Shown one piece after another: positions 1 to 64,000 of a DNA stretch of 64,000 bases. The stretch is taken from IMG/VR virus record IMGVR_UViG_3300033145_003233, positions 372,001-436,000 of that record; one strand, 5' to 3'. How positions within the stretch are numbered: the stretch's first letter is position 1; each line of letters starts with the position of its first letter. Below the pieces are notes generated by a model. It was not told where the DNA came from. It ran no database searches and worked only from the letters and a program-made list of their open reading frames with translations. The position numbers and the translations under genes were made by a program.

Positions 1-134
1 TCTTATCATTTTAACACCTATATACATATATCATACATATATCATATATTTCCAAGTATGCGCAAAAAACTCCTTTATTTCATTAAAAGAATAAAGCAAG
101 AAATGATTAAAATTTCACTATTTAGAAGAATATT

Positions 135-1154
135 TTATCTATTGCTCAAATATTGTTGTTCAATCCAAACATATGTCTTCTCCATCCCCTCTTCTAAAGA
201 AATTGATGGTTCCCAATTCAAGACTTGTCTAATAAAATTATTATCACTATTCCTACCCCTAACCCCCTCTGGAGCATTCAGGTCATAAATTTTCTCAACC
301 TTAATATTAGCAATATCCTCAACAAGTGATACCAATCTATTAATAGAAACAAGTTGACTAGAACCAAGATTAATAGGAGTAGCTATTAATTTGTCACAAT
401 GCATAATCATATCAATACCATTTAGACAATCTTCTATATATGTGAAAGTGCGTGTTTGTAACCCATCTCCCCATATAACTATTTTATGATTACTTGTAGC
501 TTTAGCATCTATAACCTTGCGACAAATAGCAGCTGGAGCTTTTTCTCTTCCTCCTTTCCACGTTTCGAAAGGTCCATAAATATTATGAAAACGAGCAACA
601 AAAGTTTTCATCTTGCGCTCGACCCAATATTCTTTACAAAACATTTCCGATATTAACTTTTCCCAGCCATAACCTCGTTCTGCCATCGCTGGATACGCAT
701 CAGATTCTTTTAATGCAGTACTATCAGAATCACCTTGTAAAGAAATATTGTAAGCACATGCTGATGAAGAAAAAAAATAACGATTGACTCCGGCCTTGTA
801 TGCCGCTTCAATCATATGTGTATTAATTAAAATGCTTCGAAGACAATCAACCCTGAATTTCTGAATAAAACCTATCCCCCCCATATCAGCAGCTAGATTA
901 TATACTTCTACCGCTCCCTCACATACCCTAGCACAATTGTCCTTCTCTGTTAAATCTAGGCATAAAGATTCAACACCCTCTACTCTCTGATGCCATTCAG
1001 AAAGCGGTTTTTTATCCACAGCACGAATTCTAAAAAAACCTAGATTGCTGAAATACTTAACTAAAGAGCCTCCGATAAATCCACCCGCTCCGGTAATGAC
1101 AATCAAATCTTCCTTATCAAGCACATCAATAGCTTGCTTGTTTTCCCCCACCAT
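135..1154 (-). CDS. NAD-dependent epimerase/dehydratase, GDP-mannose 3,5-epimerase-like
   Basis: GAGGFIG Rossmann motif, YGWEK (YxxxK), GGREKAPAAICRKV and GVRGRNSDN typical of the GME family. Confidence 0.85.
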   Translation of the reverse strand: MVGENKQAIDVLDKEDLIVITGAGGFIGGSLVKYFSNLGFFRIRAVDKKPLSEWHQRVEGVESLCLDLTEKDNCARVCEGAVEVYNLAADMGGIGFIQKFRVDCLRSILINTHMIEAAYKAGVNRYFFSSSACAYNISLQGDSDSTALKESDAYPAMAERGYGWEKLISEMFCKEYWVERKMKTFVARFHNIYGPFETWKGGREKAPAAICRKVIDAKATSNHKIVIWGDGLQTRTFTYIEDCLNGIDMIMHCDKLIATPINLGSSQLVSINRLVSLVEDIANIKVEKIYDLNAPEGVRGRNSDNNFIRQVLNWEPSISLEEGMEKTYVWIEQQYLSNR

Positions 1155-1175
1155 AATAACTCCCCCTTGAAAAAA

Positions 1176-1910
1176 TCATACCCCTTTATAAACGTTCTTC
1201 ACATATTTAGACAATATAAGATACGCCATAGTTAAGTTATCGGAATTAAAAACAAAATCTTCATACTTATAAGACGGTGACACTCTTAATAAATGACATG
1301 GAATAGTTGGCCTCACCAAATCCTCTGATATAAATTTACCAATCATTTCCATCTCTTCTTCTATCTTATCGTCAGAAAAATATAATGGGATGCTAATCTC
1401 TATATGAGGATTGGCAAAACGAATAGCCCAGTTATTACAAGCTTGTCGTATTCTATCTTTAATTACATAATGCTTAACACCAGCAATAGAATAAAATGAT
1501 TCCTCAGATCCCTTCCAATCTATATTAATAGCATCAGCTACCAAACAAATATATCTCCATGGCCTTTCCTCGACATAAGCATTAGTCTTTATAATAAACT
1601 TAAGATCATTCTTATGACATTCTTCTCCTAGTTCTATCAAAAATTCATAATGAATGGTAGGTTCATTAAATGTCATGCAAATACTATCACAATCGCTCTG
1701 TTTAGCCATAGTAACCAGCTGTAAGGGATCATAATGAAAAGACTTAACCTGCAAATCTTGCTGACTAATCTGCCAATTTTCACAATTATGAACTATGAAG
1801 CCATTAGCAACATAATTTTCATATCCTGGGACATTAAAATTATATACCTTCTGCTTCTTTTTTAATCTTTTAATAGATTTTATTTTTTTATATTCTAAAT
1901 TATCATCCAT
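1176..1910 (-). CDS. Split intein C-part (42 aa) fused to C-terminal part of AmmeMemoRadiSam-type radical SAM enzyme
   Basis: VYNFNV...NYVANGFIVHN/C (intein blocks F/G) followed by CENWQISQ...TFNEPT...TNAY...DAINIDWKG. Confidence 0.9.
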   Translation of the reverse strand: MDDNLEYKKIKSIKRLKKKQKVYNFNVPGYENYVANGFIVHNCENWQISQQDLQVKSFHYDPLQLVTMAKQSDCDSICMTFNEPTIHYEFLIELGEECHKNDLKFIIKTNAYVEERPWRYICLVADAINIDWKGSEESFYSIAGVKHYVIKDRIRQACNNWAIRFANPHIEISIPLYFSDDKIEEEMEMIGKFISEDLVRPTIPCHLLRVSPSYKYEDFVFNSDNLTMAYLILSKYVKNVYKGV

Positions 1911-1963
1911 AATATCATTGCACTGTCTTTCTCAGAATTACATGACTCTTATCTCACTTAATT

Positions 1964-3025
1964 TTAAAATGGATTGATTCTTTTATATATATGATTCGAA
2001 AACTTTTTTAGCAACTCTTGCCTTTCATTATAAGAAAGATCTTTTGTCTTATTTAACCAATTTCTACCCTGACATAAGACAACTTTTCCACATCTAAATT
2101 TTATATCATAATATTCATATTCATGCCACGCCTGGCCATATTGACAAGTTATGGACCATCGTTCTGTGTCTAATATTTTTTCGGAGATCCGCAAAGGATT
2201 CCCAATAATCCTTCTTACATCATTTTCGGTAGAACCGACTATGATATAATTCAATTTTGAGGTATAAATAGAAAAATCTTTATGGGCTTTTTTGAAATTT
2301 TCTTCTTCCATTTTTCTTATTTCTCCTATCCTCTTCTTCGCTATCCCCTCCTTTTGTTTATATTTTGATATATCGGAATAACCACTTTTTATTATCTCAC
2401 CATTATTTATCCATGCCTCGAAACCATCATCCCATATAAGATATATCTTATTATTGTTTTTATCGTATTCATAACAAATCCCAACGTTATTGCTGTCTAC
2501 GACCAAGACTCTATTCTCATTTTTATCATACCAGCACTGCCACCCATCTGCCCATTTAACATAAATAAATTTACCATCTACAGTTTTTCTATGCTCGTAA
2601 CCATCAGAAATCTTATAATAAATTGGATTATTACTTTTATCATATTCCCATTCCCACTGCTTATATCCATCAGATTCTTTTTGATAAATTTTATTATTAT
2701 TTTTATCATATTCAGCCCATATCTCATACCCTTCTGGGGACTTCTGATAGATGCAATTTTTACGAGTATCATAATTTTTTATATACCCTATAGCAGAATT
2801 ATATGACCCCACACCTACACTCTTAGTTCCTATCTTCCCAGTATAGGGATTTATATTCCCTTTAGTGCTCCAATTATTATAAGGATTACCATCAGGATTT
2901 GACCTATAGTGAGGAGCTACATAAGTCCCATTTTTGCGATAATATCCCTTAACACTAACATCAGCCATAAGAAGAGAAGTAGCTAGAGACATCATAATAA
3001 CTATTAAAATTATTAACTTTTTCAT
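1964..3025 (-). CDS. Secreted/membrane-anchored hypothetical protein with YD-like repeats
   Basis: Signal-peptide-like MKKLIILIVIMMSLA (likely start 3025); VKGYYRKNGTYVAPHYRS domain; EYDKNNN repeats. Confidence 0.6.
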   Translation of the reverse strand: MKKLIILIVIMMSLATSLLMADVSVKGYYRKNGTYVAPHYRSNPDGNPYNNWSTKGNINPYTGKIGTKSVGVGSYNSAIGYIKNYDTRKNCIYQKSPEGYEIWAEYDKNNNKIYQKESDGYKQWEWEYDKSNNPIYYKISDGYEHRKTVDGKFIYVKWADGWQCWYDKNENRVLVVDSNNVGICYEYDKNNNKIYLIWDDGFEAWINNGEIIKSGYSDISKYKQKEGIAKKRIGEIRKMEEENFKKAHKDFSIYTSKLNYIIVGSTENDVRRIIGNPLRISEKILDTERWSITCQYGQAWHEYEYYDIKFRCGKVVLCQGRNWLNKTKDLSYNERQELLKKFSNHIYKRINPF

Positions 3026-3087
3026 TTTGCTGTTCCTTATCAATTTTTCCACAATATTATCTTAATCTTAATCTCAATCTCAACATT

Positions 3088-3116
3088 ATTATATATTAAA
3101 TTGCTTTCACTTTCAA
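3088..3116 (-). promoter_or_regulatory. sigma70-like promoter TTGAAA-GTGA-17bp-TATAAT
   Basis: TTGAAAGTGAAAGCAATTTAATATATAAT on minus strand upstream of the 3025 gene; one of 10 similar motifs. Confidence 0.7.
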
Positions 3117-3142
3117 GAATTTTTTCATATTTTCAAAAATAA

Positions 3143-3159
3143 AGGAGGATTTTCCTCCT
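3143..3159. promoter_or_regulatory. Perfect 7-bp inverted repeat, possible operator
   Basis: AGGAGGA-TTT-TCCTCCT between divergent genes. Confidence 0.4.
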
Positions 3160-3216
3160 AAACTCATAATTATATAGGTAGAAAAACATAACAAATATAT
3201 TTAATAGGAGATAAAT

Positions 3217-3465
3217 ATGAGATATTTTAGATTAGTATTAAGTGAAAAACGAGGAGAATATTACTTTGACAGTATCCACGAAAAATTCGTCCACGCACAA
3301 AACAGAAATAAAGCATACAAAAAAGCTCTAAAAATAGCTGCCACATTCTTTAAAAACTATAAAAATGCTCCAACAGGAATTCCTGATGAAGATACTATCT
3401 TTTGGTTTAATGGTGATTATGCAGCTATCTGGATAAACGATTTAAAAGAAATTGAAATGATCTAA
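3217..3465 (+). CDS. Hypothetical protein
   Basis: ORF with AGGAG Shine-Dalgarno. Confidence 0.65.
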   Translation: MRYFRLVLSEKRGEYYFDSIHEKFVHAQNRNKAYKKALKIAATFFKNYKNAPTGIPDEDTIFWFNGDYAAIWINDLKEIEMI

Positions 3466-3533
3466 ATTATGAAATTTCACAATCTTTTACGATATAATAA
3501 TGACAATATTATGTAATAAAATAGGAGTAAAAA

Positions 3534-3683
3534 ATGAAAGATTGTAAAACCATTAGGATAGATGTCCCAACAGAGCTTCATGAGCGACTAAAAAAAAGTG
3601 CAAAAAAAGACTATGGCAATATAACATCTGTCGTTAGGAATTTAATAGTTCAATACGTTAAAGAAAAAGAGAAAGAGGGATAA
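3534..3683 (+). CDS. Ribbon-helix-helix (CopG/Arc-like) protein, not in ORF track
   Basis: MKDCKTIRIDVPTELHERLKKSAKKDYGNITSVVRNLIVQYVKEKEKEG; AGGAG SD; TAATG overlap with next gene. Confidence 0.7.
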   Translation: MKDCKTIRIDVPTELHERLKKSAKKDYGNITSVVRNLIVQYVKEKEKEG

Positions 3684-4712
3684 TGGGAAAATTTATAAAT
3701 CTAACTGATAAAAAATTTGGGCAATTAACAGTACTATCTCAAGCAAAATATCATAATAAAAGAATCCAATGGAAATGCAAATGCTCCTGTGGAAATTATA
3801 TCAATATTTGCACAAAAGACTTAAATAACGGGAAAAGAATATGCTGTAAAAAATGTGGCAAAACAAACTGCCTTATATGTGGCAAAAGAACAAAAAATAA
3901 AAAGATATGCTCCAACAAATGTAAAATAAAATTTGATAAATTATCAAAAAATCCATTACCACCTTTCTATTCCTATAAACATGCTGCTGCATATCTTCAA
4001 AAAGATCAAAGAACTATTAGAAAATGGGAAAATATTTTATATAAAATAGATAAAAATCTTAAATCTGATTTTAATCTAATAAAATGGAAAAACTGCAAAA
4101 TATGCAGGGATAAAACCCCATCAGCAAAATGCAGAGTAGGATACTGCAAAAAATGCTCTGAAAAAGGACTGGGACGTAAGAATACAGCAAAAATACTTTC
4201 TAAAAAATATAAGGGAAAAGGTAATCCAAATTACGTTCATGGCAAAAAAATGGAACATAGCAGAGAAAGAAGCGTCATGCATGATAGATGGGCAAAAAAA
4301 AATATTAAAAATAAAACCAAATGTATGCATGTTGAGTGGAAGAACAGATAAATTACATGTTCACCATATCTTGTCTTTTTCTATATTTCCGAAATTAAGG
4401 TATAAAATATGGAATGGACTTATTATAAACAGGTTTTATCACATAGAACTTCATCGTCTTCAGTTAGATCTTTTGCTTCTACCCACCTTCTGCTCTTTGT
4501 CATCACTGGATGTTCAGGAGTTAATCTCAACTTTTCTCCTTCTACCTCAAGTTCAATCAATTCTTCAGCTTCCCTATCAACAACATGTCCGACATGAGCT
4601 AATACGAGTTGTGGGTCGCTACTCGAATTATCCCAAACAACTATCTCTTCTCCATCCTCAATTTGCTCAATCTTCTTTGTCCCAATTGGAGTCGAGATTA
4701 GAGTTCCAGTAG
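3683..4712 (+). pseudogene. HNH homing endonuclease, frameshifted at A9 run 4294-4302
   Basis: N-part with KFGQLTV..WKCKCSCG and Zn fingers; HNH core (LHVHHI..FPKLR...NG...H) lies in the next frame; removing one A fuses them. Confidence 0.7.
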
Positions 4713-4995
4713 GCAAACAAAAAACACATTTTAAACTACAACCATATCCACCTATAGAAAAAGTTTTTGTACCAGGGAGAAAATGTTTAAATGGTTTCTT
4801 CTCTATAGGATCTATAGATATGGAAGAAATGTGATGATATCCTGATGGGACTACCTCATCGTCCGCCGCTCTCCTCGCCAAACATTGACCCAACTGCCCA
4901 TTTTTTAACAAACAAGAATTAGGACATAATAGGCATTGCACCTTATCATCTTGCTTTTGAAAAAGCTTTAATGTGTCATTCTTGTTCCTGAACAT
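4423..4995 (-). CDS. AmmeMemoRadiSam radical SAM N-part fused to split intein N-part (98 aa, 4719-4426)
   Basis: VQCLLCPNSC...DPIEKKP..HFLPG...GCSLKCVF then CLPTGT (block A) ... TPEHP (block B); likely ATG at 4995. Confidence 0.9.
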   Translation of the reverse strand: MFRNKNDTLKLFQKQDDKVQCLLCPNSCLLKNGQLGQCLARRAADDEVVPSGYHHISSISIDPIEKKPFKHFLPGTKTFSIGGYGCSLKCVFCLPTGTLISTPIGTKKIEQIEDGEEIVVWDNSSSDPQLVLAHVGHVVDREAEELIELEVEGEKLRLTPEHPVMTKSRRWVEAKDLTEDDEVLCDKTCL

Positions 4996-5614
4996 CTCTT
5001 TCCCTCTTGAAATCTTCTGACTCAACAACTTCATAAGCTCCAGAGGTTTCTGTTTCTTCATCTTCTCCCTGAGTTTTTCTCCAAGCACTCCCCACCAAAC
5101 AAAGACCATTAACATGATCTATTTCATGCTGAACTATGATGGACTCAAATCCTACAAACTTATCTTTCTGAGATTTTCCTTCCTCATCTACATAAGCCAC
5201 AACCACCTCTTTAGAACGCTCTACACCAACATAAAAATTCGGAAAAGAAAGACACCCTTCTCTCCCCATTTGTTTTTCTTCTCCCATCTCAATTATTTCA
5301 GGATTCACCAAAACTTTCATATCATTGGTTTTTCTGTTAGGACATAACACCACGACCTTTTTAAGATGCCCTATCTGAGAAGCAGATAATCCCACTCCAG
5401 AATCAGATAATTTCAAAATCTGTTTTAATTCCCTAACAATCGGAGAGATATCTTCCGAGTCATCAACGTTCTCGCAAGGGATCTTTAATATAGGATCATC
5501 CCATTTCCTAATAAGAGACATGAGTTTTTTCCTTCTTAGAAAAAACTCATTCTTACGTTGCAACCTCTTCTTCTTATTATCCCTAGCTCTCGCCTTTCCT
5601 TTAGATTTCGCCAT
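4976..5614 (-). CDS. def: Peptide deformylase
   Basis: GVGLSASQIG, EGCLS and QHEIDH motifs. Confidence 0.95.
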   Translation of the reverse strand: MAKSKGKARARDNKKKRLQRKNEFFLRRKKLMSLIRKWDDPILKIPCENVDDSEDISPIVRELKQILKLSDSGVGLSASQIGHLKKVVVLCPNRKTNDMKVLVNPEIIEMGEEKQMGREGCLSFPNFYVGVERSKEVVVAYVDEEGKSQKDKFVGFESIIVQHEIDHVNGLCLVGSAWRKTQGEDEETETSGAYEVVESEDFKRERDVQEQE

Positions 5615-5623
5615 AATATCTCC

Positions 5624-6025
5624 CTATTTCTGGATTCTTAAATGTATCTCTATCTGCCCCTTCTCATTTTCTCTACGCGAAAAAATATTACAAGAAGCAG
5701 TGCTGCCTACATATCTTTTAATCTTTGTCTCTGAATAAGTTTTATTCAACTGTTTTAATTTAAATCTCTTCCCATGAGAACCAGCATCATAATCATCAGC
5801 ATGCATCACAAATCCCTTTTTAGTTCTCTCGAACCCCACATCTCCATAACCTCCGAATACTCCCTTCCTAACAACAACATGAGCAGTAGGTTTGGCACTA
5901 CTGTATGAATTAGAAAGAACAGTCCCATCATTATGAACCTCTGGCTTATACCCCATATCATTGAGGGCCTGAACTAAACAACCTTCATCTTTAAACTTAA
6001 CCTCTACTACATGGTACTCACTCAT
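5624..6025 (-). CDS. DUF1257 (Ycf35-like) protein
   Basis: MSEYHVVEVKFKDEGCLVQAL..MGY...DVGFER pattern; paralog of next gene. Confidence 0.75.
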   Translation of the reverse strand: MSEYHVVEVKFKDEGCLVQALNDMGYKPEVHNDGTVLSNSYSSAKPTAHVVVRKGVFGGYGDVGFERTKKGFVMHADDYDAGSHGKRFKLKQLNKTYSETKIKRYVGSTASCNIFSRRENEKGQIEIHLRIQK

Positions 6026-6039
6026 AATTCATCCTTTAT

Positions 6040-6444
6040 TTAATTAGTTACTCTAATATGAATTTCTATCTTGCCGTTTTCAAGTTCTTTCCTGTCAGTT
6101 ATATTATAACTGGAAATACTATTAACTGTCTTCCTTAATTTATTCTCAGAATAAGATTTATTCAATTGCTTAATTTTAACTCCTTTTCTCCACGGAGAAT
6201 CAAAAGCTGAAGCATGAAGAACAAACCCCTTCTTCACTCTTTCAAAGCCCACATCATTACTCATTCCCCCCACTTGAGAACGAGGGATAACAATATGTGC
6301 CTTTTGTTTCCTTTTATCTCCACGATATCCATGAAGACTAACGGCATCTTTATGAACCTGAGGATTATAGCCCATCTCTTTTAAAGACTGAATTAGGACT
6401 CCTTCATCCTTGAAACCAACTTCTACTACATGGAATTCTGACAC
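6040..6444 (-). CDS. DUF1257 (Ycf35-like) protein
   Basis: LHGYRGDKRKQKAHIVIPR..VGGMSNDVGFER. Confidence 0.8.
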   Translation of the reverse strand: MSEFHVVEVGFKDEGVLIQSLKEMGYNPQVHKDAVSLHGYRGDKRKQKAHIVIPRSQVGGMSNDVGFERVKKGFVLHASAFDSPWRKGVKIKQLNKSYSENKLRKTVNSISSYNITDRKELENGKIEIHIRVTN

Positions 6445-6445
6445 A

Positions 6446-6790
6446 TCATTCCTCTTCGGTTTTATAAACTGTTATTTTATCATCAACATATACAATTTTT
6501 TCCCAATTCTTGAAAACTTCATCAAAATTATCAAATTCATAAACTGTGCTATAAGGATCATTCACTGCATTATTAATAGCATTCTCAAAAGAACAGTAAT
6601 TATCACCGATTTCAGATATATCAATAAAACGATCCGTTCTTAATGAAACCCATTCCCATGTATGATGACCATGACCTACTTTGATTTCTTTTAAAAAGAA
6701 TTTATTTTTAGTATCTGCTGCAAAAACATAAACATGATATTTTGCAATTGTCACAACCTTTTGACCTGTATTTGATTCTAAAATTTTCAT
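6446..6790 (-). CDS. Hypothetical protein
   Basis: Tightly packed ORF in operon. Confidence 0.65.
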   Translation of the reverse strand: MKILESNTGQKVVTIAKYHVYVFAADTKNKFFLKEIKVGHGHHTWEWVSLRTDRFIDISEIGDNYCSFENAINNAVNDPYSTVYEFDNFDEVFKNWEKIVYVDDKITVYKTEEE

Positions 6791-7314
6791 TTATTCTCCT
6801 TCTTTTTTTGTGCTAGTATATGTGTGCAAAAATCATGAACTGCACCTTTACCTCCATAATAATCTGAGGGATAAGTCACATCATCTCTAATTTGAGGAAC
6901 AGCATCAGTAGGACATGCTGTAACTCCTGCTAATTCCATGCACTCAAGGTCATTCTCTGCATCTCCCATGTATGCCACGTTACTCCATTCCAAATCTCTA
7001 CTACGCAAAAAATTATCAACAACGAGAACCTTACTTGTAGCTCCGATTGCTATAATTAATTCCTCATTATACCACTTGCTCCATCTTTCAGAATGATTAC
7101 GAATCCTCCCTACTTGCTTATGTATCACATGATCATGAGAAGCAGTAAGAATAAGTATCATTATCCCCGCTTCCATTACCCTAGTCATAGCATCAAAATC
7201 ACGAGTATAGAATGATTTAATAACATATCCATCTTTGTCAACTTGATAGATTCCATCCGTTAATGTGCCGTCCACATCAAGTACAAGCAGTTCTATCTCT
7301 TTATACATAGTCAT
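6787..7314 (-). CDS. KdsC/YrbI-family HAD phosphatase (KDO-8-P / nonulosonate-9-P phosphatase-like)
   Basis: LDVDGTLTDG, YMGDAEND, GGKGAV motifs. Confidence 0.9.
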   Translation of the reverse strand: MTMYKEIELLVLDVDGTLTDGIYQVDKDGYVIKSFYTRDFDAMTRVMEAGIMILILTASHDHVIHKQVGRIRNHSERWSKWYNEELIIAIGATSKVLVVDNFLRSRDLEWSNVAYMGDAENDLECMELAGVTACPTDAVPQIRDDVTYPSDYYGGKGAVHDFCTHILAQKKKENK

Positions 7315-7341
7315 AACTCCCTATTCTACAAGCACTTAGTA

Positions 7342-7893
7342 TTACCATTGCCCTATTATACCACATTGACAATCACTTTCAAATTGTTTTTTTCTACTAT
7401 TTTCTTCGATATATAATACGGCATTTTTTAACAAAGGAAGGGGATCTCTAAATTTGCCCCCCAAACCTCTTTCGATCATTCCCAACACGCTATTACATTT
7501 ACGGCAAAGTAATCCTCTGGGATGCCCATTTTTATGATTATGATCTAAACATAATTTATTTTTAAATTCTAATTCATGAACTTCACAAATAGCACATTTA
7601 CCTTGCTGTTTTTTATATATTTCTTCATAACCGCCAATAGTTATGCTGATTTTGCGTTTTTTCCAAACAGACATCCTGCTTTTTAGAGGGTTTTTCTCTC
7701 TATATCTCTTACTTCTTAATTTCCTCTTCTCCTTATCCTCGGCATCTGGATTGTCTTTCCTATATTTCTTAATTCTTTTCAGTATTGCTTCTTTATTTTC
7801 TTTGTAATATTTTTTACTATATTCTTTAAAATACTCTTTCTTTCTTAAACGATATTCTTTATCATATTTTTTCTTGGCTTCTTTAGAGATCAT
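7342..7893 (-). CDS. Endonuclease VII-type homing endonuclease
   Basis: QQGKCAIC...LCLDHNH..G..RGLLC..CN. Confidence 0.85.
   Translation of the reverse strand: MISKEAKKKYDKEYRLRKKEYFKEYSKKYYKENKEAILKRIKKYRKDNPDAEDKEKRKLRSKRYREKNPLKSRMSVWKKRKISITIGGYEEIYKKQQGKCAICEVHELEFKNKLCLDHNHKNGHPRGLLCRKCNSVLGMIERGLGGKFRDPLPLLKNAVLYIEENSRKKQFESDCQCGIIGQW
7355..7382 (-). promoter_or_regulatory. sigma70-like promoter TTGAAA-GTGA-16bp-TATAAT
   Basis: TTGAAAGTGATTGTCAATGTGGTATAAT upstream of the kdsC-like gene. Confidence 0.65.
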
Positions 7894-8746
7894 TTCCTCC
7901 CCTTTTGATTTTTAATTTCTCACTATTATTTCTTTCATCTTCCGTCAAGTCAATATTTTTGTAACTCAATGACCTATGACAAGCTTTCAAATTCCTACAA
8001 AGTTTTTGCAATCCAATTGGCTCTAAACTAGCGGCGTTATCTGTTCCCTTGGCCGTCCTGTCTAAAGTAAAATGTCTCTCTATCCACTCTGCCCCTAAAA
8101 CGTAAGCACCAATATCTACAGCTATTCCTAAATGATGCCCGCTATAACCAACCCTCTCAAATACCCTTTTTAATGCTGTAATTTCCATCAAATATAATTC
8201 TTTAAATTTGACAGGATAACCAGAAGTCGTGTGATATACTACTATTCTGTTTTTCTTGTCATGAAAATAATTAAATAATTTTTCTTTCCCTTTTTTAGAA
8301 ATCATCCCCAAAGATATATGAACATCGCCATGATAATTATTAAAAAGAGTATCTAATAAAACATAATTTTCATTCATGGGAGATGGTATTTTGATGAAAT
8401 CTGGGTTAAGAGATGCTATCTCTAACGCAGAGTCCTCATCCCAGACAGAAGTAGAATACCCTATTTCTAACTCATCACAATAATCTTTCAATTCTACATG
8501 TTGAGGAATTGTAAATTCTAGATTAATCCTGTGTTTTAAATATGTTTCTCCAAAAGAATGCACAGGACAAGGATGCGGTCTATTATGCATATTCATAGGC
8601 ACTGCTTTTATCGGATTCCTTTTTTGAAATTTAACATAATCAGCACCGCACAATTTTGCCATTTGAATCATTTTCTTAGCTAAATCTATATCTCCTCGAT
8701 GATTACAACCTATCTCGGAAACTATTTTACATTTCTTGTATTCCAT
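7883..8746 (-). CDS. neuB: N-acetylneuraminate/nonulosonate synthase family, lacking C-terminal SAF domain
   Basis: EIGCNHRGD, VKFQKR, KIPS, GYSGH, IERHFTLDR motifs. Confidence 0.92.
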   Translation of the reverse strand: MEYKKCKIVSEIGCNHRGDIDLAKKMIQMAKLCGADYVKFQKRNPIKAVPMNMHNRPHPCPVHSFGETYLKHRINLEFTIPQHVELKDYCDELEIGYSTSVWDEDSALEIASLNPDFIKIPSPMNENYVLLDTLFNNYHGDVHISLGMISKKGKEKLFNYFHDKKNRIVVYHTTSGYPVKFKELYLMEITALKRVFERVGYSGHHLGIAVDIGAYVLGAEWIERHFTLDRTAKGTDNAASLEPIGLQKLCRNLKACHRSLSYKNIDLTEDERNNSEKLKIKRGGNDL

Positions 8747-8889
8747 TTTTCCCCCTTTTTATATTTCTTAATATATTCAAATAGAACATCTGTCACCAAT
8801 TGAGTGAATGTTTTTTTATTCTCCTTCGCTATTGCCTTACAAATAGATATAATTTCCACATCTAATTTCATATTAACTGGTTTTTTCAT
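8722..8889 (-). CDS. Small RHH-like DNA-binding protein, not in ORF track
   Basis: MKKPVNMKLDVEIISICKAIAKENKKTFTQLVTDVLFEYIKK...; beta-alpha-alpha pattern. Confidence 0.55.
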   Translation of the reverse strand: MKKPVNMKLDVEIISICKAIAKENKKTFTQLVTDVLFEYIKKYKKGEKWNTRNVK

Positions 8890-9059
8890 CTCTCTTTGCC
8901 TCCAAAAAAATAATCTTTATTTAGTATTTAATATATATTTACTAAATAAAGATTATTATCCTCTTTTTTACTGGGGGAAATTTGTATTATACAAGTGGAC
9001 TGGAGCAAATTTGTATTATAATTATGGAAGATCGCATTTAATCATAAAGGAGATCAAAA

Positions 9060-9191
9060 GTGGGACAAAATTTACATTATAAACAACGTAACAACAATAA
9101 AACGAGGGCAATACCAAGAAGAAAAAGAGTTGCCAAAGAAAAAAAATGGACTCAAAAACGAAACAGATTAAGAAACAAACTAAGGATTTAG
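9060..9191 (+). CDS. Small, very basic protein (43 aa), not in ORF track
   Basis: AAGGAG SD, GTG start; MGQNLHYKQRNNNKTRAIPRRKRVAKEKKWTQKRNRLRNKLRI. Confidence 0.55.
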   Translation: MGQNLHYKQRNNNKTRAIPRRKRVAKEKKWTQKRNRLRNKLRI

Positions 9192-9557
9192 GAAATCACT
9201 TCTTCCCATTTTCCTCAATTTAGTAAAATCAATAATATGAACATTATTATGATATTGCCCTAGATATTTTTTTATATTTCTTTGACCGCGAGGATTGACC
9301 GTATGAACAACTATACACGCATTTTTAGCCAGCTGCTCTTCTTTCATAACCCAAGCCACATCTTCTCCATTCTCTTTTGGGTGGCTCAGGTCTCTATCTA
9401 GAAATATAAGGTCATAATCCTTCGTCCTTATTTCATCACAAGCTTCTTCGACTCTTTGAGCAAAGACTATATTGCAATCCCCAAATGTTTTTTGAAACCA
9501 TTTGATTCTTTCAGGACTATCTTCTAGAACAAAAATATCCATAACTCCATTATCCAT
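9180..9557 (-). CDS. Cyclic-phosphate-processing receiver (cREC)-like protein
   Basis: IFVLEDSPER...LIFLDRDL...VVHTVNPRG. Confidence 0.7.
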   Translation of the reverse strand: MDNGVMDIFVLEDSPERIKWFQKTFGDCNIVFAQRVEEACDEIRTKDYDLIFLDRDLSHPKENGEDVAWVMKEEQLAKNACIVVHTVNPRGQRNIKKYLGQYHNNVHIIDFTKLRKMGRSDFLNP

Positions 9558-10038
9558 TTTCTAAATCTTTTAAAACAGTTCTAACTTTCATTATCGCCTC
9601 ACCCAACCAATTAGTTCCTCTCCAATTTTTAGAATCTAATATCTTCGAACTAGTAGCTCTTAACCCCACTCCCCAAATACAATCAGTAGGACTAGCTTCA
9701 ACGATAACTTTATCTCCACTATCCATCAATTGTTGTTTCAAATTGTCGTGTTGTGTAAACTTCGCATAATTAGCGTCAAAAACAACTTTTCTTGCTATCT
9801 TTTCCCATTTATTCTGATCAAAATTTTTAACTCGTCTACCCCAGGATTTTTGAGCAGCTGGATCAGAACTACTCATAATCTGACCAAGAGCATAATTATC
9901 ATCGAATAATTCTGCCTTCTTAATCATCATATATTGTTCGCATGTGCAGTATTTTATATTATCTATCACTATATCACATAAATGCCATTGTGAAAAAATC
10001 CCACCATAAAAGAAAATATATTTATCAGTAACTTTCAT
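9550..10038 (-). CDS. NADAR (YbiA-like) family protein
   Basis: FSQW, EQYMM..KA.LF.D, VEASPTDCIWGVG, WRGTNWLG. Confidence 0.93.
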   Translation of the reverse strand: MKVTDKYIFFYGGIFSQWHLCDIVIDNIKYCTCEQYMMIKKAELFDDNYALGQIMSSSDPAAQKSWGRRVKNFDQNKWEKIARKVVFDANYAKFTQHDNLKQQLMDSGDKVIVEASPTDCIWGVGLRATSSKILDSKNWRGTNWLGEAIMKVRTVLKDLENG

Positions 10039-10606
10039 CTAAAAACCCATTATTTTTTAAATTATTATACACATTTTTAATCCATGTTATAAAATCATTT
10101 TTAGACATAGTATCTTTGGACCTATTACACTTTTTACAACAAGGAACACAATTGCTTTCTTCATAACCAACATTATTATCTATTCTATCAATACCATTAT
10201 ATTTAAAATCTCCATAATAATTCTTAATCTCTCTATAATTACTTGGAGGGAAACCACAATAATAACAATTCTTATTTGTCACCTCTTTAAAAAACTCTTT
10301 AGATATGTTAAATTCAATATTTCTTCTTATAGCATTCTTTCTATATCCAGCATAAACAACTCCCATTACTCCATCACCACTATTTAAACGCTTATCACAA
10401 CCGCAACTTTTTATTTTTCCTTTTTCTAGAACATCAGATCGAACCCATATATTATTTCCACAAGAGCATTCACACAACCAGTAAGATCTACCATGTCCTG
10501 CCTTGCTTGTTCTTTCTTTGCTTTTTGAACTATGCCTTATTTCTCTTTTATCAGTAACACATAACAGATTTACTTGAATATTACTCAGATCTTTTATTTT
10601 CCCCAT
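10025..10606 (-). CDS. HNH homing endonuclease
   Basis: WLCECSCG, SCGC, CYYCG, NGIDRIDN..GY...NCVPCC..CN. Confidence 0.85.
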   Translation of the reverse strand: MGKIKDLSNIQVNLLCVTDKREIRHSSKSKERTSKAGHGRSYWLCECSCGNNIWVRSDVLEKGKIKSCGCDKRLNSGDGVMGVVYAGYRKNAIRRNIEFNISKEFFKEVTNKNCYYCGFPPSNYREIKNYYGDFKYNGIDRIDNNVGYEESNCVPCCKKCNRSKDTMSKNDFITWIKNVYNNLKNNGFLDESY

Positions 10607-10766
10607 TATTTCTTTCCTGTTTAGAATATTGAACCATATAATCCCTAATCACCTCTGATATGGTTTTATATTCATTTTTACAGGACTTCTTAAAAGACTT
10701 ATATAATGAAGGTTGAACCATAACCCTAATTTCTTCTGTTAATTTTTCTCCAGCATTCTTTTTCAT
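10581..10766 (-). CDS. RHH-like regulator
   Basis: IRVMVQPSLYKSFKKSC..EYKTISEVIRDYM; close paralog at 13635-13805. Confidence 0.7.
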   Translation of the reverse strand: MKKNAGEKLTEEIRVMVQPSLYKSFKKSCKNEYKTISEVIRDYMVQYSKQERNNGENKRSE

Positions 10767-10776
10767 TATATCTTAT

Positions 10777-10791
10777 TTCTGTATTACAGAA
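10777..10791. promoter_or_regulatory. Palindromic operator TTCTGTA-T-TACAGAA
   Basis: Identical palindrome precedes the paralogous RHH at 13825-13839. Confidence 0.65.
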
Positions 10792-10800
10792 CAAAATCCT

Positions 10801-11091
10801 TTATTTATTTTCTTCTATGATTACACTTAAATCATTATTCATTATTTTTCTAATTGATGGACTAGGGCACTCCTCAATTTTCTGCATAATCTTTACTGCT
10901 TGTTTATGCCACAAATCACTGATATAAGGACAACAAAATGCATCATGCAGATGCCCCCTACGAGACATCGCCTCCCCAAAACTAGTAGCACCATGCACTC
11001 TGCGCCTTACATCACAAATTGCCCCGCAAACATCGCATTTCTTTTCTGAAACAGAATCTGGTTCAGCACTAGAAGACCCATAGCCACTCAT
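10801..11091 (-). CDS. Hypothetical Cys/His-rich protein
   Basis: CDVCG..HDAFCCP. Confidence 0.65.
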   Translation of the reverse strand: MSGYGSSSAEPDSVSEKKCDVCGAICDVRRRVHGATSFGEAMSRRGHLHDAFCCPYISDLWHKQAVKIMQKIEECPSPSIRKIMNNDLSVIIEENK

Positions 11092-11092
11092 T

Positions 11093-11359
11093 CTATGCTC
11101 CGCTTTTTAATTTTTCCAGCTCATCTCCATTGACAGCACTAATACAGTTCTTTCCACCCTCGCCCTTCCATTGAAATACAAAATTATCATTTCCAGCCTG
11201 ACTATCTTGAGACATTATAATTCCATCTACTTTTTTGCCTCCTCTAGTCAACGTAACTCTCCTACCATGCAAACTAGGTGGAGCGATAATAACTGTGCCA
11301 ACCGGCTTAGCCTCTTCAGCAACTACTTTTTTCTTTTTTTTCTTGGCTTGTTTTGCCAT
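11093..11359 (-). CDS. Hypothetical protein
   Basis: ORF with GGAG SD. Confidence 0.65.
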   Translation of the reverse strand: MAKQAKKKKKKVVAEEAKPVGTVIIAPPSLHGRRVTLTRGGKKVDGIIMSQDSQAGNDNFVFQWKGEGGKNCISAVNGDELEKLKSGA

Positions 11360-11384
11360 TTTTTTCTCCCTTTAACTTTAAATA

Positions 11385-11945
11385 TTACTTAATTTCTTTT
11401 TTATCTATATCTAATATTTCAAAACGATCTTTTATTCCACCCTCTGCCCTTCTCTCTCTCTCCTTTTCTACATAATACTTTATCTCCCCCTGAGTGATAA
11501 GAAACCTATCATTCACCACGACCCCCATATCTAAATCATCAACATGTCTACCAATAAAATTTTTAGAAAATTCTTGATGACGAGAAACTACTTCCCAATC
11601 TATCTTATCGTGATATTGATCCATAAAAGATTCTGACAACTTTTGTTTAACACACACAATATCCCAACAATGGATATAAGTCGCAAAAACCCCTAAAAAC
11701 TCATTAGATACCTTATTCTCGGCAAGAAGTACTCTCCAATTAATTTTAACAGGAAATCGTAAAAGAGAACATTTTAAATTATATTGAGTTATATAATGCT
11801 CAACAGATTTTTGAACTGTCCTGCTATAAGCTATAGAATCATCAGGATGCCTCCCGACTACAACCCTACTAGAGTCATTACAATTAGTGCCGTGACGATT
11901 GTTCCCATTAGGGTTATTCCTAATTATTGGACCTTTTTTAGCCAT
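11385..11945 (-). CDS. Tryptophan-repeat-like protein with near-terminal RFEILDI tag
   Basis: Repeats W..V...Q.LSE.F; ends DRFEILDIDKKEIK. Confidence 0.6.
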   Translation of the reverse strand: MAKKGPIIRNNPNGNNRHGTNCNDSSRVVVGRHPDDSIAYSRTVQKSVEHYITQYNLKCSLLRFPVKINWRVLLAENKVSNEFLGVFATYIHCWDIVCVKQKLSESFMDQYHDKIDWEVVSRHQEFSKNFIGRHVDDLDMGVVVNDRFLITQGEIKYYVEKERERRAEGGIKDRFEILDIDKKEIK

Positions 11946-11947
11946 TT

Positions 11948-12778
11948 TTAAAACTCGAATATCTGTCCTTCTTTAACAAAACCAGCAAATCCATCTGCTA
12001 CAGCATCAGGCATTACACCATACCTTTTGCTACCTTCCTCATCAAATTTAGATAAATCTGTATAATGATAAAGCCATATATCTTTTTTACGATCAGAAGG
12101 CATCCTTTTTAATATATCATAATTACAATGAATACCACCCGAATTAAGGGTGTCAGCATCTTGAAAAACTAAATCTATTTCCTCATCCCAAATCTCGTCA
12201 GGAGGACAAGACACAGTATCAGAAGAGATATATAATCTTTTCTTGTATTTATCTAAACCCTTACGATGATGATAAATTATCGACAAGCCATAACTATACA
12301 TATCTCCCACAAAAGAATCTACATGAAGATTCTTAACGAGATTACACTCCATTGTCGTAAACCAAAAATCAAGATGTCTATCATAAACTATATGAAGATT
12401 AAAATAAGTTTCAAGAGTCTCAAATCTAGTTCCCTTATGTTGCCTGTTCATGGCCGGTGATAACATCTGCCATAAACTATCAACCAAAGACTCATGAATA
12501 TAAAGATATATCTTACGTTTTAAAACGAAATAATTATAATAAGCCAACCAGCTCAAACCACCCATATGATCATAATGCAAATGACTAATATAAACGCCAT
12601 CTATTTCTTCTACTTTTCTATTCGCATTCTTCAGAGATTGACTGATATCCTCCCCACAATCAATCAATAAGGTATATTTGTCCCTCTTAGCTTCTGTCGC
12701 CGGAATATCTATCAACATATTAGAATTAAATCCTTCTGACAAAGCACCTGAGACACCTAAAAACGTTAATTTTGACAC
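11948..12778 (-). CDS. MBL-fold metallo-hydrolase, Apyc1 (anti-Pycsar)-like
   Basis: LLIDCG, ISHLHYDH (HxHxDH), SSDT, FQD, IH..Y..L..MP....IWLYHY. Confidence 0.75.
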   Translation of the reverse strand: MSKLTFLGVSGALSEGFNSNMLIDIPATEAKRDKYTLLIDCGEDISQSLKNANRKVEEIDGVYISHLHYDHMGGLSWLAYYNYFVLKRKIYLYIHESLVDSLWQMLSPAMNRQHKGTRFETLETYFNLHIVYDRHLDFWFTTMECNLVKNLHVDSFVGDMYSYGLSIIYHHRKGLDKYKKRLYISSDTVSCPPDEIWDEEIDLVFQDADTLNSGGIHCNYDILKRMPSDRKKDIWLYHYTDLSKFDEEGSKRYGVMPDAVADGFAGFVKEGQIFEF

Positions 12779-12841
12779 AATTATACCCTTTATACTAAAA
12801 TCTTAATATTCTTTATATCCGCTAATTTCTCTATTAATATA

Positions 12842-13657
12842 CTAACATAAAATTTCATTTTTGTCAAGATTATAATAAACTTTTTTTATCCATTCTATAA
12901 ATTCTCTTTTGGACATTATATCCTTTGCCCTATTACATATAGAACAACAAGGGACACAATTATCCAATTCATAGCCTTTTAAATTAACGACCCTATCTAT
13001 ACCGTTATAATGAAAACCTCCATTATTATTAGGAGCTGGATTATAATTAGATAAATCAGACCCACAATAAGAACAATTTTTCTGAGTAATTTCTTTAAAT
13101 TCTTCTTTATTTAATCTAAAAACTATTCCTTTTCTATTGGCCCTATTTCTATACTGAGAATAAATAGCATTAAAAGCTGCTTCTCCTTTTTTCTTACTGT
13201 TTACTTCTGATGCTCTTTCTTTTGCCAAACATCCACAACTCCTTGTACGCTTCTTACCAGAAACAAGAGAAGCCATTTGAATCCATTTTTCATCACCACA
13301 ATCACATTTACACAACCATTTTGTAACAAATCTTTTACCTGATTTAAACCTTTTGTGACTTGAAGTAACTACTAATTTGCCAAATCTTTTACCGCTTAAA
13401 TCAATTAAATCTTTTTTACCACTAATTTTATTTGCTCTATTCTTCATTAAAATAGAGTTATTTTCTTTTCTATAACAACCGCAACTCACATAAGAGCCAG
13501 AAGTGATAGAAGATCCTCTAATCCATTTCTTATTTCCGCAATCGCAAATACATAACCAATACGCTTTCTTGCTGTTATACTCTCTTCTCAATTCATATTC
13601 AGAAGACACAGCCAATCTCCCGAACTTTTGCCCCTCAAGATTTTTTACTTTTCCCAT
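12842..13657 (-). CDS. HNH homing endonuclease
   Basis: Two G.KFG.L.V..WLC.CDCG..SCGC modules plus NGIDR...NCVPCC..CN. Confidence 0.85.
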   Translation of the reverse strand: MGKVKNLEGQKFGRLAVSSEYELRREYNSKKAYWLCICDCGNKKWIRGSSITSGSYVSCGCYRKENNSILMKNRANKISGKKDLIDLSGKRFGKLVVTSSHKRFKSGKRFVTKWLCKCDCGDEKWIQMASLVSGKKRTRSCGCLAKERASEVNSKKKGEAAFNAIYSQYRNRANRKGIVFRLNKEEFKEITQKNCSYCGSDLSNYNPAPNNNGGFHYNGIDRVVNLKGYELDNCVPCCSICNRAKDIMSKREFIEWIKKVYYNLDKNEILC

Positions 13658-13805
13658 TATCCTTCTCCTGTTTAGAATATTGAACCATATAGTCCCTAAT
13701 TACTTCTGATATGGTTTTATAATCATCATTACAGGCATTTTTAAAAGACTTATATAATGAAGGATAAACCATAACTCTAATTTCTTCTGTCATTTTTTCT
13801 TTCAT
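13635..13805 (-). CDS. RHH-like regulator, not in ORF track
   Basis: MKEKMTEEIRVMVYPSLYKSFKNACNDDYKTISEVIRDYMVQYSKQE...; GGAG SD. Confidence 0.7.
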   Translation of the reverse strand: MKEKMTEEIRVMVYPSLYKSFKNACNDDYKTISEVIRDYMVQYSKQEKDNGKSKKS

Positions 13806-13824
13806 ATCTTCTCCATTATATTAT

Positions 13825-13839
13825 TTCTGTATTACAGAA
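13825..13839. promoter_or_regulatory. Palindromic operator TTCTGTA-T-TACAGAA
   Basis: Second copy of the 10777-10791 palindrome. Confidence 0.65.
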
Positions 13840-13874
13840 TAAAATCCTTTATTTTATATAAAATAATTAATCTA

Positions 13875-14789
13875 TTATCTATATACTAGATGACCGTCAA
13901 TTCCCAATTTGGCTTTTTTACTTTTGTCAAAAAGTCTGGGAACCAACTTTGGATTTTCCTCACTCCCTATATTTTTATATTCATCCTTATTGTAGATAAA
14001 ATTTTCCTTTACATTTGGTGAAAATGGATTTACATCTTCATCAACCAGACTTTTTATCCCCTCCGCCTTGGCCATACTCTCTATAAGATTAAAATCATAT
14101 TTCTTATCTATTTGAAGATTTTGAATCCCTATAGTTTCATAAACCATATGATTGTCACTTATTCTACATCCTGTTTTTAATAAAACTTTAGAATCAACCA
14201 CATAAATACTCCCATTATCGTGCATCAAAAATTTCGAATTCTCCTCATCTTCAAAAATTTCTTGCCTCATTGGACGTTTACAACAATCTTCTCCAGTTAT
14301 ATATTCCCATTTGTTATTTATTTTTTGCCAAAAAAAAGGAGTATATTTTTGAGCAGTAAAAAGACTCTTATAGTTTCCATTGCTATATTTCTCCAAACAC
14401 TTATCAAGCAATCTTTTAAAACGGCAAGGAGAGGTAGGCTGAAGATTTACTATAATTTTAAATTGCTCTCCACTTTTTTCTCTGAGATAATCCATAGAAT
14501 GTATTAATGCTTCTTCATTTTTAGACAAATCTCCTGATATTTTTTTGGGCCTCAGAATAAAAAGCAATCTGGGTTCTTCCTTTTCAGTCTTATACTTTTC
14601 AACTATTTGTTTTATCTGTAAACAATCGCTCGAAACAACAACTTTATCTACATACTTAGATTGCAAACCCGCGTCTACGCTCCATATAAACAAGGGCTTT
14701 CCTAATAATTCTCTATAGTTTTTACCATGAATTCCCTTGGACCCAGCTCTTGCTGTGATTACACACAATATTTTTTTATTTTTTATCAA
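13875..14789 (-). CDS. neuA: Acylneuraminate cytidylyltransferase (CMP-nonulosonate synthetase)
   Basis: ITARAGSKGIHGKN, LQPTSP.R, RQ, NGSIY motifs. Confidence 0.92.
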   Translation of the reverse strand: MIKNKKILCVITARAGSKGIHGKNYRELLGKPLFIWSVDAGLQSKYVDKVVVSSDCLQIKQIVEKYKTEKEEPRLLFILRPKKISGDLSKNEEALIHSMDYLREKSGEQFKIIVNLQPTSPCRFKRLLDKCLEKYSNGNYKSLFTAQKYTPFFWQKINNKWEYITGEDCCKRPMRQEIFEDEENSKFLMHDNGSIYVVDSKVLLKTGCRISDNHMVYETIGIQNLQIDKKYDFNLIESMAKAEGIKSLVDEDVNPFSPNVKENFIYNKDEYKNIGSEENPKLVPRLFDKSKKAKLGIDGHLVYR

Positions 14790-15435
14790 TTTTCTTCTTT
14801 GTCTTCCTTACATCTTTCTTTACTGCTTTTTTCTTAGCTTTCTTTACCGCTTTTTTCTTAGCTTTCTTTACTGCTTTTTTCTTAGCTTTCTTATTTTTAA
14901 TAACCTGGATTATAGCCTTACCAGCATCAGAACTGTTACATGTAGGGGATATAGGATCATCATTAGGATCATCATAATTATTTTTTATCAATTTCTCTAT
15001 CATGTCTTTTTTTTGTTCATCTTCCAATCCCTCTGTTAAATCAATTTTTATCATTTCATCCATCACAGGATTGGACCTCAAATGAACAGATTCAGCATTA
15101 GAAACAACCGGAGATGCGTTACGCATTATTGTCTTTTTAATATCTATCACCTTCGCCTCTTCCCCATATTGCTGAACAATCTCCTCCCCCTGCTCTTCAA
15201 TGAACTTACCCATAACGTTGTCACAAAATTCAACATATTCTTCATCATCTTGATAAACTCCAGAATATACTCCTCTTGTTATTTTAGATACAAATTGCAA
15301 CCTTTTTACAATCCCGCCTTTTATTTTTCCGCCTTTTTTCATATTAGCCATCATAACATTAGTCACAACTCTTCCCTCCATTACTATAGGACCAGTTGCC
15401 ATTTCTTGATTATTTGATTCATTTTCTTCTTTCAT
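14776..15435 (-). CDS. Hypothetical protein with histone H1-like Lys/Ala tail
   Basis: C-terminal (KKKAVKKA)n. Confidence 0.65.
   Translation of the reverse strand: MKEENESNNQEMATGPIVMEGRVVTNVMMANMKKGGKIKGGIVKRLQFVSKITRGVYSGVYQDDEEYVEFCDNVMGKFIEEQGEEIVQQYGEEAKVIDIKKTIMRNASPVVSNAESVHLRSNPVMDEMIKIDLTEGLEDEQKKDMIEKLIKNNYDDPNDDPISPTCNSSDAGKAIIQVIKNKKAKKKAVKKAKKKAVKKAKKKAVKKDVRKTKKKIDKK
14815..14886. repeat. Three 24-bp tandem repeats encoding AKKKAVKK
   Basis: TTTCTTTAC(T/C)GCTTTTTTCTTAGC x3. Confidence 0.9.
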
Positions 15436-16154
15436 TTCTTTTCTCCATACTTATCTAATATCTCATTTATATTCATTTTAGGAAAGCACTTTAAAGCACT
15501 TTCTGACGCATCTATTATATCAACGGTTTCTCCCAAAATGTCTTTATTAACTTTAGCAAAAGTATTCCAATAATTTACAAAGGCCTTTTGATCGAAACCT
15601 ATAGATTGTGTTCTTTTGTTAAATTTAGTCCCTGCTATCCTCTGAGCTTTATTCTCTCCCTTATATTGCCAGAAATATCTTTTACCACTTTTAAACTTGC
15701 AATCATTACCCAATAAAACAATAGGATTACATCCCATTATATATGCCAGATGGACAGCAGATCCCATAGATGTCCTTGCCCCTATAATAGGTTCACTATC
15801 TCTAAGCAATAAACCTTTCATATTAAAATGTCTTTCTTTGGGAGAATACCACCATGTGTGAGAAAATAAACAAACATAATCTAGGTGACTACAATGATCT
15901 TTTAATTTATCTCTATACAAAAATTTAACACAATCTAAAGTAGGCAACAACTCCGTATAATAGTCCCAATTTTTTACTCCTATATCATCAGATACAAAAG
16001 CATAGCAATTAGGATATTTAACTATTCCTGAATTAACTGCTATAATGACATGATCTTTAATTAAATCTATATCAACATCATGAAGAGAAGGTCCACCACC
16101 TAATAAAAAAGCTATCCTTCCCTTATATTTATCTTTAAAATCACTTACCTTCAT
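15432..16154 (-). CDS. DUF115/MptE-like (Maf-type glycosyltransferase-like) protein
   Basis: AFLLGGGPSL, IIAVN, HLAYIMGCNPIVLLGND. Confidence 0.75.
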   Translation of the reverse strand: MKVSDFKDKYKGRIAFLLGGGPSLHDVDIDLIKDHVIIAVNSGIVKYPNCYAFVSDDIGVKNWDYYTELLPTLDCVKFLYRDKLKDHCSHLDYVCLFSHTWWYSPKERHFNMKGLLLRDSEPIIGARTSMGSAVHLAYIMGCNPIVLLGNDCKFKSGKRYFWQYKGENKAQRIAGTKFNKRTQSIGFDQKAFVNYWNTFAKVNKDILGETVDIIDASESALKCFPKMNINEILDKYGEKK

Positions 16155-17320
16155 AAAATCTCAATCTCTTCTTTTAATTTAATAATTGATTTTTCGATGT
16201 TCTCATCATATCTAATTCTGTAAAGAATAATTCCCTTCTCTTTACAAAACATAGCATCAAGTTTATCTACAATTTGTTGTCTTTTAAATTGTTTCTGAGC
16301 TTTTTTGATAGATATCCCATTAAAACTCACTGGCTTAAAATGTTGTTCTCCATCATATTCTACAATCATTTTTATGTCTTTTTTCTCCAACCAAAAATCA
16401 CAATATCTCTTATGATGATAATGCCTATATCTATCCCATATCCTCTTATTAGGAACAATTTTCCAATCATCAAAATATTCTAATAAAAATTCTTTAACTT
16501 TCCCTTCTTTCTTATATCTGCAATGGGGGCAGCCGTGATCTCTTAAATGATTATTTGCGGTTGTCTCGTAATCACCATGTTTAGGACACGTAACAATGAC
16601 TTTGTGGTAATGTGTTATATATCTTGTCTTAGAATAATCATATTTATTCTTATGCACCTGACTAGCTTTTTCTACGAATTCTTCCTGAGTTAATCTTCTC
16701 TCTTTGCTTTTCCTTGCTTGCTCTATTTTACCGCAATCAGGACAACCCTTTCCTTTTAAATGATTATCTGGTGTTTGCTTAAATATGCCATGAATTTTAC
16801 AACCAATATCGATATATTTATGAAAACCATCGTAATGCATTCTACTGTAATCATACCTATCACCATGAATTTGAGACACTTCTTTAATAAATTTTTTCTC
16901 ACTTCTCTCTATTCTAGGTAATTGATTCTTTATTAAACCACAGTCTGGACATCCCTGACCATATAAATGAGCATATGGAACTTGTTTGAATTCTCCATGA
17001 ATTTTACAAATAATTACTACTTTTTTGTTACTACTTTTATATTCTACTCTAGAATAATCGTATTCGTCACCATGCATCTTTTTTGCATTTTCTATAAAAT
17101 ATTTTGTTGTGCTTGCCGCTGTTCTTGCGCAATGACCACAACCTCCACCATTTAGATGGTAAAATGCCCGTTGATAAAAAAAATACCCATGTTTATTACA
17201 ATATATTTTTACCTTATCTCTAGCTCTTACATATTCTGCTTCTCTGTAATCATACTTATCACCGTGGACAGCTTTAGATTTTCTTATAAACTCTTTTGTA
17301 GTTAATCTTTTATTTGGCAT
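16151..17320 (-). CDS. Homing endonuclease with DUF723-like repeats and Vsr/DUF559-like nuclease
   Basis: Four HG..YDYS...C..HG.F...H..G.GCP.C repeats; CDFWL..IVEYDGEQH. Confidence 0.8.
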   Translation of the reverse strand: MPNKRLTTKEFIRKSKAVHGDKYDYREAEYVRARDKVKIYCNKHGYFFYQRAFYHLNGGGCGHCARTAASTTKYFIENAKKMHGDEYDYSRVEYKSSNKKVVIICKIHGEFKQVPYAHLYGQGCPDCGLIKNQLPRIERSEKKFIKEVSQIHGDRYDYSRMHYDGFHKYIDIGCKIHGIFKQTPDNHLKGKGCPDCGKIEQARKSKERRLTQEEFVEKASQVHKNKYDYSKTRYITHYHKVIVTCPKHGDYETTANNHLRDHGCPHCRYKKEGKVKEFLLEYFDDWKIVPNKRIWDRYRHYHHKRYCDFWLEKKDIKMIVEYDGEQHFKPVSFNGISIKKAQKQFKRQQIVDKLDAMFCKEKGIILYRIRYDENIEKSIIKLKEEIEIL

Positions 17321-17607
17321 TATTCCCCCATAGGATATTGCTTCAAGGCAGCTTCAGTTATAAATCTCTGATAAGGAACATCTTTTTTGGTTCTCACAGA
17401 TTGTTTTCTTGCCAGTTGCTTAAAATGCTCTAATTCTTCTGGCAACATTCTCATAGAAAAAACAACAGTATCAGGACTTCTATGTTTTTGGATATTTAAA
17501 TCAACCAACCCATTCTCATCCACATCCTCGTCCTTTACTGTAACATCTAAATCTATAGGGGGTGCAGAAGTGTCTAATATCTCATCTTTTTTCTTTTTCT
17601 TTGCCAT
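17320..17607 (-). CDS. CopG/RHH-like protein
   Basis: VFSMRM..EELEHFKQLA....VPYQRFI; TAATG-type overlap with endonuclease. Confidence 0.55.
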   Translation of the reverse strand: MAKKKKKDEILDTSAPPIDLDVTVKDEDVDENGLVDLNIQKHRSPDTVVFSMRMLPEELEHFKQLARKQSVRTKKDVPYQRFITEAALKQYPMGE

Positions 17608-17695
17608 TTTTTCTCCATAAATAATAAGATTGTAATTCTGTAAGAAATATTCTCATATTACTTTCAAATTTCCTTCTTTTATTTTTCCACGGCGA

Positions 17696-18067
17696 TTATG
17701 GGACTGGAATATTGCGCCTGCTTGCCCCCGTATCTTCTAAATGATATTTATATTTTTTTGCTAATCTCTTTAATTCTTCCTTCTCTTTTTTCTCTTCCTT
17801 AACTGTCCATTCTTCATTCGCCTTGTCAAACTCTATCTTTTTAGCAATTCTTCCCTTACGCTCTGTATCATCTTCTTTTCTGTTACCATACAAACGAAGA
17901 CAATAGTGATCTTCTCCGTCAGTATCTAATATGAGAGAAAGTCTATAGTATTCTTCCTCATACTTTAATTTTAACTTTATTAGAATTTCAATCTCATCCC
18001 CTATCGTTTCTCCATGGATGGGAACAGTATCTACCATCTCAAAAATTTCTTCTCTATCTTCACTCAT
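17696..18067 (-). CDS. Hypothetical protein
   Basis: Packed ORF. Confidence 0.6.
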   Translation of the reverse strand: MSEDREEIFEMVDTVPIHGETIGDEIEILIKLKLKYEEEYYRLSLILDTDGEDHYCLRLYGNRKEDDTERKGRIAKKIEFDKANEEWTVKEEKKEKEELKRLAKKYKYHLEDTGASRRNIPVP

Positions 18068-18782
18068 CTTTATCCCCTTTCTCTATTATTATTTTAGCTT
18101 GATCAAAATTTATCTTATCAAATGCTTTTACCGAACTTGTCGGGCTACAACTATATATCTCTACTTTCTTACTAATAGCCCAACTCTCTAAAGCAGCATA
18201 TGCTAAATTACTTATTTCAAATACTTTCTCTTGCCCTTTATATGGTTGTTGAGCTGGCCTATTCTGAGTAGGCCAATCTTTCTTGTCCCATAATAATTGC
18301 CAATAATGGGTGGCATCTCCACATCTATTATGATCTAATCCAAAAACGAATATTCTTTTACACCCCATCTGAATAGCCAAATCAATCCCGCTAGGGACAC
18401 TAGAACAATATGCTAAACCCTCATCATCAGAATCAATAATACCCTCACTCGTTGGTCTGGGTTTGAAGAATAAAAAACCAGGAAGCTCATCTTTATATTT
18501 TAACCAACTATCTCTTACTATTTTTGTGCATTTGGAATTTAGAACTTTCTCCCACCAAGACCATCTCCTACAAAGAGAATCATTAGAAATGAAATATCTT
18601 TTATCCGGATCTCCTTCTTCCCAGTGAGTAACCATAATACTAGAATTGATAGATATGACAACATGATTAAAAATCTCAGGAAAAGAATAACTAACACATA
18701 AATCATATAAAGAAGTACCTGCTCCTAAAACAAAAGCATTCTCTCCTTCATGCTTCCCTATTAAAGATGTATAAGTATTCAT
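18060..18782 (-). CDS. DUF115/MptE-like (Maf-type glycosyltransferase-like) protein
   Basis: AFVLGAGTSL, ISIN, LAIQMGCKRIFVFGLD; paralog of 15432-16154. Confidence 0.75.
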   Translation of the reverse strand: MNTYTSLIGKHEGENAFVLGAGTSLYDLCVSYSFPEIFNHVVISINSSIMVTHWEEGDPDKRYFISNDSLCRRWSWWEKVLNSKCTKIVRDSWLKYKDELPGFLFFKPRPTSEGIIDSDDEGLAYCSSVPSGIDLAIQMGCKRIFVFGLDHNRCGDATHYWQLLWDKKDWPTQNRPAQQPYKGQEKVFEISNLAYAALESWAISKKVEIYSCSPTSSVKAFDKINFDQAKIIIEKGDKDE

Positions 18783-18786
18783 AAGT

Positions 18787-19257
18787 CTAAGGTCTAAAAT
18801 CTAAAATCTCAAATCTATTTTCTATAAGAATGTCCTCTCTATCTTTAATCGTATAAGGGGCACATTCTCCATCAGTGAAATCCTCAGAAGTCAGATGGGC
18901 ATTGATAATATACCCCCCATTAAAACCATTTGATGATGCAGGACTCATAAACCAAGATTGTTTATACTCCCAAAAATCAACATGAACAGGAATCTCTATA
19001 TCATGTCTTTTTAAAAAAATTATATCCATAAGACGAGGTTGTGCCTTATATCTAATTTCCCATTCGTGATAACCAGCCTTTGCACATATTAATTCTAATT
19101 GATATATATCATACTTAAAAGGAGGGAAACGAGCAACCCCTTCCATTGTAGATATTACAACTGATAAACCATCTGGAAAGTCAGGATAATAAAGAGACCA
19201 TTCGTCCCATTTAAACGAACGCAAATATTTTAACGCCTTCTGTATTTCTGTTATCAT
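18787..19257 (-). CDS. Hypothetical protein with near-terminal RFEILDF tag
   Basis: Ends IENRFEILDFRP. Confidence 0.65.
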   Translation of the reverse strand: MITEIQKALKYLRSFKWDEWSLYYPDFPDGLSVVISTMEGVARFPPFKYDIYQLELICAKAGYHEWEIRYKAQPRLMDIIFLKRHDIEIPVHVDFWEYKQSWFMSPASSNGFNGGYIINAHLTSEDFTDGECAPYTIKDREDILIENRFEILDFRP

Positions 19258-19742
19258 AAATCCAATAATTCAAATCGACTACAATATTCTTCATAAGCAT
19301 CTTTAGTATCTTCAGCAGAAGCGAATAAAGAGATATTAGTATCTTCTAATTTCAACTCTATTCTCACATGATCATTAATGGTATTAGCAATAGCAAATAG
19401 ATGGTATGTCCTCCCATCAGGTCTAGCGGTTATATCTGCTTTAAATCTATATTCTTCCCTGCCTAATTGGAGATCGACATCTGTGGTATGTAATATTGAA
19501 GAAGCTAAAGACCCAGCATTTTTAAATATAAATTTAAACTTTTCTTTATTAGCAGAATCTATCTTGACATAATAAGTAATAAGAGGAGACAAAATAACTT
19601 TCCTATCTCCCCTCACAAAAGCAATTCTTTGAGAAAAATCTATATTAATATTTGCATATTTTTCTATAGATATTCTTTCCCCATTATCGCAAATAATAAA
19701 AAAATATTTTGGATCAGGAACGAGAACTGTCAACAAATTCAT
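19254..19742 (-). CDS. Hypothetical protein with C-terminal RFELLDL tag
   Basis: Ends SRFELLDL-stop. Confidence 0.65.
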   Translation of the reverse strand: MNLLTVLVPDPKYFFIICDNGERISIEKYANINIDFSQRIAFVRGDRKVILSPLITYYVKIDSANKEKFKFIFKNAGSLASSILHTTDVDLQLGREEYRFKADITARPDGRTYHLFAIANTINDHVRIELKLEDTNISLFASAEDTKDAYEEYCSRFELLDL

Positions 19743-19745
19743 TTT

Positions 19746-20057
19746 TTAATCTTCCCAAAAATCATCCACTTCTACGCATATCTCTTCTATCAACTTAACA
19801 AGAATATCTCCGTGACATGAAGCAGGCTTACAAAAACAACCTAATCTCTTACCCCTTAATTCCCAAAGACTAGCAAGCAATTCTGGTTGCTGTCGTATCC
19901 ACTCCTCATACTTCTCTACTGCTTCTTCTCTTGTCTCTACTATAAACTCAGCTTTAGTTTTCTTGTCCTTTATGTGGGTATAAGGGTTCCCCCACTTAGA
20001 TCCTCTTCCAATATAAACATCATATTCTTCGTAATGTTTATTAACTACTTTTGTCAT
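19746..20057 (-). CDS. DUF4326 protein
   Basis: YDVYIGRGSKWGNPY...ELRGKRLGCFCKP..CHGD. Confidence 0.9.
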   Translation of the reverse strand: MTKVVNKHYEEYDVYIGRGSKWGNPYTHIKDKKTKAEFIVETREEAVEKYEEWIRQQPELLASLWELRGKRLGCFCKPASCHGDILVKLIEEICVEVDDFWED

Positions 20058-20295
20058 TAAGCTTTTTTTCTACGCAATCTGCAAGTGAAGCAACAGTTAA
20101 ACACTTTTCTGCTTCCTCATCGGTTATACTTATATCGAAATGGTCCTCTGTCATCATTGTTGTCTCTACAGCATCAAGACTATCAGCATGTAAATCTTTC
20201 ACAAAACTAGCCTCAAGGTCTACTTCATCAACCATTATACCGAATTGAACAGCTATTATCTCTTTTACTTTATTTTCTATTTCTATTCTAGTCAT
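20041..20295 (-). CDS. acpP: Acyl carrier protein
   Basis: F..DL.ADSLD.VE with the phosphopantetheine Ser; F.I.I.DEEA. Confidence 0.88.
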   Translation of the reverse strand: MTRIEIENKVKEIIAVQFGIMVDEVDLEASFVKDLHADSLDAVETTMMTEDHFDISITDEEAEKCLTVASLADCVEKKLNDKSS

Positions 20296-20804
20296 TCAGT
20301 TTCTCCTGAATTTTTCCAATTTTTATACGGATTCTTAGCTAAATTACAATTATAATATCTATCATCATCTGTTACTTCTTTACCTATCCATTCTGGCAAT
20401 ACAATTTCTTGATCTTCTGATTCTAGCTCTATTTCTGCCACCCGCAAACCAGAATTCTCACCTTTAAAAATGTCTACCTCCCAGCCATTCCCATCTTCAT
20501 TAAAAATGTATCTAGTTTTATCTATAGAATATTTACAAAACTTTTTCATCATTTTACAAGCATCTTCAACAGGTATATCATATTCAAATTCCAACCTAGA
20601 ACAGCCCTCTGTTTCTCCCTTGATGGTTAAAAACCCCCTCGTAAATTCCTCATAAGGTCCATTAGAAGTTACTCTTACCCTTACCCTATCCCCATGAAAA
20701 TATCCCTGCAAAATATTAACTTCTGAAAAATAAATACTATTCTTGTGTTTCCAAACAGAAAAATCTTCCTTAACTAAAAACTTTCTTTCTATTTCTACTG
20801 CCAT
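20292..20804 (-). CDS. CYTH-domain protein
   Basis: EIERKFLV, LTIKG, EFEY, WEVDIF, AEIEL. Confidence 0.92.
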   Translation of the reverse strand: MAVEIERKFLVKEDFSVWKHKNSIYFSEVNILQGYFHGDRVRVRVTSNGPYEEFTRGFLTIKGETEGCSRLEFEYDIPVEDACKMMKKFCKYSIDKTRYIFNEDGNGWEVDIFKGENSGLRVAEIELESEDQEIVLPEWIGKEVTDDDRYYNCNLAKNPYKNWKNSGETE

Positions 20805-20805
20805 T

Positions 20806-22701
20806 TTATTCCTTCGTTGCAAGCCCTGACTCAACAAGAAATCTGCTGGCCCTACTTTTATTCCTACTCATATTTCCATGCTTTCCAAATCTACGCCTAT
20901 ATCTACACCAACTAGTAAATAATAATTTTTTAGCTCTTGTCATCCCAACATAACATAATCTTCTCTCTTCTTCCATACCAGCATAAGGATCGTCCAACAC
21001 AGCATTCTTATGGGGCAAGATATCCTCCTCAACGCCTATTACAAACACAATAGGAAATTCCAATCCCTTAGCTGCATGCAAACTCATAAGAGACATATTA
21101 TTCCCCTCTTTTTCTTTATCTGATTTTGTTACAAGAGATATTCTCTGCAAATATTGACTCACTCCGTCATCCTCATCAATAAATTCTCCTGCCGAGTCAA
21201 TGAGTTGACTTATATTATCTTCTCTTTCAGTAGCAGTACCAGCAAATTTATCTAATAAATAATTTCTATAATTAAATTCATGTACTAGCTTCTTCAAACA
21301 TTCTGCCGGATTAGATAAGTCCCAATTATATTTATATACTTCATTTATTTTATAACATGCTTTCTGTATTTTTATAGACTTAATATTCTTAGCCATCTCC
21401 CCGCATGCATCGGGGATAGAAATATCCTTCTGGCTTGATAGTTTTTCAATTTTGCCAACAGTTATATTTCCCAATCCCTTCATCAAAGAACACACCCGAC
21501 TAAATGCTATACCATCTTTTGGATTGGAAAGAAATTTCAGCATGGCGATACAATCTCTAATTTCTTTTCTATCAAAAAAATTCCACGATCCTATTACTTC
21601 ATATGGAATACCATTATTAACCATCGACTGTTCAATAGGTTCTGACATTTTATTGACTCTATATAAAACTGCCATATCTTTAGGGTCCCATCCACCTTCA
21701 TGAATAAGCCTTTTAGCAGTCCTTCCAACCCATGCAGCCTCCTCTAATTGATCATTAAACACATAACATCTAACTTTTTCCCCATCACTGTTATCTGTTT
21801 CAAACATAGTATCCATATGACTGGAATTACATTTTATAAGTTTACTAGCTATTTTAATAATTTGAGGAGTTGACCTATAATTCTTGGATAAAGAAATAAC
21901 CTTACAATCTTTGTAATTGTCTATAAAATCTTGTATATTCTGATACCTTGCTCCCCTCCACCCATAAATGCTCTGATCTATATCTCCAATTAAAACAATA
22001 TTTTTCCATTTGTCTCCAAGCAAATTAACCAAATAGAATTGAGCCTTATTAGTATCTTGGGTCTCATCAACCATAATATATTTGAAAGTATTTTGGACCT
22101 TATTTTTTATCTCTTCGTCATTCTCTATGATTTTAATAGCATCATAGATAAGACCGCTAAAATCTATAAGATTATCACTCTTACATTTTTTAAGGTATTC
22201 CTGAGCTATCTCTACCAATGGCCCCACCTTTAAGGAATCTTCAAGCCAGCTAAAATCCTCCATCTGATCCCTGTATCTATTAAGACGATTAGCTATGCGC
22301 CGAGCATCTCCATATTCTATTTTATATTCTAATTTTCTGGCCACCTGCATAATTAAATCTACTTGGTCTTTTTCATCCAAGATATTAAAGCGAGGAGAAT
22401 ATCCCTGAGATGACCCAAGTTTCCTAATTAGCTTAGAGCATAAAGAATGAAAAGTTCCGACAAAAAAACCAGGCTTTTTATTATCTAATCTCTTACATAT
22501 TCTTTCTTTCATCTCATTGGCAGCCTTATTAGTAAAAGTAAGGACAAGAATATTCCTAGGTTGTACTCCTCGCTCAATAAGCCATAACACCCTTTCCACA
22601 AGAGTGAAGGTCTTACCTGAACCAGGACAAGATGTTACAAGGCAAGGGCCATCAAGATGTTCTACTGCTTCTTTTTGATACTTATTTAACTTCGATTCCA
22701 T
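20806..22701 (-). CDS. uvrD: UvrD/PcrA SF1 helicase
   Basis: PGSGKT, TFTNKAA, VDETQD, NYRS, HAAKGLEF, EERRLCYVGMTRA. Confidence 0.95.
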   Translation of the reverse strand: MESKLNKYQKEAVEHLDGPCLVTSCPGSGKTFTLVERVLWLIERGVQPRNILVLTFTNKAANEMKERICKRLDNKKPGFFVGTFHSLCSKLIRKLGSSQGYSPRFNILDEKDQVDLIMQVARKLEYKIEYGDARRIANRLNRYRDQMEDFSWLEDSLKVGPLVEIAQEYLKKCKSDNLIDFSGLIYDAIKIIENDEEIKNKVQNTFKYIMVDETQDTNKAQFYLVNLLGDKWKNIVLIGDIDQSIYGWRGARYQNIQDFIDNYKDCKVISLSKNYRSTPQIIKIASKLIKCNSSHMDTMFETDNSDGEKVRCYVFNDQLEEAAWVGRTAKRLIHEGGWDPKDMAVLYRVNKMSEPIEQSMVNNGIPYEVIGSWNFFDRKEIRDCIAMLKFLSNPKDGIAFSRVCSLMKGLGNITVGKIEKLSSQKDISIPDACGEMAKNIKSIKIQKACYKINEVYKYNWDLSNPAECLKKLVHEFNYRNYLLDKFAGTATEREDNISQLIDSAGEFIDEDDGVSQYLQRISLVTKSDKEKEGNNMSLMSLHAAKGLEFPIVFVIGVEEDILPHKNAVLDDPYAGMEEERRLCYVGMTRAKKLLFTSWCRYRRRFGKHGNMSRNKSRASRFLVESGLATKE

Positions 22702-22727
22702 ATTATTCCTCTATTAATAAAACCCCA

Positions 22728-22756
22728 ATTATACAACAATCATAATCACTTTTCAA
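22728..22756 (-). promoter_or_regulatory. sigma70-like promoter upstream of uvrD
   Basis: TTGAAA AGTGATTATGATTGTTG TATAAT (17-bp spacer). Confidence 0.75.
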
Positions 22757-23019
22757 TAATCAGGAAAATAATCCACCAAATATTCAATAAATTCTTTATC
22801 GTGTAACGGCCCAATATGCTCAACTACAACCTGATCTTCATCAAGTATAAATTGAATATGAGGTAATTCTTCCACATTATTTTTATCACATAACATCTGA
22901 ATATCATCATTATCATCAATAGCATCTATATACTTATATTCTACCTGATGTCTGTTTAATATCACAAAAAATTTAAGACACTCTTTGCAATCAGAACTCC
23001 CAAAAAATCTAATCCACAT
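22753..23019 (-). CDS. Glutaredoxin/thioredoxin-fold protein
   Basis: CKEC motif, ELPHIQF (cis-Pro-like). Confidence 0.6.
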   Translation of the reverse strand: MWIRFFGSSDCKECLKFFVILNRHQVEYKYIDAIDDNDDIQMLCDKNNVEELPHIQFILDEDQVVVEHIGPLHDKEFIEYLVDYFPDY

Positions 23020-23380
23020 TTTCCTCCTCCTCATGGGATTGAGACCGAATATTATTTATCATTTCGTTAATAGGATACTGATCTAAATTAGCAATCATTT
23101 CATTCGCACCTTCTCCAGTAAGGCCTCCATTTTTATTCCTACTAACATGGTCAGAAGACGAGTCTATTTCGATAAAAAGATTTTTTTCCTTATTAATCAT
23201 ATTCCCACAAAAATCATCTACTATTTCCTGAGGGACATCTGGGGCTATTCCCCAGTCAGTTCCCTTAATGGCAAAAGTGACCATATCATTTTTCTCCAAA
23301 TCTTTTACCTTCATCTTAAAAAGATTATTATCTCTATCATATTCCATATCTAAAATTTTAACTTTAACTGGCTTATTCAT
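23009..23380 (-). CDS. Hypothetical protein
   Basis: Packed ORF. Confidence 0.65.
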   Translation of the reverse strand: MNKPVKVKILDMEYDRDNNLFKMKVKDLEKNDMVTFAIKGTDWGIAPDVPQEIVDDFCGNMINKEKNLFIEIDSSSDHVSRNKNGGLTGEGANEMIANLDQYPINEMINNIRSQSHEEEENVD

Positions 23381-24227
23381 TTTTTATTTCTCTCAAATAT
23401 TTTTCAATTGCTATGTCCCAGGTTTTTGTCTGTATAACCTCTGTTCCATTTTTTAGAGCCGGTTCTAAAAAATGACCGCATAATCGACATAATTTCTTGA
23501 ATTTATCTTTTACATTGCATGAGGAAATATCCTCTATAGTTTTTTCTCCCAGCCCCAAACCGAATATATTATCAATAACATTAGATGGAGTGCAAGGATA
23601 ATATAATCCATTTACAGATTTAGACAAACCACAATCTTGAGTTATCCAGCATCCCTTATCAAAATCTTTGTAACCTTTAAAACTGTTTAAATCTATTGGA
23701 GCAACCCTAGAAAGCCAAAACAAGTCAAACTTCTTTTCAAAAGTTTGATCTACCGAATCTATCTTGCCCAACCAAGGAGGAATACGATTTATTATATCCC
23801 TAATTTTTCCCCCACAACCATTTGTAGAAAGAATAAACATACATTTTTTATAAAATTTCCTATACTTATTTAAAATTTCTATCACTTTAAAAAAAGAAGG
23901 ATGAAGAGTTGGCTCTCCACCAACTAATTTTATACTTTTCCATTTGTGATCTAATCGTATAGATTCTTCTACAAATTCCTCCATATCCTCTAATGAAAGA
24001 TATTTATCTGTTTGGAATACATCCATACAAGCATTACAATTACCACATTTCAAATTACAATAATCTGTTAATTTAAGTTCTATCTTGTTTTTATTTGTCT
24101 GCCATGTTTTTTTGTCTTCCATCTCATAGCATTTAATAAATAATTTTGATAGAAATCTTTTATTCTTATTAAATTTATAAGTTTTCATATTTTGATCTAT
24201 TTTTATGATGTTTCTCCAATGCCTCAT
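23373..24227 (-). CDS. Radical SAM protein
   Basis: CNLKCGNC, GGEPTLHP, STNG, YYPC, C..C. Confidence 0.9.
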   Translation of the reverse strand: MRHWRNIIKIDQNMKTYKFNKNKRFLSKLFIKCYEMEDKKTWQTNKNKIELKLTDYCNLKCGNCNACMDVFQTDKYLSLEDMEEFVEESIRLDHKWKSIKLVGGEPTLHPSFFKVIEILNKYRKFYKKCMFILSTNGCGGKIRDIINRIPPWLGKIDSVDQTFEKKFDLFWLSRVAPIDLNSFKGYKDFDKGCWITQDCGLSKSVNGLYYPCTPSNVIDNIFGLGLGEKTIEDISSCNVKDKFKKLCRLCGHFLEPALKNGTEVIQTKTWDIAIEKYLREIKNE

Positions 24228-25007
24228 CCCAGGTTATAGAATTAATATCAAGAACCCCTCCAGGACTATATTTTGTCCCTCTATGAATATTGGGAACTAA
24301 AAACTTCCCACAATAACAACATATTTTTTCCAGCTTGCTCCCGATATCCGCCTCAAACATATCCTTAATATGCTTCTCCCCTATACCCACTTCAAATATT
24401 TTATCTATAAAAGCCGCCACTGGACAAGGGTAGTACATCCCATCAACGAACATCCTTCCCCCACATTTTTGCATCCTTTATTGAATTCTCCATATTCGTT
24501 AAAACATTTTAAATCTACCGGAGCCACCCTAAAAAGAGAAAACTGAGACACTTTATAATCCATCCCTCGACCAGTCGAGTCATCTATACCCACCCAGGAA
24601 GGAAGTTTAGCAATTATTTCCAGAACTTCTTCTCCCCATCCGTTAGTTCTAAGCAAAATTCGATCATCATTAAAATCTTTATACTTTTTCAATATATCAA
24701 TAACATCAAAAAAAAGGGGATGAAGAGTTGGCTCTCCACCAGTAATAGATACTCTTCTCATTCTAACATTTAAATCTATTAAGTCTTTTACAAATTTTTC
24801 CACATTCTCTAATGAAACATATTTATTCGATTCAACAATATCGCAACCCACATTGCACTGAACACATTTTAAATTACAATAATCAGTTAATTGAATTTCT
24901 ATTTGATCTTTACGCATTTTATAAGCTATAATATTTCTATTATTAACATAAAAAGTATCAAGAATCTTTATTATAAAATTAGTATCTTCTTTTTTTATTT
25001 TATACAT
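24175..25007 (-). pseudogene. Radical SAM protein, frameshifted near 24465-24475
   Basis: CNLKCVQC and GGEPTLHP in 24405-25007; YYPC and CCYCG in 24175-24474; paralogs are contiguous. Confidence 0.75.
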
Positions 25008-25818
25008 TTTTTTTAGAATATTCTTTTAACGCCCTGTCCCAACTTTCTGATTGTAATTCTAAAGTACTATAAAACAAACCTGGCTCAAAAAAGAAACCAC
25101 AATACTGACATACCTTTTTTAGCTTATTTCTTATATTACTATTTAAAAGATCTGCAAAGCTATCCTCTTCTATCTCTATCTCAAAAATCCGAGCTATAAC
25201 TTCCCCTAGAGAACACGGATAATATTTTCCCCACACAGACATATTTAACCCACATTGTCCTACTACTCTACATCCTTTATCAAACTCTTCATAACCTTTA
25301 AAAGAATCTATATCAACAGGAGCAATTCGAAAAAGTTCAAATCGAGCAAGTTTACCTTCTACCCCTCCCCTCTGCTCCCCTGTAGTATTTAATATCTCCA
25401 TCCATTCAGGAATTTTTTCCATTACTTTTTGAACCTTATTCCCCCATCCATTAGTTTTAATCTCAAATTTACAATCAGAATAAAATTGCCTATATTTACC
25501 TAAAATTTCTATTATTTCCGAAAAAAAGGGATGAAGAGTTGGCTCTCCACCCACCAATACTATATGATTCCATTTATACTCTGATGCTATAGATTCTTTT
25601 ACAAATTTCTCCATATTTTCTAATGAAAGATAATCATTTGTCTGAACTACATCATGACCAGCATTGCAATTACTACACTGCCGATTACAATAATTAGTTA
25701 ATTTGAGTTCTATAGCTTTTTTTCTTATCCCCCATTTTTTTTTATCTTCAAGCTTATAAGTCTCCTTAATCATCCTTAAAACTAAATCTTTTTTATTATT
25801 TAGATCTTCTACACGCAT
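25000..25818 (-). CDS. Radical SAM protein
   Basis: CNRQCSNC, GGEPTLHP, YYPC. Confidence 0.9.
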   Translation of the reverse strand: MRVEDLNNKKDLVLRMIKETYKLEDKKKWGIRKKAIELKLTNYCNRQCSNCNAGHDVVQTNDYLSLENMEKFVKESIASEYKWNHIVLVGGEPTLHPFFSEIIEILGKYRQFYSDCKFEIKTNGWGNKVQKVMEKIPEWMEILNTTGEQRGGVEGKLARFELFRIAPVDIDSFKGYEEFDKGCRVVGQCGLNMSVWGKYYPCSLGEVIARIFEIEIEEDSFADLLNSNIRNKLKKVCQYCGFFFEPGLFYSTLELQSESWDRALKEYSKKNV

Positions 25819-26551
25819 TTTTTATTATTTGCACCAATTCTTTAATAGTGATTAGCTTATCTTCTTCTCTATCATATAATCTAATTGCTGCTAAAACATT
25901 CAAAACATTTTCAGGCATGTTATATAATAATATATGATCATGGGGTGTTCTATAACTACCCCCCATCTCATCTGTTATCATATTCTCTGGAATACCTATA
26001 AATTTCTCCACATCATTCAATTCTTTCCACCATCTATTCGTTTCAAATATAGTTAATTCAGAATGATCCTTAATAGAAATTAAATTACATTGAGGCCTTA
26101 CAACAGCCCCAATAATACTCTTATATTCTTCCTTTAATTTCTTATACCTTGGAGAAAATTCCTCTTCCGGAGTTATCCCATATATCCTACAATTATACGG
26201 TCTCACCTCATGTACTCCGCAAAGATTTGTTTTATCATTAAAAAAAACACATTGCTTAGAAGGTGTGATATTTACGACATTCTTCATACATCTTTCAAAT
26301 AAATCGCATACATCATCATCATTTGTATTTTTGGACAGATATTCCCAGATAAATAAAAATTCAGAATATAATAATTGAGGAGTTTGGATTTTGCAGCACC
26401 AAGCGCCACAGCCTCCTTCTTTCTCTATATTATCTAAACACCCTTCTGTTTCAGGTATTATATCGTAAATACGATTTAATCTAGAGAAAGCTTTTTTTGT
26501 TTTTCTACAACTAGAAAGACGAATAATCTTATAAAATTCAAATTCTTTCAT
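25796..26551 (-). CDS. YkgJ-family Cys-cluster (Fe-S/Zn) protein
   Basis: CGAWCC, CVFF....LCGVHEVRPYNCRIYG. Confidence 0.8.
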   Translation of the reverse strand: MKEFEFYKIIRLSSCRKTKKAFSRLNRIYDIIPETEGCLDNIEKEGGCGAWCCKIQTPQLLYSEFLFIWEYLSKNTNDDDVCDLFERCMKNVVNITPSKQCVFFNDKTNLCGVHEVRPYNCRIYGITPEEEFSPRYKKLKEEYKSIIGAVVRPQCNLISIKDHSELTIFETNRWWKELNDVEKFIGIPENMITDEMGGSYRTPHDHILLYNMPENVLNVLAAIRLYDREEDKLITIKELVQIIKNACRRSK

Positions 26552-26583
26552 AGACCTTCTACTCTAACTAGAAAAGATAGCTA

Positions 26584-27249
26584 TTAAAGATTGTCATAAC
26601 CATCTAATCCGCCAGCTGCTTCGGCCCCCTTAACAGGAATAGGAACATCCTCTATTTCGTCTTCTGCTTCTTCTTCTTTTTCAAAAAATTTCAAAGAAAC
26701 CGTTACTTTTGGAGGATCTTTACTAACAACGCTTTCCACATCTTTTTTGGCCTTACCTAAGAAGTCATCTAGCTTGCCGCTTGATTGCCATGCATCGAGT
26801 AATTTATCCGCTTCTCTTTTTCTAACATTATATTGAACAAATTCCTCAAGGACATCATCTACATCTTCTCCAGCTTTTTTAGCTGCTTTGAGAATTGTAA
26901 TAAATTCTTCCTCATCATCAATTCTCCATCTTCCTTTTTGATTTCTTGAAGAAACCGCACAGGAGCCAGGAAATTTAACACTTTTTTCTTTATTGGACTT
27001 AAGAGTAGAAACAATAACAGATTTAAAAAAGTCTATTTTATTTTCCAAGACTTTTATTTCATCATTAATGTCCTGAGATCTCTTCTTTTTATAGTCCTTG
27101 TTAAAATTCACTTTTTTAGTTAATTCCTGAATAGTCAACGCGGCATCTTCTATTAGATACAAATCATCAAGGGGCTTAATTTCTCCTGCTGCGTACATAT
27201 CATGTAGTTCTTTACGTCTAAAAACATTTTCGTACTCTAATTCTGGCAT
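26584..27249 (-). CDS. Gam/Gp157-like coiled-coil protein (possible host-nuclease inhibitor)
   Basis: Coiled coil followed by KSVKFPG..VSSR..W.IDDEE. Confidence 0.45.
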   Translation of the reverse strand: MPELEYENVFRRKELHDMYAAGEIKPLDDLYLIEDAALTIQELTKKVNFNKDYKKKRSQDINDEIKVLENKIDFFKSVIVSTLKSNKEKSVKFPGSCAVSSRNQKGRWRIDDEEEFITILKAAKKAGEDVDDVLEEFVQYNVRKREADKLLDAWQSSGKLDDFLGKAKKDVESVVSKDPPKVTVSLKFFEKEEEAEDEIEDVPIPVKGAEAAGGLDGYDNL

Positions 27250-27297
27250 ATTATCACCTCATTAAAAAAAACTTACTTCATAAACACTAATAACTTA

Positions 27298-27618
27298 CTA
27301 CCTAGATGACCCCTCAAGGACAATACCTGTTTTTTCAATCCCTTGAAATTTAACAGTTGTAAAACTAGGATCTAACACAAGAGAGTCCCCCTTCTTCTGA
27401 GCTTCTCCCTTAGCAATAATAAAAGCTTTAATAGCATTATTTAAGGAAGCCGCTCCTACACAACGCAACCTAACAATATCATGTTTATAAAAAACCTGTA
27501 AAACTGCATTAGAAAGTTTCTTGACATACTCCTTATCTTTTTCTTTACTTCCCTTACTCCCACTTACAAGAAGCAAAGCCACATCTATCTCACCATCGCG
27601 TTCCATATCATCTGTCAT
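27298..27618 (-). CDS. spoVS: Stage V sporulation protein S family
   Basis: VGAASLNNAIKA.IIA.G...PSF..V.....KTGI. Confidence 0.8.
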   Translation of the reverse strand: MTDDMERDGEIDVALLLVSGSKGSKEKDKEYVKKLSNAVLQVFYKHDIVRLRCVGAASLNNAIKAFIIAKGEAQKKGDSLVLDPSFTTVKFQGIEKTGIVLEGSSR

Positions 27619-27699
27619 TTTACCTTCTCCTTTATTCAATAAATTTAAATACAATAATATTATCGTATTTTTTGCTAAAAAACTTTATTGAATGGATAT

Positions 27700-28716
27700 T
27701 TACAACAATGACTTATAAAAATCTTTCCTATTCTTCTCTAGGTTAGGATTCTCCCAAACCTTTGATTTCTGACAAAGTTCTTTAAAATCACAATACTTAC
27801 AGGCATATGCTGTTCTAGTAGCGAATTTAGGAGGAGGCAGTTTTGTATTATTCCCCTCTGACATGGCCATCATAGTCTTTGCTTGATATTTAACAACTTC
27901 CCACCACTTATCATTTCTAGGCACTTGATACCACATCATCTTGGAATTATCTTTATTCTCATACATTATCATCCCGTAATCGCAATCAAGTATATGGACA
28001 TATATTGTTAGCTGTACAAGATAATCTTTATGTGGACCTTTTTTCATCAACTGGTTGTCCCATGCTTTACTTCCTATAGTTTTCATATCTCCTACAACCT
28101 TGGCCCCTTTTACTGGTAAAAAATCTTTATTATATGTTATCCTTGTTCCTTCAAATCTTTCTTCTTTCAGAAGATCACAATTTAGAATAATATCTGAATG
28201 ACCTTGAATATTAAACTTAGGAGCAGACACCTTTGCTTCTACATATTCAAAATCTGAACAACCACAAACACATTTTTTAGGTTTGAGAACCGGAGCATCT
28301 TCTCCATATATTCGACCTCCCTTAGTCTTGTACAATGTATTTAGGGAATCGATATCTGAAGCAAAAACATTGCCTTCATCGGTAAACATATAACAAAGTA
28401 TATTTTTACATTTCCAACCACCTAATAAGATATTTCCTATGCCATCAAAATATTCAACCCAGCGACGATGCATATTATGTCCTTTATCGAACAATCTATG
28501 TTTAGTACTATCTGGATCTGAATAAGTTACATCTATCAATCCCTTCCATGCATAATGTTTGTACTGTTGCATCCTAAGGCATTTGCCCCATTCAGAAGGA
28601 TGATAATGGTCATAACTTCTTTCGGATCTTTTATCATTGGTTTTCCATCTAACATAAGTGTCCACAAGATTCATTAAAGAAGTAATCTCTTGTGGAGTAT
28701 AAGAATGATCTGTCAT
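27700..28716 (-). CDS. Cas4-like PD-(D/E)XK exonuclease
   Basis: PS....CLR, G...H, GHSD, DMKT, Q...Y, C.YCDF...C. Confidence 0.8.
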   Translation of the reverse strand: MTDHSYTPQEITSLMNLVDTYVRWKTNDKRSERSYDHYHPSEWGKCLRMQQYKHYAWKGLIDVTYSDPDSTKHRLFDKGHNMHRRWVEYFDGIGNILLGGWKCKNILCYMFTDEGNVFASDIDSLNTLYKTKGGRIYGEDAPVLKPKKCVCGCSDFEYVEAKVSAPKFNIQGHSDIILNCDLLKEERFEGTRITYNKDFLPVKGAKVVGDMKTIGSKAWDNQLMKKGPHKDYLVQLTIYVHILDCDYGMIMYENKDNSKMMWYQVPRNDKWWEVVKYQAKTMMAMSEGNNTKLPPPKFATRTAYACKYCDFKELCQKSKVWENPNLEKNRKDFYKSLL

Positions 28717-28729
28717 AATATTTCTTCCC

Positions 28730-29437
28730 TCAAATAATAAATTCTCCATCCTCCCTAGCGGTAATTAATTTTTTTCTCACTCCCTCTCGCCCTTCTTCTT
28801 TAATATAATCATCTGGGTCATAACCCTCTGGCAAAAATACCGGAAAGAAATTCAAACCATAAGTATTCAAACTATATTTTTCATACATCTTCATGGCTCT
28901 TTCTATAGCGGCTCTTCCTGCCGTGTCCCCATCAAAAAATAAATAAAAATCAGTGCAATATTTGGATAGTAAAGAAATTTGAAAAAGAGTGAAAGCGCTA
29001 CCGCAGCATCCCACTGTCATCGTAAAACCATTAGTGTGAAAAGCAGCAACATCAAATTCTCCCTCAACCACTATAACTTTATTTATTTTGTAAATAGTTT
29101 TTTTGGCATAATACAGACCATATAAATAAGATCCCTTGTCAAAAGTTTCATGCCAAAACCTATTTCTAACATTTTCATTTAGATGACGAGTTGATAGGAC
29201 TATTAGTTCCCCGTAAGCATCATAGATAGGAGTTATAATTCTACCTTGTACTTCATGGTGAAATTCCATGGGGCAATAGCCCATATCAAATCGCTCTATT
29301 ATGTCACTAGAAAATTTCCTAGTATCTCGAAGATATTCAAGAGCCTGTTTTCCTTCTGGCTTTTTTAGGGTTATCTTCCCCGCCTGAACTATCTTCTTTC
29401 TCTCCATCTCCGGAAAGCTGTCCCTTAGATTTCCCAC
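28730..29437 (-). CDS. dnaG: DNA primase catalytic/Toprim domain (no Zn finger)
   Basis: YL..R, RIITPI, LYGL, VVEGEFD, FDGD.AG, DPD. Confidence 0.88.
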   Translation of the reverse strand: MGNLRDSFPEMERKKIVQAGKITLKKPEGKQALEYLRDTRKFSSDIIERFDMGYCPMEFHHEVQGRIITPIYDAYGELIVLSTRHLNENVRNRFWHETFDKGSYLYGLYYAKKTIYKINKVIVVEGEFDVAAFHTNGFTMTVGCCGSAFTLFQISLLSKYCTDFYLFFDGDTAGRAAIERAMKMYEKYSLNTYGLNFFPVFLPEGYDPDDYIKEEGREGVRKKLITAREDGEFII

Positions 29438-30593
29438 TTACTTCTCCACTTTTCAAGGGTCTATAAAGACTAATCTCAGGAGGAAGGATAACACCCTTTT
29501 CCGAAGCCATTTCCTTAATATCATTAATAAATTCATCAATTAATGAATTATCAACAATATGCTTAATAAAATTCTTTTTTCCTTCAATCCTTAATTCTTT
29601 CCACTTAAATACCTCATGCCGAACCGATACGAGCTTAACCTGTCTCCCAGTATCAAAAGCTATATCCTCTATTTCAGGGAAATAAGGCTCATAATAAATA
29701 GGAATATCTAATGTCTCAGTAAATGGTTTAGCAAATCTATTCTTAACCAACCTAACACCCGCATGCCTACCTATTAACATATCCTCTCCAGTTTCTGGAT
29801 CGGGAATATTAATATTTGCATCTTTACCACTCTTCTTAGAAATCTTTAAACTGAGAGAAGCATTATGTTTTAAAGAATGACCACCAGGACTAGTCTCTGG
29901 ATTGCCATACCTCTGTCCTATTTTTTCCCTCAATTGATTAATAAAAACAAGAAGAGTACCATTCTTTTCGGCATATGAAACTAATTTTCCCAACGCCTTC
30001 GTCAACAATCTTGGAAGCAAACCCATAAATTCTTGTTCTGTATTTGCCTCAAATAATGCCTTTGGAACCAAGTTTGCAACAGAATCCAATACTATTACTT
30101 TTATATCGGTTTCTGCCCAACCCCCATCTTTCTTCTTCCCCATCATACTCATCATAATATCAAACGCATCTTCTGCATGAATGGGCTTCTCTGGGTCATC
30201 ATAATTAATGAAATCGACAATGGCCAATTTATCTCTATCGCAACCATTAATAGTAGCAAGATCTTTATTAAGAGAATGTTCAGCATCAATCCACCCAACC
30301 TTATATCCCATTTTCTGGGCATATCCTGCAATCCTATATGCTATGGACGATTTGCCGCCACCCTCTTCTCCAAAAATTTCAATTAACTTGCCAAGAGGAA
30401 TGCCAAGAGTTTTACCTGGGTCATAGCCATCTACCTGACTTAAATCAACTTTACTAGGATCTCTCCCATATTGAATAATAAAATCCAATCTAAAATGCCC
30501 CGTAGGAATATTGCAAGGAGGTTTTGACCTTACCCCAATCCGACAAAGACCCTCTAACCCTGGAGGGAGACCATCTTTTTTCTTTTTAGACAT
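29337..30593 (-). CDS. recA: RecA/UvsX recombinase
   Basis: EIFGEEGGGKS, IDAEH, VLDSVA, FINQLREKIG..YGNPETSPGG..LK. Confidence 0.93.
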   Translation of the reverse strand: MSKKKKDGLPPGLEGLCRIGVRSKPPCNIPTGHFRLDFIIQYGRDPSKVDLSQVDGYDPGKTLGIPLGKLIEIFGEEGGGKSSIAYRIAGYAQKMGYKVGWIDAEHSLNKDLATINGCDRDKLAIVDFINYDDPEKPIHAEDAFDIMMSMMGKKKDGGWAETDIKVIVLDSVANLVPKALFEANTEQEFMGLLPRLLTKALGKLVSYAEKNGTLLVFINQLREKIGQRYGNPETSPGGHSLKHNASLSLKISKKSGKDANINIPDPETGEDMLIGRHAGVRLVKNRFAKPFTETLDIPIYYEPYFPEIEDIAFDTGRQVKLVSVRHEVFKWKELRIEGKKNFIKHIVDNSLIDEFINDIKEMASEKGVILPPEISLYRPLKSGEVSGKSKGQLSGDGEKEDSSGGEDNPKKARRKTGS

Positions 30594-30608
30594 AGATTCC
30601 TCCCTCTC

Positions 30609-31319
30609 TTACCAGTTATTGGCGAAATCATCCTTGCCGGAACTTTTAGAATCAACAGGAGCAGAAGCGGGAGTAGAAGCGGGAGCAGAAGCAGCAGTAG
30701 CGGCTACTGGCTCACTTGGTGTGCTGCTTTCCTTCTTTTGCCATTCTCCAAACAACTTTTCTTCTATTTGCTCTGGAGCATCCGTCTTGTATAATTTCTT
30801 CAGCTTGTCCTTATCCCCATCCAGAGATTCTTTAATAGCTTCTCTTTCCTCTTCGGTTAAAGGAGTATTTGCACAAAACACAACGTCATATTTAGTATTT
30901 AACCCCTTACCACTTACCGTAACGCTCCAATCGCTACCATCCTTACCACTTCCAGGATTTTTGCCCGTTATCTCTAAACTTTTTCCGATTGGGCGAAAAA
31001 CTGTCTGAGGAGCCTCTAAAATCTTAACTTTGCCGTCTGAACGATCAATAACATACGCAGCAAACCTCAAAGAAGGCTTTTTCAACTCAGAATGACGGTC
31101 CCTGACTGGACAAGTATCAGGAGAACCACAAATAGCAGTTCTCAATCTACCATCATGCTTATGAAAATACTTAAAAAATTTCACTGGAGAAAAGATTGGT
31201 CGGATACGATAGCTTTTTCCGCTTTCAAATCTGAGGTAATCATTTTTCTCCCCATCCCCACCACTACTAGTTGTTGGGATAGAATCCCATTGAACAAATT
31301 CCGTCATTTTTTCTGTCAT
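30609..31319 (-). CDS. Single-stranded DNA-binding protein (phage gp32-like)
   Basis: Y.IR, Zn-like C...CP.C/H, VKILE, G.GLNTKY.V, flexible tail ending DDFANNW; adjacent to recA. Confidence 0.7.
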   Translation of the reverse strand: MTEKMTEFVQWDSIPTTSSGGDGEKNDYLRFESGKSYRIRPIFSPVKFFKYFHKHDGRLRTAICGSPDTCPVRDRHSELKKPSLRFAAYVIDRSDGKVKILEAPQTVFRPIGKSLEITGKNPGSGKDGSDWSVTVSGKGLNTKYDVVFCANTPLTEEEREAIKESLDGDKDKLKKLYKTDAPEQIEEKLFGEWQKKESSTPSEPVAATAASAPASTPASAPVDSKSSGKDDFANNW

Positions 31320-31361
31320 TTTTCTATTCTCCTGTTTACTAATATTAACTTTACTTGCTAC

Positions 31362-31390
31362 TTTATAACTTATTCACAATCACTTTTCAA
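31362..31390 (-). promoter_or_regulatory. sigma70-like promoter upstream of ssb-recA
   Basis: TTGAAA AGTGATTGTGAATAAGT TATAAA. Confidence 0.65.
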
Positions 31391-31409
31391 AGCATTTTTT
31401 TAAAAATTT

Positions 31410-32516
31410 TTAAATTTCGCCCCAACCAATTTCCCCGGTCTTAAGATGTTTAGGGGCCGAAGACGCCTCGGAAGGCAAATCATCGTAATCATCTAAATTA
31501 TCTATAATTTCTTTATCAACTACTTTATCTACTCTATCTACTTTATCTACTCTATCTACTTTATCTACAGAAGAATAAGTTGCACTAGACAATGCCCTCT
31601 TCTTCCTTCTATCTATCCTCTCAGCAGGAGGAAGCTCCATGCATATAGTAATTTTTCTACTAAAAGTATCATAAGCAGAAGCAAAATTTTTCTCAGCAGT
31701 AATAATAGAATTATGCAAACCTTCTAACCTACTTAGATATAACTCAACATCTCCCATATGTTCAAAAACAAGACCATCTTGCCTAAGACTAGGCTTAAGA
31801 TATTGCGCCCTCGCCAAAATTCCCCTCAATTCTTCTGTAAACCTTTTAAATTGATAGAATTGATTATTAACCCGAACCCCTATATACTTAACCCTCTCAC
31901 GATATTGTTGCACCTCTTCCATATATACAATTATTATAGTTGGGTCAAAAACCTCACTCGCCATATCTACCTTACCATCTGCCAACTCGTTTATCCATCT
32001 TGTGTATTCTATCTGACCTCCTGGTAAATGATTAAAAAGCTTTCTCTTATGTCGATAAAAACCATTATACATAGGAGCTGGACTTGTTAAAAACCACTGT
32101 ACCTTATCATCAATGATCATGGGTTTTTCTTCCTGCACTTCATTATCAAGAGCATCCGTACTCTCCACAACATTTTTAACAACAGCAACTGGAGGTATAA
32201 AATTATCCAACACATCTTCTTGCTCTTCTTGCTCTGTCTCCATTTCTATTTCTATTTCTACTCCATCATCTATTTCCACTACATTCTTTTCATCATCACC
32301 GATAGAGCAAACATCCTTAACAATATCATGAGGATTCTCTTCATCTCCTGAAATTTGACTTATATCTTCTCTAATATCTTCTGTAAGTTTCTGAAAAGAC
32401 TCTTTAGGAACAGCACCATGCCCATCATCTTCTACCTGAGAACCACTATCCTTACCTGATGGCAAGTCAAATATATCTTCAAAATATTCTATATCTATTT
32501 CTTTTTCTTTGGCCAT
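31410..32516 (-). CDS. Hypothetical protein (acidic N-terminus, helical core)
   Basis: Long ORF in replication block. Confidence 0.7.
   Translation of the reverse strand: MAKEKEIDIEYFEDIFDLPSGKDSGSQVEDDGHGAVPKESFQKLTEDIREDISQISGDEENPHDIVKDVCSIGDDEKNVVEIDDGVEIEIEMETEQEEQEDVLDNFIPPVAVVKNVVESTDALDNEVQEEKPMIIDDKVQWFLTSPAPMYNGFYRHKRKLFNHLPGGQIEYTRWINELADGKVDMASEVFDPTIIIVYMEEVQQYRERVKYIGVRVNNQFYQFKRFTEELRGILARAQYLKPSLRQDGLVFEHMGDVELYLSRLEGLHNSIITAEKNFASAYDTFSRKITICMELPPAERIDRRKKRALSSATYSSVDKVDRVDKVDRVDKVVDKEIIDNLDDYDDLPSEASSAPKHLKTGEIGWGEI
31523..31567. repeat. Five 9-bp tandem repeats (VDK/VDR)
   Basis: CT(T/C)TATCTA x5. Confidence 0.85.
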
Positions 32517-32528
32517 AATCCTCGCTCA

Positions 32529-32807
32529 TTAATCAAACATATCAATTTCATCTTTAGGCGTTTTACTGGTTTTTTTTACCTTAACGCTACCTATACATCT
32601 ATCGACCTTAAGGGTTGTAACCACCTCATTATATGTCTTTGTAAAATCTTCTATCAGAATATCTGTAATTTTATTAGTTTTTTCTTCCCTTTCTCCTGGA
32701 TTCTCCCATTCAATTTCTTCCTCTGCCTCCACTGTAATCGTAACTTGCTCAAATTGTTTCGTTTGTATTCCTCTTACTATACTCTTTTTAATTTTAGACT
32801 TACCCAT
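32529..32807 (-). CDS. Hypothetical protein
   Basis: ORF with SD. Confidence 0.65.
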   Translation of the reverse strand: MGKSKIKKSIVRGIQTKQFEQVTITVEAEEEIEWENPGEREEKTNKITDILIEDFTKTYNEVVTTLKVDRCIGSVKVKKTSKTPKDEIDMFD

Positions 32808-32818
32808 ATTATTTTCCC

Positions 32819-32980
32819 CTATTTAATTTGAACATTTATAAATTCAGCTTTTACATCAAAAACCATATTACATTCCCTACATTCGTGAACCTCAACAAAC
32901 TGACCATACTCGATACAACCAGAATTACCGATAAGCTCCAGCTCTCCACTCTCACACTGAGGACACTTTATCTTATTCAT
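32819..32980 (-). CDS. Small zinc-ribbon protein
   Basis: CPQC...CREC; probable start MNKIKC. Confidence 0.55.
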   Translation of the reverse strand: MNKIKCPQCESGELELIGNSGCIEYGQFVEVHECRECNMVFDVKAEFINVQIK

Positions 32981-33015
32981 AGGTTCCCCATATATAATAT
33001 AATGGCTATCACTTT

Positions 33016-34998
33016 TCAAAACAAATCCTCAAACATATCCACTGATTCTATTTTCTTTTTCGTTGTTTTTTTACGATCTCTCCTGATCATCAAAAAATCT
33101 TCCATCATTTCTTCCTTACGATCTATTTGCTTTTTCCCGAAAAATCCCGCTTCGATTAAAGCCTCCACCGCTCTAGTATCTACAATAGAAGAATCAGTTT
33201 TATTCACTATATCCCTCATGCCGCTATAAGGCTGATTGTCCTCTATATGCTTAGCCGTATTTGCTCTCATTCCCTTACATAACAAACTAGGTCTTATCTC
33301 TGTCTTTTTTATCCCGTTTTTTTCATCTTTTCTTTTTTCTATAACATATTGAACCTTCGATTTATTTATGTCTCTAGGAAGGAATTTGATATTCATTTTC
33401 CTTTTAAACTCTTTCTCAAAAGCATCTATTTTATCATATCTGTTTCCCTGAGAACCATTAATAGTCACATCTAACAAAGAGCAAATAAATTCATCAGGAT
33501 AATTAGCTTTCAAAAATGCCGTAGTATAAGAGTTGTATCCATAACAGGCACTATGAGCTAAATTAAATCCATACGAAGCAAATGGAGTAATAAATTTAGT
33601 CCAGTATTGTTGAGCTACATCCCTTGGAACCTTATTATCTATACATCCATCAACAAACTGTTTTTCAAACTTAGCCATAAGATATTCTTTTTTCTTTCCA
33701 ATGGCCTTAATCATTACATAACCATCTGTAATAGTAAAACCAGCTAAGTTGCTACATATCTGCATCACTTGTTCTTGAAAACACAAAACCCCATAAGTCT
33801 TTTTTAGATAAGACTTTACAAAAGGCTCAATTGACTTGTGGAAATAAGTTACTTCTTTTTCTCCGCTCTTCCTATCACAATATTCTGGAATACTATCCAT
33901 TGGACCAGGACGATAAAGAGCCAAACCAGCAACAATATCTTCAAAACTATCAACACCTATACTTCTCATGGTATGTTGCATACCATAATTCTCACATTGA
34001 AAAACTCCACCCAAATTACCATCTCTATATAATTTAAAAGCTCCCGCGTCATCAATAGGGAGATTCTCCAAATCAATTTCTATCCCCCAATAATCTTTTA
34101 TTTTTTCTACTGTTTTCTTAATTACCGTCAAAGTGGCAATAGCTAGAACATCAAATTTAATCAACCCCAAAACTTCTAAATCTTCATTAGGAAATTGGGT
34201 TGCCAGCACCCCCTTCTTAGCATTTCTTAATGGAGCTATTTCATTTAAAGGAATATTAGAAACAACCACGCCAGCCGCATGAAAACCGAAATTAGCGAAT
34301 GTGCCTTCGATCACCTCCATATACTCTTTTATACCTGTATCTTCGTACTTATCTATATAATGTCTAAAATCTGGACAATGCTCATAAGCATCATCGAAGG
34401 TTTTAATAAGATGACTATTCCCCCCTTCATCTTTAACTTTAAGCAAGCCATATTTCGGAAATGGTGATAAAATTTCAGAAGCCTTAGCAGCATTTTCGCT
34501 TATATAGGAATCTTTTCCTTTATGAAAAGCATCTGCGATATCTAGTGCTTTAACCACCCTAGTAACACATGATTTAAATTTTAATAAACCATGAGTACCT
34601 ATATTCCCAACATTCTCTCTGCCGTACTTATTTATAATATAACTATATACACCATCCCTATTCTCATAATCAAAATCAGTATCTATATCAGGCAAGCCAG
34701 CTCTAGCAAAAGCACGTCTGGTGGGGAGGAAATCTCCCGATGGCTTAGTTTTAGTCATACCAAGAAAATAGGCCGTCCAGCTATTAATATCATTCCTATT
34801 ACCAGCTTTTTTATCATGATTTTTCCATATATTGTAAAAAACTTCCAAATTATTCCTAGATTCCAGCCCCTCTGTAGTTTCCATTAATTCCATTTCTCGC
34901 TTTGCTTTTGAAAGAATTTTGGATAAATCAGAATGATCAGCGTATTTTCTCTCCACCGCCTCTATGATTTCTAACTTAATTACCCTCAATTCTGCCAT
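33016..34998 (-). CDS. dnaE: DNA polymerase III alpha subunit, C-terminal (catalytic) part
   Basis: PDIDTDF, HAAGVV, KFDVL, GVFQ.E, YRPGPM, FQEQVM, YGFN..HS. Confidence 0.93.
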   Translation of the reverse strand: MAELRVIKLEIIEAVERKYADHSDLSKILSKAKREMELMETTEGLESRNNLEVFYNIWKNHDKKAGNRNDINSWTAYFLGMTKTKPSGDFLPTRRAFARAGLPDIDTDFDYENRDGVYSYIINKYGRENVGNIGTHGLLKFKSCVTRVVKALDIADAFHKGKDSYISENAAKASEILSPFPKYGLLKVKDEGGNSHLIKTFDDAYEHCPDFRHYIDKYEDTGIKEYMEVIEGTFANFGFHAAGVVVSNIPLNEIAPLRNAKKGVLATQFPNEDLEVLGLIKFDVLAIATLTVIKKTVEKIKDYWGIEIDLENLPIDDAGAFKLYRDGNLGGVFQCENYGMQHTMRSIGVDSFEDIVAGLALYRPGPMDSIPEYCDRKSGEKEVTYFHKSIEPFVKSYLKKTYGVLCFQEQVMQICSNLAGFTITDGYVMIKAIGKKKEYLMAKFEKQFVDGCIDNKVPRDVAQQYWTKFITPFASYGFNLAHSACYGYNSYTTAFLKANYPDEFICSLLDVTINGSQGNRYDKIDAFEKEFKRKMNIKFLPRDINKSKVQYVIEKRKDEKNGIKKTEIRPSLLCKGMRANTAKHIEDNQPYSGMRDIVNKTDSSIVDTRAVEALIEAGFFGKKQIDRKEEMMEDFLMIRRDRKKTTKKKIESVDMFEDLF

Positions 34999-35022
34999 AT
35001 AAATCTCCCCTACGTCAGCTAT

Positions 35023-35051
35023 AGAATATCCGATTCCCTTTCACTTTTCAA
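35023..35051 (-). promoter_or_regulatory. sigma70-like promoter upstream of dnaE C-part
   Basis: TTGAAA AGTGAAAGGGAATCGGA TATTCT. Confidence 0.6.
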
Positions 35052-35264
35052 CTATAAATCTAAAATTTCGAATCTCAACCCAATATCTGAAACGATATCT
35101 CCATATCCCCTAATAGAAATAGGAGGTTGAAATCTTTTTTCTTTCAACTCGGATACGCTAATAGTGGGAGTAACAAACAATGGAGTATAAGGGACATATA
35201 TATATGCCTCCCCTAGAATATCTCCTCCTTTAAAACCAAGCCGGATTTGACTAGCTGTAGCCAA
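35052..35264 (-). CDS. Small protein resembling the C-terminal segment of T4 gp23-type major capsid protein, with RFEILDL tag
   Basis: LGFKG....AYIYVPYTPL..TP....FQP...R.YG versus gp23 VGYKG...AG.YY.PY..L.....FQP....RYG. Confidence 0.55.
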   Translation of the reverse strand: MATASQIRLGFKGGDILGEAYIYVPYTPLFVTPTISVSELKEKRFQPPISIRGYGDIVSDIGLRFEILDL

Positions 35265-35282
35265 TGTTTTACTCCCCCTCTT

Positions 35283-35513
35283 TTATAAATCCAAAATTTC
35301 AAACCTACTTTCTATAGGTTCCCATTCCCACATTATTGATGACCCATAAGGGACAATTATAGAACCAAGAGTTGTTCTTAACCTCATATATTCCAGCATC
35401 ACATCATGGGGAATCTCTCCCCTCCCATAATATTTTATCATCTCTTGAGTTCTCTCGTCCTCAAAAAATTCAACTTTCCCATTAATAGATATCTTAATAT
35501 CTGTCAACGCCAC
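35283..35513 (-). CDS. Hypothetical protein with RFEILDL tag
   Basis: Ends PIESRFEILDL-stop. Confidence 0.6.
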   Translation of the reverse strand: MALTDIKISINGKVEFFEDERTQEMIKYYGRGEIPHDVMLEYMRLRTTLGSIIVPYGSSIMWEWEPIESRFEILDL

Positions 35514-35826
35514 CTAAGTCATCCTCTAATTCATGCTCATGCGAATCATCATTTAAGTCAGAAAAATCCATAGCTCGAACAATATTCCCGATATGGTTAG
35601 CCAGTACAGGGTTTTCTGCCTGCATTTCCTCTATCGTATATCTATCTTTCATCCACCGATTCTCCATTTTTTTATCATCGAAAAAAACATACATACCCTT
35701 CCTAAATTCTGATTTATCGCCAAATTTAGTGTACACTAAGATTCCCCCATCCTTAATTTCTTCACGACTCACTATCTCTGTCACTCCTCTTGACCCATCA
35801 TCAAATTCATATCCTATATACAACAT
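35494..35826 (-). CDS. Hypothetical protein sharing C-terminal ELEDDLGGVDRY with DnaE N-part
   Basis: AGGAG SD; identical last 12 aa. Confidence 0.7.
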   Translation of the reverse strand: MLYIGYEFDDGSRGVTEIVSREEIKDGGILVYTKFGDKSEFRKGMYVFFDDKKMENRWMKDRYTIEEMQAENPVLANHIGNIVRAMDFSDLNDDSHEHELEDDLGGVDRY

Positions 35827-35858
35827 TCTATTCTCCTAACTTTTATTAATATTATCTT

Positions 35859-36896
35859 TCAATTTTTTATATGCTTCTTTAATTCCCAAATTGCTCTCTT
35901 ATATCTCGGCATAAATGTCTCATATTTACAATCCCCAGGTTTAACAGTCCTTAAAGTTATTCCAAGTTCTTTACATTTTTTACGCTTTCTCTTATCTCTA
36001 TCTTTTTGTTGCTTTAGCTTACTTTCTCCATGAATAGGTTTATAATGAAAGTTCCCACTAACCTCTACTGCATAATTTATATCAGGGAAATAAAAATCTA
36101 GCTCTAAAGGAGCAACAACTGTTCTATTATTTCTATCATATTTTACATTCAGTTTTTTAACCAATTTTTCAAACTGAGTCTCTACAAATGATTCTTTAAA
36201 TTTATACTTAGCGAAACATCTAATAGAACAAAAATGATGCTGATTCCTTTTAACATAAATAGGGGATTTAAAAACATTTTTATCGCATCCGTCACATTTT
36301 ACCCGAATTTTATTATTCTGAAATTCATTACAACACTTTTTTGAGCAAAATATATTATCCTTCCCCCTTAAAATGCTAGGAGATCTATATAAAATCTTAT
36401 CACAATTTTTACAATATACTCTCATTCTTTTATTATTATTGTCACTCCTGCATTTGATCGAGCAACAGTGAGTGAGGCTTCTTTTTCGTTCTGCTGAATT
36501 TTTATAAAAGTTTTTCCCACATACCTCACAGGCTACACTATTAATCCTTTGATAATAACTGGACTTACACTGCATATTACAAAAATATATATCTGTTTTA
36601 TTATCATCCCTCTCTCTCTTACATCTGTAAATAGATTTATGACAATTAGAACATCTTACTTCATTTTTTTCTATTTTATGCTTCGACAAACATATTTTAT
36701 TACAATAATGATGCTTAGACTTTTCTAAATATTTTTTTCCTCTCCTATTTTTTTTACCACAATAATCACAGTCTATTATTTTCGATCCCTTAATATCATT
36801 AGCACAATTCCTGGAACAACAATTTGTTTTACTTTTTAATATATGTGACAATTTTTTATAGAATTCTTTACCACAATAATCACAGTCTATAAGCAT
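35859..36896 (-). CDS. Homing endonuclease with Zn-finger (CxxC..FCS..C) repeats and Vsr/DUF559-like nuclease
   Basis: Six C..C.K.....(F/Y)C...C repeats; ELDFYFP..YAVE..G.FH. Confidence 0.75.
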   Translation of the reverse strand: MLIDCDYCGKEFYKKLSHILKSKTNCCSRNCANDIKGSKIIDCDYCGKKNRRGKKYLEKSKHHYCNKICLSKHKIEKNEVRCSNCHKSIYRCKRERDDNKTDIYFCNMQCKSSYYQRINSVACEVCGKNFYKNSAERKRSLTHCCSIKCRSDNNNKRMRVYCKNCDKILYRSPSILRGKDNIFCSKKCCNEFQNNKIRVKCDGCDKNVFKSPIYVKRNQHHFCSIRCFAKYKFKESFVETQFEKLVKKLNVKYDRNNRTVVAPLELDFYFPDINYAVEVSGNFHYKPIHGESKLKQQKDRDKRKRKKCKELGITLRTVKPGDCKYETFMPRYKRAIWELKKHIKN

Positions 36897-36978
36897 ATTT
36901 CTTATCTCCTATTGAAAAATAAATGTTCTCAACTATTATTAAATACAATTTAATAGGAGATAATCCCTCTTTTATTTT

Positions 36979-38391
36979 TTAATAACGGTCTACTCCCCCA
37001 AGATCATCTTCTAATTCTCTATCTACATCTCCTTTATCGGCGGCTTGTTGAATAAGGTTTTCCTCAAAGCCAAAATCTGACTCTTTTATAAACTTGAGCG
37101 AATCAAACCCAAGGAATCTCTCCCACAACAACCCATGTTCTATAGGGTCAATCCCATATGTAATCCCCAAACACCTCAACAAGACACTCGCATAACCCGA
37201 TCCACGCCCACAACCAACTAATATACCTCGTTCTTTGGCATCCTGGATATAATCTCGAACAATCAAAAAATAAGTCGAAAAATCATAATTATTACTTTCC
37301 TGTGCTACCAAAACATCTTTTAATTCCAGTTCTAATCTTTCAACATGTTTTTTACTATTATTCCATCCTACAGTCTTCATGCCTTCCCATGCAAGACGAC
37401 ACAAATATTCATAAGCATTTTTATATTCAGATGGAATTTCAAATTTGGGCAACCTCATTCCCCCAAATAAATTTTCTTCTATGTTCTTGGTATCTATTCG
37501 TTCAGCCAGCATAACAGAATTAGATAAACAATTAGAAGTGTTATTAAATATCTTCGCCATTTCTTCTGCACTTTTAAGATAGAACTCCATATGACTAAAA
37601 CTCAACCTGTCTGGATCTTTAACGCAACGTTGTTGTGACATGCACATTAAAACTTCTTGAGATTGGCCTTCTTTTCCAATTATATAGTGCCCATCATTCG
37701 TGCAAACTACAGGAATATTTAATTCAGAGGATAGTTTAAAAATTAAGGGGATAATCGCTTTCTCTTCCCTGATACCGTGGTACATTACTTCTAAAAAGAA
37801 ATTCTTATTAAATATCTCATTAAAAGTCCCGCATATCTTCTTTGCTCTATCATAGTTGCCATATACCAAATTGATATTAATAACACTTGATAAACAAGCA
37901 GAGCTACACATCACTCCCTCAGAATGCTTAGCCAGCAAATCTATATCAACTCTTGGATCAAAATAAAAACCATCAGTATATGACTTCTGAGACATACGAC
38001 ATATATTCTGATAACCCTTAAAATTCATAGCATATAAGTTGATATGCCTGTTTCCCCTTCTCCCATCAGGTTGGTTCTTTTTAGTTTTTTTAGTATCTTT
38101 TTTTTCATCGTATTGCCCTATATCCATTTTTCTAGAAAGATACATCTCACACCCAAGTATGGGTTTGATAGGAGCATAGGGAATACTATTGCCTTTTTTA
38201 TCTTTTGTGATACGACAATGTTGAAGGAATTTAATCCATCCCATAACAGACCCATGATCTGTTAGGGCAATAGCAGGAAACCCCATTTGCCTAGCTTTCA
38301 AAACAAGCTTATCAATTTTCGCGAGACCATCAAATTGGCTATACTCAGAATGTACGTGCCAATGAACAAAATCTTTATTTTCAAATTTCAT
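36979..38391 (-). CDS. dnaE: DNA polymerase III alpha subunit, N-terminal (PHP) part
   Basis: HVHSEYS..DG, TDHG, TNDGHY, YFLIV.D, GRGSG, LLWERFL. Confidence 0.93.
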   Translation of the reverse strand: MKFENKDFVHWHVHSEYSQFDGLAKIDKLVLKARQMGFPAIALTDHGSVMGWIKFLQHCRITKDKKGNSIPYAPIKPILGCEMYLSRKMDIGQYDEKKDTKKTKKNQPDGRRGNRHINLYAMNFKGYQNICRMSQKSYTDGFYFDPRVDIDLLAKHSEGVMCSSACLSSVININLVYGNYDRAKKICGTFNEIFNKNFFLEVMYHGIREEKAIIPLIFKLSSELNIPVVCTNDGHYIIGKEGQSQEVLMCMSQQRCVKDPDRLSFSHMEFYLKSAEEMAKIFNNTSNCLSNSVMLAERIDTKNIEENLFGGMRLPKFEIPSEYKNAYEYLCRLAWEGMKTVGWNNSKKHVERLELELKDVLVAQESNNYDFSTYFLIVRDYIQDAKERGILVGCGRGSGYASVLLRCLGITYGIDPIEHGLLWERFLGFDSLKFIKESDFGFEENLIQQAADKGDVDRELEDDLGGVDRY

Positions 38392-38394
38392 CTT

Positions 38395-38562
38395 TTACCA
38401 ATTCCAATTATCTAAACATTTAACGCAGAACGACTCAAATTCTTCCCTTGTAAGATGAGAATCAGGAGTGACTAATCTATGAATTGCCTTTCCTTCATCT
38501 AAATCCTTATAAGAAATGAATCTGCCGCAAAACTCACATCTTATTCGTTCTACTTTTTTCAT
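38395..38562 (-). CDS. Small Zn-finger protein
   Basis: CEFCGRFI...CVKC; ATGA overlap start. Confidence 0.6.
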   Translation of the reverse strand: MKKVERIRCEFCGRFISYKDLDEGKAIHRLVTPDSHLTREEFESFCVKCLDNWNW

Positions 38563-38918
38563 AAATCTAAAATATCCCACCTCGTTATATCATCATCTAT
38601 ATCTAATATTTTATGCTTTTTTGTGGTAGCATTAATCTCTACAACATGAGCAAAGGGGACTCTCTTCATTGTGGTCTTGACCCCCTTTTTGAAAGCTAAT
38701 AAATCAAGAGTTTGATCTTCGTATATTTTTAAAACTCTTACTTTCTCAAAATCTAAATTAAAAAAATCTTCCTGATGAGGAAGCCACTTCTTCATAGTCA
38801 TAGAAAATTCTATTCTATGATCATAAAGATTTTTAAAAACAATCTTGATAGTATCTATGTCTGACAACTCTTTATTGAAAATAGTTGTAACTATATGTTC
38901 TCGTCTAATAAATCTCAT
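38559..38918 (-). CDS. Hypothetical protein with RWDILDL tag
   Basis: Ends ITRWDILDL-stop. Confidence 0.7.
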   Translation of the reverse strand: MRFIRREHIVTTIFNKELSDIDTIKIVFKNLYDHRIEFSMTMKKWLPHQEDFFNLDFEKVRVLKIYEDQTLDLLAFKKGVKTTMKRVPFAHVVEINATTKKHKILDIDDDITRWDILDL

Positions 38919-38920
38919 CT

Positions 38921-39181
38921 TTAGCAATGCTTCGTAGGATCGTATCTCTCCCTATGACCATCTTTAAATCTAATGTACTTCGGATTTTGTTTTTTAACAT
39001 AATTAGAATCAGCTTCAAAACACTCTCTATCACCTCTCCATCCCCTAATATTCTTGGGAACTTTTATTCTTATACATTTTGTCCCATCAGGAGCATAAAA
39101 AGGTTTATTAATCTTTTTAAATGGTCTTATTTCCTCAAAAATTTCTCCCGTCTCTGGATGTTCAAATTCGTAAATTGGAAT
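38921..39181 (-). CDS. FmdB-like small protein with ATT start, not in ORF track
   Basis: GGGGAG SD then ATT CCA ATT TAC GAA TTT = (M)PIYEFEHPETGEIFEE; 86 codons open, fills an operon gap. Confidence 0.7.
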   Translation of the reverse strand: MPIYEFEHPETGEIFEEIRPFKKINKPFYAPDGTKCIRIKVPKNIRGWRGDRECFEADSNYVKKQNPKYIRFKDGHRERYDPTKHC

Positions 39182-39193
39182 TATTTTTCTCCC

Positions 39194-39724
39194 CTATAAA
39201 TCTAAAATATCAAACCTAGAAATAGATTCCCCTTTAGATTTCTTTTTCCTTTTCTTTTTTACTTTTTTCTTTGATTTTTTCGCTGCCTCAGTCGGAGAAT
39301 CTGGAAAAACCGTGTTCCACTCTATCCCACTAACATGACCCTCATTATATGGTTCACTCAATGTCGAAGAAGATATAGTGAAGCCCGAAGAAAAATGGAC
39401 AGGATTATTAAAATGAATTTGAGAGTTAGCAGTCATATTGATATAATTACCAGAGCTATCCTCGACATATGGCTCAATATGGATAGGATTCTCAGACATT
39501 TGCAATTCACCCGTTTGCACAGTAAGATTAATAGGCAACTGCTTTTCTATTACAAAATTTTTATTTTCAGAAAGATTAAATTGTAAAAATTCTAAAAAAG
39601 TTATACCGGAAACACAACTTTGCATATCATCATGCAAAGTTAAATATTCTGCACGAATATCTAAATAATCTTGTTCTTCATTAAAAACAACTGAGAGATT
39701 TTCTATATTATGCGAATAACTCAT
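39194..39724 (-). CDS. Hypothetical protein with RFDILDL tag
   Basis: Ends ISRFDILDL-stop. Confidence 0.65.
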   Translation of the reverse strand: MSYSHNIENLSVVFNEEQDYLDIRAEYLTLHDDMQSCVSGITFLEFLQFNLSENKNFVIEKQLPINLTVQTGELQMSENPIHIEPYVEDSSGNYINMTANSQIHFNNPVHFSSGFTISSSTLSEPYNEGHVSGIEWNTVFPDSPTEAAKKSKKKVKKKRKKKSKGESISRFDILDL

Positions 39725-39725
39725 T

Positions 39726-39974
39726 TTACAAATCCAATATTTCTAACCTAGATAGACCTTCTTTTCTATCTGGGGAACTTTTAATTTTCACCATAAAATC
39801 TTCGTATTGACTCAAAGATTGCTCCATCTCATATATCATATCAAACAACACGGTATTAGGTTGATCTAATATTTGATCTACCTCCTCAATAGTTAATCCA
39901 TGAAATCTGGCGAAAGATGAGACACCTAATAGGAAGAATATCTCACTAAAACTGCGACCGTGCTGATCACCCAT
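39726..39974 (-). CDS. Hypothetical protein with RLEILDL tag
   Basis: Ends LSRLEILDL-stop. Confidence 0.65.
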   Translation of the reverse strand: MGDQHGRSFSEIFFLLGVSSFARFHGLTIEEVDQILDQPNTVLFDMIYEMEQSLSQYEDFMVKIKSSPDRKEGLSRLEILDL

Positions 39975-40765
39975 TATAAATCTAAGAGGTCAAATCTATC
40001 ACAGTTGTCCTCTTCTCCCCTATAATCCGTCCCTTCCTCTAACTTATCGGAATATATCCCCATAATTTTCCAACCCTTCTCCATAGCTAACTCCTTGGCC
40101 CTCGTAAAAATCCTTCTCCCATATTTTCTTTTAAATTCTTTGTATTTAAATTTGCTATATGCATTATAATGCCTAGTCTCTATTTTTTCCATTGCCAGAA
40201 TATTTCTTGTCGCTTCATCATAAGATATATTCATCAAATGCGGCAAAAAATTATACTTAATTATATGTTCATCTGAATGACCATTACTCCTTAAATATCC
40301 TATTGACCACCCATATGCAAATTCCTCCCTAATCTCACTACTAACAGAACGATGCCCCAAAGCAACATAACAATAATGACACAATTCATGAACAATAACT
40401 TCATCTTTACTTACCTTTGCCTCTATATGATAAGTTCTATTGACAGGAGTTGAGGAACGATGAGCACCACACAACACCACTATCTTCGTAACAGGGTCAT
40501 AGAAACCCTCCACTCCATGATATCCCATTCTATCCATGTCCCTGGCAGCAACTTTGAAAACCACTACATCTTTTACACTGGCCCCTGGAAATAAAGCATC
40601 TACATAATCATAAGCCTTTTGAAAATCTGTGTAATATATTTTCTTGAGAGCTATTTTTCTAATCTTTTCGATATTTTTTTGAGTTAGCTCAAACTGCTTC
40701 TTCGATTCTTGTCTGAAACCATGATCATACAAATAAGAATGAGATAAACTAGTAGCTCTAAACAT
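39974..40765 (-). CDS. Putative zinc metallopeptidase with RFDLLDL tag
   Basis: GFY...IVL, HELCH (HExxH), downstream EEFA. Confidence 0.65.
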   Translation of the reverse strand: MFRATSLSHSYLYDHGFRQESKKQFELTQKNIEKIRKIALKKIYYTDFQKAYDYVDALFPGASVKDVVVFKVAARDMDRMGYHGVEGFYDPVTKIVVLCGAHRSSTPVNRTYHIEAKVSKDEVIVHELCHYCYVALGHRSVSSEIREEFAYGWSIGYLRSNGHSDEHIIKYNFLPHLMNISYDEATRNILAMEKIETRHYNAYSKFKYKEFKRKYGRRIFTRAKELAMEKGWKIMGIYSDKLEEGTDYRGEEDNCDRFDLLDL

Positions 40766-40980
40766 TATCTAATATACCCTTCACATTCTACAATAAATTT
40801 AGGATTACTACCTCTATTATGAACCTTAATAGTCTTCTTAACCCCAACAATACTAAAACTCATTTTTTCTATAGGATGACTACAATCCTGAGTTTGACAT
40901 GTCTCGCAAAGAGGAAAAATAAACCCCTGAGGGCTAACATTTAATTGAGAAACATCAAGCATTTTACATTTATATTCCAT
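40765..40980 (-). CDS. Small Cys-rich hypothetical protein
   Basis: LCETC...C...C. Confidence 0.6.
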   Translation of the reverse strand: MEYKCKMLDVSQLNVSPQGFIFPLCETCQTQDCSHPIEKMSFSIVGVKKTIKVHNRGSNPKFIVECEGYIR

Positions 40981-40985
40981 TATGC

Positions 40986-41570
40986 TTACTTCTTAACCCT
41001 TTTAACACCTTTACCAGAATCGTCTTTCATTGCCCTTCTTAAATTAGAAGCATCTTGCTCGGCACTTAGTGGGTCATCTCCCTTCACCCTAGAACGAATA
41101 ACAGGTCTCTTAACCACTTCCTCTGTTGCTACCTCATCGCCCTCAGAAACAACGGGGCCAACTGGTTGTGCCTTCTCCTCCTGAGGAACAGTTGCATTAA
41201 GTGTCTTACTAATATCAAATGATGAAAGAGGATCAACGTTACTATCCCTAATTATAACAGGAGCTTCAATAGCAACAGAATCACTCTCAGCTATAAGATT
41301 ATCCCTTGCCTCAATAATAGGCATAGGAATAACGCCCCCTCCAAATGAACCCCTCACGCTAGATTGCATAATCCCCTTCCCCCTCAAGAATGCCACTACT
41401 TCCACAAACAATTCCAAAGGAAAACCAGTTGATTCATCTCCATCTTTAATAGTAATAGGAAAAGTTTCATCATTAGAATCATAAATTATATCATATGTCA
41501 CTTTCTCTTTATCTGCCTTATCAAGGGTAAAGATAAATTCTAAAGCCTTGTTTTTCTCTTCTATAGCCAT
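40986..41570 (-). CDS. Hypothetical protein
   Basis: Packed ORF. Confidence 0.7.
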   Translation of the reverse strand: MAIEEKNKALEFIFTLDKADKEKVTYDIIYDSNDETFPITIKDGDESTGFPLELFVEVVAFLRGKGIMQSSVRGSFGGGVIPMPIIEARDNLIAESDSVAIEAPVIIRDSNVDPLSSFDISKTLNATVPQEEKAQPVGPVVSEGDEVATEEVVKRPVIRSRVKGDDPLSAEQDASNLRRAMKDDSGKGVKRVKK

Positions 41571-41804
41571 TTATTTTCTCCTTAGTTTCTCTCTCAATTT
41601 TTCTCTCATTTGCTCTCTTAAAAGCTCCATCTTTAACTCATTTTCGCTGATTATTGGCATTTTCCGAAAAGACTTAAGAAAATTGCCACAATTAGGACAA
41701 TGAGTTCCATAAATATTATCGTATTCTTCTACCAAATGTCCTTTACTATATTTATTTCTATCAATCAAATAACCACATTTATTACATACTATTTTCACAA
41801 TCAC
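41571..41804 (-). CDS. Zinc-ribbon protein
   Basis: CNKCG...CPNCG. Confidence 0.6.
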   Translation of the reverse strand: MIVKIVCNKCGYLIDRNKYSKGHLVEEYDNIYGTHCPNCGNFLKSFRKMPIISENELKMELLREQMREKLREKLRRK

Positions 41805-41812
41805 TTTTCAAC

Positions 41813-42250
41813 CTATTTTTTCTTAGCATTCTTACCTTCCAGTTGAGGTCTTGTCCCATATACTGTATCAAGATAATCAGAATCTACAACAAGTGTGTCA
41901 TAAAAATGTTTCCAGAATTCTTTATTATTCCTAACTAAATCGGGATGAGGTTGAGGTATGTTCCATCCATTTTCTTGCAACCACATAGACAAAACCTGAA
42001 TATCAGGATTATAAAAAAGATCACCTATAGATGGTTCATAACTTAAAATAAAAACATTTCCATCAGCGTGACATTGGACTTCCATTGTCCCAATTCCAGT
42101 AGGGCCTCCTATTGTTAAATAACTTCTTAAAACCCATTCCCCATCATATGGAAATTCCCCCTTCATTAAGTCATCAATATCTTTAAAGACACCATCTGTC
42201 TCATTAAAAGTCACATCAGTAAAATCTATATTATATTCTGCCGGTTCCAT
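41813..42250 (-). CDS. Hypothetical protein
   Basis: Packed ORF. Confidence 0.7.
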   Translation of the reverse strand: MEPAEYNIDFTDVTFNETDGVFKDIDDLMKGEFPYDGEWVLRSYLTIGGPTGIGTMEVQCHADGNVFILSYEPSIGDLFYNPDIQVLSMWLQENGWNIPQPHPDLVRNNKEFWKHFYDTLVVDSDYLDTVYGTRPQLEGKNAKKK

Positions 42251-42251
42251 A

Positions 42252-42884
42252 TTATATATCCCAATCTACACTAGATAAGGTTTCTTTTTCTTTCCTTTTT
42301 AAAAATGCTTTTGATCTTTTTCCTAATCCAGGCGCTAAAAGATGATGAACCTTTTCCAACGTCTCCACATTTTTAGACCTAGCAACAATCTCAACTTTCT
42401 TAAGAAACTCCCGAATAAAATTAAATTCTTCTTCATCTTTATAAGTTAATAAATGATTTCTACAAGTTGTATTAATTAAAAGTAATAGACACTCTATCCT
42501 CTTATTATCTCCTATCTCCAGATTCCCTTCTTCAACAAATTTTGAAAGATTGTCCGCAACTGACTCTATCCTATCTCCCTTATCTAGCTTCATACCTCTT
42601 AAAAAAGATGTCGCAGACTCCTTAACAGAGAGATCATCTAAATCTTTTTTCAAATTAATAATATTAATACCAGAATGACAACCGAAGCAATAATAAGTTT
42701 GATACTTTCTATCATCTGTTCCTAACAAATATACTACAAAAGAAGGATCATTATCTCCAGAATGAATAGGACAATGATAAACTAACTTATCAGTAGACTC
42801 TCTTACTGGATGAATTCCCCTTTCCTCCAGAAAAGTTGTAATCTTATGCTCTTCTAATATTCTATCAATATAATAATCTTTCAT
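42252..42884 (-). CDS. CHC2 zinc-finger (primase Zn-binding domain) protein
   Basis: CPIH..D.DPSF.V....YYCFGC..G. Confidence 0.85.
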   Translation of the reverse strand: MKDYYIDRILEEHKITTFLEERGIHPVRESTDKLVYHCPIHSGDNDPSFVVYLLGTDDRKYQTYYCFGCHSGINIINLKKDLDDLSVKESATSFLRGMKLDKGDRIESVADNLSKFVEEGNLEIGDNKRIECLLLLINTTCRNHLLTYKDEEEFNFIREFLKKVEIVARSKNVETLEKVHHLLAPGLGKRSKAFLKRKEKETLSSVDWDI

Positions 42885-42897
42885 TTTTAAACTCTAT

Positions 42898-44436
42898 TTA
42901 AAATACATCATCTATATCTTGTGATGATTTAGAATCGCTATAACTATAAATGTCATCAGCTTCTTCAAAAACACTACTCTTCTTAATAATATCCTTGTCA
43001 GCTTTCGCCTCATCCACTTGTTCTCCCATAATATCATCTTCTCCATCATTCCCATCATAAAGAGGAGGGCTTTTAATAAGACCAAACTGAGGATAAATTT
43101 CCAATATAGCTCGTGCCTTACCATCTGCAAAAGTAGTTGGACCATTACGAGACTTAACAGTAAATAAATCTAATATTTGATTTGGTTGTGCAGTATTTTT
43201 TAATTGAGCATATATGTTATCAGCATCAGCGGCATATTCATGTGACCCCCTAATATCTTCAGAATTAATAGATGCTTTATCTCTATTTGCTCCTGCTTTT
43301 CTAAGCCTTTTAAGAGCCTCTCTTCCCAACTGGGCAGCAGACACTACTGCAAAATCCAAATCTTTACCCATTTGTCTCATTGACTTTAACATATCTCCAA
43401 TTTCCAGGTCATTACGATCATATCTTTGCCGATCTGCTTCCAGATTAGCCACATAATCAATAACAACTAACTTGGGAGCAATAAGTTCTATATTCCTTTC
43501 TATCTGTCTACCTATCTTACTTACAGTAGTATAGCCACGTTCTTGCATCATAAAGAACTTAGAAGGCAAAGAATCCCAGTTCCTATTCATTTCTTCTATC
43601 TTCTCAAAATCTTCATCTGACAAATCTTTAACATTTTTGGTAATTACTTCAGATGGCAATCGTGCTTCTCTAGCACATGCTCTTCTCCACATTTGGTCTC
43701 GATGCATTTCCAGAGGAACAAATAAAACATCATAACCAGACCTCCATACATTCAAACCGATATTGAGTATCATCGTGCTTTTATAAGCCCCCACATCCGC
43801 CGTGAATAAAGTTAATGTCCCCTTCTCAAGACCAGTAACCATTGTATAATCTATTTCTCTAATGCCGGTTAAGATTGGAGGTTCTTCTATTATTTTGCCG
43901 CTTCTTACATCTGCTATATATTGAGTTCTTTCTTTAGATAATACCCTGATATCATCAAAATAAGCTTTAGCAGAAGGCCCAGTAGTTCTGTCTAATAAAG
44001 TATTACATTTATCAGACAAATCCTGCACAGCACCGATAATGCCTTTAGATTTATAATTTATTTTAAAAGCATCCATAGCGTCAGCTACAGAGTCCTGCAC
44101 ATGACCTTCTAAAACTTTATTGATATATAGTGGCAAATCATCCATCTCCGCATAAGCAGAGAAACAGGCATTAAAAGATAATTCTCGAGAGATTCTTTCT
44201 TTAGGGATTAAATAACTTTTTATTTTTTCTCGAAATGATTTAGGGGTCAAAAGAACCCCATTAATATCATAAGTTTGTAATATCAATGTGACAAGAGGAC
44301 TATAAATATCGCTAAAATATTCTACAGACAAACCACTATCAATAAAAAAATCGATGGCAGATCGGTGATGTAATAAAAGATATATTAATTCTCTTTCTGT
44401 CTGTAAGCTATCTTTATTTTTTGTGGCATTAGCCAT
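42898..44436 (-). CDS. dnaB: Replicative DnaB-like helicase
   Basis: GAYKST Walker A, LEM, VIDY, AQLGR, IRGS..ADAD, KSRNG. Confidence 0.9.
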   Translation of the reverse strand: MANATKNKDSLQTERELIYLLLHHRSAIDFFIDSGLSVEYFSDIYSPLVTLILQTYDINGVLLTPKSFREKIKSYLIPKERISRELSFNACFSAYAEMDDLPLYINKVLEGHVQDSVADAMDAFKINYKSKGIIGAVQDLSDKCNTLLDRTTGPSAKAYFDDIRVLSKERTQYIADVRSGKIIEEPPILTGIREIDYTMVTGLEKGTLTLFTADVGAYKSTMILNIGLNVWRSGYDVLFVPLEMHRDQMWRRACAREARLPSEVITKNVKDLSDEDFEKIEEMNRNWDSLPSKFFMMQERGYTTVSKIGRQIERNIELIAPKLVVIDYVANLEADRQRYDRNDLEIGDMLKSMRQMGKDLDFAVVSAAQLGREALKRLRKAGANRDKASINSEDIRGSHEYAADADNIYAQLKNTAQPNQILDLFTVKSRNGPTTFADGKARAILEIYPQFGLIKSPPLYDGNDGEDDIMGEQVDEAKADKDIIKKSSVFEEADDIYSYSDSKSSQDIDDVF

Positions 44437-44445
44437 TATACGAAT

Positions 44446-45264
44446 TTAATCTGATAGTGGGATTTTATACGTCCTTGAACTTTCAACAATTCTACCAATC
44501 CCCGTCCCAAATTTACTCCCAATAAGTAATGATTCATTTCTAATATCAAATTTAAAAACTAATATAGTTGGAAGTTTGTTTCTATGTCTTTCTATAAAAA
44601 AAGGATCTATATAATCTAATAATAAAGTTGTTTGAGCTGGAGACCTTCTAGTTCTTGAAATATTATCTACAACCAACCAGTTACTACTTTTATAATCTCC
44701 CAAGTCTAACGAATCTTGTAGTAAAGCGTCCATCAACACAGGAAAATCTATCCAATCATAGGTATGATCTCTTCTGCGATAAGTGGTTCTCAGTTCCATA
44801 GCTTCTTTCATAATAATAGATGCTACCATAGTCCTACCTATAGGCTTTTCTGATGAACCGAATATAACAACATCATTTCCCTTATCTGCCCTGCGATTCA
44901 TGACACTTCTTCCTCTCAAAAATTTCATGGTCTCAGACACAGATTTTAATTCTTGTTTCTTCACTTCTTCCCAGCTTATATTCCAACAATATTTGCATAT
45001 CTCATCTTTAGCTGATAAAAGAACAGAAGGAGACATGACCCAATCTGATATGCTTTTATCCCCATTGACGGCATACCCATCAAAATCACAAATAGTATAA
45101 TGGGCGTGTTCTTCTGGAACTACCGCCTCTATATATGCCCATAATTCAGCGAGAGAGGTACATCTTTTCCTCTCTTTATCAGTCAGGTTCTTCTCTGATT
45201 TACCATAATTCTCATGGGCGAAATATCTTATATATTTTGCTCTGATCTTTTCAATATTTTCCAT
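44446..45264 (-). CDS. DnaC/IstB-like helicase loader (degenerate)
   Basis: VVIFG....GRT, WLVVDNI, ER....PTI; adjacent to dnaB. Confidence 0.55.
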   Translation of the reverse strand: MENIEKIRAKYIRYFAHENYGKSEKNLTDKERKRCTSLAELWAYIEAVVPEEHAHYTICDFDGYAVNGDKSISDWVMSPSVLLSAKDEICKYCWNISWEEVKKQELKSVSETMKFLRGRSVMNRRADKGNDVVIFGSSEKPIGRTMVASIIMKEAMELRTTYRRRDHTYDWIDFPVLMDALLQDSLDLGDYKSSNWLVVDNISRTRRSPAQTTLLLDYIDPFFIERHRNKLPTILVFKFDIRNESLLIGSKFGTGIGRIVESSRTYKIPLSD

Positions 45265-45267
45265 AGA

Positions 45268-46926
45268 TTACAAATCTAAATCTCTCGGTGGGTTAGTTAT
45301 CCCATGACTTGCTTTCTTCTTAGGTTCCTCATTAGCCTTCAAACATCTACTATCGGCCCATTCTTTCAACTCTTCAAAATCCCCTTCTCTCATCTTAAAC
45401 AATGGCTTAAAAGCCTTAAGACTTGCAAGGATATCATCAGTATCAATCGGTCTTTTTTTATCATGAAAACCAACCAACATAGCATTATCTATTGCCTTCT
45501 CTATTTCTGCTCCACTATATGTGTCGCTTCTTTCAGACAATAATTCCAAATTAAACTTCTTAGAATCTATACTTCTCAACCTTAGAAGAACCTCAAAAAT
45601 TTCTGCCCTTTCCTCTACATTGGGTAAATCCACAAAGAAAATCTCATCAAACCTACCAGCCCTAAGAAATTCAGGAGGAATGGCCTGATGGTCATTCGCA
45701 GTAGCCACAACAAAAACAGGGGATGTCTTTTCTTGCATCCAAGTTAGAAAAGTACTTAAAACACGACTAGTGGTTCCACCATCCGAGCGACCACTGGAAC
45801 TGTTCCCTGAAATAGCTTTTTCAATTTCGTCAATCCATAATATAGCTGGAGCAATAGCTTCCGCTAATTTAATAGCTTCCCTAGCATTCTTTTCAGAATC
45901 ACCGACAAGAGAACCAAATAGTCTACCAAAGTCCAGTCTAAGCAATGGAATTTTCCACGCACCACTAATAGCCTTGCACACCAGTGACTTCCCACATCCT
46001 GGCAACCCTATAGTTAAGAGACCTCTTGGCTTTTTTAATCCATAATCTTCAGCTTCCTGAGAAAAAGTTGTCTTCCTAGTTTTAATCCACTTAGTTAGTC
46101 TTTTCAAGCCTCCAATATCTTCCATAGATACTATATTATCATAATACTCTAGCATCCCACTCTTACTAATAAGTTGTTTCTTCTCCTGTAAAATATGTGA
46201 GATGTCCCATGAATGATGTGCAACTAAAGATTTAGAAAAGGCAGTTTGTGCTTCCATTAACGTTAATCCGCTAACAGAGTTTATTAATTCTTCTTCTTGA
46301 GCCTTAGTTTTTTTCTCTATATCAGGGATGCTTTTCTGAGCACCTCTTACAACGTCATATAAAGCGTGTCGAATTTCTTTTTTATTAGCAAAAGGAAAAT
46401 CTACCACAGGCATAAGATTTTCCAATACATCTGTAGCCTGATAATAAGGGCCTGTTACGATAGTGCATAAAATAGAATTTAAATTTGAGATAGCTTTAAA
46501 TCTTCTTTCAATATCTGGGTTATCGGTAATGAATCTGAAATAATCTAGCATAACATATATTATACCGTTAACTCCTTTATCTCTTTTCTCCTGAACAGTA
46601 GTTTTCTTTTTCTCGTAGGTTTTAGCCTCGCTAATAATATAGTCGAGAATAGCCAAGGGATTATTTTTCAACTCCTCAGTAGCAGTAACCTCTTCAGCAC
46701 TGGATAGCTCAATTAGTCCATTATAACTATCCCACAAATAACATTCATATCCCTTTACTCTACAGAAGTGGTCCAAGAATTGAATCAGCCTTCTTTCTTC
46801 ATTAGTAGTAATATAAAATAGTGGGTAACGAGAACGTAACAAATTGGTGAAATCGTTCTTAAACTTATCTGTACACATTTCCTGCAATGTTGCTTCACTT
46901 ATTTTCTTGCTAATTTGTTTTGCCAT
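45268..46926 (-). CDS. AAA+ ATPase (Ycf46/SpoVK-like)
   Basis: EERR, IGGL..L, GLPGCGKS, WIDEIEK, TWMQEK, RAGRFDEIFFVDLP. Confidence 0.9.
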   Translation of the reverse strand: MAKQISKKISEATLQEMCTDKFKNDFTNLLRSRYPLFYITTNEERRLIQFLDHFCRVKGYECYLWDSYNGLIELSSAEEVTATEELKNNPLAILDYIISEAKTYEKKKTTVQEKRDKGVNGIIYVMLDYFRFITDNPDIERRFKAISNLNSILCTIVTGPYYQATDVLENLMPVVDFPFANKKEIRHALYDVVRGAQKSIPDIEKKTKAQEEELINSVSGLTLMEAQTAFSKSLVAHHSWDISHILQEKKQLISKSGMLEYYDNIVSMEDIGGLKRLTKWIKTRKTTFSQEAEDYGLKKPRGLLTIGLPGCGKSLVCKAISGAWKIPLLRLDFGRLFGSLVGDSEKNAREAIKLAEAIAPAILWIDEIEKAISGNSSSGRSDGGTTSRVLSTFLTWMQEKTSPVFVVATANDHQAIPPEFLRAGRFDEIFFVDLPNVEERAEIFEVLLRLRSIDSKKFNLELLSERSDTYSGAEIEKAIDNAMLVGFHDKKRPIDTDDILASLKAFKPLFKMREGDFEELKEWADSRCLKANEEPKKKASHGITNPPRDLDL

Positions 46927-46981
46927 TTCTGCTTCCTTTAAACATCAATTACAATAATACTACCATATTCTACATTCTACT

Positions 46982-47009
46982 ATTATACCAATAAACTTTC
47001 ACTTTTCAA
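46982..47009 (-). promoter_or_regulatory. sigma70-like promoter upstream of AAA-dnaC-dnaB operon
   Basis: TTGAAA AGTGAAAGTTTATTGG TATAAT. Confidence 0.75.
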
Positions 47010-47010
47010 G

Positions 47011-47517
47011 TTATATCGGGCGAAGAATGGTAGAAATATCTGTTTTTCTCGAATTTAAGACCTGAACAGGCTTCCATGTAGCCACTCCCTCAAATTCTTG
47101 AAGGTGAGATTCCATCTTTTTTAGAGCTTCGTCCCTCATCTGCCTCTCCCGACCCTTGAGTTCTAAAACATATTTAACAATATATCTCTTCTTTAAAAAT
47201 TTGAAAATCTTCTTATGTTTAACGGCAAGATCGTGATCAGAGATATTAAAACTGCATTTTATTTCTTTTTGATGCTGAATTTGCTTCTGGTTTTTCTTCT
47301 TTTTAGTTTGTTGATATTTCATTTTACCATAATCTAAGATTTTACAAACAGGAGGTTCTCCATCCTTATTAGAGACTTCAACAAGATCCATTCCTTCATC
47401 CTCTGCCATATCTATAGCATCACTCAATAAAACTACTCCCTCTGCCGTACCATCAGGTAAAATCAAATTCACTTTATCAACTCGAATTTGATGATTAATC
47501 CTATATTCTCTGTCCAT
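47011..47517 (-). CDS. infC: Translation initiation factor IF-3
   Basis: IN..IR...V.LI, DLVEVS, PPVCKILDYGK.KY, KEIK, HDL..K, GRE. Confidence 0.93.
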   Translation of the reverse strand: MDREYRINHQIRVDKVNLILPDGTAEGVVLLSDAIDMAEDEGMDLVEVSNKDGEPPVCKILDYGKMKYQQTKKKKNQKQIQHQKEIKCSFNISDHDLAVKHKKIFKFLKKRYIVKYVLELKGRERQMRDEALKKMESHLQEFEGVATWKPVQVLNSRKTDISTILRPI

Positions 47518-47531
47518 CAAACTCCTTTCTC

Positions 47532-48440
47532 TTATTTTAGTTGTAAGAATTTAAATTTATTGTCATCGTTAAATTCAATATCTAACTTGATATTATCATC
47601 TACCTCATCCATTATTGACTGAGGACTTTTAAAATTTAAATTAATTGGATAAGGAGAATAACATTCCGTAGAATTTTTAATAATATTAATCATTCCCCTT
47701 TGGTTCATATTCCTGCAAGAATCTATTACTAGTTTAGCTGCTTCCTTTTTTGAAATCTTTTTAATCTTTATTAACCAATTCATGGCAACAACAATACCAT
47801 AATTCCCCACAAGAGTAGTATCTCCAACTATAAACGCTTGTCGAATTTCTTCTCGAGTAATATCTTTTTCCTCCGTTTCTTTCTTCTCTCGTCTAGTATA
47901 ATCTGCAAATTTAACAGCAAAATCATAATGTTCATAAAATGATATAATGACCCAATTAGTAGACATATGTGTGAAGAAAAAATCTCCATTCCTTTTTATA
48001 AAATCATCTATATAATTATCAAAGAAAAAAATAATATAATCTCTCATTATAAGATTACAACAGAAACCAAATAAATCATAAAACTTATCTCTAATTCTAT
48101 TAATTTCTAAACTTCCCCCGCCTATCTTTAAATCCCACGGGCGTCCATACTTCTCCACATATAATTTATGACCGAACACAAAGAAATCATAAGCCCCCCA
48201 TTCTTCAAGACTATTCTTCGGCAACAATTGGTTTGTCTTTTTTCCAATGTCGCTATATTCGCAGAAATCAGTATCTACCTTCTCAATTATAAATCCTTCC
48301 TCATTATCATGGTCAGAACTGCCTTCTTTTTCATCTGCCCTTAAATCCCTAAAAACGATATCGTCAGGAGAAATTCCCTCCCAATCGGACTTCACTTCTT
48401 TTAAAATGTCTTCGGGATCTTTTCCCATTTTCCTAATCAC
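47532..48440 (-). CDS. Hypothetical protein
   Basis: Long ORF in operon. Confidence 0.7.
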   Translation of the reverse strand: MIRKMGKDPEDILKEVKSDWEGISPDDIVFRDLRADEKEGSSDHDNEEGFIIEKVDTDFCEYSDIGKKTNQLLPKNSLEEWGAYDFFVFGHKLYVEKYGRPWDLKIGGGSLEINRIRDKFYDLFGFCCNLIMRDYIIFFFDNYIDDFIKRNGDFFFTHMSTNWVIISFYEHYDFAVKFADYTRREKKETEEKDITREEIRQAFIVGDTTLVGNYGIVVAMNWLIKIKKISKKEAAKLVIDSCRNMNQRGMINIIKNSTECYSPYPINLNFKSPQSIMDEVDDNIKLDIEFNDDNKFKFLQLK

Positions 48441-49998
48441 CTATAATATTGAATTCTTCTTCTGTCTTATAAATGTTAGCCCTTCTCTTACTATGTGCTT
48501 GCATATATTTACAAGTATCCATAAAATCTACAACAATAGCATTTTCCTTCCCCTCAAAAGGCCTCAATATCCTTCCGACTCTTTGTAAGGCTCTTGTGGG
48601 AGATTTTCCCCCACCAGCTAAAATAAGAGTGTCTAAAGGACGACAATCTATTCCTTCATCAAAAATCACACTAGCGATAGTTATTCTTGGCTTATCTTCT
48701 CTCATAAGATCAAGGTGCTTTTGTCTTTTCTTCTTTGAAGTAGAACCATGCAAAAATATACTTTCAGGAATTAAAGTTTCTAATAATTTACCATGCACAA
48801 TTTGTCTAACTAGAATCAAAATCTTTCTACCGGAATCTCTAAAACGAGTTGCCATCTGAATAATATTATTGTTCCTAAGTTCATTCTCTACTATAGCTTG
48901 ACGATAAATATTAGGATAACTAGTTTTTCTAAATCCCCTCATATTATTTATTTTTGCAAAATAAATCGTTGGCCTAATAAGATATTTTTCTTTAATCAAA
49001 AAAGAAGCACTTATATTAACAATAGACTTACCAAAACAACCATCTATTAAAATATCATCTCCCTTATCTCTCCATGGAGTAGCAGACATCCCATATCTAT
49101 ATTGACAAGACAAAGAATTATCTGAAATAATTTGACATGTCTCGGCCGCCCAATGTTGAACTTCATCACAAATCATTAATCTGCAACTTTTTATAAGCTT
49201 CTTTATTTCTGCCTTCACATCATTGATATCAGTTTCATCTTTTGAGCTATCCTCGTCATCATACTTTACGTATACCCCACCCAACGCTCTAACTGCGGTT
49301 TGAATCGTCATAACTGTTATATCTTTCAGATTTTTATTACCCCCACCAACCACTCCAACTTCTACAGGAATATCATTTTCTCTAACAAACCTAGTAATTT
49401 CATCTTTGGCCTGTTTTAATAAATCTATAGAAGGAACATAAAAAATAGTTGGAGAAACTCCAAGACCAGCGATAATGCCACATGCCACCGGAGTTTTTCC
49501 TCCACCAGTTGCACATTTAATAATCCCCCTATCAATTCCCCCACCATTAGTTCCTACTACTCTGTCAATAATATCTACCTGATAATCTCGAGGCTCAAAT
49601 TCATCCGACATTGTGTATCTATCACTCTTACCAACCTTATCGCGCATATCCCCCACAGTGAAGGTAATGTTATTTTTCTCAAAAAAAGCGATTGCCTTAC
49701 TTAAAAGACCTGTAGGAAAATGGAGTCCGGTTTTTTTAAGACTACAATGACAAAATTGTTTATTCCAGCAAACAGTAGAGATATAACCGTCCCAATCTTT
49801 TTTCCATTTTTCACGTCCAGCCGCCGCCTTCGCCGTATGATTTTGAATCATCCACCAAGCATTTTCTGGAAGATAACCCAAAATCTTTTTAAATTTCTGG
49901 TAAACTTTCGACTCTATTTTACCCGTGATGAGAGTAGAATTATTACATACATGCAAAAACAGTTTATCAGAATTTGTGCTATTTATCGTATCTGACAT
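48433..49998 (-). CDS. Superfamily II helicase (UvsW-like)
   Basis: RDYQ, ATGGGKT, DEVQH, SATP, EGID, QRVGRILR. Confidence 0.9.
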   Translation of the reverse strand: MSDTINSTNSDKLFLHVCNNSTLITGKIESKVYQKFKKILGYLPENAWWMIQNHTAKAAAGREKWKKDWDGYISTVCWNKQFCHCSLKKTGLHFPTGLLSKAIAFFEKNNITFTVGDMRDKVGKSDRYTMSDEFEPRDYQVDIIDRVVGTNGGGIDRGIIKCATGGGKTPVACGIIAGLGVSPTIFYVPSIDLLKQAKDEITRFVRENDIPVEVGVVGGGNKNLKDITVMTIQTAVRALGGVYVKYDDEDSSKDETDINDVKAEIKKLIKSCRLMICDEVQHWAAETCQIISDNSLSCQYRYGMSATPWRDKGDDILIDGCFGKSIVNISASFLIKEKYLIRPTIYFAKINNMRGFRKTSYPNIYRQAIVENELRNNNIIQMATRFRDSGRKILILVRQIVHGKLLETLIPESIFLHGSTSKKKRQKHLDLMREDKPRITIASVIFDEGIDCRPLDTLILAGGGKSPTRALQRVGRILRPFEGKENAIVVDFMDTCKYMQAHSKRRANIYKTEEEFNIIGD

Positions 49999-50135
49999 AT
50001 TATATTGAAACGTCATCAACCATTCTGTTTAGTTGGTAAAGCTTTTTTTTCTTTTTTTTCTTTTTTCTAGAATCGCGATGCTCTTCTGTAGCAACAGGAG
50101 GATGTGTTATTAAATCAGCCATAAGAATTTTAAAA

Positions 50136-50474
50136 TTATTTGTTATTATTTGTCTCATTTATAATGCTCAAAGAAATCCCTACAATCCCTTCTTTCAGCT
50201 TTTTCATTTGCCCTATTGCTTCCCTATATCTCCCGTTCAATAAATAACTGATAACAGATCTAATAGTTATCAATTGAGGAAACATCTTATCTCTATATTC
50301 ACTATCTAATTCCGCCAACTTTTGCTGTACCCCCAACGCCTTGCGATATGCTAAAATATGTCTTGGCGGATCTTGATGCTCTAAAAAATTAATAGCATTT
50401 TCAATTTTTACCAACACCCCTCTTAGAAACAAGATATATTCTTCTTTATTCATTCTTTCTTCCCCACTCAGCAT
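50136..50474 (-). CDS. Hypothetical protein
   Basis: ORF downstream of promoter motif. Confidence 0.65.
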   Translation of the reverse strand: MLSGEERMNKEEYILFLRGVLVKIENAINFLEHQDPPRHILAYRKALGVQQKLAELDSEYRDKMFPQLITIRSVISYLLNGRYREAIGQMKKLKEGIVGISLSIINETNNNK

Positions 50475-50485
50475 AACAGCTAACT

Positions 50486-50513
50486 ATTATACTATATCGG
50501 CTTTCACTTTCAA
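50486..50513 (-). promoter_or_regulatory. sigma70-like promoter
   Basis: TTGAAA GTGAAAGCCGATATAG TATAAT. Confidence 0.7.
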
Positions 50514-50520
50514 AGCATAT

Positions 50521-51588
50521 TTACCATACTCTATCTGATGAAAGTAATGATTGAATAGTCTGAGTAGGATCTGTTTCATAACCCACTGTCTGCTTTGACT
50601 TTATACGTAGTAGCTCATCAAACGGCACTCCCTCATCATGACCACTTTTCATTCTTTTTTGTTTCACTTCTTCCACTTTGGCCCAAAATTGTTCAACATA
50701 TGGCTGTAAATTCTGATAAACGGACCAATCCCCGCCTCGAGCAGGTTCTATCATTTTTTCCAATATTCCAAGATACCAAAATTGATTAGGAAGACCAGGA
50801 ACAGAGTTTTGCGCTGTCTTTACAAATCTAGGATTTAACTTAGTCATTTTTTTAGTCATCAAGCCATAACAATTGATGCCCAGAATAGTCATAACAGTGC
50901 ATTCAAAATCATTTATCTCATCATCACTATCTAAGCCTATTTCTAATAACCCTCTAAATTTATCATATAGATCTGTTTCATAAATATTTTTTACAACTTC
51001 TATAGGAGACAATCCATATGCTCTTAAAGCCTCCATAAAAATAAAAGAAGTTTGAACTACCCTATTATCAATTCTATTAACAAATATAAAATCCTCTTCT
51101 GCTATTTCTGGAGTAGGAATTTCTTCTTTCTTATAATATTTTGCTATATCAACATGAGGACTTCCAGCACATATCATCTTAAGATTAACAAGATCTTTAT
51201 CATATATTGGGCAAATTATATCTTTCATCAATATCCATACAAGAGAATATTGATATAATCTCAGAATATATGGTTCCTCAGTGGCCCTATCAGGAGAACG
51301 CTTATAAATAAAACTCCTAAGATTGGTAGCAAGCATAATTAAGAAATCATTTCTTTCAGAAATATCTGGCATAAATTCCACACCAACTATTTCAATAGAT
51401 TTTTCTATATATTTGGCAACAATTTTAAAAATAGTATGAGCTATATTTTTAGTATCATCTATAAACAAAGCTCCAGCAACATCTTCATCAAAACTGACAA
51501 AAACATCTGAAAAAGAAGCATTGTATCTTTTACAAAACTTTCTAATTATAGATTCGGCTATTTTAAAATCGCTTACTTTATTATCCAT
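50521..51588 (-). CDS. Hypothetical protein
   Basis: Long ORF. Confidence 0.75.
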   Translation of the reverse strand: MDNKVSDFKIAESIIRKFCKRYNASFSDVFVSFDEDVAGALFIDDTKNIAHTIFKIVAKYIEKSIEIVGVEFMPDISERNDFLIMLATNLRSFIYKRSPDRATEEPYILRLYQYSLVWILMKDIICPIYDKDLVNLKMICAGSPHVDIAKYYKKEEIPTPEIAEEDFIFVNRIDNRVVQTSFIFMEALRAYGLSPIEVVKNIYETDLYDKFRGLLEIGLDSDDEINDFECTVMTILGINCYGLMTKKMTKLNPRFVKTAQNSVPGLPNQFWYLGILEKMIEPARGGDWSVYQNLQPYVEQFWAKVEEVKQKRMKSGHDEGVPFDELLRIKSKQTVGYETDPTQTIQSLLSSDRVW

Positions 51589-51589
51589 A

Positions 51590-52069
51590 TTATTTCTTTA
51601 TATTATATTTATCGATCTCTTCCAAAGACATGCCCAAAGCTAGTAAGAATTCCTCATGTGTGTTTAACGACTTTAAGAAACTAACATCTTTATTCATTTC
51701 CTTCAATGTAATCTTACTCCTCTTTCTTCTTTGTGGCCCGCTTCCCTGACTATTTCTTAAAGAAGATGGAATACTTCTTCTTTTCTTCTTTCTTACTTTA
51801 GGCATATGCGCCTTGTCATTCTCTGTTTCTCTTCCCAAAATCTCAAAAGCAAATTCCAATAACGACATTTCTTTTAATTCAAAAATAGTTAACTCTTTAC
51901 ATCTATGACAAAATATCCCAATACATAAAGTATCATGATGAGGGGCTTGGCTACTTTCTTGAATACCTATAGAAATTAAATTATCCACCTCAAATATTTT
52001 ATCACATTTACTGCATGTTAATTCCTCTTCTTTTAGTATATTAAGAATCCAGTTGGGAATCTCTTTCAT
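51590..52069 (-). CDS. Hypothetical Zn-binding protein
   Basis: CSKC...CHRC; GGAG SD. Confidence 0.7.
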   Translation of the reverse strand: MKEIPNWILNILKEEELTCSKCDKIFEVDNLISIGIQESSQAPHHDTLCIGIFCHRCKELTIFELKEMSLLEFAFEILGRETENDKAHMPKVRKKKRRSIPSSLRNSQGSGPQRRKRSKITLKEMNKDVSFLKSLNTHEEFLLALGMSLEEIDKYNIKK

Positions 52070-52126
52070 TGTATTCTCCCTAAATATATCCCTATTAATA
52101 TATTCAACAATCTTATAAAAAAACCT

Positions 52127-52900
52127 CTAACAATCTGATTTAACCCATGATTTTTGTCTTACTTCTATCCCAAAAAATTGTGGCCAATATTTTCTACACA
52201 TAGTAAAATGCTCTCCTACAGTTTTATCCTGATGTATTGTAGTAACACTATTATCATGCTTTCTATAATAAACTAATGGCTGAAGGATATTATCAAATTT
52301 ATATCCATACGAAATAGCCTTGCCCCATAAATAGAAATCTGGCACTAATCTCCACTCTGCCGAATACCCCCCTATTTTTTCAAAAGCTCGTCTCCTAAAC
52401 ATACTAGCAGGATCTATTATAGGATTTTTTACTTTTAAAAATTCTGCTCTTATCTCTTTGTGTGTCGGTGGAGGATAGTCCATAATCTCTAGCTCTTCAC
52501 CATTCTCATCTATTTTAATGGCCCAGGAACTAACACAAAATACATCTTGATGATCTTCAAGAAAAGCAACTTCCTTTTCTAATCTCTCTGGAAAACTAAT
52601 ATCATCTGCATCATGTATAGCTAAATACTTTCCCTGAGCATATCTAATAGCTTCATTCCTGCCTGCTCCACAACCTATATTTTTCTTTTCTCCCAATTCC
52701 TTAATCGCGATAAAACGATTCAAAATCCCCCCTTTACTATATGCTTTTAATATTTCAAAAGTATTGTCAGTAGAGGCATCATCATAAACAATGAGTTCAA
52801 AATCTTTAAATGTTTGTGAAAAAATAGAATCTAATGCTTCCTCTATAAACTCCTCACAATTATAAACAGTCATAATTATACTAACTTTTGGCCTTTTCAT
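52127..52900 (-). CDS. Glycosyltransferase family 2
   Basis: VSIIM.VYN, DDASTD, RN, DADD. Confidence 0.92.
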   Translation of the reverse strand: MKRPKVSIIMTVYNCEEFIEEALDSIFSQTFKDFELIVYDDASTDNTFEILKAYSKGGILNRFIAIKELGEKKNIGCGAGRNEAIRYAQGKYLAIHDADDISFPERLEKEVAFLEDHQDVFCVSSWAIKIDENGEELEIMDYPPPTHKEIRAEFLKVKNPIIDPASMFRRRAFEKIGGYSAEWRLVPDFYLWGKAISYGYKFDNILQPLVYYRKHDNSVTTIHQDKTVGEHFTMCRKYWPQFFGIEVRQKSWVKSDC

Positions 52901-53121
52901 AAATCTAATATCTCCCATCTGCTATTAATCGGATCATGAAACCCTTCTAAGCAATCTTCTCTCCATTCAAAAACACCAACCCTTTTTAAAATATATTTAT
53001 CTTTATATATCTTCCTTACCACAGTGGTTCTATCATTTAATTGGTTTATACACGCTTGTGCCGCTGAATTACAAATCAAATCTGTTCTTATCCTTACCTT
53101 GTCCCCTACTTTATACTTCAC
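52897..53121 (-). CDS. Small KOW/SH3-like protein with RWEILDL tag
   Basis: MKYKVGDKVRIR; ends INSRWEILDL-stop. Confidence 0.7.
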   Translation of the reverse strand: MKYKVGDKVRIRTDLICNSAAQACINQLNDRTTVVRKIYKDKYILKRVGVFEWREDCLEGFHDPINSRWEILDL

Positions 53122-54212
53122 TTGCTAAACACCTCATGATACAATGGCACAATATTTTTCCAGTCCTTTCCTTCTATCTCTATTTGCCCCTGCTCTTTCT
53201 CTATCGGCTGATTCCCTGTTAAAAAATGCTCAAGACAAGTAGAAAAATGACAAATATCTCTATCTGTAATAATAGCATATCCCTTCTTATCAAGCCCCCC
53301 AGAAAGAGTCATCGCAATTCCCCCTGATTGTTGTAATAAATCTCCCACAGTCAATGCTACCCATGGCAATTCTGCCGCCCTACATTCCAGAATAACTATC
53401 GGAGAAACTTCTTTGAGGCTTGTCAATATGAATACATCAGACGCCAGAAAAGCTGCTACCACATCTTCTCTTGGAAGATCTCTCATAAATCTTATATTTA
53501 ACCCTCTGCTTTGTTGCGCCGCCCTATTGAAAAATCTTTTGTCATAAGGATACTCAATAGTATTTGATAGTTGTAAAATAACAAAATCATCTATTCTTTC
53601 TAACAACTTTTTGCATATTTTGGGAAGAATTTCTTGTCCTTTGCCGAAGAAGAACGAAGCAGCATTTAAAATTATATATTTCTCTTTAATATTATACTTA
53701 TTTTTGAAATCAATGTTATTACTGCTAAATTCTGATAGAGAAATTCCATTGGGTATTATACTCACTTTTAACCCATTTTTTACAGCAAAATCGTAATCTG
53801 GCCCCTTAGAATGAGTAATTAGATTAAATTTATCGATATTCTCCTTTAACAACTTAAAAGATTGAGGATGGGAACGTAGGTGGTAGGCCCCTACGAGGGG
53901 CAGAGACAGCCGTGGGACGATCTTCTCGATATTCTGGAGTAAAGTATCCATCCCCCAAAACGAGTCGCTATAAGTTAATACGTGGTCGTTCTGGTTGATT
54001 TGAGAAATAAGCTCATTTCCTTTAGGACAAGGATAAATACCTATGTCATTATACTTAGAAACTTTTTTATAATTATAACCATAAATACTTACTGTATAGC
54101 CATAGTTCTTTATTAAACCCAATGCCAGGGCAGAAATTACAGCTTCAGACCCCCCTACGCTCCCGCCTACCTCCGGAAAAGGTCCAAAATTACATAGAAT
54201 GCATAACTTCAT
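53118..54212 (-). CDS. Glycosyltransferase family 4
   Basis: GGSE, IPNGI, KG, SDVFILTS..E..PIVILE. Confidence 0.88.
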   Translation of the reverse strand: MKLCILCNFGPFPEVGGSVGGSEAVISALALGLIKNYGYTVSIYGYNYKKVSKYNDIGIYPCPKGNELISQINQNDHVLTYSDSFWGMDTLLQNIEKIVPRLSLPLVGAYHLRSHPQSFKLLKENIDKFNLITHSKGPDYDFAVKNGLKVSIIPNGISLSEFSSNNIDFKNKYNIKEKYIILNAASFFFGKGQEILPKICKKLLERIDDFVILQLSNTIEYPYDKRFFNRAAQQSRGLNIRFMRDLPREDVVAAFLASDVFILTSLKEVSPIVILECRAAELPWVALTVGDLLQQSGGIAMTLSGGLDKKGYAIITDRDICHFSTCLEHFLTGNQPIEKEQGQIEIEGKDWKNIVPLYHEVFSK

Positions 54213-54213
54213 A

Positions 54214-55533
54214 TTATACTCTTATAAGGAATTTCCAATCACTTTCCAATCTTTTTATAGATTTTTCTTTATCTTCGTCATATTTTATCCTATGTAGTAT
54301 AATATTATTTTCTTTACAAAATTGAGTGTCCAACTTGTCCTTCAAACGATATTTTTTAAGATTTTTATTAGCCCTATATAAAGAAAACCTTCCATAAGTA
54401 ATAGGCTTAAAATGTTGCTCTCCGTCATATTCCACTATTATATTAGTAGAATCCTTTTCCAACCAGAAATCACAATACCTTCTATGCTTATAGTCTTTAT
54501 ATTCATCCCATATTTTTTTATTTGGGATAATATTCCAATCTTCGAAATATTTTAATAAAAGTTCCCTTACCTTACCCTCATTCTTTTTGTAGCAAAAAGG
54601 ACACCCCTGCCCCTTAACTCGATTAGATACGGAGCTTTCCCACTCATGACTCTCATTTTTAGAACAAATCCACCAAACTTTTCTATCTGACCCATAAGAC
54701 ACCTCCTTAGCAGTTAATTGACCATTCTTAGTGGGATGCCATTCTTTTGCTAATTCTGGATATTTAAGTTTCAAACAATTTTTTTTAGAAACCCTTTTAC
54801 CTCCACAATATGGACAATTATCCCCTCTAGCCCTATGATTAACAATTGTCATCCACTCATGTCTCTTATTGCATTTCCACCACACCTTTTTATTACAACC
54901 TCCCGTAATATCTTTAGCAGTTAATTTACCGTTCTTAGTAGGATGCCATTCTTTAGCTATTTCTGGGTATTTAGTTTCTAAACAATTATCCTTACAAGCT
55001 TTACTCCCCGAACAATATGGACAATTTCTCCCATTTGACCTATTATTAACAGTAGCCTCCCATTCATGTCCCTTACCACATTTCCACCACACTTTTTTAT
55101 TACTTTGTGGCATCACATCCTCAGGAGTTAAATTTTTATTTTTGATAAAATGCCATTCCTTAGATAATATAGAATTCTTAACAGACAAACAAGTTAGTGA
55201 AGTCGTTCCAGATAATTTTTCTCTATAACAATATAAACAATTACAACCATTTTTTCTATTATTTATAACTGCCTCCCATTCATGCCCCTTACCACATTTC
55301 CACCAAACCTTTTTCCCACTGCCTGCTGTCAACTCTTTTGGACTTAACCCTCTCCTATCATTTTTCTCATAATTCCATTCTTTCATTAACTTTTTGTGAG
55401 TCTGATATAATGACTTTTTATCATTTCCTCCTCTACGATAATAATGAAAATAAAAACATTTTTTCGAGCAATAGTTCTTCTGTTGCTTTACCAACCCTTT
55501 CCCACAATTCAAACATTCTTTATTCTTTCCCAT
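54214..55533 (-). CDS. Homing endonuclease with DUF4379-like zinc-ribbon repeats and Vsr/DUF559-like nuclease
   Basis: EWH..KN...KVWWKC..GHEW...R..G..CPYC x4; CDFWL..IVEYDGEQH. Confidence 0.82.
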   Translation of the reverse strand: MGKNKECLNCGKGLVKQQKNYCSKKCFYFHYYRRGGNDKKSLYQTHKKLMKEWNYEKNDRRGLSPKELTAGSGKKVWWKCGKGHEWEAVINNRKNGCNCLYCYREKLSGTTSLTCLSVKNSILSKEWHFIKNKNLTPEDVMPQSNKKVWWKCGKGHEWEATVNNRSNGRNCPYCSGSKACKDNCLETKYPEIAKEWHPTKNGKLTAKDITGGCNKKVWWKCNKRHEWMTIVNHRARGDNCPYCGGKRVSKKNCLKLKYPELAKEWHPTKNGQLTAKEVSYGSDRKVWWICSKNESHEWESSVSNRVKGQGCPFCYKKNEGKVRELLLKYFEDWNIIPNKKIWDEYKDYKHRRYCDFWLEKDSTNIIVEYDGEQHFKPITYGRFSLYRANKNLKKYRLKDKLDTQFCKENNIILHRIKYDEDKEKSIKRLESDWKFLIRV

Positions 55534-55712
55534 TATTTCTCCTCCTCACATTTATATGCCCTTCTTTGGACTTCTCCAATACTTACCTCTATCCTCCTAT
55601 TATTTAATCGTTTGATAATACCTACTACCTTGAAATAAGCTCTATCAGGGTCCTTCTCATTAAGAAACAATCGAGATAACCCACCTACCAACCTATCATT
55701 TTCTTTTAACAT
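55533..55712 (-). CDS. Small hypothetical protein, not in ORF track
   Basis: AGGAG SD, 59 aa, TAATG overlap with the endonuclease gene. Confidence 0.5.
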   Translation of the reverse strand: MLKENDRLVGGLSRLFLNEKDPDRAYFKVVGIIKRLNNRRIEVSIGEVQRRAYKCEEEK

Positions 55713-55866
55713 TTCTATTCTCCTATAAGAAAACTTATATTTTCTTATACTTTCTTAATTTCTATATAAAATCCTTCTTTTATTTTTATTTTCTGTGTAA
55801 AAAATAACGAAGGATAATAATTATTCCGATACAATAGTATAAGAACAAAATATTAAGGAGCAAAAA

Positions 55867-56037
55867 ATGGCCAAAAAAGAAAAAACAGATAAGATAATCA
55901 ATTTTGCAATTAAACAATCTCTCTATGATAAATTTAAAAAGATATGCGATCAACGCTATAAGAGTCTGAGCGAGCAGATTAGAGAATTGATAGTGGAAAA
56001 AGTAAATAGGGAAGATAACATTAAAGAATCTAAGTAG
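55867..56037 (+). CDS. RHH-like regulator, not in ORF track
   Basis: AAGGAG SD; INFAIKQSLYDKFKKIC..RYKSLSEQIRELI, similar to the 10581 and 13635 RHHs. Confidence 0.7.
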   Translation: MAKKEKTDKIINFAIKQSLYDKFKKICDQRYKSLSEQIRELIVEKVNREDNIKESK

Positions 56038-56088
56038 ATTGATCGATACCTAATTATAGATCAAAGTTTAATTAAAAAGGAAAAAATA

Positions 56089-56487
56089 ATGCATGAAATT
56101 ATAATAGCAGTCTTGCTAACGATAATCTCCGGATTAACTGTTAAAATATATGGAGACTATGCCTCTAATGCTAAAATAGCAAAAATACAAAAGAAAAAGA
56201 CAAAAAAATACTACAAAGAATTAGAAGACGATATCCCCTGTGCCTTAAAATATATAAAAAAATGCGTACAAGAAAAGAATAGTGTAAGTTGCATATTTGT
56301 CCCTACCACTTTTGGTAAATTTGAGGATAAAGAATATAATAACCAAAAAATTACAAAAAATCCCCTAATTGAAGAAGAGATTATAGAATCATTACAAAGT
56401 AAACAATTTATTTCTATGTCCCTTAATTCTGATGAAACTTATATATATAAAGAAGAGTTTATAGATTTATTAAAAAAGAATTTATAA
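56089..56487 (+). CDS. Membrane-anchored hypothetical protein
   Basis: N-terminal hydrophobic segment. Confidence 0.6.
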   Translation: MHEIIIAVLLTIISGLTVKIYGDYASNAKIAKIQKKKTKKYYKELEDDIPCALKYIKKCVQEKNSVSCIFVPTTFGKFEDKEYNNQKITKNPLIEEEIIESLQSKQFISMSLNSDETYIYKEEFIDLLKKNL

Positions 56488-56538
56488 TCACTTTCTTCTT
56501 AAAAATATAAATATTAGAATAACACTAAGGAAAATAAA

Positions 56539-57327
56539 ATACAAAAGTACAAATATATTTGCCCGATATGTGAAGAAACTGGTAATGAATCCAAAAGAGC
56601 GCATGTTCTCCCTGAAAGTTTAGGATTTACTAAAATTGTCGAAGTAGTTAAAAAAAAAGAATGCAAATGTGATCATATTATGGGGAGTACTTGCGAAAAA
56701 GCTTTAAGAGATTGTTATATCTATAATTATCATAATTACAAAGGAGATAAAAAAACTAATACAGACGATCTATCTGAAGTAAATAAATTAGACTGGAAAA
56801 TAGATACTAAAAAAGATAAAAAAATGAATGCAAAATTTATAGAAAGAAATGGAAACATCGAAATAAAACCATGCCCCTCTGGAGGTTGGGACAAATTTAA
56901 ACAACAATCAAAACACCTATTAAAGATAACCCAGGTAAACACAGTGAAAGCAAAAGCAGAAATAGAAAAAGATGCATATAAAATTTATTTTTGCCTTATT
57001 CATTCTTTGCTTTTAATGAATCTTGACAAAAAAATTCTTGATGATAAAATTAGGAATAATCTCAGAGAGACATTAAAAAGGAACTGTAAGAATAAATTTA
57101 ATGATTTTAGAAATAGACAGGCCACTTGGGAATATCAAAAAGAAAAAGAAATACAACATATTAGTTTTTGTAATCAAATAGGAACAGGGAGGATCATATA
57201 TGCTAAAACCAAAATGATAGGATTTGGGTGTGGAATCCAATTAAATAATTATTGTTATGCCTATACGGTTGATGTCCTAAATTGGACCGTAGAAAAAATA
57301 AAGAAAAAAATCAGAAGACGTTTCTAA
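56539..57327 (+). CDS. HNH-like endonuclease domain protein, start uncertain (ATA at 56539 or ATG at 56680)
   Basis: In-frame upstream CPIC...HVLPESLG...CKC precedes the annotated ATG. Confidence 0.5.
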   Translation: MQKYKYICPICEETGNESKRAHVLPESLGFTKIVEVVKKKECKCDHIMGSTCEKALRDCYIYNYHNYKGDKKTNTDDLSEVNKLDWKIDTKKDKKMNAKFIERNGNIEIKPCPSGGWDKFKQQSKHLLKITQVNTVKAKAEIEKDAYKIYFCLIHSLLLMNLDKKILDDKIRNNLRETLKRNCKNKFNDFRNRQATWEYQKEKEIQHISFCNQIGTGRIIYAKTKMIGFGCGIQLNNYCYAYTVDVLNWTVEKIKKKIRRRF

Positions 57328-57426
57328 TCTAATTAATCTATTATAACGGCACATCTACTCAATTGTAAATTTTTATTTTCCAGACAATTGTTTTTTTGAT
57401 ATAATAGAATAAAAAGGAGATTAAAA

Positions 57427-57933
57427 ATGAAAAGAATGTTAGTAGTTATAATTATCTTATTAATAATTATTGCTGGTTTGTTAATAGACAACTTTTACCC
57501 TGATATCAGAATAGAGATACAAGATGGAATTTATGCCTCCAAAACGTCCAATAAAATTATAAAAGAAGCTAATGAATGTATATCTCTGTGTAATAAATGC
57601 GGAGAAAAATTAACTCGTTGTGGCCCCATCAGTATATATGCTGCTCTTGATTATACAATTCGAGGTTCTTTTTGTGCTATCTGTAATAAATGTCTATCTG
57701 GTATTAAAGATATTAACTTAGAGAATATTATAAATTCGGGAATAGGAAAAATTTTAACTTATCCTTCTAATGTATATATACCTGATAATAAATTCTGGAA
57801 CATATGGGGAGAAGTTTATATAAGATCAAGAGATGCAAATAAAAATAAAGAATTATTGGTAGAAATAGGCTTTTATGATAAATTCGATGAAAAAGCTCTT
57901 CGCAATTTTAATATTTTCACTGGACAAATCTAA
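57427..57933 (+). CDS. Membrane-anchored/secreted hypothetical protein
   Basis: AGGAG SD, N-terminal TM helix, CxxC pairs. Confidence 0.65.
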   Translation: MKRMLVVIIILLIIIAGLLIDNFYPDIRIEIQDGIYASKTSNKIIKEANECISLCNKCGEKLTRCGPISIYAALDYTIRGSFCAICNKCLSGIKDINLENIINSGIGKILTYPSNVYIPDNKFWNIWGEVYIRSRDANKNKELLVEIGFYDKFDEKALRNFNIFTGQI

Positions 57934-58008
57934 TTCATTTTCAAATGTTTTTTTTAATTACTTAATAATCAAGATATATCTACTCCATCCTAAATTTTTA
58001 TTTCCTTC

Positions 58009-58036
58009 TTGAAAGTGAAAATATAAATGTTAAAAT
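58009..58036 (+). promoter_or_regulatory. sigma70-like promoter
   Basis: TTGAAA GTGAAAATATAAATGT TAAAAT. Confidence 0.55.
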
Positions 58037-58361
58037 GGCATCTATGTTTAAAATCGAAGAAGAAATTCAACTAACAAAAAATGGAGATTTTTTACAAAGT
58101 TCTAAAGAACTTAGAGAATACTACACCCCTAGAACTATAGGCTATCATAAATATTGCGATTCAAATCGATCAAAAGATTCTTTCATGTATTTACACAGAA
58201 CATCAAAACAAAAAAATACCATCTTTTGTAAAAAATGTAATTTTAGAATTGAGATACCCCTAAAAGTAAATAATTTCAAAAAAATAAAAAAATATTTTGA
58301 AAATAGATTTGATGATCCAATTGATAGAATCCAAGACAGATCAGAAATTTTAGATTTATGA
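58035..58361 (+). CDS. Hypothetical protein with RSEILDL tag
   Basis: Ends IQDRSEILDL-stop. Confidence 0.65.
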   Translation: MASMFKIEEEIQLTKNGDFLQSSKELREYYTPRTIGYHKYCDSNRSKDSFMYLHRTSKQKNTIFCKKCNFRIEIPLKVNNFKKIKKYFENRFDDPIDRIQDRSEILDL

Positions 58362-58864
58362 TGAAACTCGAAAAAGATTTTATACAATGTTGTGCAGAAT
58401 TTTTATTCAAAATAGCTGATTTTGAAGACTATGATGATAAACACTATATTAGTATGGGCCACGGGGATGGAGAACACCTTTGTTTTAAGTGTTGTGAAAA
58501 AGAAGTCGAAAAAATTAATAAAGAATTGCCCGAGAATGAAGAAAAAGCTTTTGTAGATGGAGGATGGAATGGTGCGGGTATTGACGGAAATGATGAAGGA
58601 CCTGATTCCTGTGATATATGCTATAAAAAATTAGATTATTCTTTATCTGAAAGTGGAGTTATACAAGAATGTAAATTTTTCTTAGAGGAAGACTTAGTAG
58701 AAATAACTCCGAATAATGCTGCTGAACTATATTATCTTTTCGACAATAGTGATAATTATGATTTTCAAGGTAATGACTTAAATAAATTGACAAAATTAGC
58801 CAATAAAATTTGGCGTCTTTTAGATCAAACAATTGAGAGTAGGTTTGAGATTTTAGATTTATGA
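58358..58864 (+). CDS. Hypothetical Cys-containing protein with RFEILDL tag
   Basis: Ends IESRFEILDL-stop. Confidence 0.7.
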   Translation: MMKLEKDFIQCCAEFLFKIADFEDYDDKHYISMGHGDGEHLCFKCCEKEVEKINKELPENEEKAFVDGGWNGAGIDGNDEGPDSCDICYKKLDYSLSESGVIQECKFFLEEDLVEITPNNAAELYYLFDNSDNYDFQGNDLNKLTKLANKIWRLLDQTIESRFEILDL

Positions 58865-59181
58865 GATATAAAGTAGGAGATAAAGTAAGAATAAAGACGC
58901 AAGAACAAATGAGGGAAGAAGGACATGTGGGAAGACATAGTAATAAGGTGATAGTCTGTAATTATAGATATTTTTTTGATTCGATAGAATCTGATGTCAA
59001 TAAATATTCTACAGATAGAATATTAACAATTGCAAGTGTAGAAAACGATGAGGATGGGGATTATTATTACACAATGAAAGGGATGTGTTGGAGATGGAAC
59101 GATCCTATGATTGAAGGTATAGTAAAAAATTGTGAGAAGCCCATATCTATTAAAAGCAGATTTGATATTTTAGATTTATGA
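58861..59181 (+). CDS. Small KOW/SH3-like protein with RFDILDL tag
   Basis: MRYKVGDKVRIK (paralog of 52897-53121); ends IKSRFDILDL-stop. Confidence 0.7.
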   Translation: MRYKVGDKVRIKTQEQMREEGHVGRHSNKVIVCNYRYFFDSIESDVNKYSTDRILTIASVENDEDGDYYYTMKGMCWRWNDPMIEGIVKNCEKPISIKSRFDILDL

Positions 59182-59184
59182 ATA

Positions 59185-59931
59185 CTAATTTTGTGGCATT
59201 TTGAGAATAGGGATTTCTTTTCCTCTCCATTTTTCCCTAAATTTTTTCCAGTTATTTTGGAAATATACTCTTCTTTCTGCATTCAACAATTGATGAGGTT
59301 TATGTAGGATATAATTAGGACACCAACCTATCTTATATCCAGCTTCATCAGCTTCAAAACAAAAATCAGGATCCTCGAAATACATCATTCTATATCTCTC
59401 GTCAAATAATCTGATCTTTTCTATAACCTCATTTTTTATCATTAATCCGCCTATCCCTATATAGTTAAATTCTTCATCCGGATTAGAGCATTTTTTAAAA
59501 GGATAAAAATTACGGTCTAATTTCCACGCTTCCGCACCAATTATATCATAACCATCATTAATTAATTTCATATATGCTTCTTGCCAACCCTCCTGAACAG
59601 TTTGATCAACATCTAAAAACATCACAAAATCAGATAATGGAAAATTTTCTATCAAAAAGCTATATGCATGATTTCTACCAGCCACAACTCCCAGGTTTTT
59701 TTCTTGAAAATCCACACTAATATTATTATGCATATTAGCTATCTCTTCTAAATATTTTGGGGTTTCATCAGATGAGCCATTGTCTATTATAATAAGACTA
59801 AAATCAGTGGAGTAGAGGTATAGAGCATTAATACATTTTATAGTATCTTCTATATCATTATAAGTTAAAATCAAAATATTAACTTTAGGATGATAATGCC
59901 CAAGTTTGTATTTTCTAATTTTATATTCCAT
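59185..59931 (-). CDS. Glycosyltransferase family 2
   Basis: ILTYN, IDNGSSD, NLG...GRN, FLDVD, FDE...YFED.D. Confidence 0.9.
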   Translation of the reverse strand: MEYKIRKYKLGHYHPKVNILILTYNDIEDTIKCINALYLYSTDFSLIIIDNGSSDETPKYLEEIANMHNNISVDFQEKNLGVVAGRNHAYSFLIENFPLSDFVMFLDVDQTVQEGWQEAYMKLINDGYDIIGAEAWKLDRNFYPFKKCSNPDEEFNYIGIGGLMIKNEVIEKIRLFDERYRMMYFEDPDFCFEADEAGYKIGWCPNYILHKPHQLLNAERRVYFQNNWKKFREKWRGKEIPILKMPQN

Positions 59932-59970
59932 ATTAGTTAGTGGCAGAAGTTATTGTGATAATAGGGGTGA

Positions 59971-60555
59971 TTAGAATTTCATAAATTCTATTTTTTCTAC
60001 ATTTTCAAACATTTCTCCGACATTACCAGGGTCGTTATCTACAACTGGCAAATCCACTAATTCCAATTCTCCCTTCTCTATTTTTTCAAACCACTCCTCT
60101 ACATTTTTATTATTATAGTTATGTCTAAATGACATTTCATAATCAAGAGAACCATTTGGCCATTTTTTTCTATTTAAAAATCGAATGTTCGCTAAAACAG
60201 TTTTAATATGTTCTCTAGTTACACCTTCATATAAACTAACAATTTTTAATAATCTTAATCTACATTCTCTAATATTATCTTTCATTATATCAAGACCATA
60301 TAATGTTTTTAGAGCTTGTGCGGAATCGTGGCCCTTACTAATTTTCCTCCATAATATATGGATAAGAAAATTACCATTACCACAGGCGGGATCTAAATAA
60401 GTTTTTTCTCCTTCCCAAACCTCATCAGGCAGCTTATCTAACATCTCATTTACTAGACTATTCGGGGTAAAAACCTCTGCTGTTTGCTTTCTTCTCTTTT
60501 CGCGTTTTTTGGTGTTTCTCTCAGTATTGCACTCCATTAAATAAACTCCTTCCAA
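59971..60555 (-). CDS. N6-adenine DNA methyltransferase fragment (motifs X/I, SAM-binding)
   Basis: EVFTP..LV.EML, YLDPACGNGNFL, LYGLDIM.DN; no NPPY. Confidence 0.8.
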   Translation of the reverse strand: MEGVYLMECNTERNTKKREKRRKQTAEVFTPNSLVNEMLDKLPDEVWEGEKTYLDPACGNGNFLIHILWRKISKGHDSAQALKTLYGLDIMKDNIRECRLRLLKIVSLYEGVTREHIKTVLANIRFLNRKKWPNGSLDYEMSFRHNYNNKNVEEWFEKIEKGELELVDLPVVDNDPGNVGEMFENVEKIEFMKF

Positions 60556-61733
60556 AAATCTTTGCGGAATAATCTTAAAATATCTTTATTTATAGAAAGC
60601 ATACCAACTGAACACGCTTCCATCAGGTTTTTAAATTCTTTTGTTCTCATCGCCTGGTATATCTTTTTCAGATTTTTAACATTATCTATAATCCCATAAG
60701 AAAATTGAGTTAACCCGTATTCTCCGTCTTTATCTATAAAATAATTAGCAGAAGATATTCTTCCATTAGAAAAAACTAATTTTGGCATCCCAAAATGTCC
60801 TCTATTTTTTGAAGAATACATTAAACTAAGTTCTCCTTCAGAACTAACAAGGTAAATTATAGGATACTTAAATCTTTTTGTCTTTTCTTTAGACATCCAA
60901 GGTTTTCGTGTCTCATAGGTTGAAAAACTATGCAACATTTCTACTTTCTCTTCTCCATCTTTAGCTATAAATTTATGAACATCATTAATTCTAAAATTAG
61001 GAATTATTTTCATTTCTTTAATATTCATACTAACCTGCTCATTATTCTGATCCAAAATTATAGTTGGTTCTTCATCCTTTTTATTCTGCAATACATACCA
61101 ATCATATCTTGTCTCAGCATCAAAAGTTTTCACCCCATCCTTCTCATCGTGTATCTCTAAATATTTCATCTGTTTAGATTTAAGAAGATCTCCAGTCTTC
61201 TCAAACGCCGCACTAGCCCCACGCCATCCTGAAGGATGTATTAAAGATGTATATCCATTTTCTTTGCAACATCGTAAAGATAATTCTACAAAGTAGGGCC
61301 AAATAGCCTGTGTCTTTTTATTTTTAACCGAACTCTTTCTCTGATAAGGTGGATTACCTATAACAACATCAAATTGTTTTCCCATTATATTTTTTCCTTC
61401 CTTAATTGATTCAAAATCTTCAAGATACTCTGTTTTAACACCCATTCTTTCTGCTACTACATTTCTCATCCTAGAATCAGATAAAAAAATAATATTTTCT
61501 TCATTAACACCATAATCTTCCATCAGCGTTAAAACAAATTCAAGATTAAATAATACCAAAATATTTATATTCTTGTTCGTTAAATCTATATTCTCCTCCA
61601 ACTTAGAAATTACATCTCTACAAAGGCCATAAGGAGTATGAATATTATGTATCGAATCATCTATATAACAAGATTTTTCGATATGCCTCCTAAATCTTTC
61701 GAAATTTATATCAAGCATAATTCTATCCCACAT
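60537..61733 (-). CDS. Eco57I-type adenine methyltransferase (catalytic motif IV plus TRD)
   Basis: FDVVIGNPPY, W..FV, IHPSGW; motif I degenerate. Confidence 0.8.
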   Translation of the reverse strand: MWDRIMLDINFERFRRHIEKSCYIDDSIHNIHTPYGLCRDVISKLEENIDLTNKNINILVLFNLEFVLTLMEDYGVNEENIIFLSDSRMRNVVAERMGVKTEYLEDFESIKEGKNIMGKQFDVVIGNPPYQRKSSVKNKKTQAIWPYFVELSLRCCKENGYTSLIHPSGWRGASAAFEKTGDLLKSKQMKYLEIHDEKDGVKTFDAETRYDWYVLQNKKDEEPTIILDQNNEQVSMNIKEMKIIPNFRINDVHKFIAKDGEEKVEMLHSFSTYETRKPWMSKEKTKRFKYPIIYLVSSEGELSLMYSSKNRGHFGMPKLVFSNGRISSANYFIDKDGEYGLTQFSYGIIDNVKNLKKIYQAMRTKEFKNLMEACSVGMLSINKDILRLFRKDFWKEFI

Positions 61734-61749
61734 CTAAATATCATTATTT

Positions 61750-63513
61750 TTACAAAGACAAGCTATCTATGTAGAGTTTTATTTCTTCTAAATCTCCTCT
61801 TTTATACATTTCTTTAACATATTCATCTTCTTTATCCTGCCTCTTTTCTTCTTTCATCGTTTTTTCACTTTCTATATCATGATAATACAATCTCTCTATT
61901 TCAGAAATTATATTACCGCTGAAAGTTCTTATCCCATTTTCATCCTCAATAACTACATTTGTCGGCTGACCACTACCAATATGCACAAATTCATATGCCT
62001 TAAAATCATAATAATTTCTTATCTCATTTACTGTCCTACTAAATTGATTGATAAAATCATGCATGTCCTCAAAAAGCATTGGTAGAATGACATAAAAATT
62101 GGGTTTGATATAACCTTTATCTCCATATTTTAATTTTCCCTTTTCCCATTTCTTTCTATCATCATCGTGCAACCTACAAGCCCTTCCAAGATTCTGCAAT
62201 AACTTTATTTTCTTACAATATCTAAAAAATAACACTCCAGTTAAAGCCGGAATATCTAACCCACAAGTCATGATGTCAATATGAAAAATAATAGCTCTAT
62301 CCGATGATTCCAATCCCTTTATAGAATCCAGCATCCTTCCTTTACTTTTATTACTCACTTTTATATTCTCTTCTTCAGGCATGTCCACGCCCGTGAAAGA
62401 GCTAATATAATATAATTTAATATCAGGATACTTTTTCCTCATTTTTTTCATCTCTTTGGAATCCCTTATCCCCTGCATCTCGGCACTGCCATTTGAAACA
62501 ACTAACATCTTCGCTCCGATTTTATCAGGACAAAATGATTCTTCTTTTATCTTTTTTTCATGTTCTTCAAACGATTGAAAAATCACTTTAGTTTTTTCAT
62601 CAAATTCTCTTTCCCTAATAGGGCTATTAATATCCACCCTATTTGCATTTAATATATCTCTATCAATATCATATGTTGTTAATTTAACATCTGTAGAAAC
62701 AAAATGGACAAGAGGCTCTAATATAACCCCAAACTCAATCAAATCTCTTGGAGACATACGCCTACCAAAACCATTTTCATCTTTCTGCCCAAAAAGTTCA
62801 TCACCATATATATCAGAATTATTCATTCCCCTACCCTTATATGTTTCTTTATCATCTACATTACCTAATTTTTCTGTGGCTGTCATAAATATCTTTTTCT
62901 TGGCAATGATCTCTGTAGCAGAGAATAAGTCGTCTTTAGCCCTTTGAATACCTCGTGGGTCCTCTCTCCCAGGAAGATAATGAGCCTCATCAAAAATACA
63001 TAGGTCGAATTCTAATCCCGATTTTCTAACAACCCCATTAGAATGATATGTAGAAATGACAATAGTATTAACACCTATTCTTTTATTGTTCTCCGCAGTT
63101 TTCTTAATCAATCTAAAATCTAGAGTGCTGATTGGTTTATCCACCCCTGCCCCATTAATGCGATACAAAGCCTCTTCTATTTGATCCGTCATATTCCGAC
63201 TCATATTTTCTGAGCCAACAAAAATAAAATTGACAGGATTCGTCTGATTTTCAAAATATTTCACAAAATCAGATATCCACTGTTTATTAAGCATAAGTCT
63301 TGGAGTAAAGACTATCCCCAAAAACTGATTAAATTTATTTTCATAATTAGAAATTATTCTAAAAAAGACCTCTCTTCCAATCACCCCTTTTCCAGAACCT
63401 GTAGGAAGTATAATTTTACCCTTTTCAAAGTCATCTTTTAAAATACTTTCAACAAAAGATTCTTGGAAAGGATATAAAAAATCATTTTTACATCTATTTT
63501 TTCTTTTGGCCAC
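61750..63513 (-). CDS. SF2 (ResIII/DEAD-like) helicase of restriction-modification type
   Basis: PTGSGK, STYHS, FDEAH, MTAT, GLDIP, Q.LGR..R. Confidence 0.85.
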   Translation of the reverse strand: MAKRKNRCKNDFLYPFQESFVESILKDDFEKGKIILPTGSGKGVIGREVFFRIISNYENKFNQFLGIVFTPRLMLNKQWISDFVKYFENQTNPVNFIFVGSENMSRNMTDQIEEALYRINGAGVDKPISTLDFRLIKKTAENNKRIGVNTIVISTYHSNGVVRKSGLEFDLCIFDEAHYLPGREDPRGIQRAKDDLFSATEIIAKKKIFMTATEKLGNVDDKETYKGRGMNNSDIYGDELFGQKDENGFGRRMSPRDLIEFGVILEPLVHFVSTDVKLTTYDIDRDILNANRVDINSPIREREFDEKTKVIFQSFEEHEKKIKEESFCPDKIGAKMLVVSNGSAEMQGIRDSKEMKKMRKKYPDIKLYYISSFTGVDMPEEENIKVSNKSKGRMLDSIKGLESSDRAIIFHIDIMTCGLDIPALTGVLFFRYCKKIKLLQNLGRACRLHDDDRKKWEKGKLKYGDKGYIKPNFYVILPMLFEDMHDFINQFSRTVNEIRNYYDFKAYEFVHIGSGQPTNVVIEDENGIRTFSGNIISEIERLYYHDIESEKTMKEEKRQDKEDEYVKEMYKRGDLEEIKLYIDSLSL

Positions 63514-64000
63514 TATCCCCCCTTTTTCTCAACTGATTTTTCCACGATTCGGCAAAAGAATTCCAGAAAATCCCATTGTCATCTACCCTTCTCCGGATAT
63601 CGCTTCTATTAACCTCTCTGACATCGCTCAACATATGCTCTTTTACATCATAATGAATTTTTTTACCACAATGGATAATAGTCATATTACAAGTATCTTT
63701 AATTCTATCCCTGCCATTTTTTAATTGACATTTTTCGTTAGGGTCAACTCCAAAGCCACCAGCTTCTTTACTCATCGTTGAAAGAGATCTAAAATTAGTA
63801 AGATGGTCTTTATTCGCAGTCAACTCATAGTTAGCTTGGCGATATTTAATCTGTATGGTATGTATCTTACCATTAGTCCCCAATCCAACAGAGTCCACTC
63901 CATAATCATCTTCAGAATCTATAAGTTCATAAGATTCTGGATCAATGCCAATTAACATATCCCCACCAAAGATACGAACTAACATCTCTACAAATAATTC
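63494..64000 (-). CDS. Mrr-like restriction endonuclease domain protein (5' end outside window)
   Basis: Frame open to window edge (ELFVEML); DYGVD.VG...IQIKYR. Confidence 0.65.
   Translation of the reverse strand, partial: ELFVEMLVRIFGGDMLIGIDPESYELIDSEDDYGVDSVGLGTNGKIHTIQIKYRQANYELTANKDHLTNFRSLSTMSKEAGGFGVDPNEKCQLKNGRDRIKDTCNMTIIHCGKKIHYDVKEHMLSDVREVNRSDIRRRVDDNGIFWNSFAESWKNQLRKRGDSGQKKK

Follow-up and report, generated by a model that had tools for sequence, protein, structure and literature searches.

A putative naturally split intein at the cluster motif of a phage radical-SAM gene, with an HNH gene antisense to its N-terminal half

Background

In the genome of a huge phage (IMG/VR record IMGVR_UViG_3300033145_003233; 547,943 bp), a gene for a radical-SAM (rSAM) enzyme is found in two pieces, each of which carries at one end what resembles half of an intein. 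The question raised by this locus is whether the enzyme could be rebuilt by protein trans-splicing, or whether the gene is broken, its fragments are held together in some other way, or the sequence is wrongly assembled. The window analyzed here is a stretch of 64,000 nucleotides (positions 372,001-436,000 of the record), to which all coordinates below refer. A previous reading of the window from sequence only had proposed a naturally split intein that would restore a C-x3-C-x2-C motif, with the +1 Cys as the third cluster ligand.

Organization of the locus

ORF translation reproduced the positions and make-up of the two gene halves as they had been described (Table 1). The start codon of the N-half agrees with the N-termini of its relatives and is preceded by a ribosome-binding site, AGGGAAAGAG. 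The N-terminal intein part (IntN) begins with CLPTGT, contains block B as LTPEHP (TxxH), and ends with DKTCL followed by the stop codon. The description of IntN as acidic and of the C-terminal part (IntC) as basic was borne out by computed net charges of -13 and +5 and pI values of 4.4 and 9.7, respectively.

Table 1. Features of the split rSAM locus (window coordinates)
Feature	Position	Strand	Description
N-half ORF	4995..4423	-	190 aa: 92-aa N-extein, 98-aa IntN, stop
N-extein	4720..4995	-	92 aa; last residues GCSLKCVF, with first two Cys of cluster motif
IntN	4426..4719	-	98 aa; Cys1 at 4719..4717, stop codon at 4425..4423
Dual-coded stretch	4426..4712	both	IntN (-) against HNH core helix and tail (+)
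HNH homing-endonuclease gene	3683..4712	+	Zn-ribbon/NUMOD-like N part, HNH core, C-terminal tail
A9 homopolymer with +1 frameshift	4294..4302	+	relative to intact homologue in L007
RHH (ribbon-helix-helix, Arc-like) gene	3534..3683	+	49 aa
Promoter-like site, 5' of RHH-HNH pair	3469..3498	+	consensus match only
ORF without known family	3217..3465	+	82 aa
Terminator-like hairpin (3159..3143), then promoter-like site (3116..3088)	3088..3159	-	consensus matches
Cargo gene	1964..3052	-	362 aa; signal-peptide-like N-terminus, YDKNNN-type repeats
C-half ORF	1910..1176	-	244 aa: 42-aa IntC, then C-extein
IntC	1785..1910	-	42 aa; blocks F and G ..VYNFNVPGYENYVANGFIVHN; last residues FIVHN
C-extein	1176..1784	-	202 aa and stop; +1 Cys (1784..1782), then ENWQISQ

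The halves are separated by 2,512 bp (4422..1911), close to the 2.5 kb estimated before, and this gap holds four ORFs, of which three lie on the opposite strand (the HNH-type, RHH and 82-aa ORFs) and one on the same strand (362 aa). The RHH and HNH genes overlap by stop and start codon (TAATG at 3681..3685), and an RHH gene occupies the equivalent place in the relatives L001, L002, L003, L006 and L102. On the strand of the rSAM gene, the promoter-like site at 3116..3088 is the best consensus match of the region (11/12), and transcription of the cargo gene together with the C-half, as a separate unit, probably begins here. The cargo gene matches phrog_29674 over its N-terminus only and is not present in the gaps of relatives among the compared loci.

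The four genes between the halves had been said to include an HNH endonuclease. An HNH-type gene does begin in the gap, but it is not confined to it, and its reading frame is broken in this window. Its 3' part continues to 4712, on the strand opposite to the IntN coding sequence; the previous reading had missed both this overlap and the frameshift. Its coding sequence is divided between two frames (3683..4351 and 4239..4712), with one extra A in the A9 run relative to an intact 362-aa homologue (L007). This additional A may be a sequencing error; as the sequence stands, the frameshift may have abolished homing in this phage. The residues H171, H172, N188, H197 and H201, candidates for the HH..N..H (beta-beta-alpha-metal) motif of HNH endonucleases, are invariant in alignment A3. 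The N part of the gene matches phrog_374 (E 1e-9) and the core matches phrog_12434 (E 0.009), with no Pfam HNH match, while the family search placed the tail in no known family or domain. The tail is predicted to be helical with moderate confidence (pLDDT about 50-80, from a shallow alignment), and the HNH model is unstable across AlphaFold models (72.7 versus about 55).

Intein identity and the splice junction

HMM searches with TIGR04337 (the rSAM protein of the AmmeMemoRadiSam system) matched profile positions 7-86 in the N-half (E 4.7e-26) and 84-282 in the C-half (E 1.6e-21), and thus the two extein pieces abut within one family profile. Both intein profiles scored over their curated cut-offs, intein_Nterm (TIGR01445) on the N-half with 29.2 bits versus 24.5 and intein_Cterm (TIGR01443) on the C-half with 32.6 versus 15.6; in addition, PF14890 matched the C-half with 36.6 bits versus 35.8. 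Among solved chains, the split intein NrdJ-1 comes closest (8ubs, E 4e-7). Cys1, TxxH, HN and the +1 Cys are kept in all relatives, with Cys1 and TxxH invariant in alignment A1. In block F, the alignments place Asn and Glu where solved inteins have Asp and His, and this substitution is shared throughout the lineage, also by its contiguous alleles. The Asp and His of block F assist the acyl shifts and are not strictly needed in every intein.

Both contiguous and intein-less alleles were found among the relatives. The contiguous mini-intein allele P0020 runs uninterrupted through the split point, which coincides with the canonical endonuclease-insertion site. Intein-less relatives read C-x3-C-x2-CEN..SQ across the junction, exactly as predicted, and at the locus itself the C-x3-C-x2-C motif is complete only in the joined product sequence. 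A structure model of P0020, as a natural contiguous precursor, matches intein structures and PFL-activating enzyme; its intein part fits solved inteins badly on superposition (rmsd 11-12 A), and this model therefore contributes little beyond the HMMs. Taken together, the abutting exteins, the intein-less junctions, the contiguous allele and the recurring stop and start points described below support the interpretation of the locus as a genuine, naturally split class-1 intein in an rSAM gene. The core of the sequence-only reading, including the role of the +1 Cys as third ligand, holds on comparative rather than experimental evidence.

Host enzyme

The proposed assignment of the host enzyme to the AmmeMemoRadiSam type stands as a best match and no further. 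TIGR04337 is the best-matching family, but the halves score 91.5 and 76.6 bits against a curated cut-off of 220, an intein-less homologue (P0015) is likewise under the cut-off with 164.6 bits, and the profile (349 positions) is matched only as far as position 282. No match to Memo (AmrB) or AMMECR1 (AmrA) was found in the 547,943-bp genome, and these partners may be encoded by the host cell instead; a partner hunt in the phage genome found no glycyl-radical or NrdD genes either. Relatives of the enzyme carry PF04055, and the nearest fold to the P0020 model is PFL-activating enzyme (3c8f, E 1e-8). By best match, the enzyme may be described as AmrS-like or PFL-activase-like.

Recurrence and distribution of the element

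The split recurs in independent assemblies from ENA, Logan, JGI and NCBI. About 30 N-halves end within some 20 residues past ..DDEVLCD, about half of them exactly at ..DKTCL, and about 20 C-halves share one start point. In the relatives, the halves are paired on single contigs with conserved flanking genes and are separated by gaps of 0.5 to 4.2 kb. Neither half is shortened or interrupted by stops in more than 20 diverged loci, which also conserve the extein motifs. The distribution is sporadic: split and intein-less alleles are interleaved on the extein tree, where the starred branches force at least nine changes, and the intein parts are 62-88% identical among relatives, compared with 29-52% for the exteins.

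The same intein lineage occupies the identical site in at least four rSAM families (including SPL-family and B12-binding proteins), and its carriers comprise phages, cyanobacteria and other bacteria. Among GenBank phages, neither the locus nor the C-half had a DNA or protein match, and IntN matched only distant helicase inteins of Vibrio phages. A search of 1.8 billion proteins with an IntN profile was dominated by multi-intein proteins and gives no clean census of hosts.

Antisense overlap of the HNH gene and IntN

The last ~95 codons of the HNH gene are antisense to IntN over ~290 nt, with ..NRFYHIELHR.. of the HNH protein lying opposite ..EDDEVLCDKTCL of IntN. Since the HNH ORF begins in the gap and ends within the intein half, endonuclease and IntN share DNA and would travel together. 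An opposite-strand HNH gene is present in the examined split alleles with the exception of three loci. It is antisense to IntN in all nine phage AmrS-like loci examined, with an intact frame in seven, a truncated one in L008 and the frameshifted one in the window, and also in L004, L005, L010 and L028-L037.

Signatures of dual coding were observed in this region. The antisense phase used by the HNH gene over IntN contains 3 stops, whereas 36.6 are expected; the corresponding controls gave 40 versus 37.4, 32 versus 30.1, and 110 versus 105.9 (per-locus P values are not independent, as the compared loci share ancestry). Contiguous alleles have no stop depletion in that phase. At identical residues, the fraction encoded by the same codon is 0.87 in IntN, 0.68 in IntC and 0.47-0.49 in the exteins, and within the HNH gene it is 0.86 in the overlapping part versus 0.58 in the remainder. 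Synonymous change in IntN is suppressed. In addition, HNH proteins with 38-43% identity retain a tail of equal length.

The openness of the antisense frame in loci seemingly lacking the HNH gene had at first suggested a compositional by-product. This reading was dropped when those loci proved to hold an uncalled HNH gene, and in view of controls specific to phase and region. In such loci, gene callers output the HNH gene or the N-half but not the two together, which makes mis-annotation systematic.

Alternative explanations

Three other accounts of the split gene were weighed. The intein halves could be unable to splice and serve only as interaction domains that join the enzyme fragments; a precedent, fragmented phage NrdA, is given in PMC3045599, and the replaced Asp and His of block F point in the same direction. 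We nevertheless judge this account very improbable, as all nucleophiles, TxxH and HN are invariant over diverged relatives, the contiguous alleles share the same block F and yet must splice to work, and ~140 intein residues would have to sit inside an eight-residue cluster motif. Even less plausible is a dead rSAM gene, broken by a mobile insertion and leaving two decaying ORFs. The frameshifted HNH gene and the failure to identify a partner or substrate gene in the phage genome would fit such decay, but the profile matches span nearly the whole enzyme, and the preservation of both halves, extein motifs and flanking genes over more than 20 diverged loci is contrary to it. That the 2.5 kb were wrongly placed during assembly within a contiguous intein, whether or not this had an endonuclease domain, is scarcely credible, given the identical IntN stop and IntC start in assemblies of four sources and the presence of the same antisense HNH family in gaps of other lengths.

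A further alternative concerns only the overlap, and would leave the split intein itself untouched. The HNH protein could functionally end after the core helix, the open antisense frame over IntN being an inherited or compositional by-product that yields no working part of the endonuclease. In favour of this, the tail belongs to no known family and has only a moderate fold prediction, its amino-acid conservation is confounded by that of IntN, and the compared loci are of common ancestry. We consider this by-product rather unlikely all the same, because the stop depletion is restricted to IntN and to one phase and is not seen in contiguous alleles, because synonymous change in IntN is below that of IntC, which moves with it, and that of the HNH gene outside the overlap, and because tail length is kept in proteins as diverged as noted above.

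Proposed mechanism

On the comparisons above, we think it probable that the locus represents a composite selfish element in a phage rSAM gene, the enzyme being rebuilt by trans-splicing and the element being spread by the RHH-HNH cassette on the opposite strand. In C-x3-C-x2-C, the insertion point would lie after the x2 residues, directly before the third Cys. Two proteins would be made, a 190-aa N-extein-IntN and a 244-aa IntC-C-extein, the latter from a separate transcript starting at a promoter within the insert. The acidic IntN and basic IntC would associate and fold into a single HINT domain, and class-1 trans-splicing would proceed through the Cys1 thioester, transfer to the +1 Cys, Asn cyclisation and an S-to-N shift. 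The predicted product is a 294-aa enzyme with the junction GCSLKCVF-CENWQISQ, and the spliced form alone would be able to bind a [4Fe-4S] cluster. As the splice nucleophile would itself be a cluster ligand, enzyme activity would be strictly post-splicing. The cassette would act as the mobility module, with homing by an HNH protein whose tail is translated and functional, and would be repressed by the RHH protein.

A broader proposal, which we regard as evenly poised, is that all members of the lineage represent a single selfish element with dual coding. Its split intein would be specialised on the universal rSAM cluster motif, and its HNH gene, partly overprinted on the IntN antisense strand, would hence be inseparable from the intein half by recombination; the element would hop among unrelated rSAM families of phages and bacteria. 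As an additional possibility, the four clustered Cys (-7, -3, 1 and +1) might gate splicing by redox or Fe-S state.

Comparison with known systems

A split intein in this host had been proposed to be probably undescribed. Our literature search found no paper pairing split inteins with an rSAM host, and no description of an opposite-strand endonuclease gene overlapping an intein N-fragment; on the other hand, contiguous rSAM inteins are known, and the lineage is not unique to this host. With this locus, rSAM enzymes would join the hosts in which naturally split inteins occur, and the many related natural IntN/IntC pairs, which have Cys1 and a +1 Cys, are candidate ligation tools. A gene on the opposite strand of an intein N-fragment would couple a homing endonuclease to its intein, which bears on the origin and persistence of split inteins.

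The DnaE split inteins (Npu/Ssp) have halves far apart in the genome and a lineage that looks fixed; to our knowledge, no endonuclease gene is associated with them. The intein described here likewise belongs to class 1, is naturally split, has Cys1 and a +1 Cys and would pair its halves electrostatically, but the distance between its halves is 0.5-4.2 kb, and its distribution is sporadic.

More similar are the split inteins in fractured genes of marine metagenomes (gp41-1, NrdJ-1, IMPDH-1 and NrdA-2; Dassa et al. 2009, PMC2677866), which share with our locus two co-oriented gene pieces at one locus, the canonical split site, a free-standing endonuclease gene between the halves and a phage setting. 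The acidic IntN and basic IntC are also found in NrdJ-1, IMPDH-1 and NrdA-2. In contrast, the hosts of those inteins are enzymes of replication or nucleotide metabolism rather than an rSAM enzyme, and their endonucleases are GIY-YIG or Vsr-like rather than HNH-type with a preceding RHH gene. Moreover, those endonuclease genes have the orientation of the host gene and only a same-strand overlap of 6-69 bp with the downstream gene, whereas the gene described here lies on the opposite strand, with its antisense overlap over IntN, and so lacks their co-orientation.

Contiguous inteins in rSAM enzymes include the NCBIfam family NF038136 (intein-containing Rv2578c), matches to which span the C-x3-C-x2 junction here, and an intein in MoaA of Pyrococcus abyssi, with a redox trap formed by a Cys-3/Cys1 disulfide (Callahan 2011, as cited in PMC3922620 and PMC10663303). 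These inteins also reside in oxygen-labile Fe-S enzymes, the difference being that ours is split. As in the MoaA case, the N-extein described here has a Cys at -3, and it has another at -7.

Finally, Aeh1 nrdA and the T4-like gene 43 are split by a free-standing HNH gene, contain no intein, and yield fragments that assemble non-covalently (PMC2677866). The present locus resembles them in that an HNH gene interrupts a phage gene and leaves it as two ORFs, and differs in the presence of an intein. In the same window, a DNA polymerase gene is also broken in two by an HNH gene, in the manner of Aeh1 nrdA and gene 43.

Split gene and its intein

The two ORFs singled out by the sequence-only reading, an N-half (N-extein and IntN) and a C-half (IntC and C-extein), are both present exactly as described, and the acidic N / basic C contrast noted there holds, with net charges of -13 for IntN and +5 for IntC. 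The intein profile searches proposed there placed the halves above the cut-offs of NCBIfam intein_Nterm and intein_Cterm; the C-half also passed the Pfam Intein_splicing cut-off. The N- and C-exteins cover positions 7-86 and 84-282 of TIGR04337 (NCBIfam), and the predicted spliced product of 294 aa (..GCSLKCVF-CENWQISQ..) would rebuild the cluster-motif junction as claimed. Among solved chains, the NrdJ-1 split intein (8ubs, E 4e-7) comes closest, matching clearly across block B and the C-terminus of IntN. Throughout the lineage, Cys1, TxxH, His-Asn and the +1 Cys do not vary. Block F departs from solved inteins in having Asn and Glu at the positions of Asp and His; this pair also occurs in contiguous alleles, which must splice. 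Protein splicing of the two halves is predicted.

Features of the window and of relative loci (window positions unless a locus is named)
Feature	Position	Strand	Description
N-half	4995..4423	-	92 residues to GCSLKCVF, then 98-residue IntN (CLPTGT ... LTPEHP ... DKTCL), stop
C-half	1910..1176	-	42-residue IntC to FIVHN, then CENWQISQ, 194 further residues
HNH gene, first frame	3683..4351	+	60% identity to L007 protein
HNH gene, second frame	4239..4712	+	73% identity to L007 protein
A9 run	4294..4302		one extra A relative to L007
82-aa ORF	gap		no family match; cargo, absent from relatives
362-aa gene	gap		signal-peptide-like start; phrog_29674 (function unassigned) over N-terminus only; cargo, absent from relatives
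Terminator-like hairpin	3159..3143		upstream of cargo gene and C-half; consensus match only
Region's best promoter-like site	3116..3088		upstream of cargo gene and C-half; consensus match only
Endonuclease VII-like gene	7342..7893	-	phrog_2914
Three neighbouring radical-SAM genes	23373..25818	-	284, 200, 272 aa, each with PF04055 match
DNA polymerase, both ORFs	33016..38391	-	phrog_405
DNA polymerase piece 1	36979..38391	-	phrog_405 positions 40-435
DNA polymerase piece 2	33016..34998	-	phrog_405 positions 439-952
HNH gene between polymerase pieces	35859..36896		phrog_559
HNH gene, 439 aa	54214..55533	-	phrog_559
Positive-skew stretch	56000..60000		plus-strand ORFs 56089..58864
Extended N-halves	L008:6001-6570, L009:6001-6582		IntN of 115 aa
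GmrSD_N protein	L002:4120-5673		in gap
Eco57I-like and N6-methyltransferase genes	L008:6607-10691		in gap; HNH gene truncated
Uncalled HNH gene	L004:8365-9201		Nodosilinea genome
Three-piece radical-SAM gene	L026:1574-4535		Rv2578c-like; also L027

About 20 C-halves (IntC plus extein, 232-258 aa) and about 30 N-halves (164-211 aa when complete) came out of a search among 5.8 billion proteins, with paired halves on the same contigs. All N-halves end no more than about 20 residues past ..DDEVLCD, roughly half exactly at ..DKTCL. Gene order at the locus is kept: DUF1257, peptide deformylase, N-half, gap, C-half, glycosyltransferases. Both kinds of unsplit allele that the earlier reading had proposed looking for were recovered, namely intein-less alleles of 274-290 aa with the junction C-x3-C-x2-CEN..SQ, and one natural contiguous mini-intein, P0020 (416 aa), uninterrupted at the split point. 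In the AlphaFold model of P0020 (pLDDT 78.5), the radical-SAM part matches PFL-activating enzyme (3c8f, E 1e-8), while the insert matches many inteins with poor superposition. Searches of GenBank phages gave no match to the radical-SAM split gene. Judged from these sequences, the split gene is genuine, and neither chance nor artefact. In one N-half clade, IntN is longer by 17 residues after ..DDEVLCDKTY, and the IntC is shorter (37-38 aa).

The best family match of the host enzyme is the AmmeMemoRadiSam radical-SAM family, as the sequence-only reading had it, but the scores (91.5 and 76.6 bits for the halves, 164.6 for the intein-less homologue P0015) lie below the curated cut-off of 220, and AMMECR1, Memo, glycyl-radical and NrdD genes are all lacking from the 547,943-bp genome. 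We therefore call it a putative AmrS-/activase-like radical-SAM enzyme.

Mobility and targeting of the radical-SAM motif

In the C-extein tree, split and intein-less alleles are interleaved, with at least nine changes forced by the starred branches and several well-supported sister pairs differing in intein state. Identity to the window is 62-76% for IntN and 50-88% for IntC, and 36-52% and 29-51% for the N- and C-exteins. Other radical-SAM families hold the same intein lineage at the same point, after x2 and directly ahead of the third Cys. Among SPL-family proteins it is split in the genomes of Nodosilinea, Rubrobacter, Abditibacterium and Chthonomonadaceae, and there are contiguous forms in Abditibacterium and Aggregatilineales. 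It further occurs in B12-binding proteins (P0300 split, P0332 contiguous), an unclassified radical-SAM protein on a 198-kb phage-like contig, and a further family on IMG/VR contigs. On this comparative evidence, the element is mobile and aimed at the radical-SAM motif.

One Rv2578c-like gene (protein P0301, on 11 contigs) is in three pieces: N-extein plus IntN; 139 aa comprising IntC, the 7-residue extein CPHKCSY and a second IntN; and about 200 aa, then IntC and C-extein. The +1 residues of its split inteins are the first and third cluster cysteines. Within this family, P0194 carries two inteins, a contiguous one ahead of the first cluster Cys and a split one at the third, and P0314 only the latter; there are therefore two intein sites inside one 8-residue motif.

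HNH gene antisense to IntN

The HNH endonuclease gene that had been placed between the halves is present in the gap but does not lie wholly between them, since it runs antisense through IntN and stops at 4712, 7 bases short of reaching the first intein codon. Its two overlapping frames jointly match one intact 362-aa protein of L007. The second holds the predicted HNH core (LHVHH ... WNG ... YHIELH) before crossing IntN, and the DNA coding for ..NRFYHIELHR.. is the reverse complement of that for ..EDDEVLCDKTCL and its stop.

We first read the open antisense frame as a by-product, a reading dropped after open segments homologous to the HNH family (265-369 aa), uncalled by gene callers, were found antisense in L001, L002, L003, L006 and L009; an uncalled 146-aa C-terminal remnant is left in L008. 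In L101 and L102 the HNH gene is called and the N-half missed (overlap about 270-320 nt). L101, L102 and L007, set against L001-L006, show that callers give one gene at the expense of the other, HNH gene or N-half, owing to their opposite-strand overlap; the Nodosilinea HNH gene is wholly uncalled. The 'empty' gaps of Nodosilinea, Rubrobacter, L005 and IMG/VR loci are filled by the same family in the same arrangement.

Over seven loci, HNH-phase stops in IntN numbered 3, against 36.6 expected from synonymous shuffles, the loci being related and the P values non-independent. The same phase gave 40 vs 37.4 in N-exteins, 32 vs 30.1 in IntC and 110 vs 105.9 in C-exteins, and contiguous alleles showed no depletion (4 vs 4.1; 3 vs 3.2). 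Same-codon use at identical residues was 0.87 in IntN, 0.68 in IntC and 0.47-0.49 in exteins; in the HNH gene it was 0.86 inside the overlap and 0.58 outside, alike in direction in 28 of 28 pairs. HNH proteins at merely 38-43% identity have tails of equal length with invariant residues, and the fold of the tail is predicted with no more than moderate confidence. We predict that the tail is a translated antisense part of the HNH protein; its function is putative, as is homing by the endonuclease.

Other genes in the gap

Ahead of the HNH gene lies an Arc-like RHH gene of 49 aa, the two sharing a stop/start overlap (TAATG); five relatives have an RHH gene at the same place. In relatives the gap is a cargo site for defence-type genes, with contents that differ from those of the window: GmrSD-like in L002, Eco57I-like and methyltransferase genes in L008. 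In the window, the upstream hairpin and promoter-like site suggest a separate transcript for the cargo gene and C-half.

Relation to known systems

Most similar are the 'fractured genes' of Dassa et al. 2009 (PMC2677866), whose hosts are gp41, IMPDH, DnaE, NrdA, NrdJ, ligase and terminase and whose endonucleases are GIY-YIG or Vsr-like, co-oriented, with same-strand overlaps of 6-69 bp; HNH was merely predicted as possible. Here, in contrast, the host is a radical-SAM enzyme and the endonuclease gene is HNH, on the opposite strand, overlapping IntN antisense. Full-text literature searches turned up no published account of a radical-SAM enzyme hosting a split intein, nor of an endonuclease gene that overlaps an intein from the opposite strand. 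NCBIfam NF038136, a curated model, already covers an intein-containing radical-SAM protein of the Rv2578c family, and our matches to it span the junction. The contiguous P. abyssi MoaA intein has been studied and is reported to have a Cys-3/Cys1 disulfide trap (Callahan 2011, via PMC3922620 and PMC10663303); the window N-extein likewise has Cys at -3 relative to the intein, and another at -7. Redox gating of splicing is a candidate property here.

Genome setting

The single 547,943-bp IMG/VR virus record is rated complete by CheckV. The window is AT-rich, with nearly all genes on the minus strand, and carries phage replication genes (helicases, a DnaB-like helicase, a UvsX-like recombinase, DNA polymerase). 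The genome has seven other Radical_SAM (PF04055) matches, six above cut-off; besides the window's split intein, no other was found in it. The DNA polymerase, broken into two ORFs, is a second fractured gene in the window, of the intein-less kind. The stretch at 56000..60000 is the sole one with positive GC skew, has lower GC (0.27-0.29), and could be a module that has been inserted or inverted.

What the first reader, a model, noticed from the sequence alone, without database searches (positions are those of the whole stretch)
6787..18782. Apparently complete CMP-nonulosonic acid pathway with two Maf-like transferases in a phage-like genome
Seen: NeuB-like synthase (no SAF domain), KdsC-like phosphatase, NeuA-like cytidylyltransferase and two DUF115 paralogs, dispersed among HEGs. 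Elsewhere in the window are a GDP-mannose-epimerase-like gene, two GT2 and one GT4. Established: synthase + HAD phosphatase + cytidylyltransferase is the route to CMP-KDN/Neu via the 9-phosphate in Bacteroides, and DUF115-containing Maf proteins transfer nonulosonates to flagellin. Inference: the element glycosylates its own virion proteins, its DNA or the host surface with a sialic-acid-like sugar.
Basis: partly seen in the sequence, partly recalled or inferred. Interest (0 to 1): 0.66.

Follow-up and report, generated by a model that had tools for sequence, protein, structure and literature searches.

The report
Megaphage sialic-acid-like sugar pathway module
A 548-kb bacteriophage genome carries a conserved gene set for making an activated sialic-acid-like sugar, probably KDN, together with small sialyltransferase-like enzymes, which seems not to have been described in phages, although what gets glycosylated is still unknown.

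Summary
Window 6787-18782 (minus strand) encodes a KdsC-family HAD phosphatase, a SAF-less NeuB synthase, a NeuA/PseF-like cytidylyltransferase and two 240-aa DUF115 proteins. Four homing-endonuclease-like genes and three anti-defence-like genes lie between them.

The window is part of a 547,943-bp tailed-phage genome, not a cell. In related 0.16-0.5-Mb phage contigs the same genes form one compact operon: DUF115 x2-3, cytidylyltransferase, NeuB, HAD. So this is a real module that insertions have split apart here.

A DUF115 model (pLDDT 97) matches the catalytic core of the Maf glycosyltransferase (Z 16.4) and also sialyltransferases, but it lacks Maf's flanking domains. The nearest cellular NeuBs are from Bacteroidota. 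There they sit beside a cytidylyltransferase::HAD fusion, and the one HAD I scored meets the KDN-9-P phosphatase cut-off.

The phage has no NeuC, no sugar aminotransferase, no flippase-like membrane proteins, and no ThyA, TET or C5-methylase. A KDN-type product is therefore most likely, and DNA glycosylation is unlikely. The acceptor is unresolved: virion proteins or host glycan.

The module borders a roughly 80-kb glycan island with two more NeuB, three more cytidylyltransferases and four more DUF115 genes.

The parts
6787..7314 (-). KdsC-family (C0-type) HAD sugar-acid phosphate phosphatase, 175 aa. Proposed KDN-9-P (ulosonate-phosphate) phosphatase.
   Evidence: NCBIfam scores: KdsC 78.1 bits, TIGR01670 74.3, KDN-9-P phosphatase model 68.7. 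All are below their cut-offs. HAD motifs I-IV are intact, including DVDGTLTDG and GDAENDLE. Orthologues lie next to NeuB in L015-L018 and L020.
7342..7893 (-). Endonuclease VII-type homing-endonuclease-like gene inserted between HAD and NeuB. Not part of the pathway.
   Evidence: PF02945, 67 bits. Present at the same place in L015 but absent from the compact operons of L016-L018.
7883..8746 (-). NeuB-family nonulosonate synthase without a SAF/antifreeze-like domain, 287 aa (called NeuB_D here).
   Evidence: PF03102, 190.3 bits. Best solved relative is 6ncs, a 290-aa NeuB, at 1e-20. Residues aligned with N. meningitidis E25, K53, Q55, K129, S132, H215, E234 and H236 are kept; E134 aligns with Met.
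9180..10038 (-). cREC_REC receiver-like gene (9180-9557) and NADAR gene (9550-10038). Anti-defence-like insertions, not part of the sugar pathway.
   Evidence: PF20274, 48.5 bits; PF08719, 160.5 bits. Also present between NeuB and the cytidylyltransferase in L015 but absent from L016-L018.
10025..10606 (-). HNH-like endonuclease family member, 193 aa. Paralogue of the gene at 12842-13657.
   Evidence: Paralogue cluster in the all-against-all BLAST. The family is assigned through the paralogue's protein-atlas hit.
11948..12778 (-). Metallo-beta-lactamase-fold protein, Apyc1-like, 276 aa. Probably an anti-defence phosphodiesterase and not a pathway enzyme.
   Evidence: PF23023, 47.9 bits against a cut-off of 50; Lactamase_B_2, 44.5 bits. 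Orthologues in L012 and L015.
12842..13657 (-). HNH-like endonuclease family protein, 271 aa.
   Evidence: No Pfam hit. Protein-atlas feature score 0.98 to phage 'HNH endonuclease family' clusters.
13875..14789 (-). NeuA/PseF-like CMP-nonulosonate synthetase (cytidylyltransferase), 304 aa, with a C-terminal extension of about 60 aa.
   Evidence: PF02348, 72.6 bits. PseF model 86.9 bits against KdsB models at 35 bits or less. The N-terminal ARAGSKG...KN motif is present. Orthologues lie directly beside NeuB in L016-L018.
14776..15435 (-). Unknown 219-aa ORF between the cytidylyltransferase and DUF115.
   Evidence: No Pfam or NCBIfam hit. No usable atlas hit, and the atlas model is poor at pLDDT 0.42. 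No homologue in the related loci.
15432..16154 (-). DUF115/MptE-like protein D1, 240 aa. Proposed CMP-nonulosonate-dependent glycosyltransferase, consisting of the Maf catalytic core only.
   Evidence: PF01973, 34.8 bits. 132 homologues of about 240 aa, several on contigs of 220-470 kb. AF2 model pLDDT 97.4. Maf 5mu5 residues 262-514: Z 16.4, rmsd 3.0 over 186 residues. MptE Z 11.4; sialyltransferases Z 7.4-8.8.
16151..17320 (-). DUF723/DUF4379 zinc-finger homing-endonuclease-like gene, 389 aa, inserted between the two DUF115 genes.
   Evidence: PF14311 and PF05265. Paralogues at window 54214-55533 and at genome 437.4 kb. Absent from the compact operons.
18060..18782 (-). DUF115 protein D2, 240 aa. 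Second proposed nonulosonate transferase.
   Evidence: PF01973, 18.7 bits, E 0.0015. 25% identical to D1. Orthologues in L012 (49%) and L017 (44%). Linked to the cellular DUF115 that neighbours NeuB by jackhmmer, E 2.7e-29.
135..1154 (-). SDR-type NDP-sugar epimerase/dehydratase, 339 aa. One of six paralogues in the glycan island.
   Evidence: PF01370 and PF16363. Six-member paralogue cluster.
52127..54212 (-). GT2 (52127-52918) and GT1/GT4 (53118-54212) glycosyltransferases.
   Evidence: PF00535; PF00534.
59185..59931 (-). GT2 glycosyltransferase, 248 aa.
   Evidence: PF00535.

Best explanation
The region is a phage-encoded pathway for an activated sialic-acid-like sugar, together with enzymes that probably transfer it. 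It belongs to a clade of roughly 0.5-Mb tailed phages and was probably acquired once from Bacteroidota.

Proposed mechanism:
1. The SAF-less NeuB condenses PEP with a host hexose-6-phosphate, most likely mannose-6-P, to give a nonulosonate 9-phosphate.
2. The KdsC-type HAD removes the phosphate.
3. The NeuA/PseF-like enzyme activates the sugar with CTP, giving CMP-KDN or a close analogue.
4. The two 240-aa DUF115 proteins use the CMP-sugar to cap an acceptor. They consist of the catalytic core of Maf and share the sialyltransferase fold.

In this genome the operon has been pulled apart by four homing-endonuclease-like genes and three anti-defence-like genes. It forms the edge of a roughly 80-kb island made up entirely of soluble sugar-pathway enzymes.

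The acceptor is probably built in the cytoplasm on phage-made material, with virion surface or fibre proteins my first choice. This is the least certain step.

Shown: gene identities, intact catalytic motifs, the DUF115 fold, module conservation and its phylogeny. Inferred: the substrate (KDN), the transferase activity of DUF115, and the acceptor.
For: Catalytic residues of NeuB and the HAD motifs are intact.

Module conservation:
- Contigs of 164, 488 and 499 kb carry DUF115 x2-3, cytidylyltransferase, NeuB and HAD as one contiguous operon in the same gene order.
- Contigs of 351 and 118 kb carry the spread-out version.
- Both complete relatives with terminal repeats have NeuB and 6-7 DUF115 hits.
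- The seven phage NeuBs form one clade (SH-aLRT 89) inside the Bacteroidota-dominated SAF-less NeuB group (95).

The 9-phosphate route:
- 57 of 80 cellular loci have a cytidylyltransferase::HAD fusion directly after NeuB.
- The one HAD domain I scored reaches NCBI's KDN-9-P phosphatase equivalog cut-off, 183.6 against 180.

KDN rather than Neu5Ac, Leg or Pse: the genome has no NeuC-type epimerase and no DegT-type aminotransferase. The established KDN route needs only Man-6-P, PEP and CTP (PMC6200933).

DUF115 as transferase:
- Model pLDDT 97.4.
- Maf core Z 16.4, well above MptE at 11.4; GT42 and GT29 sialyltransferases Z 7.4-8.8.
- Always adjacent to the CMP-sugar genes in the phages, and adjacent in about 8 of 80 cellular loci.

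Cytoplasmic, phage-directed use:
- No protein with two or more predicted membrane helices in the 305-400 kb stretch that contains the island.
- A GT1 sits among giant putative fibre genes.
- A DUF115 paralogue sits beside Ser/Thr-rich Laminin_G_3 proteins.
- The genome encodes a poly-Ser protein and a collagen-like (GSS)n protein.
- In the cultured phage CcrColossus, a distant DUF115 homologue annotated as a sialyltransferase directly follows a 1665-aa tail protein.
Against: - No enzyme has been assayed.
- The phage HADs do not separate KdsC from KDN-9-P phosphatase. They score 65-90 bits on both models and are below every cut-off.
- NeuB has Met at the position of N. meningitidis catalytic E134. 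This position varies across the SAF-less sequences aligned in A2.
- D2 is below Pfam's cut-off and D1 barely reaches it. The DUF115 fold is shared with pyrophosphokinases (MptE, thiamin pyrophosphokinase).
- In the two cellular relatives examined, the module lies in a Wzx/YfhO surface-polysaccharide locus. That favours a glycan acceptor and possibly a host-surface role.
- The collagen-like candidate acceptor has no homologue in five related phage contigs, so it is not a conserved partner of the module.
- The membrane-helix scan was a crude hydropathy window.
Confidence: 0.6

Rival explanations
1. Host-surface remodelling. The phage makes the CMP-sugar and, with its DUF115 and GT1/GT2 enzymes, alters the infected cell's capsule, LPS or other lipid-linked glycan, using the host's carrier lipid, flippase and polymerase. 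The purpose would be to block superinfection or change recognition of the cell.
For: In the two cellular homologue loci examined, the module sits in surface-polysaccharide loci with GT2, DUF115, a Wzx-like Polysacc_synt protein and YfhO. The module was probably acquired from Bacteroidota. Sugar clusters in jumbo cyanophages have been interpreted this way (PMC7824862).
Against: The 305-400 kb stretch containing the island encodes no protein with two or more predicted membrane helices, so no flippase, polymerase or priming transferase. Some GT and DUF115 paralogues lie among putative virion fibre or lectin-domain genes. An island this large is a heavy investment for a lytic-cycle surface change.
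Confidence: 0.28
2. DNA hypermodification. The ulosonic acid is transferred onto hydroxymethylated pyrimidines in phage DNA to evade restriction or CRISPR.
For: A phage glycosyltransferase that puts a Kdo-like sugar acid on 5hmC, and a HAD + cytidylyltransferase + GT cluster that puts heptose on DNA, have been reported (bioRxiv 10.1101/2023.12.21.572611). The module lies next to the replication genes.
Against: No ThyA/hydroxymethylase family, no TET/JBP dioxygenase and no C5 DNA methyltransferase was found in the complete genome. The reported DNA glycosyltransferases have GT-A or GT-B folds, not the DUF115 fold.
Confidence: 0.04
3. The DUF115 proteins are not glycosyltransferases. They would be MptE- or thiamin-pyrophosphokinase-like (pyro)phosphokinases, or regulators like SteA. 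The CMP-sugar would then be used by other glycosyltransferases or simply add to the host pool.
For: Pfam names the family after MptE. MptE (Z 11.4), SteA (Z 10.6) and thiamin pyrophosphokinases (Z 7-8) are structural neighbours. The only sequence hit in the PDB is MptE, and it is weak at E 0.06. One DUF115 paralogue lies among nucleotide-metabolism genes.
Against: The Maf core match is clearly the best (Z 16.4, 186 residues at 3.0 A). The genes are tightly linked, with overlapping reading frames, to the CMP-nonulosonate genes in three phage genomes. No folate or thiamin pathway context was seen in the annotated stretches.
Confidence: 0.08
4. The contig is cellular or a chimera, and the locus is an ordinary bacterial capsule or LPS cluster.
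For: Near-identical fragments occur in an NCBI genome bin, GCA_054384775.1. The closest non-phage homologues are bacterial polysaccharide genes.
Against: It is an IMG/VR virus record that CheckV rates 100% complete. It has portal and tail proteins, many homing endonucleases, phage-type replication genes and giant fibre-like ORFs. Complete 488- and 499-kb relatives with direct terminal repeats are syntenic around the module.
Confidence: 0.02

Closest known systems
KDN pathway of Bacteroides thetaiotaomicron type (KDN-9-P synthase, KDN-9-P phosphatase, CMP-KDN synthetase)
   Same: Same three enzyme families and the same phosphorylated-intermediate logic. The nearest cellular NeuBs (53-55% identity) are mostly from Bacteroidota. 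They are followed by a cytidylyltransferase::HAD fusion, and the one HAD I scored meets the KDN-9-P phosphatase equivalog cut-off. The route itself is described in PMC6200933.
   Different: Here it is encoded by a phage. The phosphatase is a separate, divergent gene that scores below every NCBIfam cut-off. The substrate is untested. The genes are coupled to DUF115 proteins and split by mobile genes.
Maf (motility-associated factor) flagellin nonulosonate glycosyltransferases, e.g. Magnetospirillum Maf, PDB 5mu5
   Same: The DUF115 catalytic core superposes on Maf residues 262-514 (Z 16.4, rmsd 3.0 A over 186 residues). Both are genetically linked to CMP-nonulosonate synthesis genes.
   Different: The phage proteins are 240 aa against 632 residues in the solved Maf chain. 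[quoted passage not shown] There is no flagellin context. Cellular counterparts sit in polysaccharide loci.
GT42 (Campylobacter Cst-I/II) and GT29 (animal) sialyltransferases
   Same: Shared fold at moderate scores: Cst-I Z 8.8, GT29 enzymes Z 7.4-8.4, Foldseek hit to Cst-II with TM 0.50. A GxGPS-type N-terminal motif is conserved in the family. Its resemblance to the Cst-II motif is from my memory and is only a lead.
   Different: No significant sequence similarity. Catalytic residues were not mapped.
Virus-encoded glycosylation machineries of giant viruses (Mimivirus-type fibril glycosylation; the putative CMP-Kdo pathway of Cafeteria roenbergensis virus)
   Same: A very large virus carrying its own soluble sugar-nucleotide pathways and glycosyltransferases, including a ulosonic-acid branch with a phosphatase and a NeuA-like cytidylyltransferase (PMC9614988).
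   Different: Those are viruses of eukaryotes. That review never uses the terms nonulosonic, sialic acid, Kdn, legionaminic or pseudaminic. Here the host is a bacterium, the synthase is NeuB-type, and the transferases are DUF115.
Sugar-modification clusters of jumbo cyanophages
   Same: Clusters of SDR epimerases, cupin isomerases, nucleotidyltransferases and several glycosyltransferase families in phages over 200 kb (PMC7824862; PMC12801897).
   Different: Those clusters have up to about 15-22 genes, are read as host capsule or LPS modification, and no NeuB, nonulosonate or DUF115 component is reported. One cyanophage is reported with KdsA and KdsB.
Caulobacter phage CcrColossus gp126, annotated 'alpha-2,3-sialyltransferase', and homologues in CcrPW and Brevundimonas jumbo phages
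   Same: Distant homologues (21-22% identity over 93% of the query) of the DUF115 protein in cultured jumbo phages. The CcrColossus gene lies directly after a 1665-aa tail protein and before other glycosyltransferases and a methyltransferase.
   Different: tblastn found no NeuB homologue in those phage records, so any donor would have to come from the host. The function is an annotation only.
Phage DNA sugar-hypermodification gene clusters (C5-MT + 5mYOX/TET or ThyA + DNA glycosyltransferase)
   Same: Phage clusters with HAD-like, cytidylyltransferase and glycosyltransferase genes. One product is assigned as a Kdo-like sugar acid on 5hmC.
   Different: The enzymes that make the acceptor base are absent here, and the transferase fold is different.

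Membership tests
NeuB / nonulosonate synthase family (PF03102) | NeuB TIM-barrel domain above Pfam's gathering score | tested here: met
   190.3 bits against a cut-off of 22.1, matching model positions 1-237 of 241.
NeuB / nonulosonate synthase family (PF03102) | Metal-binding His pair and substrate-binding or catalytic residues (N. meningitidis E25, K53, Q55, K129, S132, E134, H215, E234, H236) | tested here: inconclusive
   All are conserved in the window NeuB and both paralogues except E134, which aligns with Met in the window protein and with Glu in paralogue B.
NeuB / nonulosonate synthase family (PF03102) | C-terminal SAF/antifreeze-like domain, as in the characterised NeuB of N. meningitidis | tested here: not met
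   The protein ends after the barrel, and the NCBIfam NeuB model is matched only at positions 2-273 of 329. SAF-less NeuBs are a recognised environmental subgroup (PMC8208679). The best PDB match, 6ncs, is 290 aa.
NCBIfam equivalogs NeuB_NnaB (TIGR03569) and PseI (TIGR03586) | Score above the curated equivalog cut-off | tested here: not met
   171.7 against 399.65, and 120.3 against 340.25. So it is neither a canonical Neu5Ac synthase nor a pseudaminic acid synthase.
KDN-9-phosphate pathway (Bacteroides type) | Co-encoded synthase, KdsC-family phosphatase and cytidylyltransferase | tested here: met
   All three are in the window. They are contiguous in L016-L018. 57 of 80 cellular loci have the cytidylyltransferase::HAD fusion next to NeuB.
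KDN-9-phosphate pathway (Bacteroides type) | Phosphatase reaches the KDN-9-P phosphatase equivalog cut-off (NF058599, 180 bits) | tested here: not met
   Window HAD 68.7 bits. Phage orthologues 65.6-90.2 bits. The cellular fusion partner does reach it, at 183.6 bits.
KDN-9-phosphate pathway (Bacteroides type) | Synthase uses Man-6-P + PEP, and the cytidylyltransferase accepts KDN | not testable with these tools
   This needs enzyme assays. Indirect support: no NeuC-type epimerase and no DegT-type aminotransferase in the genome.
Maf flagellin glycosyltransferases | Central DUF115/MAF_flag10 catalytic domain | tested here: met
   Structure match to 5mu5 residues 262-514, Z 16.4. Pfam PF01973: 34.8 bits for D1 (cut-off 34.6) and 18.7 for D2.
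Maf flagellin glycosyltransferases | Large multidomain protein with N- and C-terminal domains flanking the catalytic core | tested here: not met
   240 aa, and the whole length aligns to the core only. The solved Maf chain has 632 residues. All 132 family members found are about 204-268 aa, but that search sees only 0.55-1.75 times the query length.
Maf flagellin glycosyltransferases | Genomic association with flagellin or flagellar genes | tested here: not met
   None appears in the annotated phage stretches or in the two cellular loci, which are polysaccharide loci. No dedicated flagellin search was run.
MptE-type 6-hydroxymethylpterin pyrophosphokinase | Closest structural and sequence relative is MptE, with a folate-pathway context | tested here: not met
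   MptE scores Z 11.4 against Maf at 16.4. The sequence hit has E 0.06 over 37 residues only. The genomic context is CMP-sugar genes.
Phage DNA sugar-hypermodification clusters | A hydroxymethyl-pyrimidine-forming enzyme (ThyA-family hydroxymethylase, or C5-MT plus TET/5mYOX) in the genome | tested here: not met
   No match for PF00303, PF12851 or PF00145 in the 548-kb genome. ThyX was not searched, and very divergent enzymes could be missed.
Wzx/Wzy-type surface polysaccharide locus | Flippase, polymerase or polyprenyl-phosphate priming transferase (multi-pass membrane proteins) in the cluster | tested here: not met
   A hydropathy scan finds no protein with two or more predicted membrane helices between 305 and 400 kb. 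This is a crude method. The cellular relatives do have Polysacc_synt and YfhO.

The most novel reading that the evidence does not exclude
A clade of roughly 0.5-Mb megaphages, probably infecting Bacteroidota, runs an autonomous cytoplasmic glycosylation factory. In this genome it spans about 80 kb and includes three NeuB-type synthases, four CMP-ulosonate synthetases (one a true KdsB paired with an HpaI-type aldolase), eight DUF115 sialyltransferase-like enzymes, at least eight GT1/GT2 genes, and methyl- and sulfotransferase-like genes. It would coat the phage's own virion fibres or surface proteins with acidic, sialic-acid-like glycans. That would make it the bacteriophage counterpart of Mimivirus fibril glycosylation, and the first virus-made nonulosonate glycoconjugate.
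Probability: 0.3. Interest if true: 0.85.

Novelty: new variant of a known kind. Interest (0 to 1): 0.62.

Why it matters
Sialic-acid-like sugars are key recognition molecules on cell surfaces. Viruses are known to bind or cleave them. I found no report of a virus making one.

- Full-text searches found no paper describing nonulosonate synthesis or DUF115/Maf-type transferases in phages.
- Two major jumbo/huge-phage papers and a jumbo-phage genomic overview do not mention sialic acid.
- Only 3 of 50,697 deposited phage records hold a NeuB homologue, and one of those is a Moritella contig.

A conserved, self-sufficient CMP-KDN-type module in several roughly half-megabase phages suggests these phages build acidic glycans themselves, either on their particles or on the infected cell. 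That would affect host range, decoy or shielding strategies, and recognition by grazers or immune systems.

The finding also supplies a large family of minimal, 240-aa sialyltransferase-like enzymes for glycoengineering. It gives a testable link between megaphages and Bacteroidota surface-glycan biology.

Tried and rejected
- Megablast of the 12-kb region against 50,697 phage records: no match.
I repeated it with single proteins.
- PDB sequence search with the DUF115 profile: only a weak MptE hit, E 0.06. The fold search was needed.
- tblastn of the neighbouring UvrD-like helicase, to place the phage among cultured phages: only about 35% identity to unrelated phages, so uninformative.
No reads were laid, and nothing can be said about expression or DNA modification from reads.
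- Two encoding-contig look-ups failed because my ORF starts differed from the recorded gene calls.
- Protein atlas for the 219-aa ORF at 14776-15435: no usable hit.
- I hoped the phage HADs would resolve KdsC from KDN-9-P phosphatase. They do not.
- I tested whether the collagen-like (GSS)n protein is a conserved partner of the module. No homologue was found in five related phage contigs, so I dropped it as a clade-wide acceptor.
- An alternative genetic code is not needed. The standard code already gives dense ORF coverage.
- The large representative-protein search, the complex predictor and the second structure job were not used.

Full report
**What the window is**

The window is bases 372,001-436,000 of a single 547,943-bp IMG/VR virus record that CheckV rates 100% complete. 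GC content is 33.6%, and the standard genetic code already gives dense open reading frames. The genome encodes a portal protein (phrog_16240, E 1.8e-43) and tail proteins. It also has phage-type replication genes next to the finding: a UvrD-like helicase, RecA, a split DnaE, DnaB and a primase. Giant ORFs of up to 5,139 aa are present as well. It is therefore a tailed megaphage, not a cellular contig. No close cultured relative exists. Near-identical fragments occur in an NCBI genome bin, GCA_054384775.1.

**Observation check**

| Gene | Window coordinates | Length | Key scores |
|---|---|---|---|
| KdsC-family HAD | 6787-7314 | 175 aa | KdsC 78 bits; KDN-9-P phosphatase model 69 bits |
| NeuB, no SAF domain | 7883-8746 | 287 aa | PF03102 190 bits |
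| NeuA/PseF-like cytidylyltransferase | 13875-14789 | 304 aa | PF02348 72.6 bits; PseF model 86.9 bits |
| DUF115/MptE-like D1 | 15432-16154 | 240 aa | PF01973 34.8 bits (cut-off 34.6) |
| DUF115/MptE-like D2 | 18060-18782 | 240 aa | PF01973 18.7 bits |

Several unrelated genes lie between them:
- an Endonuclease VII gene (7342-7893);
- a DUF723/DUF4379 zinc-finger gene (16151-17320);
- two members of a phage HNH-like family (10025-10606 and 12842-13657);
- a cREC_REC gene, a NADAR gene and an Apyc1-like metallo-beta-lactamase gene (9180-12778).

The epimerase, the two GT2 genes and the GT1/GT4 gene mentioned for the rest of the window are also real.

**The enzymes look functional**

- **NeuB.** The window NeuB and its two paralogues elsewhere in the genome keep the residues that align with N. 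meningitidis E25, K53, Q55, K129, S132, H215, E234 and H236. The one exception is E134, which aligns with Met in the window protein. This position varies across the SAF-less sequences I aligned. SAF-less NeuBs are a recognised environmental subgroup (PMC8208679), and the best solved relative, 6ncs, is 290 aa.
- **HAD.** All four HAD motifs are present in the KdsC-type arrangement.
- **Cytidylyltransferase.** The N-terminal nucleotide-binding motif is present.

**The module is real and conserved**

NeuB relatives were found on other very large IMG/VR contigs. Comparing their ORFs with this genome gave the following:
- Contigs of 164 kb (GC 39%), 488 kb (GC 44%) and 499 kb (GC 49%) carry DUF115, DUF115 (a third copy in one), cytidylyltransferase, NeuB and HAD as one contiguous operon with overlapping ORFs. 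The order is the same as in the window. The same neighbours flank it: the helicase side and the glycosyltransferase side.
- A 351-kb contig (NeuB 76% identical) shares the spread-out layout, including the Endonuclease VII, cREC, NADAR and MBL insertions.
- A 118-kb contig and a 65-kb contig hold variants.

The window's arrangement is therefore a conserved five- to six-gene module that mobile and anti-defence-like genes have split apart.

The two complete relatives, which have direct terminal repeats, hold 1-2 NeuB genes and 6-7 DUF115 hits. In a maximum-likelihood tree the seven megaphage NeuBs form one clade (SH-aLRT 89). That clade sits inside a well-supported group (95) of SAF-less NeuBs, mostly from Bacteroidota with some Clostridia. 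The simplest reading is one acquisition followed by vertical descent. The genome's other two NeuBs are only 24-31% identical to it and to each other, and they fall outside that group.

**The cellular counterpart and the likely sugar**

The closest cellular NeuBs (53-55% identity) lie on chromosome-sized contigs. In the two loci I examined, the neighbourhood is GT2, DUF115, NeuB, a cytidylyltransferase::HAD fusion and a methyltransferase::pyruvyl-transferase, close to a Wzx-like Polysacc_synt protein and YfhO.

Across 80 cellular loci, mostly Bacteroidota, 57 have the cytidylyltransferase::HAD fusion directly after NeuB. This gene fusion ties the phosphatase step to the pathway.

I scored one of these fusions. 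Its HAD domain reaches NCBI's curated cut-off for the Bacteroides-type KDN-9-phosphate phosphatase, 183.6 against 180 bits. The phage HADs are more divergent and do not separate KdsC from KDN-9-P phosphatase.

The complete phage genome has no NeuC-type UDP-GlcNAc 2-epimerase and no DegT-type aminotransferase. It cannot supply precursors for Neu5Ac, legionaminic or pseudaminic acid. The KDN route needs only host Man-6-P, PEP and CTP (route as in PMC6200933). KDN, or a close neutral analogue made through its 9-phosphate, is thus the best-supported product. This is an inference, not a demonstration.

**The DUF115 proteins**

The D1 family has 132 metagenomic homologues of about 240 aa, several on contigs of 220-470 kb. 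An AlphaFold2 model built on a 49-sequence alignment is very confident, with pLDDT 97.4 and pTM 0.94.

Its structural matches rank as follows:
- the catalytic central domain of the Maf glycosyltransferase, 5mu5 residues 262-514: Z 16.4, rmsd 3.0 A over 186 residues;
- archaeal MptE: Z 11.4;
- SteA: Z 10.6;
- Campylobacter Cst-I: Z 8.8;
- animal GT29 sialyltransferases: Z 7.4-8.4;
- thiamin pyrophosphokinases: Z 7-8.

The whole 240 residues correspond to the Maf core, so the flanking Maf domains are absent. 'Maf-like' therefore holds for the catalytic fold only.

In cellular loci, DUF115 is adjacent to NeuB in only about 8 of 80 cases. There it sits in polysaccharide loci, not flagellar ones. 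This hints that the short DUF115 enzymes cap glycans rather than recognise a protein directly.

The module is the right-hand edge of a glycan island at about 309-391 kb of the genome. Genome-wide there are:
- three NeuB genes;
- four CTP_transf_3 genes;
- eight DUF115-like ORFs, four clear and four distant.

The island also holds:
- six SDR epimerase/dehydratases;
- an RmlC-like isomerase;
- two transketolase/E1-like gene pairs;
- an aldo-keto reductase;
- at least eight GT1/GT2 genes;
- about ten methyltransferases;
- two sulfotransferase-like genes.

One cytidylyltransferase is a true KdsB: 238 bits against a cut-off of 193, and TIGR00466 at 159.1 against 155.2. It sits beside an HpaI-type aldolase, a 2-hydroxyacid dehydrogenase and a DUF115.

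**What is glycosylated**

This cannot be settled from sequence. The evidence for each candidate is as follows.

- **Cytoplasmic, phage-directed target (virion proteins).**
  - No protein with two or more predicted membrane helices is encoded between 305 and 400 kb, so there is no flippase, polymerase or priming transferase. The scan was crude.
  - A GT1 lies between giant putative fibre genes.
  - A DUF115 paralogue abuts Ser/Thr-rich Laminin_G_3 lectin-domain proteins.
  - The genome encodes a protein with a poly-Ser tail of about 190 aa and a collagen-like (GSS)n protein (Pfam Collagen, 51.6 bits).
  - In the cultured phage CcrColossus, a distant DUF115 homologue annotated as a sialyltransferase directly follows a 1665-aa tail protein.
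- **Against one specific acceptor.** The collagen-like protein has no homologue in five related phage contigs.
- **Host-surface target.** The cellular homologues work in surface-polysaccharide loci. Jumbo-cyanophage sugar clusters have been read this way.
- **DNA.** A phage glycosyltransferase that adds a Kdo-like acid to 5hmC has been reported. This genome, however, has no ThyA-family, TET/JBP or C5-methyltransferase gene, and the reported DNA transferases have a different fold.

**Novelty**

- Full-text searches found no paper on nonulosonate synthesis or DUF115/Maf-type enzymes in phages.
- A jumbo-phage genomic overview, the 2020 huge-phage paper and a 2026 review do not mention sialic acid.
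- The giant-virus glycan review describes a putative Kdo pathway but uses none of the nonulosonate terms I searched.
- Only three of 50,697 deposited phage records hold a NeuB homologue, and one of those is a Moritella contig.

The building blocks are all known kinds. Their combination is what is new: a phage-encoded, clade-conserved CMP-nonulosonate module with minimal sialyltransferase-like enzymes, inside an island this size. I rate it a new variant of a known kind.

**Limits**

- No enzyme activity, expression or glycan was observed.
- Host assignment to Bacteroidota rests only on the NeuB phylogeny.
- The KDN-phosphatase equivalog result rests on one cellular fusion protein.
- Statements about Cst-II motifs come from my memory and are leads only.

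Noticed in passing
G000 329.9-333.8 kb (L006:9887-13806), outside the window: A second kind of CMP-ulosonate module. It has an HpcH/HpaI-type pyruvate aldolase (260 aa), a 2-hydroxyacid dehydrogenase (317 aa), a true KdsB (NF003952, 238 bits against a cut-off of 193), a DUF115 (226 aa) and a sulfotransferase-like gene. There is no NeuB in or beside it, and KdsA was not searched for. This suggests a 3-deoxy-ulosonic acid made by an aldolase route.
   Followed up: partly
G000 344.5-345.3 kb (L007:4520-5311) and 358.0-359.5 kb (L008:3000-4457): Two further NeuB paralogues, only 24-31% identical to the window NeuB and to each other. Each has its own cytidylyltransferase and a DUF115 nearby. The 485-aa paralogue carries a cupin-like C-terminal extension of about 200 aa.
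   Followed up: partly
window 9180-12778: cREC_REC, NADAR and an Apyc1-like metallo-beta-lactamase (47.9 bits, cut-off 50) sit inside the sugar module. All three are kept at the same place in one relative (L015), and the MBL also in L012. This looks like an anti-defence islet that has hitch-hiked into the operon.
   Followed up: partly
window 56000-59200: Six small plus-strand ORFs in an otherwise minus-strand genome. GC content drops to 0.265-0.29 and GC skew reverses. No Pfam hits. The stretch lies between a DUF4379 endonuclease-like gene and a GT2, so it may be a foreign insertion.
   Followed up: no
window 23373-27654: Three radical-SAM genes in a row, plus a CxxCxxCC protein and a SpoVS homologue, between the helicase and the primase. 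The non-radical-SAM neighbours are conserved in related megaphages; the radical-SAM genes were not. Function unknown.
   Followed up: no
window 33016-38391 and 47011-47520: DNA polymerase III alpha is split into two genes: PHP + pol3_alpha (470 aa) and pol3_alpha + finger + HHH (660 aa). The phage also encodes a translation initiation factor IF3 homologue.
   Followed up: no
window 1176-1910 and 4423-5115: Hint/intein-splicing-domain proteins. Homologues of the 244-aa one are conserved neighbours of the sugar module in four related phage loci. A peptide deformylase (4976-5614) and two DUF1257 genes (5624-6444) lie beside them.
   Followed up: no
G000 56,603-57,880; 546,671-547,921; 1,473-5,039: A 425-aa protein ending in about 190 residues of (S5-6 V/I) repeats, and two paralogous proteins with long (GSS/GTS)n collagen-type repeats (Pfam Collagen, 51.6 bits). 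The collagen-like gene runs into the contig end, so the assembly probably broke in the repeat. No homologue of the 1188-aa paralogue (the one searched) was found in five related phage contigs.
   Followed up: partly
G000 442-502 kb: A run of giant ORFs of 1,078-5,139 aa with almost no Pfam hits (Flg_new_2 and Laminin_G_3 only). A GT1 glycosyltransferase is embedded between them at 474.5 kb.
   Followed up: no
G000 42,666-43,376: One DUF115 paralogue lies away from any sugar genes, between an HNH endonuclease and the ribonucleotide reductase large subunit, near macro-domain, sigma-factor and NAPRTase genes. The arrangement is syntenic in a related 46-kb contig, L013.
   Followed up: no
L009, L023, L031 (NCBI assembly GCA_054384775.1): Contigs of 6-12 kb in a public genome bin encode proteins identical to this phage's. 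The same or a nearly identical phage has been binned as part of a MAG.
   Followed up: no

What the first reader, a model, noticed from the sequence alone, without database searches (positions are those of the whole stretch)
10025..13850. Duplicated self-regulating RHH + HNH cassette with a shared palindromic operator
Seen: two cassettes (10025-10800, 12842-13850) each consist of AAGGATTTT, the palindrome TTCTGTA-T-TACAGAA, an RHH gene (shared TEEIRVMV.PSLYKSFK..C...YKTISEVIRDYMVQYSKQE) and an overlapping HNH gene with similar nuclease domains but different N-terminal arms. Inference: a mobile unit in which the homing endonuclease travels with its own repressor and operator, which is unusual for free-standing HEGs.
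Basis: partly seen in the sequence, partly recalled or inferred. Interest (0 to 1): 0.62.

Follow-up and report, generated by a model that had tools for sequence, protein, structure and literature searches.

The report
Homing nuclease cassettes carrying their own repressor
A 548-kb phage carries two copies of a small mobile-looking unit (a promoter with a perfectly conserved palindrome, a tiny ribbon-helix-helix repressor gene and an overlapping PacI-like HNH nuclease gene), and related phages show the whole unit is inherited, gained or lost together, which suggests a selfish nuclease gene that carries its own off-switch.

Summary
Two cassettes on the minus strand (10025-10803 and 12842-13851) each hold a promoter-like block, the 15-bp palindrome TTCTGTA-A-TACAGAA, a 56-61-aa RHH gene (78% identical) and an overlapping nuclease gene (44% identical, with one versus two zinc-ribbon arms).

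- **Nuclease:** it belongs to a large phage family with no Pfam model, and its closest solved relative is restriction enzyme PacI.
- **Palindrome:** it occurs exactly twice in the 548-kb genome and is 98.7% conserved across ten lineages. RHH third codon positions are only 58% identical.
- **Promoter:** It is the upstream element of a promoter-like motif that recurs across the genome, and the palindrome fills that motif's spacer.
- **Linkage:** wherever the contig reached far enough downstream, the RHH is followed by this nuclease. Nuclease relatives in other phages have no RHH.
- **Sites:** one cassette type always follows a cytidylyltransferase gene and the other always precedes NADAR.
- **Gain and loss:** a related phage has a clean empty site at NADAR and a LAGLIDADG endonuclease in the other slot. 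A mosaic NADAR 5' end suggests co-conversion.

The best reading is an autorepressed free-standing homing endonuclease unit, which would be a new variant of a known kind. DNA binding, cleavage and homing have not been tested.

The parts
10794..10803 (-). Upstream (-35-like) promoter element TAAAGGATTT of cassette 1. It overlaps the stop codon of the upstream 96-aa gene.
   Evidence: The 8-mers AAAGGATT and TAAAGGTT are 8-12 times enriched upstream of genes. The bipartite motif occurs 16 times against 1.8 expected.
10777..10791 (.). Perfect palindrome TTCTGTA-A-TACAGAA, the proposed RHH operator. It fills the promoter spacer, and its right arm covers the 'GAA' promoter element.
   Evidence: Only two exact copies in 548 kb; 98.7% mean pairwise identity in 10 lineages.
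10765..10776 (-). AT-rich -10-like stretch (TAAGATATAAT) that abuts the RHH1 start codon. There is no Shine-Dalgarno sequence, so the mRNA is probably leaderless or has a very short leader.
   Evidence: Other promoters of this class place the ATG at the same distance.
10581..10766 (-). RHH1, a 61-aa ribbon-helix-helix protein and the proposed autorepressor.
10025..10606 (-). HNH1, 193 aa: one zinc-ribbon arm plus a PacI-like beta-beta-alpha-metal nuclease domain. Its start lies inside the RHH1 tail and its end overlaps the NADAR start by 14 nt.
13842..13851 (-). Upstream promoter element TAAAGGATTT of cassette 2.
13825..13839 (.). Second copy of the palindrome/operator.
13806..13820 (-). TATAAT (13815-13820) followed by the Shine-Dalgarno sequence GGAG (13811-13814), just before the RHH2 start codon.
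13635..13805 (-). RHH2, 56 aa.
12842..13657 (-). HNH2, 271 aa: two zinc-ribbon arms plus a PacI-like nuclease domain.
3534..3683 (+). RHH5, a 49-aa paralogue (39% identity to RHH1). It is the first gene of a third RHH + nuclease cassette.
3683..4460 (+). Zinc-arm/NUMOD1 protein whose canonical HNH motif (HVHHI...N...H) continues in another frame after an A9 run at about 4293-4301. This is either a broken or a slippage-dependent HNH endonuclease.
55867..56037 (+). RHH3, a 56-aa paralogue, transcribed divergently from a homing-endonuclease-like gene.
54214..55533 (-). 439-aa protein with four DUF4379 zinc-finger repeats and a C-terminal endonuclease-like region. Its promoter is of the same AAGGATTTT class (55776, minus strand).

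Best explanation
Each cassette is a free-standing homing-endonuclease unit that carries its own negative feedback.

Proposed mechanism:
1. A phage-type promoter drives a two-gene operon. The promoter reads TAAAGGATTT, then a spacer, then xGAA plus a TATA-rich -10-like box.
2. The first product is a small RHH dimer or tetramer. It binds the 15-bp palindrome that fills the promoter spacer and blocks RNA polymerase. This holds expression of both genes at a low level.
3. The second gene starts inside the tail of the first, so its translation is coupled to RHH translation. It encodes a PacI-like HNH nuclease with one to three zinc-ribbon DNA-binding arms.
4. The nuclease cuts cassette-free alleles near its insertion site. 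One type is anchored to the 3' end of the cytidylyltransferase gene and the other to the 5' end of NADAR.
5. Repair from a cassette-bearing genome then copies promoter, operator, RHH and nuclease together.

Shown here: the anatomy, the fold and family of the nuclease, co-inheritance, operator conservation, site specificity, an empty site and a mosaic flank.

Inferred: DNA binding by the RHH, repression, cleavage and homing.
For: (1) Nuclease identity.
- A profile of the family hits PacI at E 2.5e-6.
- The AlphaFold model has pLDDT 89, and Foldseek's top hit is PacI at E 3.5e-4, followed by other HNH enzymes.
- Invariant residues are CxYC, YNGxDR, GY, N and CxxCN..K.
- PacI is an active enzyme that uses Asp and Asn for the metal and Tyr as general base (PMC4081073).

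(2) RHH identity.
- Every weak hit is an RHH protein: pRN1 ORF56 at E 0.007, NikR at 0.019, AvtR and ParG.
- Pfam hits to RHH_1, RHH_9, ParG, NikA-like and RepB-RCR_reg are all below threshold.
- The paralogues hit PHROG Arc-like and CopG-like repressor families.

(3) Operator.
- There are two exact copies in 548 kb against 0 expected.
- Mean pairwise identity in 10 lineages is 98.7%. The 20 nt upstream are 74% identical, the region from -60 to -21 is 35%, and RHH third codon positions are 58%.
- It sits in the spacer of a motif found 16 times against 1.8 expected, 11 of them intergenic.

(4) Linkage.
- Wherever the contig extends far enough, the RHH is followed by an overlapping nuclease of this family.
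- None of 5 loci in unrelated phages has an RHH.

(5) Mobility signals.
- There are two fixed sites with variable far flanks.
- L045 has the 97-aa gene running directly into NADAR with no cassette and LAGLIDADG_2 in the other slot (E 4e-20).
- The nuclease is frameshifted in L013 and L023 while the RHH is intact.
- In L013 the first 60 nt of NADAR are 84% identical to cassette-bearing genomes and 53% to L045. Nucleotides 120-240 are 87-95% identical to L045.

(6) Selection. RHH dN is 0.07-0.16 with dS about 1-2. The nuclease domain has dN 0.15-0.5.
Against: - No experiment supports binding, repression, cleavage or homing.
- All RHH family hits are below curated thresholds.
- Fold searches with the RHH monomer model found nothing.
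- No canonical sigma-70 promoter is detected upstream of the RHH genes. The promoter assignment rests on motif enrichment, with no mapped transcription start.
- The operator never varies, so co-variation with RHH residues cannot be tested.
- The cytidylyltransferase/MBL slot has no clean empty allele, only alternative cargo.
- The flank mosaic rests on about 60 nt.
- The frameshifts could be assembly errors.
- RHH trees do not separate the two cassette types.
Confidence: 0.6

Rival explanations
1. This is a controller-plus-nuclease weapon, not a mobile element. The RHH acts like the C protein of a restriction system, timing or limiting a PacI-like nuclease that degrades host DNA or DNA of competing phages. 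The phage's own DNA is protected in some other way.
For: - The closest solved relative is a restriction enzyme, PacI.
- A small regulator gene upstream of and overlapping an endonuclease gene, with a palindrome at its own promoter, is the layout of C-protein-controlled restriction operons (my own knowledge).
- The cassettes are retained at the same two sites in many lineages.
Against: - No methyltransferase lies nearby.
- There is presence/absence at a clean site.
- A LAGLIDADG homing endonuclease occupies the same slot in a relative.
- The nuclease is decayed in two lineages.
- The number of DNA-binding arms varies.
- Relatives elsewhere sit as lone genes between conserved phage genes, as homing endonucleases do.
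Confidence: 0.15
2. This is a toxin-antitoxin-like addiction pair. The RHH is an antitoxin that binds and neutralises the nuclease as well as repressing the operon.
For: - Many type II antitoxins are RHH proteins encoded just upstream of their toxin and repress their own operon (my own knowledge).
- There is a weak Pfam hit to 'addiction module antidote' (E 0.006).
- ParD appears among the weak PDB hits.
Against: - The RHH is only 56-61 aa.
- Beyond the DNA-binding core it has a tail of about 12 residues, and that tail's sequence is constrained by the overlapping nuclease start.
- The nuclease family normally exists without any partner.
- No structural evidence for contact was obtained.
Confidence: 0.08
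3. The palindrome acts as an RNA hairpin in the 5' leader, giving translational control as in other free-standing homing endonucleases, or it is simply part of the promoter. In this reading it is not an RHH binding site.
For: - RNA hairpins upstream of start codons were reported for 15 of 16 free-standing endonuclease genes in fractured genes (PMC2677866).
- The cassette 1 region folds at -6.9 kcal/mol with z -2.4.
Against: - The hairpin is weak: 5 pairs and -3.4 to -4.4 kcal/mol in cassette 2, with z -0.8.
- It does not cover the Shine-Dalgarno sequence or the start codon.
- A 7+1+7 palindrome suits a dimeric protein, not a hairpin loop.
- The sequence is invariant, with no compensatory changes, in 10 lineages.
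- Other promoters of the same class have unrelated spacers.
Confidence: 0.07
4. The RHH is a regulator of the surrounding sugar-nucleotide and NADAR genes, and the nuclease merely hitch-hikes next to it.
For: The cassettes sit in a conserved island that includes cytidylyltransferase, NeuB and hydrolase genes. The genes downstream are on the same strand.
Against: - The palindrome occurs nowhere else in the genome.
- The RHH is absent when the nuclease is absent (L045).
- Genes downstream of the cytidylyltransferase-type cassette differ in every lineage.
Confidence: 0.05

Closest known systems
I-TevI autorepression (phage T4 td intron endonuclease)
   Same: A homing endonuclease gene whose promoter is overlapped by an operator, so that expression limits itself (PMC2988022).
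   Different: I-TevI is its own repressor, acting through its DNA-binding domain, and its operator resembles its homing site. Here a separate RHH gene is proposed to do the job, and it travels with the nuclease.
C-protein-controlled restriction-modification operons (for example C.PvuII, C.AhdI)
   Same: A small regulator gene lies upstream of, and is often overlapping and co-transcribed with, an endonuclease gene, and a palindromic box sits at its own promoter (my own knowledge). The nuclease here is PacI-like.
   Different: C proteins are helix-turn-helix proteins, not RHH. There is no methyltransferase here. The distribution looks like that of a homing element.
CopG / pRN1 ORF56 type RHH autorepressors
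   Same: These are RHH proteins of about 50 aa encoded first in an operon with an overlapping downstream gene. They bind an inverted repeat in their own promoter (my own knowledge). ORF56 is the best PDB sequence hit (E 0.007).
   Different: Those operons control plasmid replication genes, not a nuclease.
Restriction endonuclease PacI
   Same: The same variant of the HNH fold, with two Cys4 zinc sites and the GxDR...GY...N...CxxCN..K motif. The catalytic His is replaced.
   Different: PacI is a 142-aa homodimeric bacterial restriction enzyme without N-terminal zinc-ribbon arms. Identity is about 21%.
Free-standing HNH and GIY-YIG endonucleases of T4-like phages (mob and seg genes) and of 'fractured genes'
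   Same: These are intergenic insertions between conserved genes, with sporadic distribution, co-conversion of flanks and tightly limited expression (PMC2988022, PMC2677866).
   Different: Their known controls are promoter choice, RNA hairpins and RNA processing. No dedicated repressor gene inside the mobile unit is described in the papers I found.

Membership tests
Ribbon-helix-helix (Arc/MetJ/CopG) DNA-binding proteins | Sequence-profile match to RHH families | tested here: inconclusive
   All hits are RHH proteins, but all are weak:
- Pfam RHH_9, RHH_1, ParG, NikA-like and RepB-RCR_reg fall below their gathering scores.
- The PDB profile search gives ORF56 at E 0.007 and NikR at 0.019.
- The paralogues hit PHROG Arc-like repressor families at E 2.7e-5.
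Ribbon-helix-helix (Arc/MetJ/CopG) DNA-binding proteins | Strand-helix-helix topology of about 45 residues | tested here: met
   The AlphaFold monomer model has extended residues about 10-17, then helices 19-29 and 36-59 (pLDDT 75). The alternating hydrophobic pattern IRVMV fits the strand. Fold searches with the monomer model were uninformative.
Ribbon-helix-helix (Arc/MetJ/CopG) DNA-binding proteins | Binds repeats or a palindrome as a dimer or tetramer | not testable with these tools
   The support is indirect only: an invariant 15-bp palindrome lies 10-26 nt upstream of every RHH gene of this clade.
HNH (beta-beta-alpha-metal) nucleases, PacI-like branch | Beta-beta-alpha-metal fold with cysteine zinc sites | tested here: met
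   The model has pLDDT 89. Foldseek's top hit is PacI at E 3.5e-4 and probability 1.0, followed by Gme HNH, McrA and Cas9 HNH. Invariant CxYC and CxxC.
HNH (beta-beta-alpha-metal) nucleases, PacI-like branch | Metal-binding Asp and Asn, with Tyr instead of the His general base | tested here: inconclusive
   D140, R141, N152, N161, Y136 and Y148 are invariant in 37 sequences, and the motif aligns with PacI GVDR...GY...N...CNRIK. I could not read the PacI structure paper, so I did not establish which Tyr matches the PacI base.
HNH (beta-beta-alpha-metal) nucleases, PacI-like branch | DNA cleavage activity | not testable with these tools
   This needs purified protein.
Free-standing homing endonuclease genes | Own gene between conserved genes, not inside an intron or intein | tested here: met
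Free-standing homing endonuclease genes | Present or absent at the same site among related genomes | tested here: met
   L045 has the 97-aa gene directly followed by NADAR. L013 and L022 lack cassette 2 after the cytidylyltransferase gene. A LAGLIDADG_2 gene occupies that slot in L045.
Free-standing homing endonuclease genes | Co-conversion of flanking sequence | tested here: inconclusive
   The NADAR 5' end in L013 is mosaic. The first 60 nt group with cassette-bearing genomes and the rest groups with cassette-free L045. The tract is short and this is a single case.
Free-standing homing endonuclease genes | Cleaves the cassette-free allele and is copied into it | not testable with these tools
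   This needs cleavage assays and mixed infections.
C-protein-controlled restriction-modification systems | Cognate methyltransferase next to the nuclease | tested here: not met
   The neighbours are NADAR, a metallo-beta-lactamase-fold protein (Apyc1-like), a cytidylyltransferase and small unknown proteins.
C-protein-controlled restriction-modification systems | Helix-turn-helix controller protein | tested here: not met
   The regulator matches RHH families only.
Type II toxin-antitoxin modules with an RHH antitoxin | Antitoxin has a toxin-binding extension and forms a complex with the toxin | not testable with these tools
   The tail beyond the RHH core is only about 12 residues. Complex formation needs an experiment.

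The most novel reading that the evidence does not exclude
In this clade of huge phages, RHH repressors may be a general, portable 'safety catch' for selfish nucleases. All five RHH paralogues of the genome sit next to homing-endonuclease-like genes of three different kinds:
- PacI-like HNH (two cassettes)
- canonical HNH in the gap of a split-intein gene
- DUF4379 zinc-finger nucleases (two divergent pairs)

The repressor, its operator and the nuclease would then move as one module. This would be a mode of control not described for homing endonucleases in the papers I found.
Probability: 0.35. Interest if true: 0.7.

Novelty: new variant of a known kind. Interest (0 to 1): 0.55.

Why it matters
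Homing endonucleases must be kept at low levels so that they do not damage their carrier. The known solutions are promoter choice, RNA hairpins and self-repression by the nuclease itself.

A dedicated repressor and operator packaged inside the mobile unit would be a further solution. It would bridge homing endonucleases, controller-regulated restriction systems and toxin-antitoxin logic.

It would also give three practical things:
- a compact, testable repressor-operator pair (a 56-61-aa protein and a 15-bp site)
- a first functional handle on a very large PacI-like phage nuclease family that no Pfam model covers
- a candidate promoter class for an uncultured 548-kb phage

Tried and rejected
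- **Alternative genetic code.** Rejected. The standard code gives 86% coverage by ORFs of at least 100 aa.
- **Pfam on the nucleases.** No hit even at E 10.
- **Sigma-70 promoter scan.** Nothing upstream of the RHH genes, and the overall count was at chance.
- **A loose regular expression for the promoter.** Not enriched: 6 against 4.6 expected. The tighter bipartite form was enriched.
- **Foldseek and VIA-align with the RHH monomer model.** No meaningful match, as expected for an obligate dimer modelled alone.
- **Complex prediction of HNH1 with RHH1.** No verdict, so it is evidence neither for nor against binding.
- **PDB sequence search with the C-terminal part of the DUF4379 nuclease.** Nothing.
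- **Literature searches.** I found no description of an RHH paired with a homing endonuclease. One search was badly worded and useless. The PacI structure paper is not held.
- **Operator pattern in IMG/VR.** It found only the already known relative.
- **Operator pattern in metagenomes.** The scan found 101 stretches, of which 80 were returned as loci. Of these, 6 have the RHH immediately downstream and 74 are taken as chance matches. Those 74 were screened only automatically for RHH and nuclease ORFs and were not examined further. None was identified as human.
- **A recent tandem duplication.** Considered and rejected, because each cassette type occurs alone in other phages.
- **The large representative protein search.** Not run. 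The statement that the pairing is confined to this clade therefore rests on word-based and BLAST searches only.

Full report
**Setting.** The window is bases 372001-436000 of a 547,943-bp virus record judged complete, with 33.6% G+C. The standard bacterial code fits: ORFs of at least 100 aa cover 86% of the genome. Almost all genes in the region lie on the minus strand.

**Check of the observation.** Both cassettes are present as described.
- Cassette 1, read on the minus strand: TAAAGGATTT (10803-10794), the palindrome TTCTGTA-A-TACAGAA (10791-10777), RHH1 (10766-10581, 61 aa) and HNH1 (10606-10025, 193 aa).
- Cassette 2: the same block at 13851-13842, the palindrome at 13839-13825, TATAAT and GGAG, RHH2 (13805-13635, 56 aa) and HNH2 (13657-12842, 271 aa).
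- The nuclease gene starts 26 nt (cassette 1) or 23 nt (cassette 2) inside the RHH gene, behind a Shine-Dalgarno sequence. This suggests coupled translation.
- The RHH proteins are 78% identical and the nucleases 44%.
- HNH2 has two copies of a zinc-ribbon module (CxCxCG...SCGC) and HNH1 has one. The 'different arms' are therefore a difference in module number.
- The exact palindrome occurs twice in the window and twice in the whole genome, against 0 expected. AAGGATTTT alone is not significant.

**What the proteins are.**
- *Nuclease family.* Pfam has no model for these nucleases. PHROGs place them with HNH endonucleases and endonuclease VII. A word-based search found more than 500 relatives, none carrying a Pfam domain for the nuclease.
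- *Conserved residues.* An alignment of 37 sequences shows an invariant zinc ribbon and the core CxYC...YNGxDR...GY...N...CxxCN..K.
- *Closest structure.* A profile of this alignment hits restriction enzyme PacI (E 2.5e-6). The AlphaFold model (pLDDT 89) matches PacI best (E 3.5e-4), then other HNH enzymes. PacI is active although it lacks the usual catalytic His; it uses Asp and Asn for the metal and a Tyr as base (PMC4081073). The Asp-Arg motif here is therefore compatible with activity.
- *Distribution.* Relatives occur in cultured Klebsiella, Streptomyces, Pseudomonas, Lactococcus, Acinetobacter, Xanthomonas, Rhizobium and crAss-like phages, annotated as HNH endonuclease or hypothetical protein.
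- *Small protein.* It gives only weak matches, but all of them are RHH proteins. Its model has an extended N-terminus and two helices.

**The promoter and the operator.**
- Eight-mers such as TAAAGGTT and AAAGGATT are 8-12 times enriched upstream of genes in this genome.
- The instances share a second element 12-14 nt downstream, CGAA followed by a TATA-rich box.
- The bipartite pattern occurs 16 times against 1.8 expected. Eleven of these lie in the 6.8% of the genome that is intergenic.
- In the two cassettes, and only there, the spacer of this motif is the palindrome. Its right arm (CAGAA) takes the place of the CGAA element.
- A protein bound there would sit between the two promoter elements.
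- In cassette 1 the start codon follows the TATA box directly, without a Shine-Dalgarno sequence. Two other promoters of the class do the same, which suggests leaderless messages. These points are inference, because no transcription start has been mapped.

**Relatives.** Nineteen proteins are 71-85% identical to RHH1.
- *Linkage.* Contexts were recovered from one IMG/VR contig and many metagenome contigs. Wherever the contig extends far enough downstream, the RHH is followed by an overlapping nuclease of the PacI-like family with one, two or three arms.
- *Operator conservation.* The palindrome lies upstream of the RHH in every case. Over ten distinct lineages it is 98.7% identical. The 20 nt upstream are 74% identical, the region further upstream 35%, RHH codon positions 1 and 2 are 90% and position 3 is 58%. 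The operator is thus better conserved than the protein-coding sequence.
- *Selection.* RHH dN is 0.07-0.16 with dS near saturation. The nuclease domain evolves faster, with dN 0.15-0.5.
- *Within this genome.* The two RHH copies have the lowest dS of all pairs (0.32, against 0.98 for their nucleases). This hints at gene conversion between the copies, but only 47 codons are involved.

**Two site-specific types.**
- One type has a one-arm nuclease of about 193 aa and always lies directly upstream of NADAR (window, L013, L022, L027). The gene on its other side varies.
- The other type has two or three arms and always lies directly after the stop codon of a cytidylyltransferase gene (window, L014, L023, L024, L025). 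The gene on its other side varies (MBL, NADAR, thioredoxin or unknown).
- The window is thus not a recent duplication. It carries both old types.

**Gain and loss.**
- A 351-kb relative (L045) has homologues of both flanking genes, the 97-aa gene and NADAR, directly adjacent. About 770 bp, comprising promoter, operator, RHH and nuclease, are missing.
- In the same genome the slot between the cytidylyltransferase and MBL genes holds a LAGLIDADG_2 endonuclease (E 4e-20). L013 and L022 hold other small genes there.
- The nuclease is frameshifted in L013 (in the arm) and in L023 (at the end of the catalytic core), while the RHH is intact.
- In L013 the first 60 nt of NADAR are 84% identical to other cassette-bearing genomes but 53% to L045. 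Nucleotides 120-240 are 87-95% identical to L045. The downstream genes also group L013 with L045.
- This mosaic is what co-conversion during homing would leave, but the tract is short.

**The pairing is a speciality of this clade.** Five loci of the nuclease family in unrelated phages have no RHH and no palindrome. A 595-kb phage has an RHH 47% identical that is followed by a different small protein.

**More RHH-nuclease pairs in the same genome.** The genome has five RHH paralogues.
- *The third paralogue.* RHH5 (3534-3683) is followed, with overlapping stop and start codons, by a protein with the same N-terminal arm. Its canonical HNH motif continues in another frame after a run of nine A.
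- *Location of this third cassette.* It lies in the gap of a split-intein gene. The N-terminal half of a radical-SAM-type protein with the intein N-part is at 4423-5115 (minus strand). The intein C-part (...GFIVHN|C) with the remainder of the protein is at 1176-1910 (minus strand). This is the 'fractured gene' layout described by Dassa et al. (PMC2677866).
- *The fourth and fifth paralogues.* The fourth (55867-56037) and the fifth (outside the window, genome 438986-439135) each face a paralogous DUF4379 zinc-finger protein. That protein matches PHROG families annotated as homing and intron-encoded endonucleases. The promoter of the nuclease beside the fourth paralogue is of the same class as the cassette promoters.
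- *Operators.* These three paralogues do not have the TTCTGTA palindrome. This fits their different strand residues.

**Mechanism and rivals.**
- *Best-supported model.* An autorepressed operon inside a free-standing homing-endonuclease unit.
- *Closest analogues.* I-TevI, which represses its own promoter (PMC2988022); C-protein-controlled restriction operons; and CopG/ORF56 operons.
- *Non-mobile controller-plus-nuclease weapon.* This is less likely given the empty site, the endonuclease hot spot and the decayed copies.
- *Toxin-antitoxin reading.* It is weakened by the very short RHH tail and by the many partnerless relatives.
- *RNA hairpin reading.* It is weakened by low stability (-3.4 to -6.9 kcal/mol) and by invariance without compensatory change.

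**Limits.** Everything about function is inferred.
- The RHH assignment rests on consistent but sub-threshold matches.
- The promoter rests on motif statistics.
- Relatives come mostly from short metagenome contigs.
- The exhaustive protein search was not run.
- The metagenome pattern scan returned 74 loci without an RHH. I screened these only automatically and did not inspect them. None was taken for human.

Noticed in passing
window 1176-1910 (-) and 4423-5115 (-), with 1911-4422 between: A radical-SAM-type gene is split by a split intein. The N-part ends ...GCSLKCVF plus the intein N-half (CLPTGTLI...). The C-part begins with the intein C-half (...NGFIVHN) followed by CENWQ.... The gap holds a 362-aa secreted repeat protein, an 82-aa ORF and the third RHH + HNH cassette on the opposite strand. 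This is the 'fractured gene' layout of PMC2677866.
   Followed up: partly
window 3683-4460 (+), A9 run at about 4293-4301: The nuclease of the third cassette needs a frame change at a run of nine A to join its zinc-arm/NUMOD1 part to a canonical HNH motif (HVHHI...N...H). This could be a pseudogene, an assembly error or programmed slippage.
   Followed up: partly
window 54214-56037; genome 437367-439135 (outside the window, L003): Two paralogous divergent pairs, each an RHH paralogue facing a roughly 440-aa protein. That protein has four DUF4379 treble-clef zinc fingers and a C-terminal region matching PHROG families annotated as homing or intron-encoded endonucleases. The nuclease promoter at 55776 (-) is of the AAGGATTTT class.
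   Followed up: partly
window 7342-8889 (-): A 55-aa DUF6364 protein (sub-threshold Pfam match; its counterpart in L045 also matches my RHH profile at E 3.8e-5) overlaps NeuB, which in turn overlaps an Endonuclease_7 (HNH) gene of 183 aa. L045 shows the same overlapping trio, and L022 has the same three genes in the same order.
   Followed up: partly
whole genome; examples at genome 37846, 107132, 170122, 176081, 178689, 182030: A promoter-like bipartite motif, TAAAGG(T/A)TTT - about 13 nt - CGAA - TATA-rich box, recurs upstream of genes (16 against 1.8 expected). Other strongly enriched upstream words (TTTTCCAGACAAATG, GAAAGTGAAAG) point to further promoter or regulatory classes.
   Followed up: partly
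window 11948-12778 (-): A metallo-beta-lactamase-fold protein lies between the two cassettes. Its match to the anti-Pycsar nuclease family Apyc1 is near threshold (47.9 bits against a cut-off of 50). It is a possible counter-defence gene.
   Followed up: no
window 10581-10766 versus 13635-13805: The two RHH genes of this genome have much lower synonymous divergence (dS 0.32) than their nucleases (0.98), and lower than any RHH pair from different genomes. This may reflect gene conversion between the two promoter-RHH segments.
   Followed up: partly
L048 (LR756511.1) 2455-2480: Upstream of the 47%-identical RHH of a 595-kb phage lies a different imperfect inverted repeat (TGTACGGA / TCTGTACA, 5 nt apart) that contains the same TCTGTA core. 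There is no nuclease downstream.
   Followed up: no
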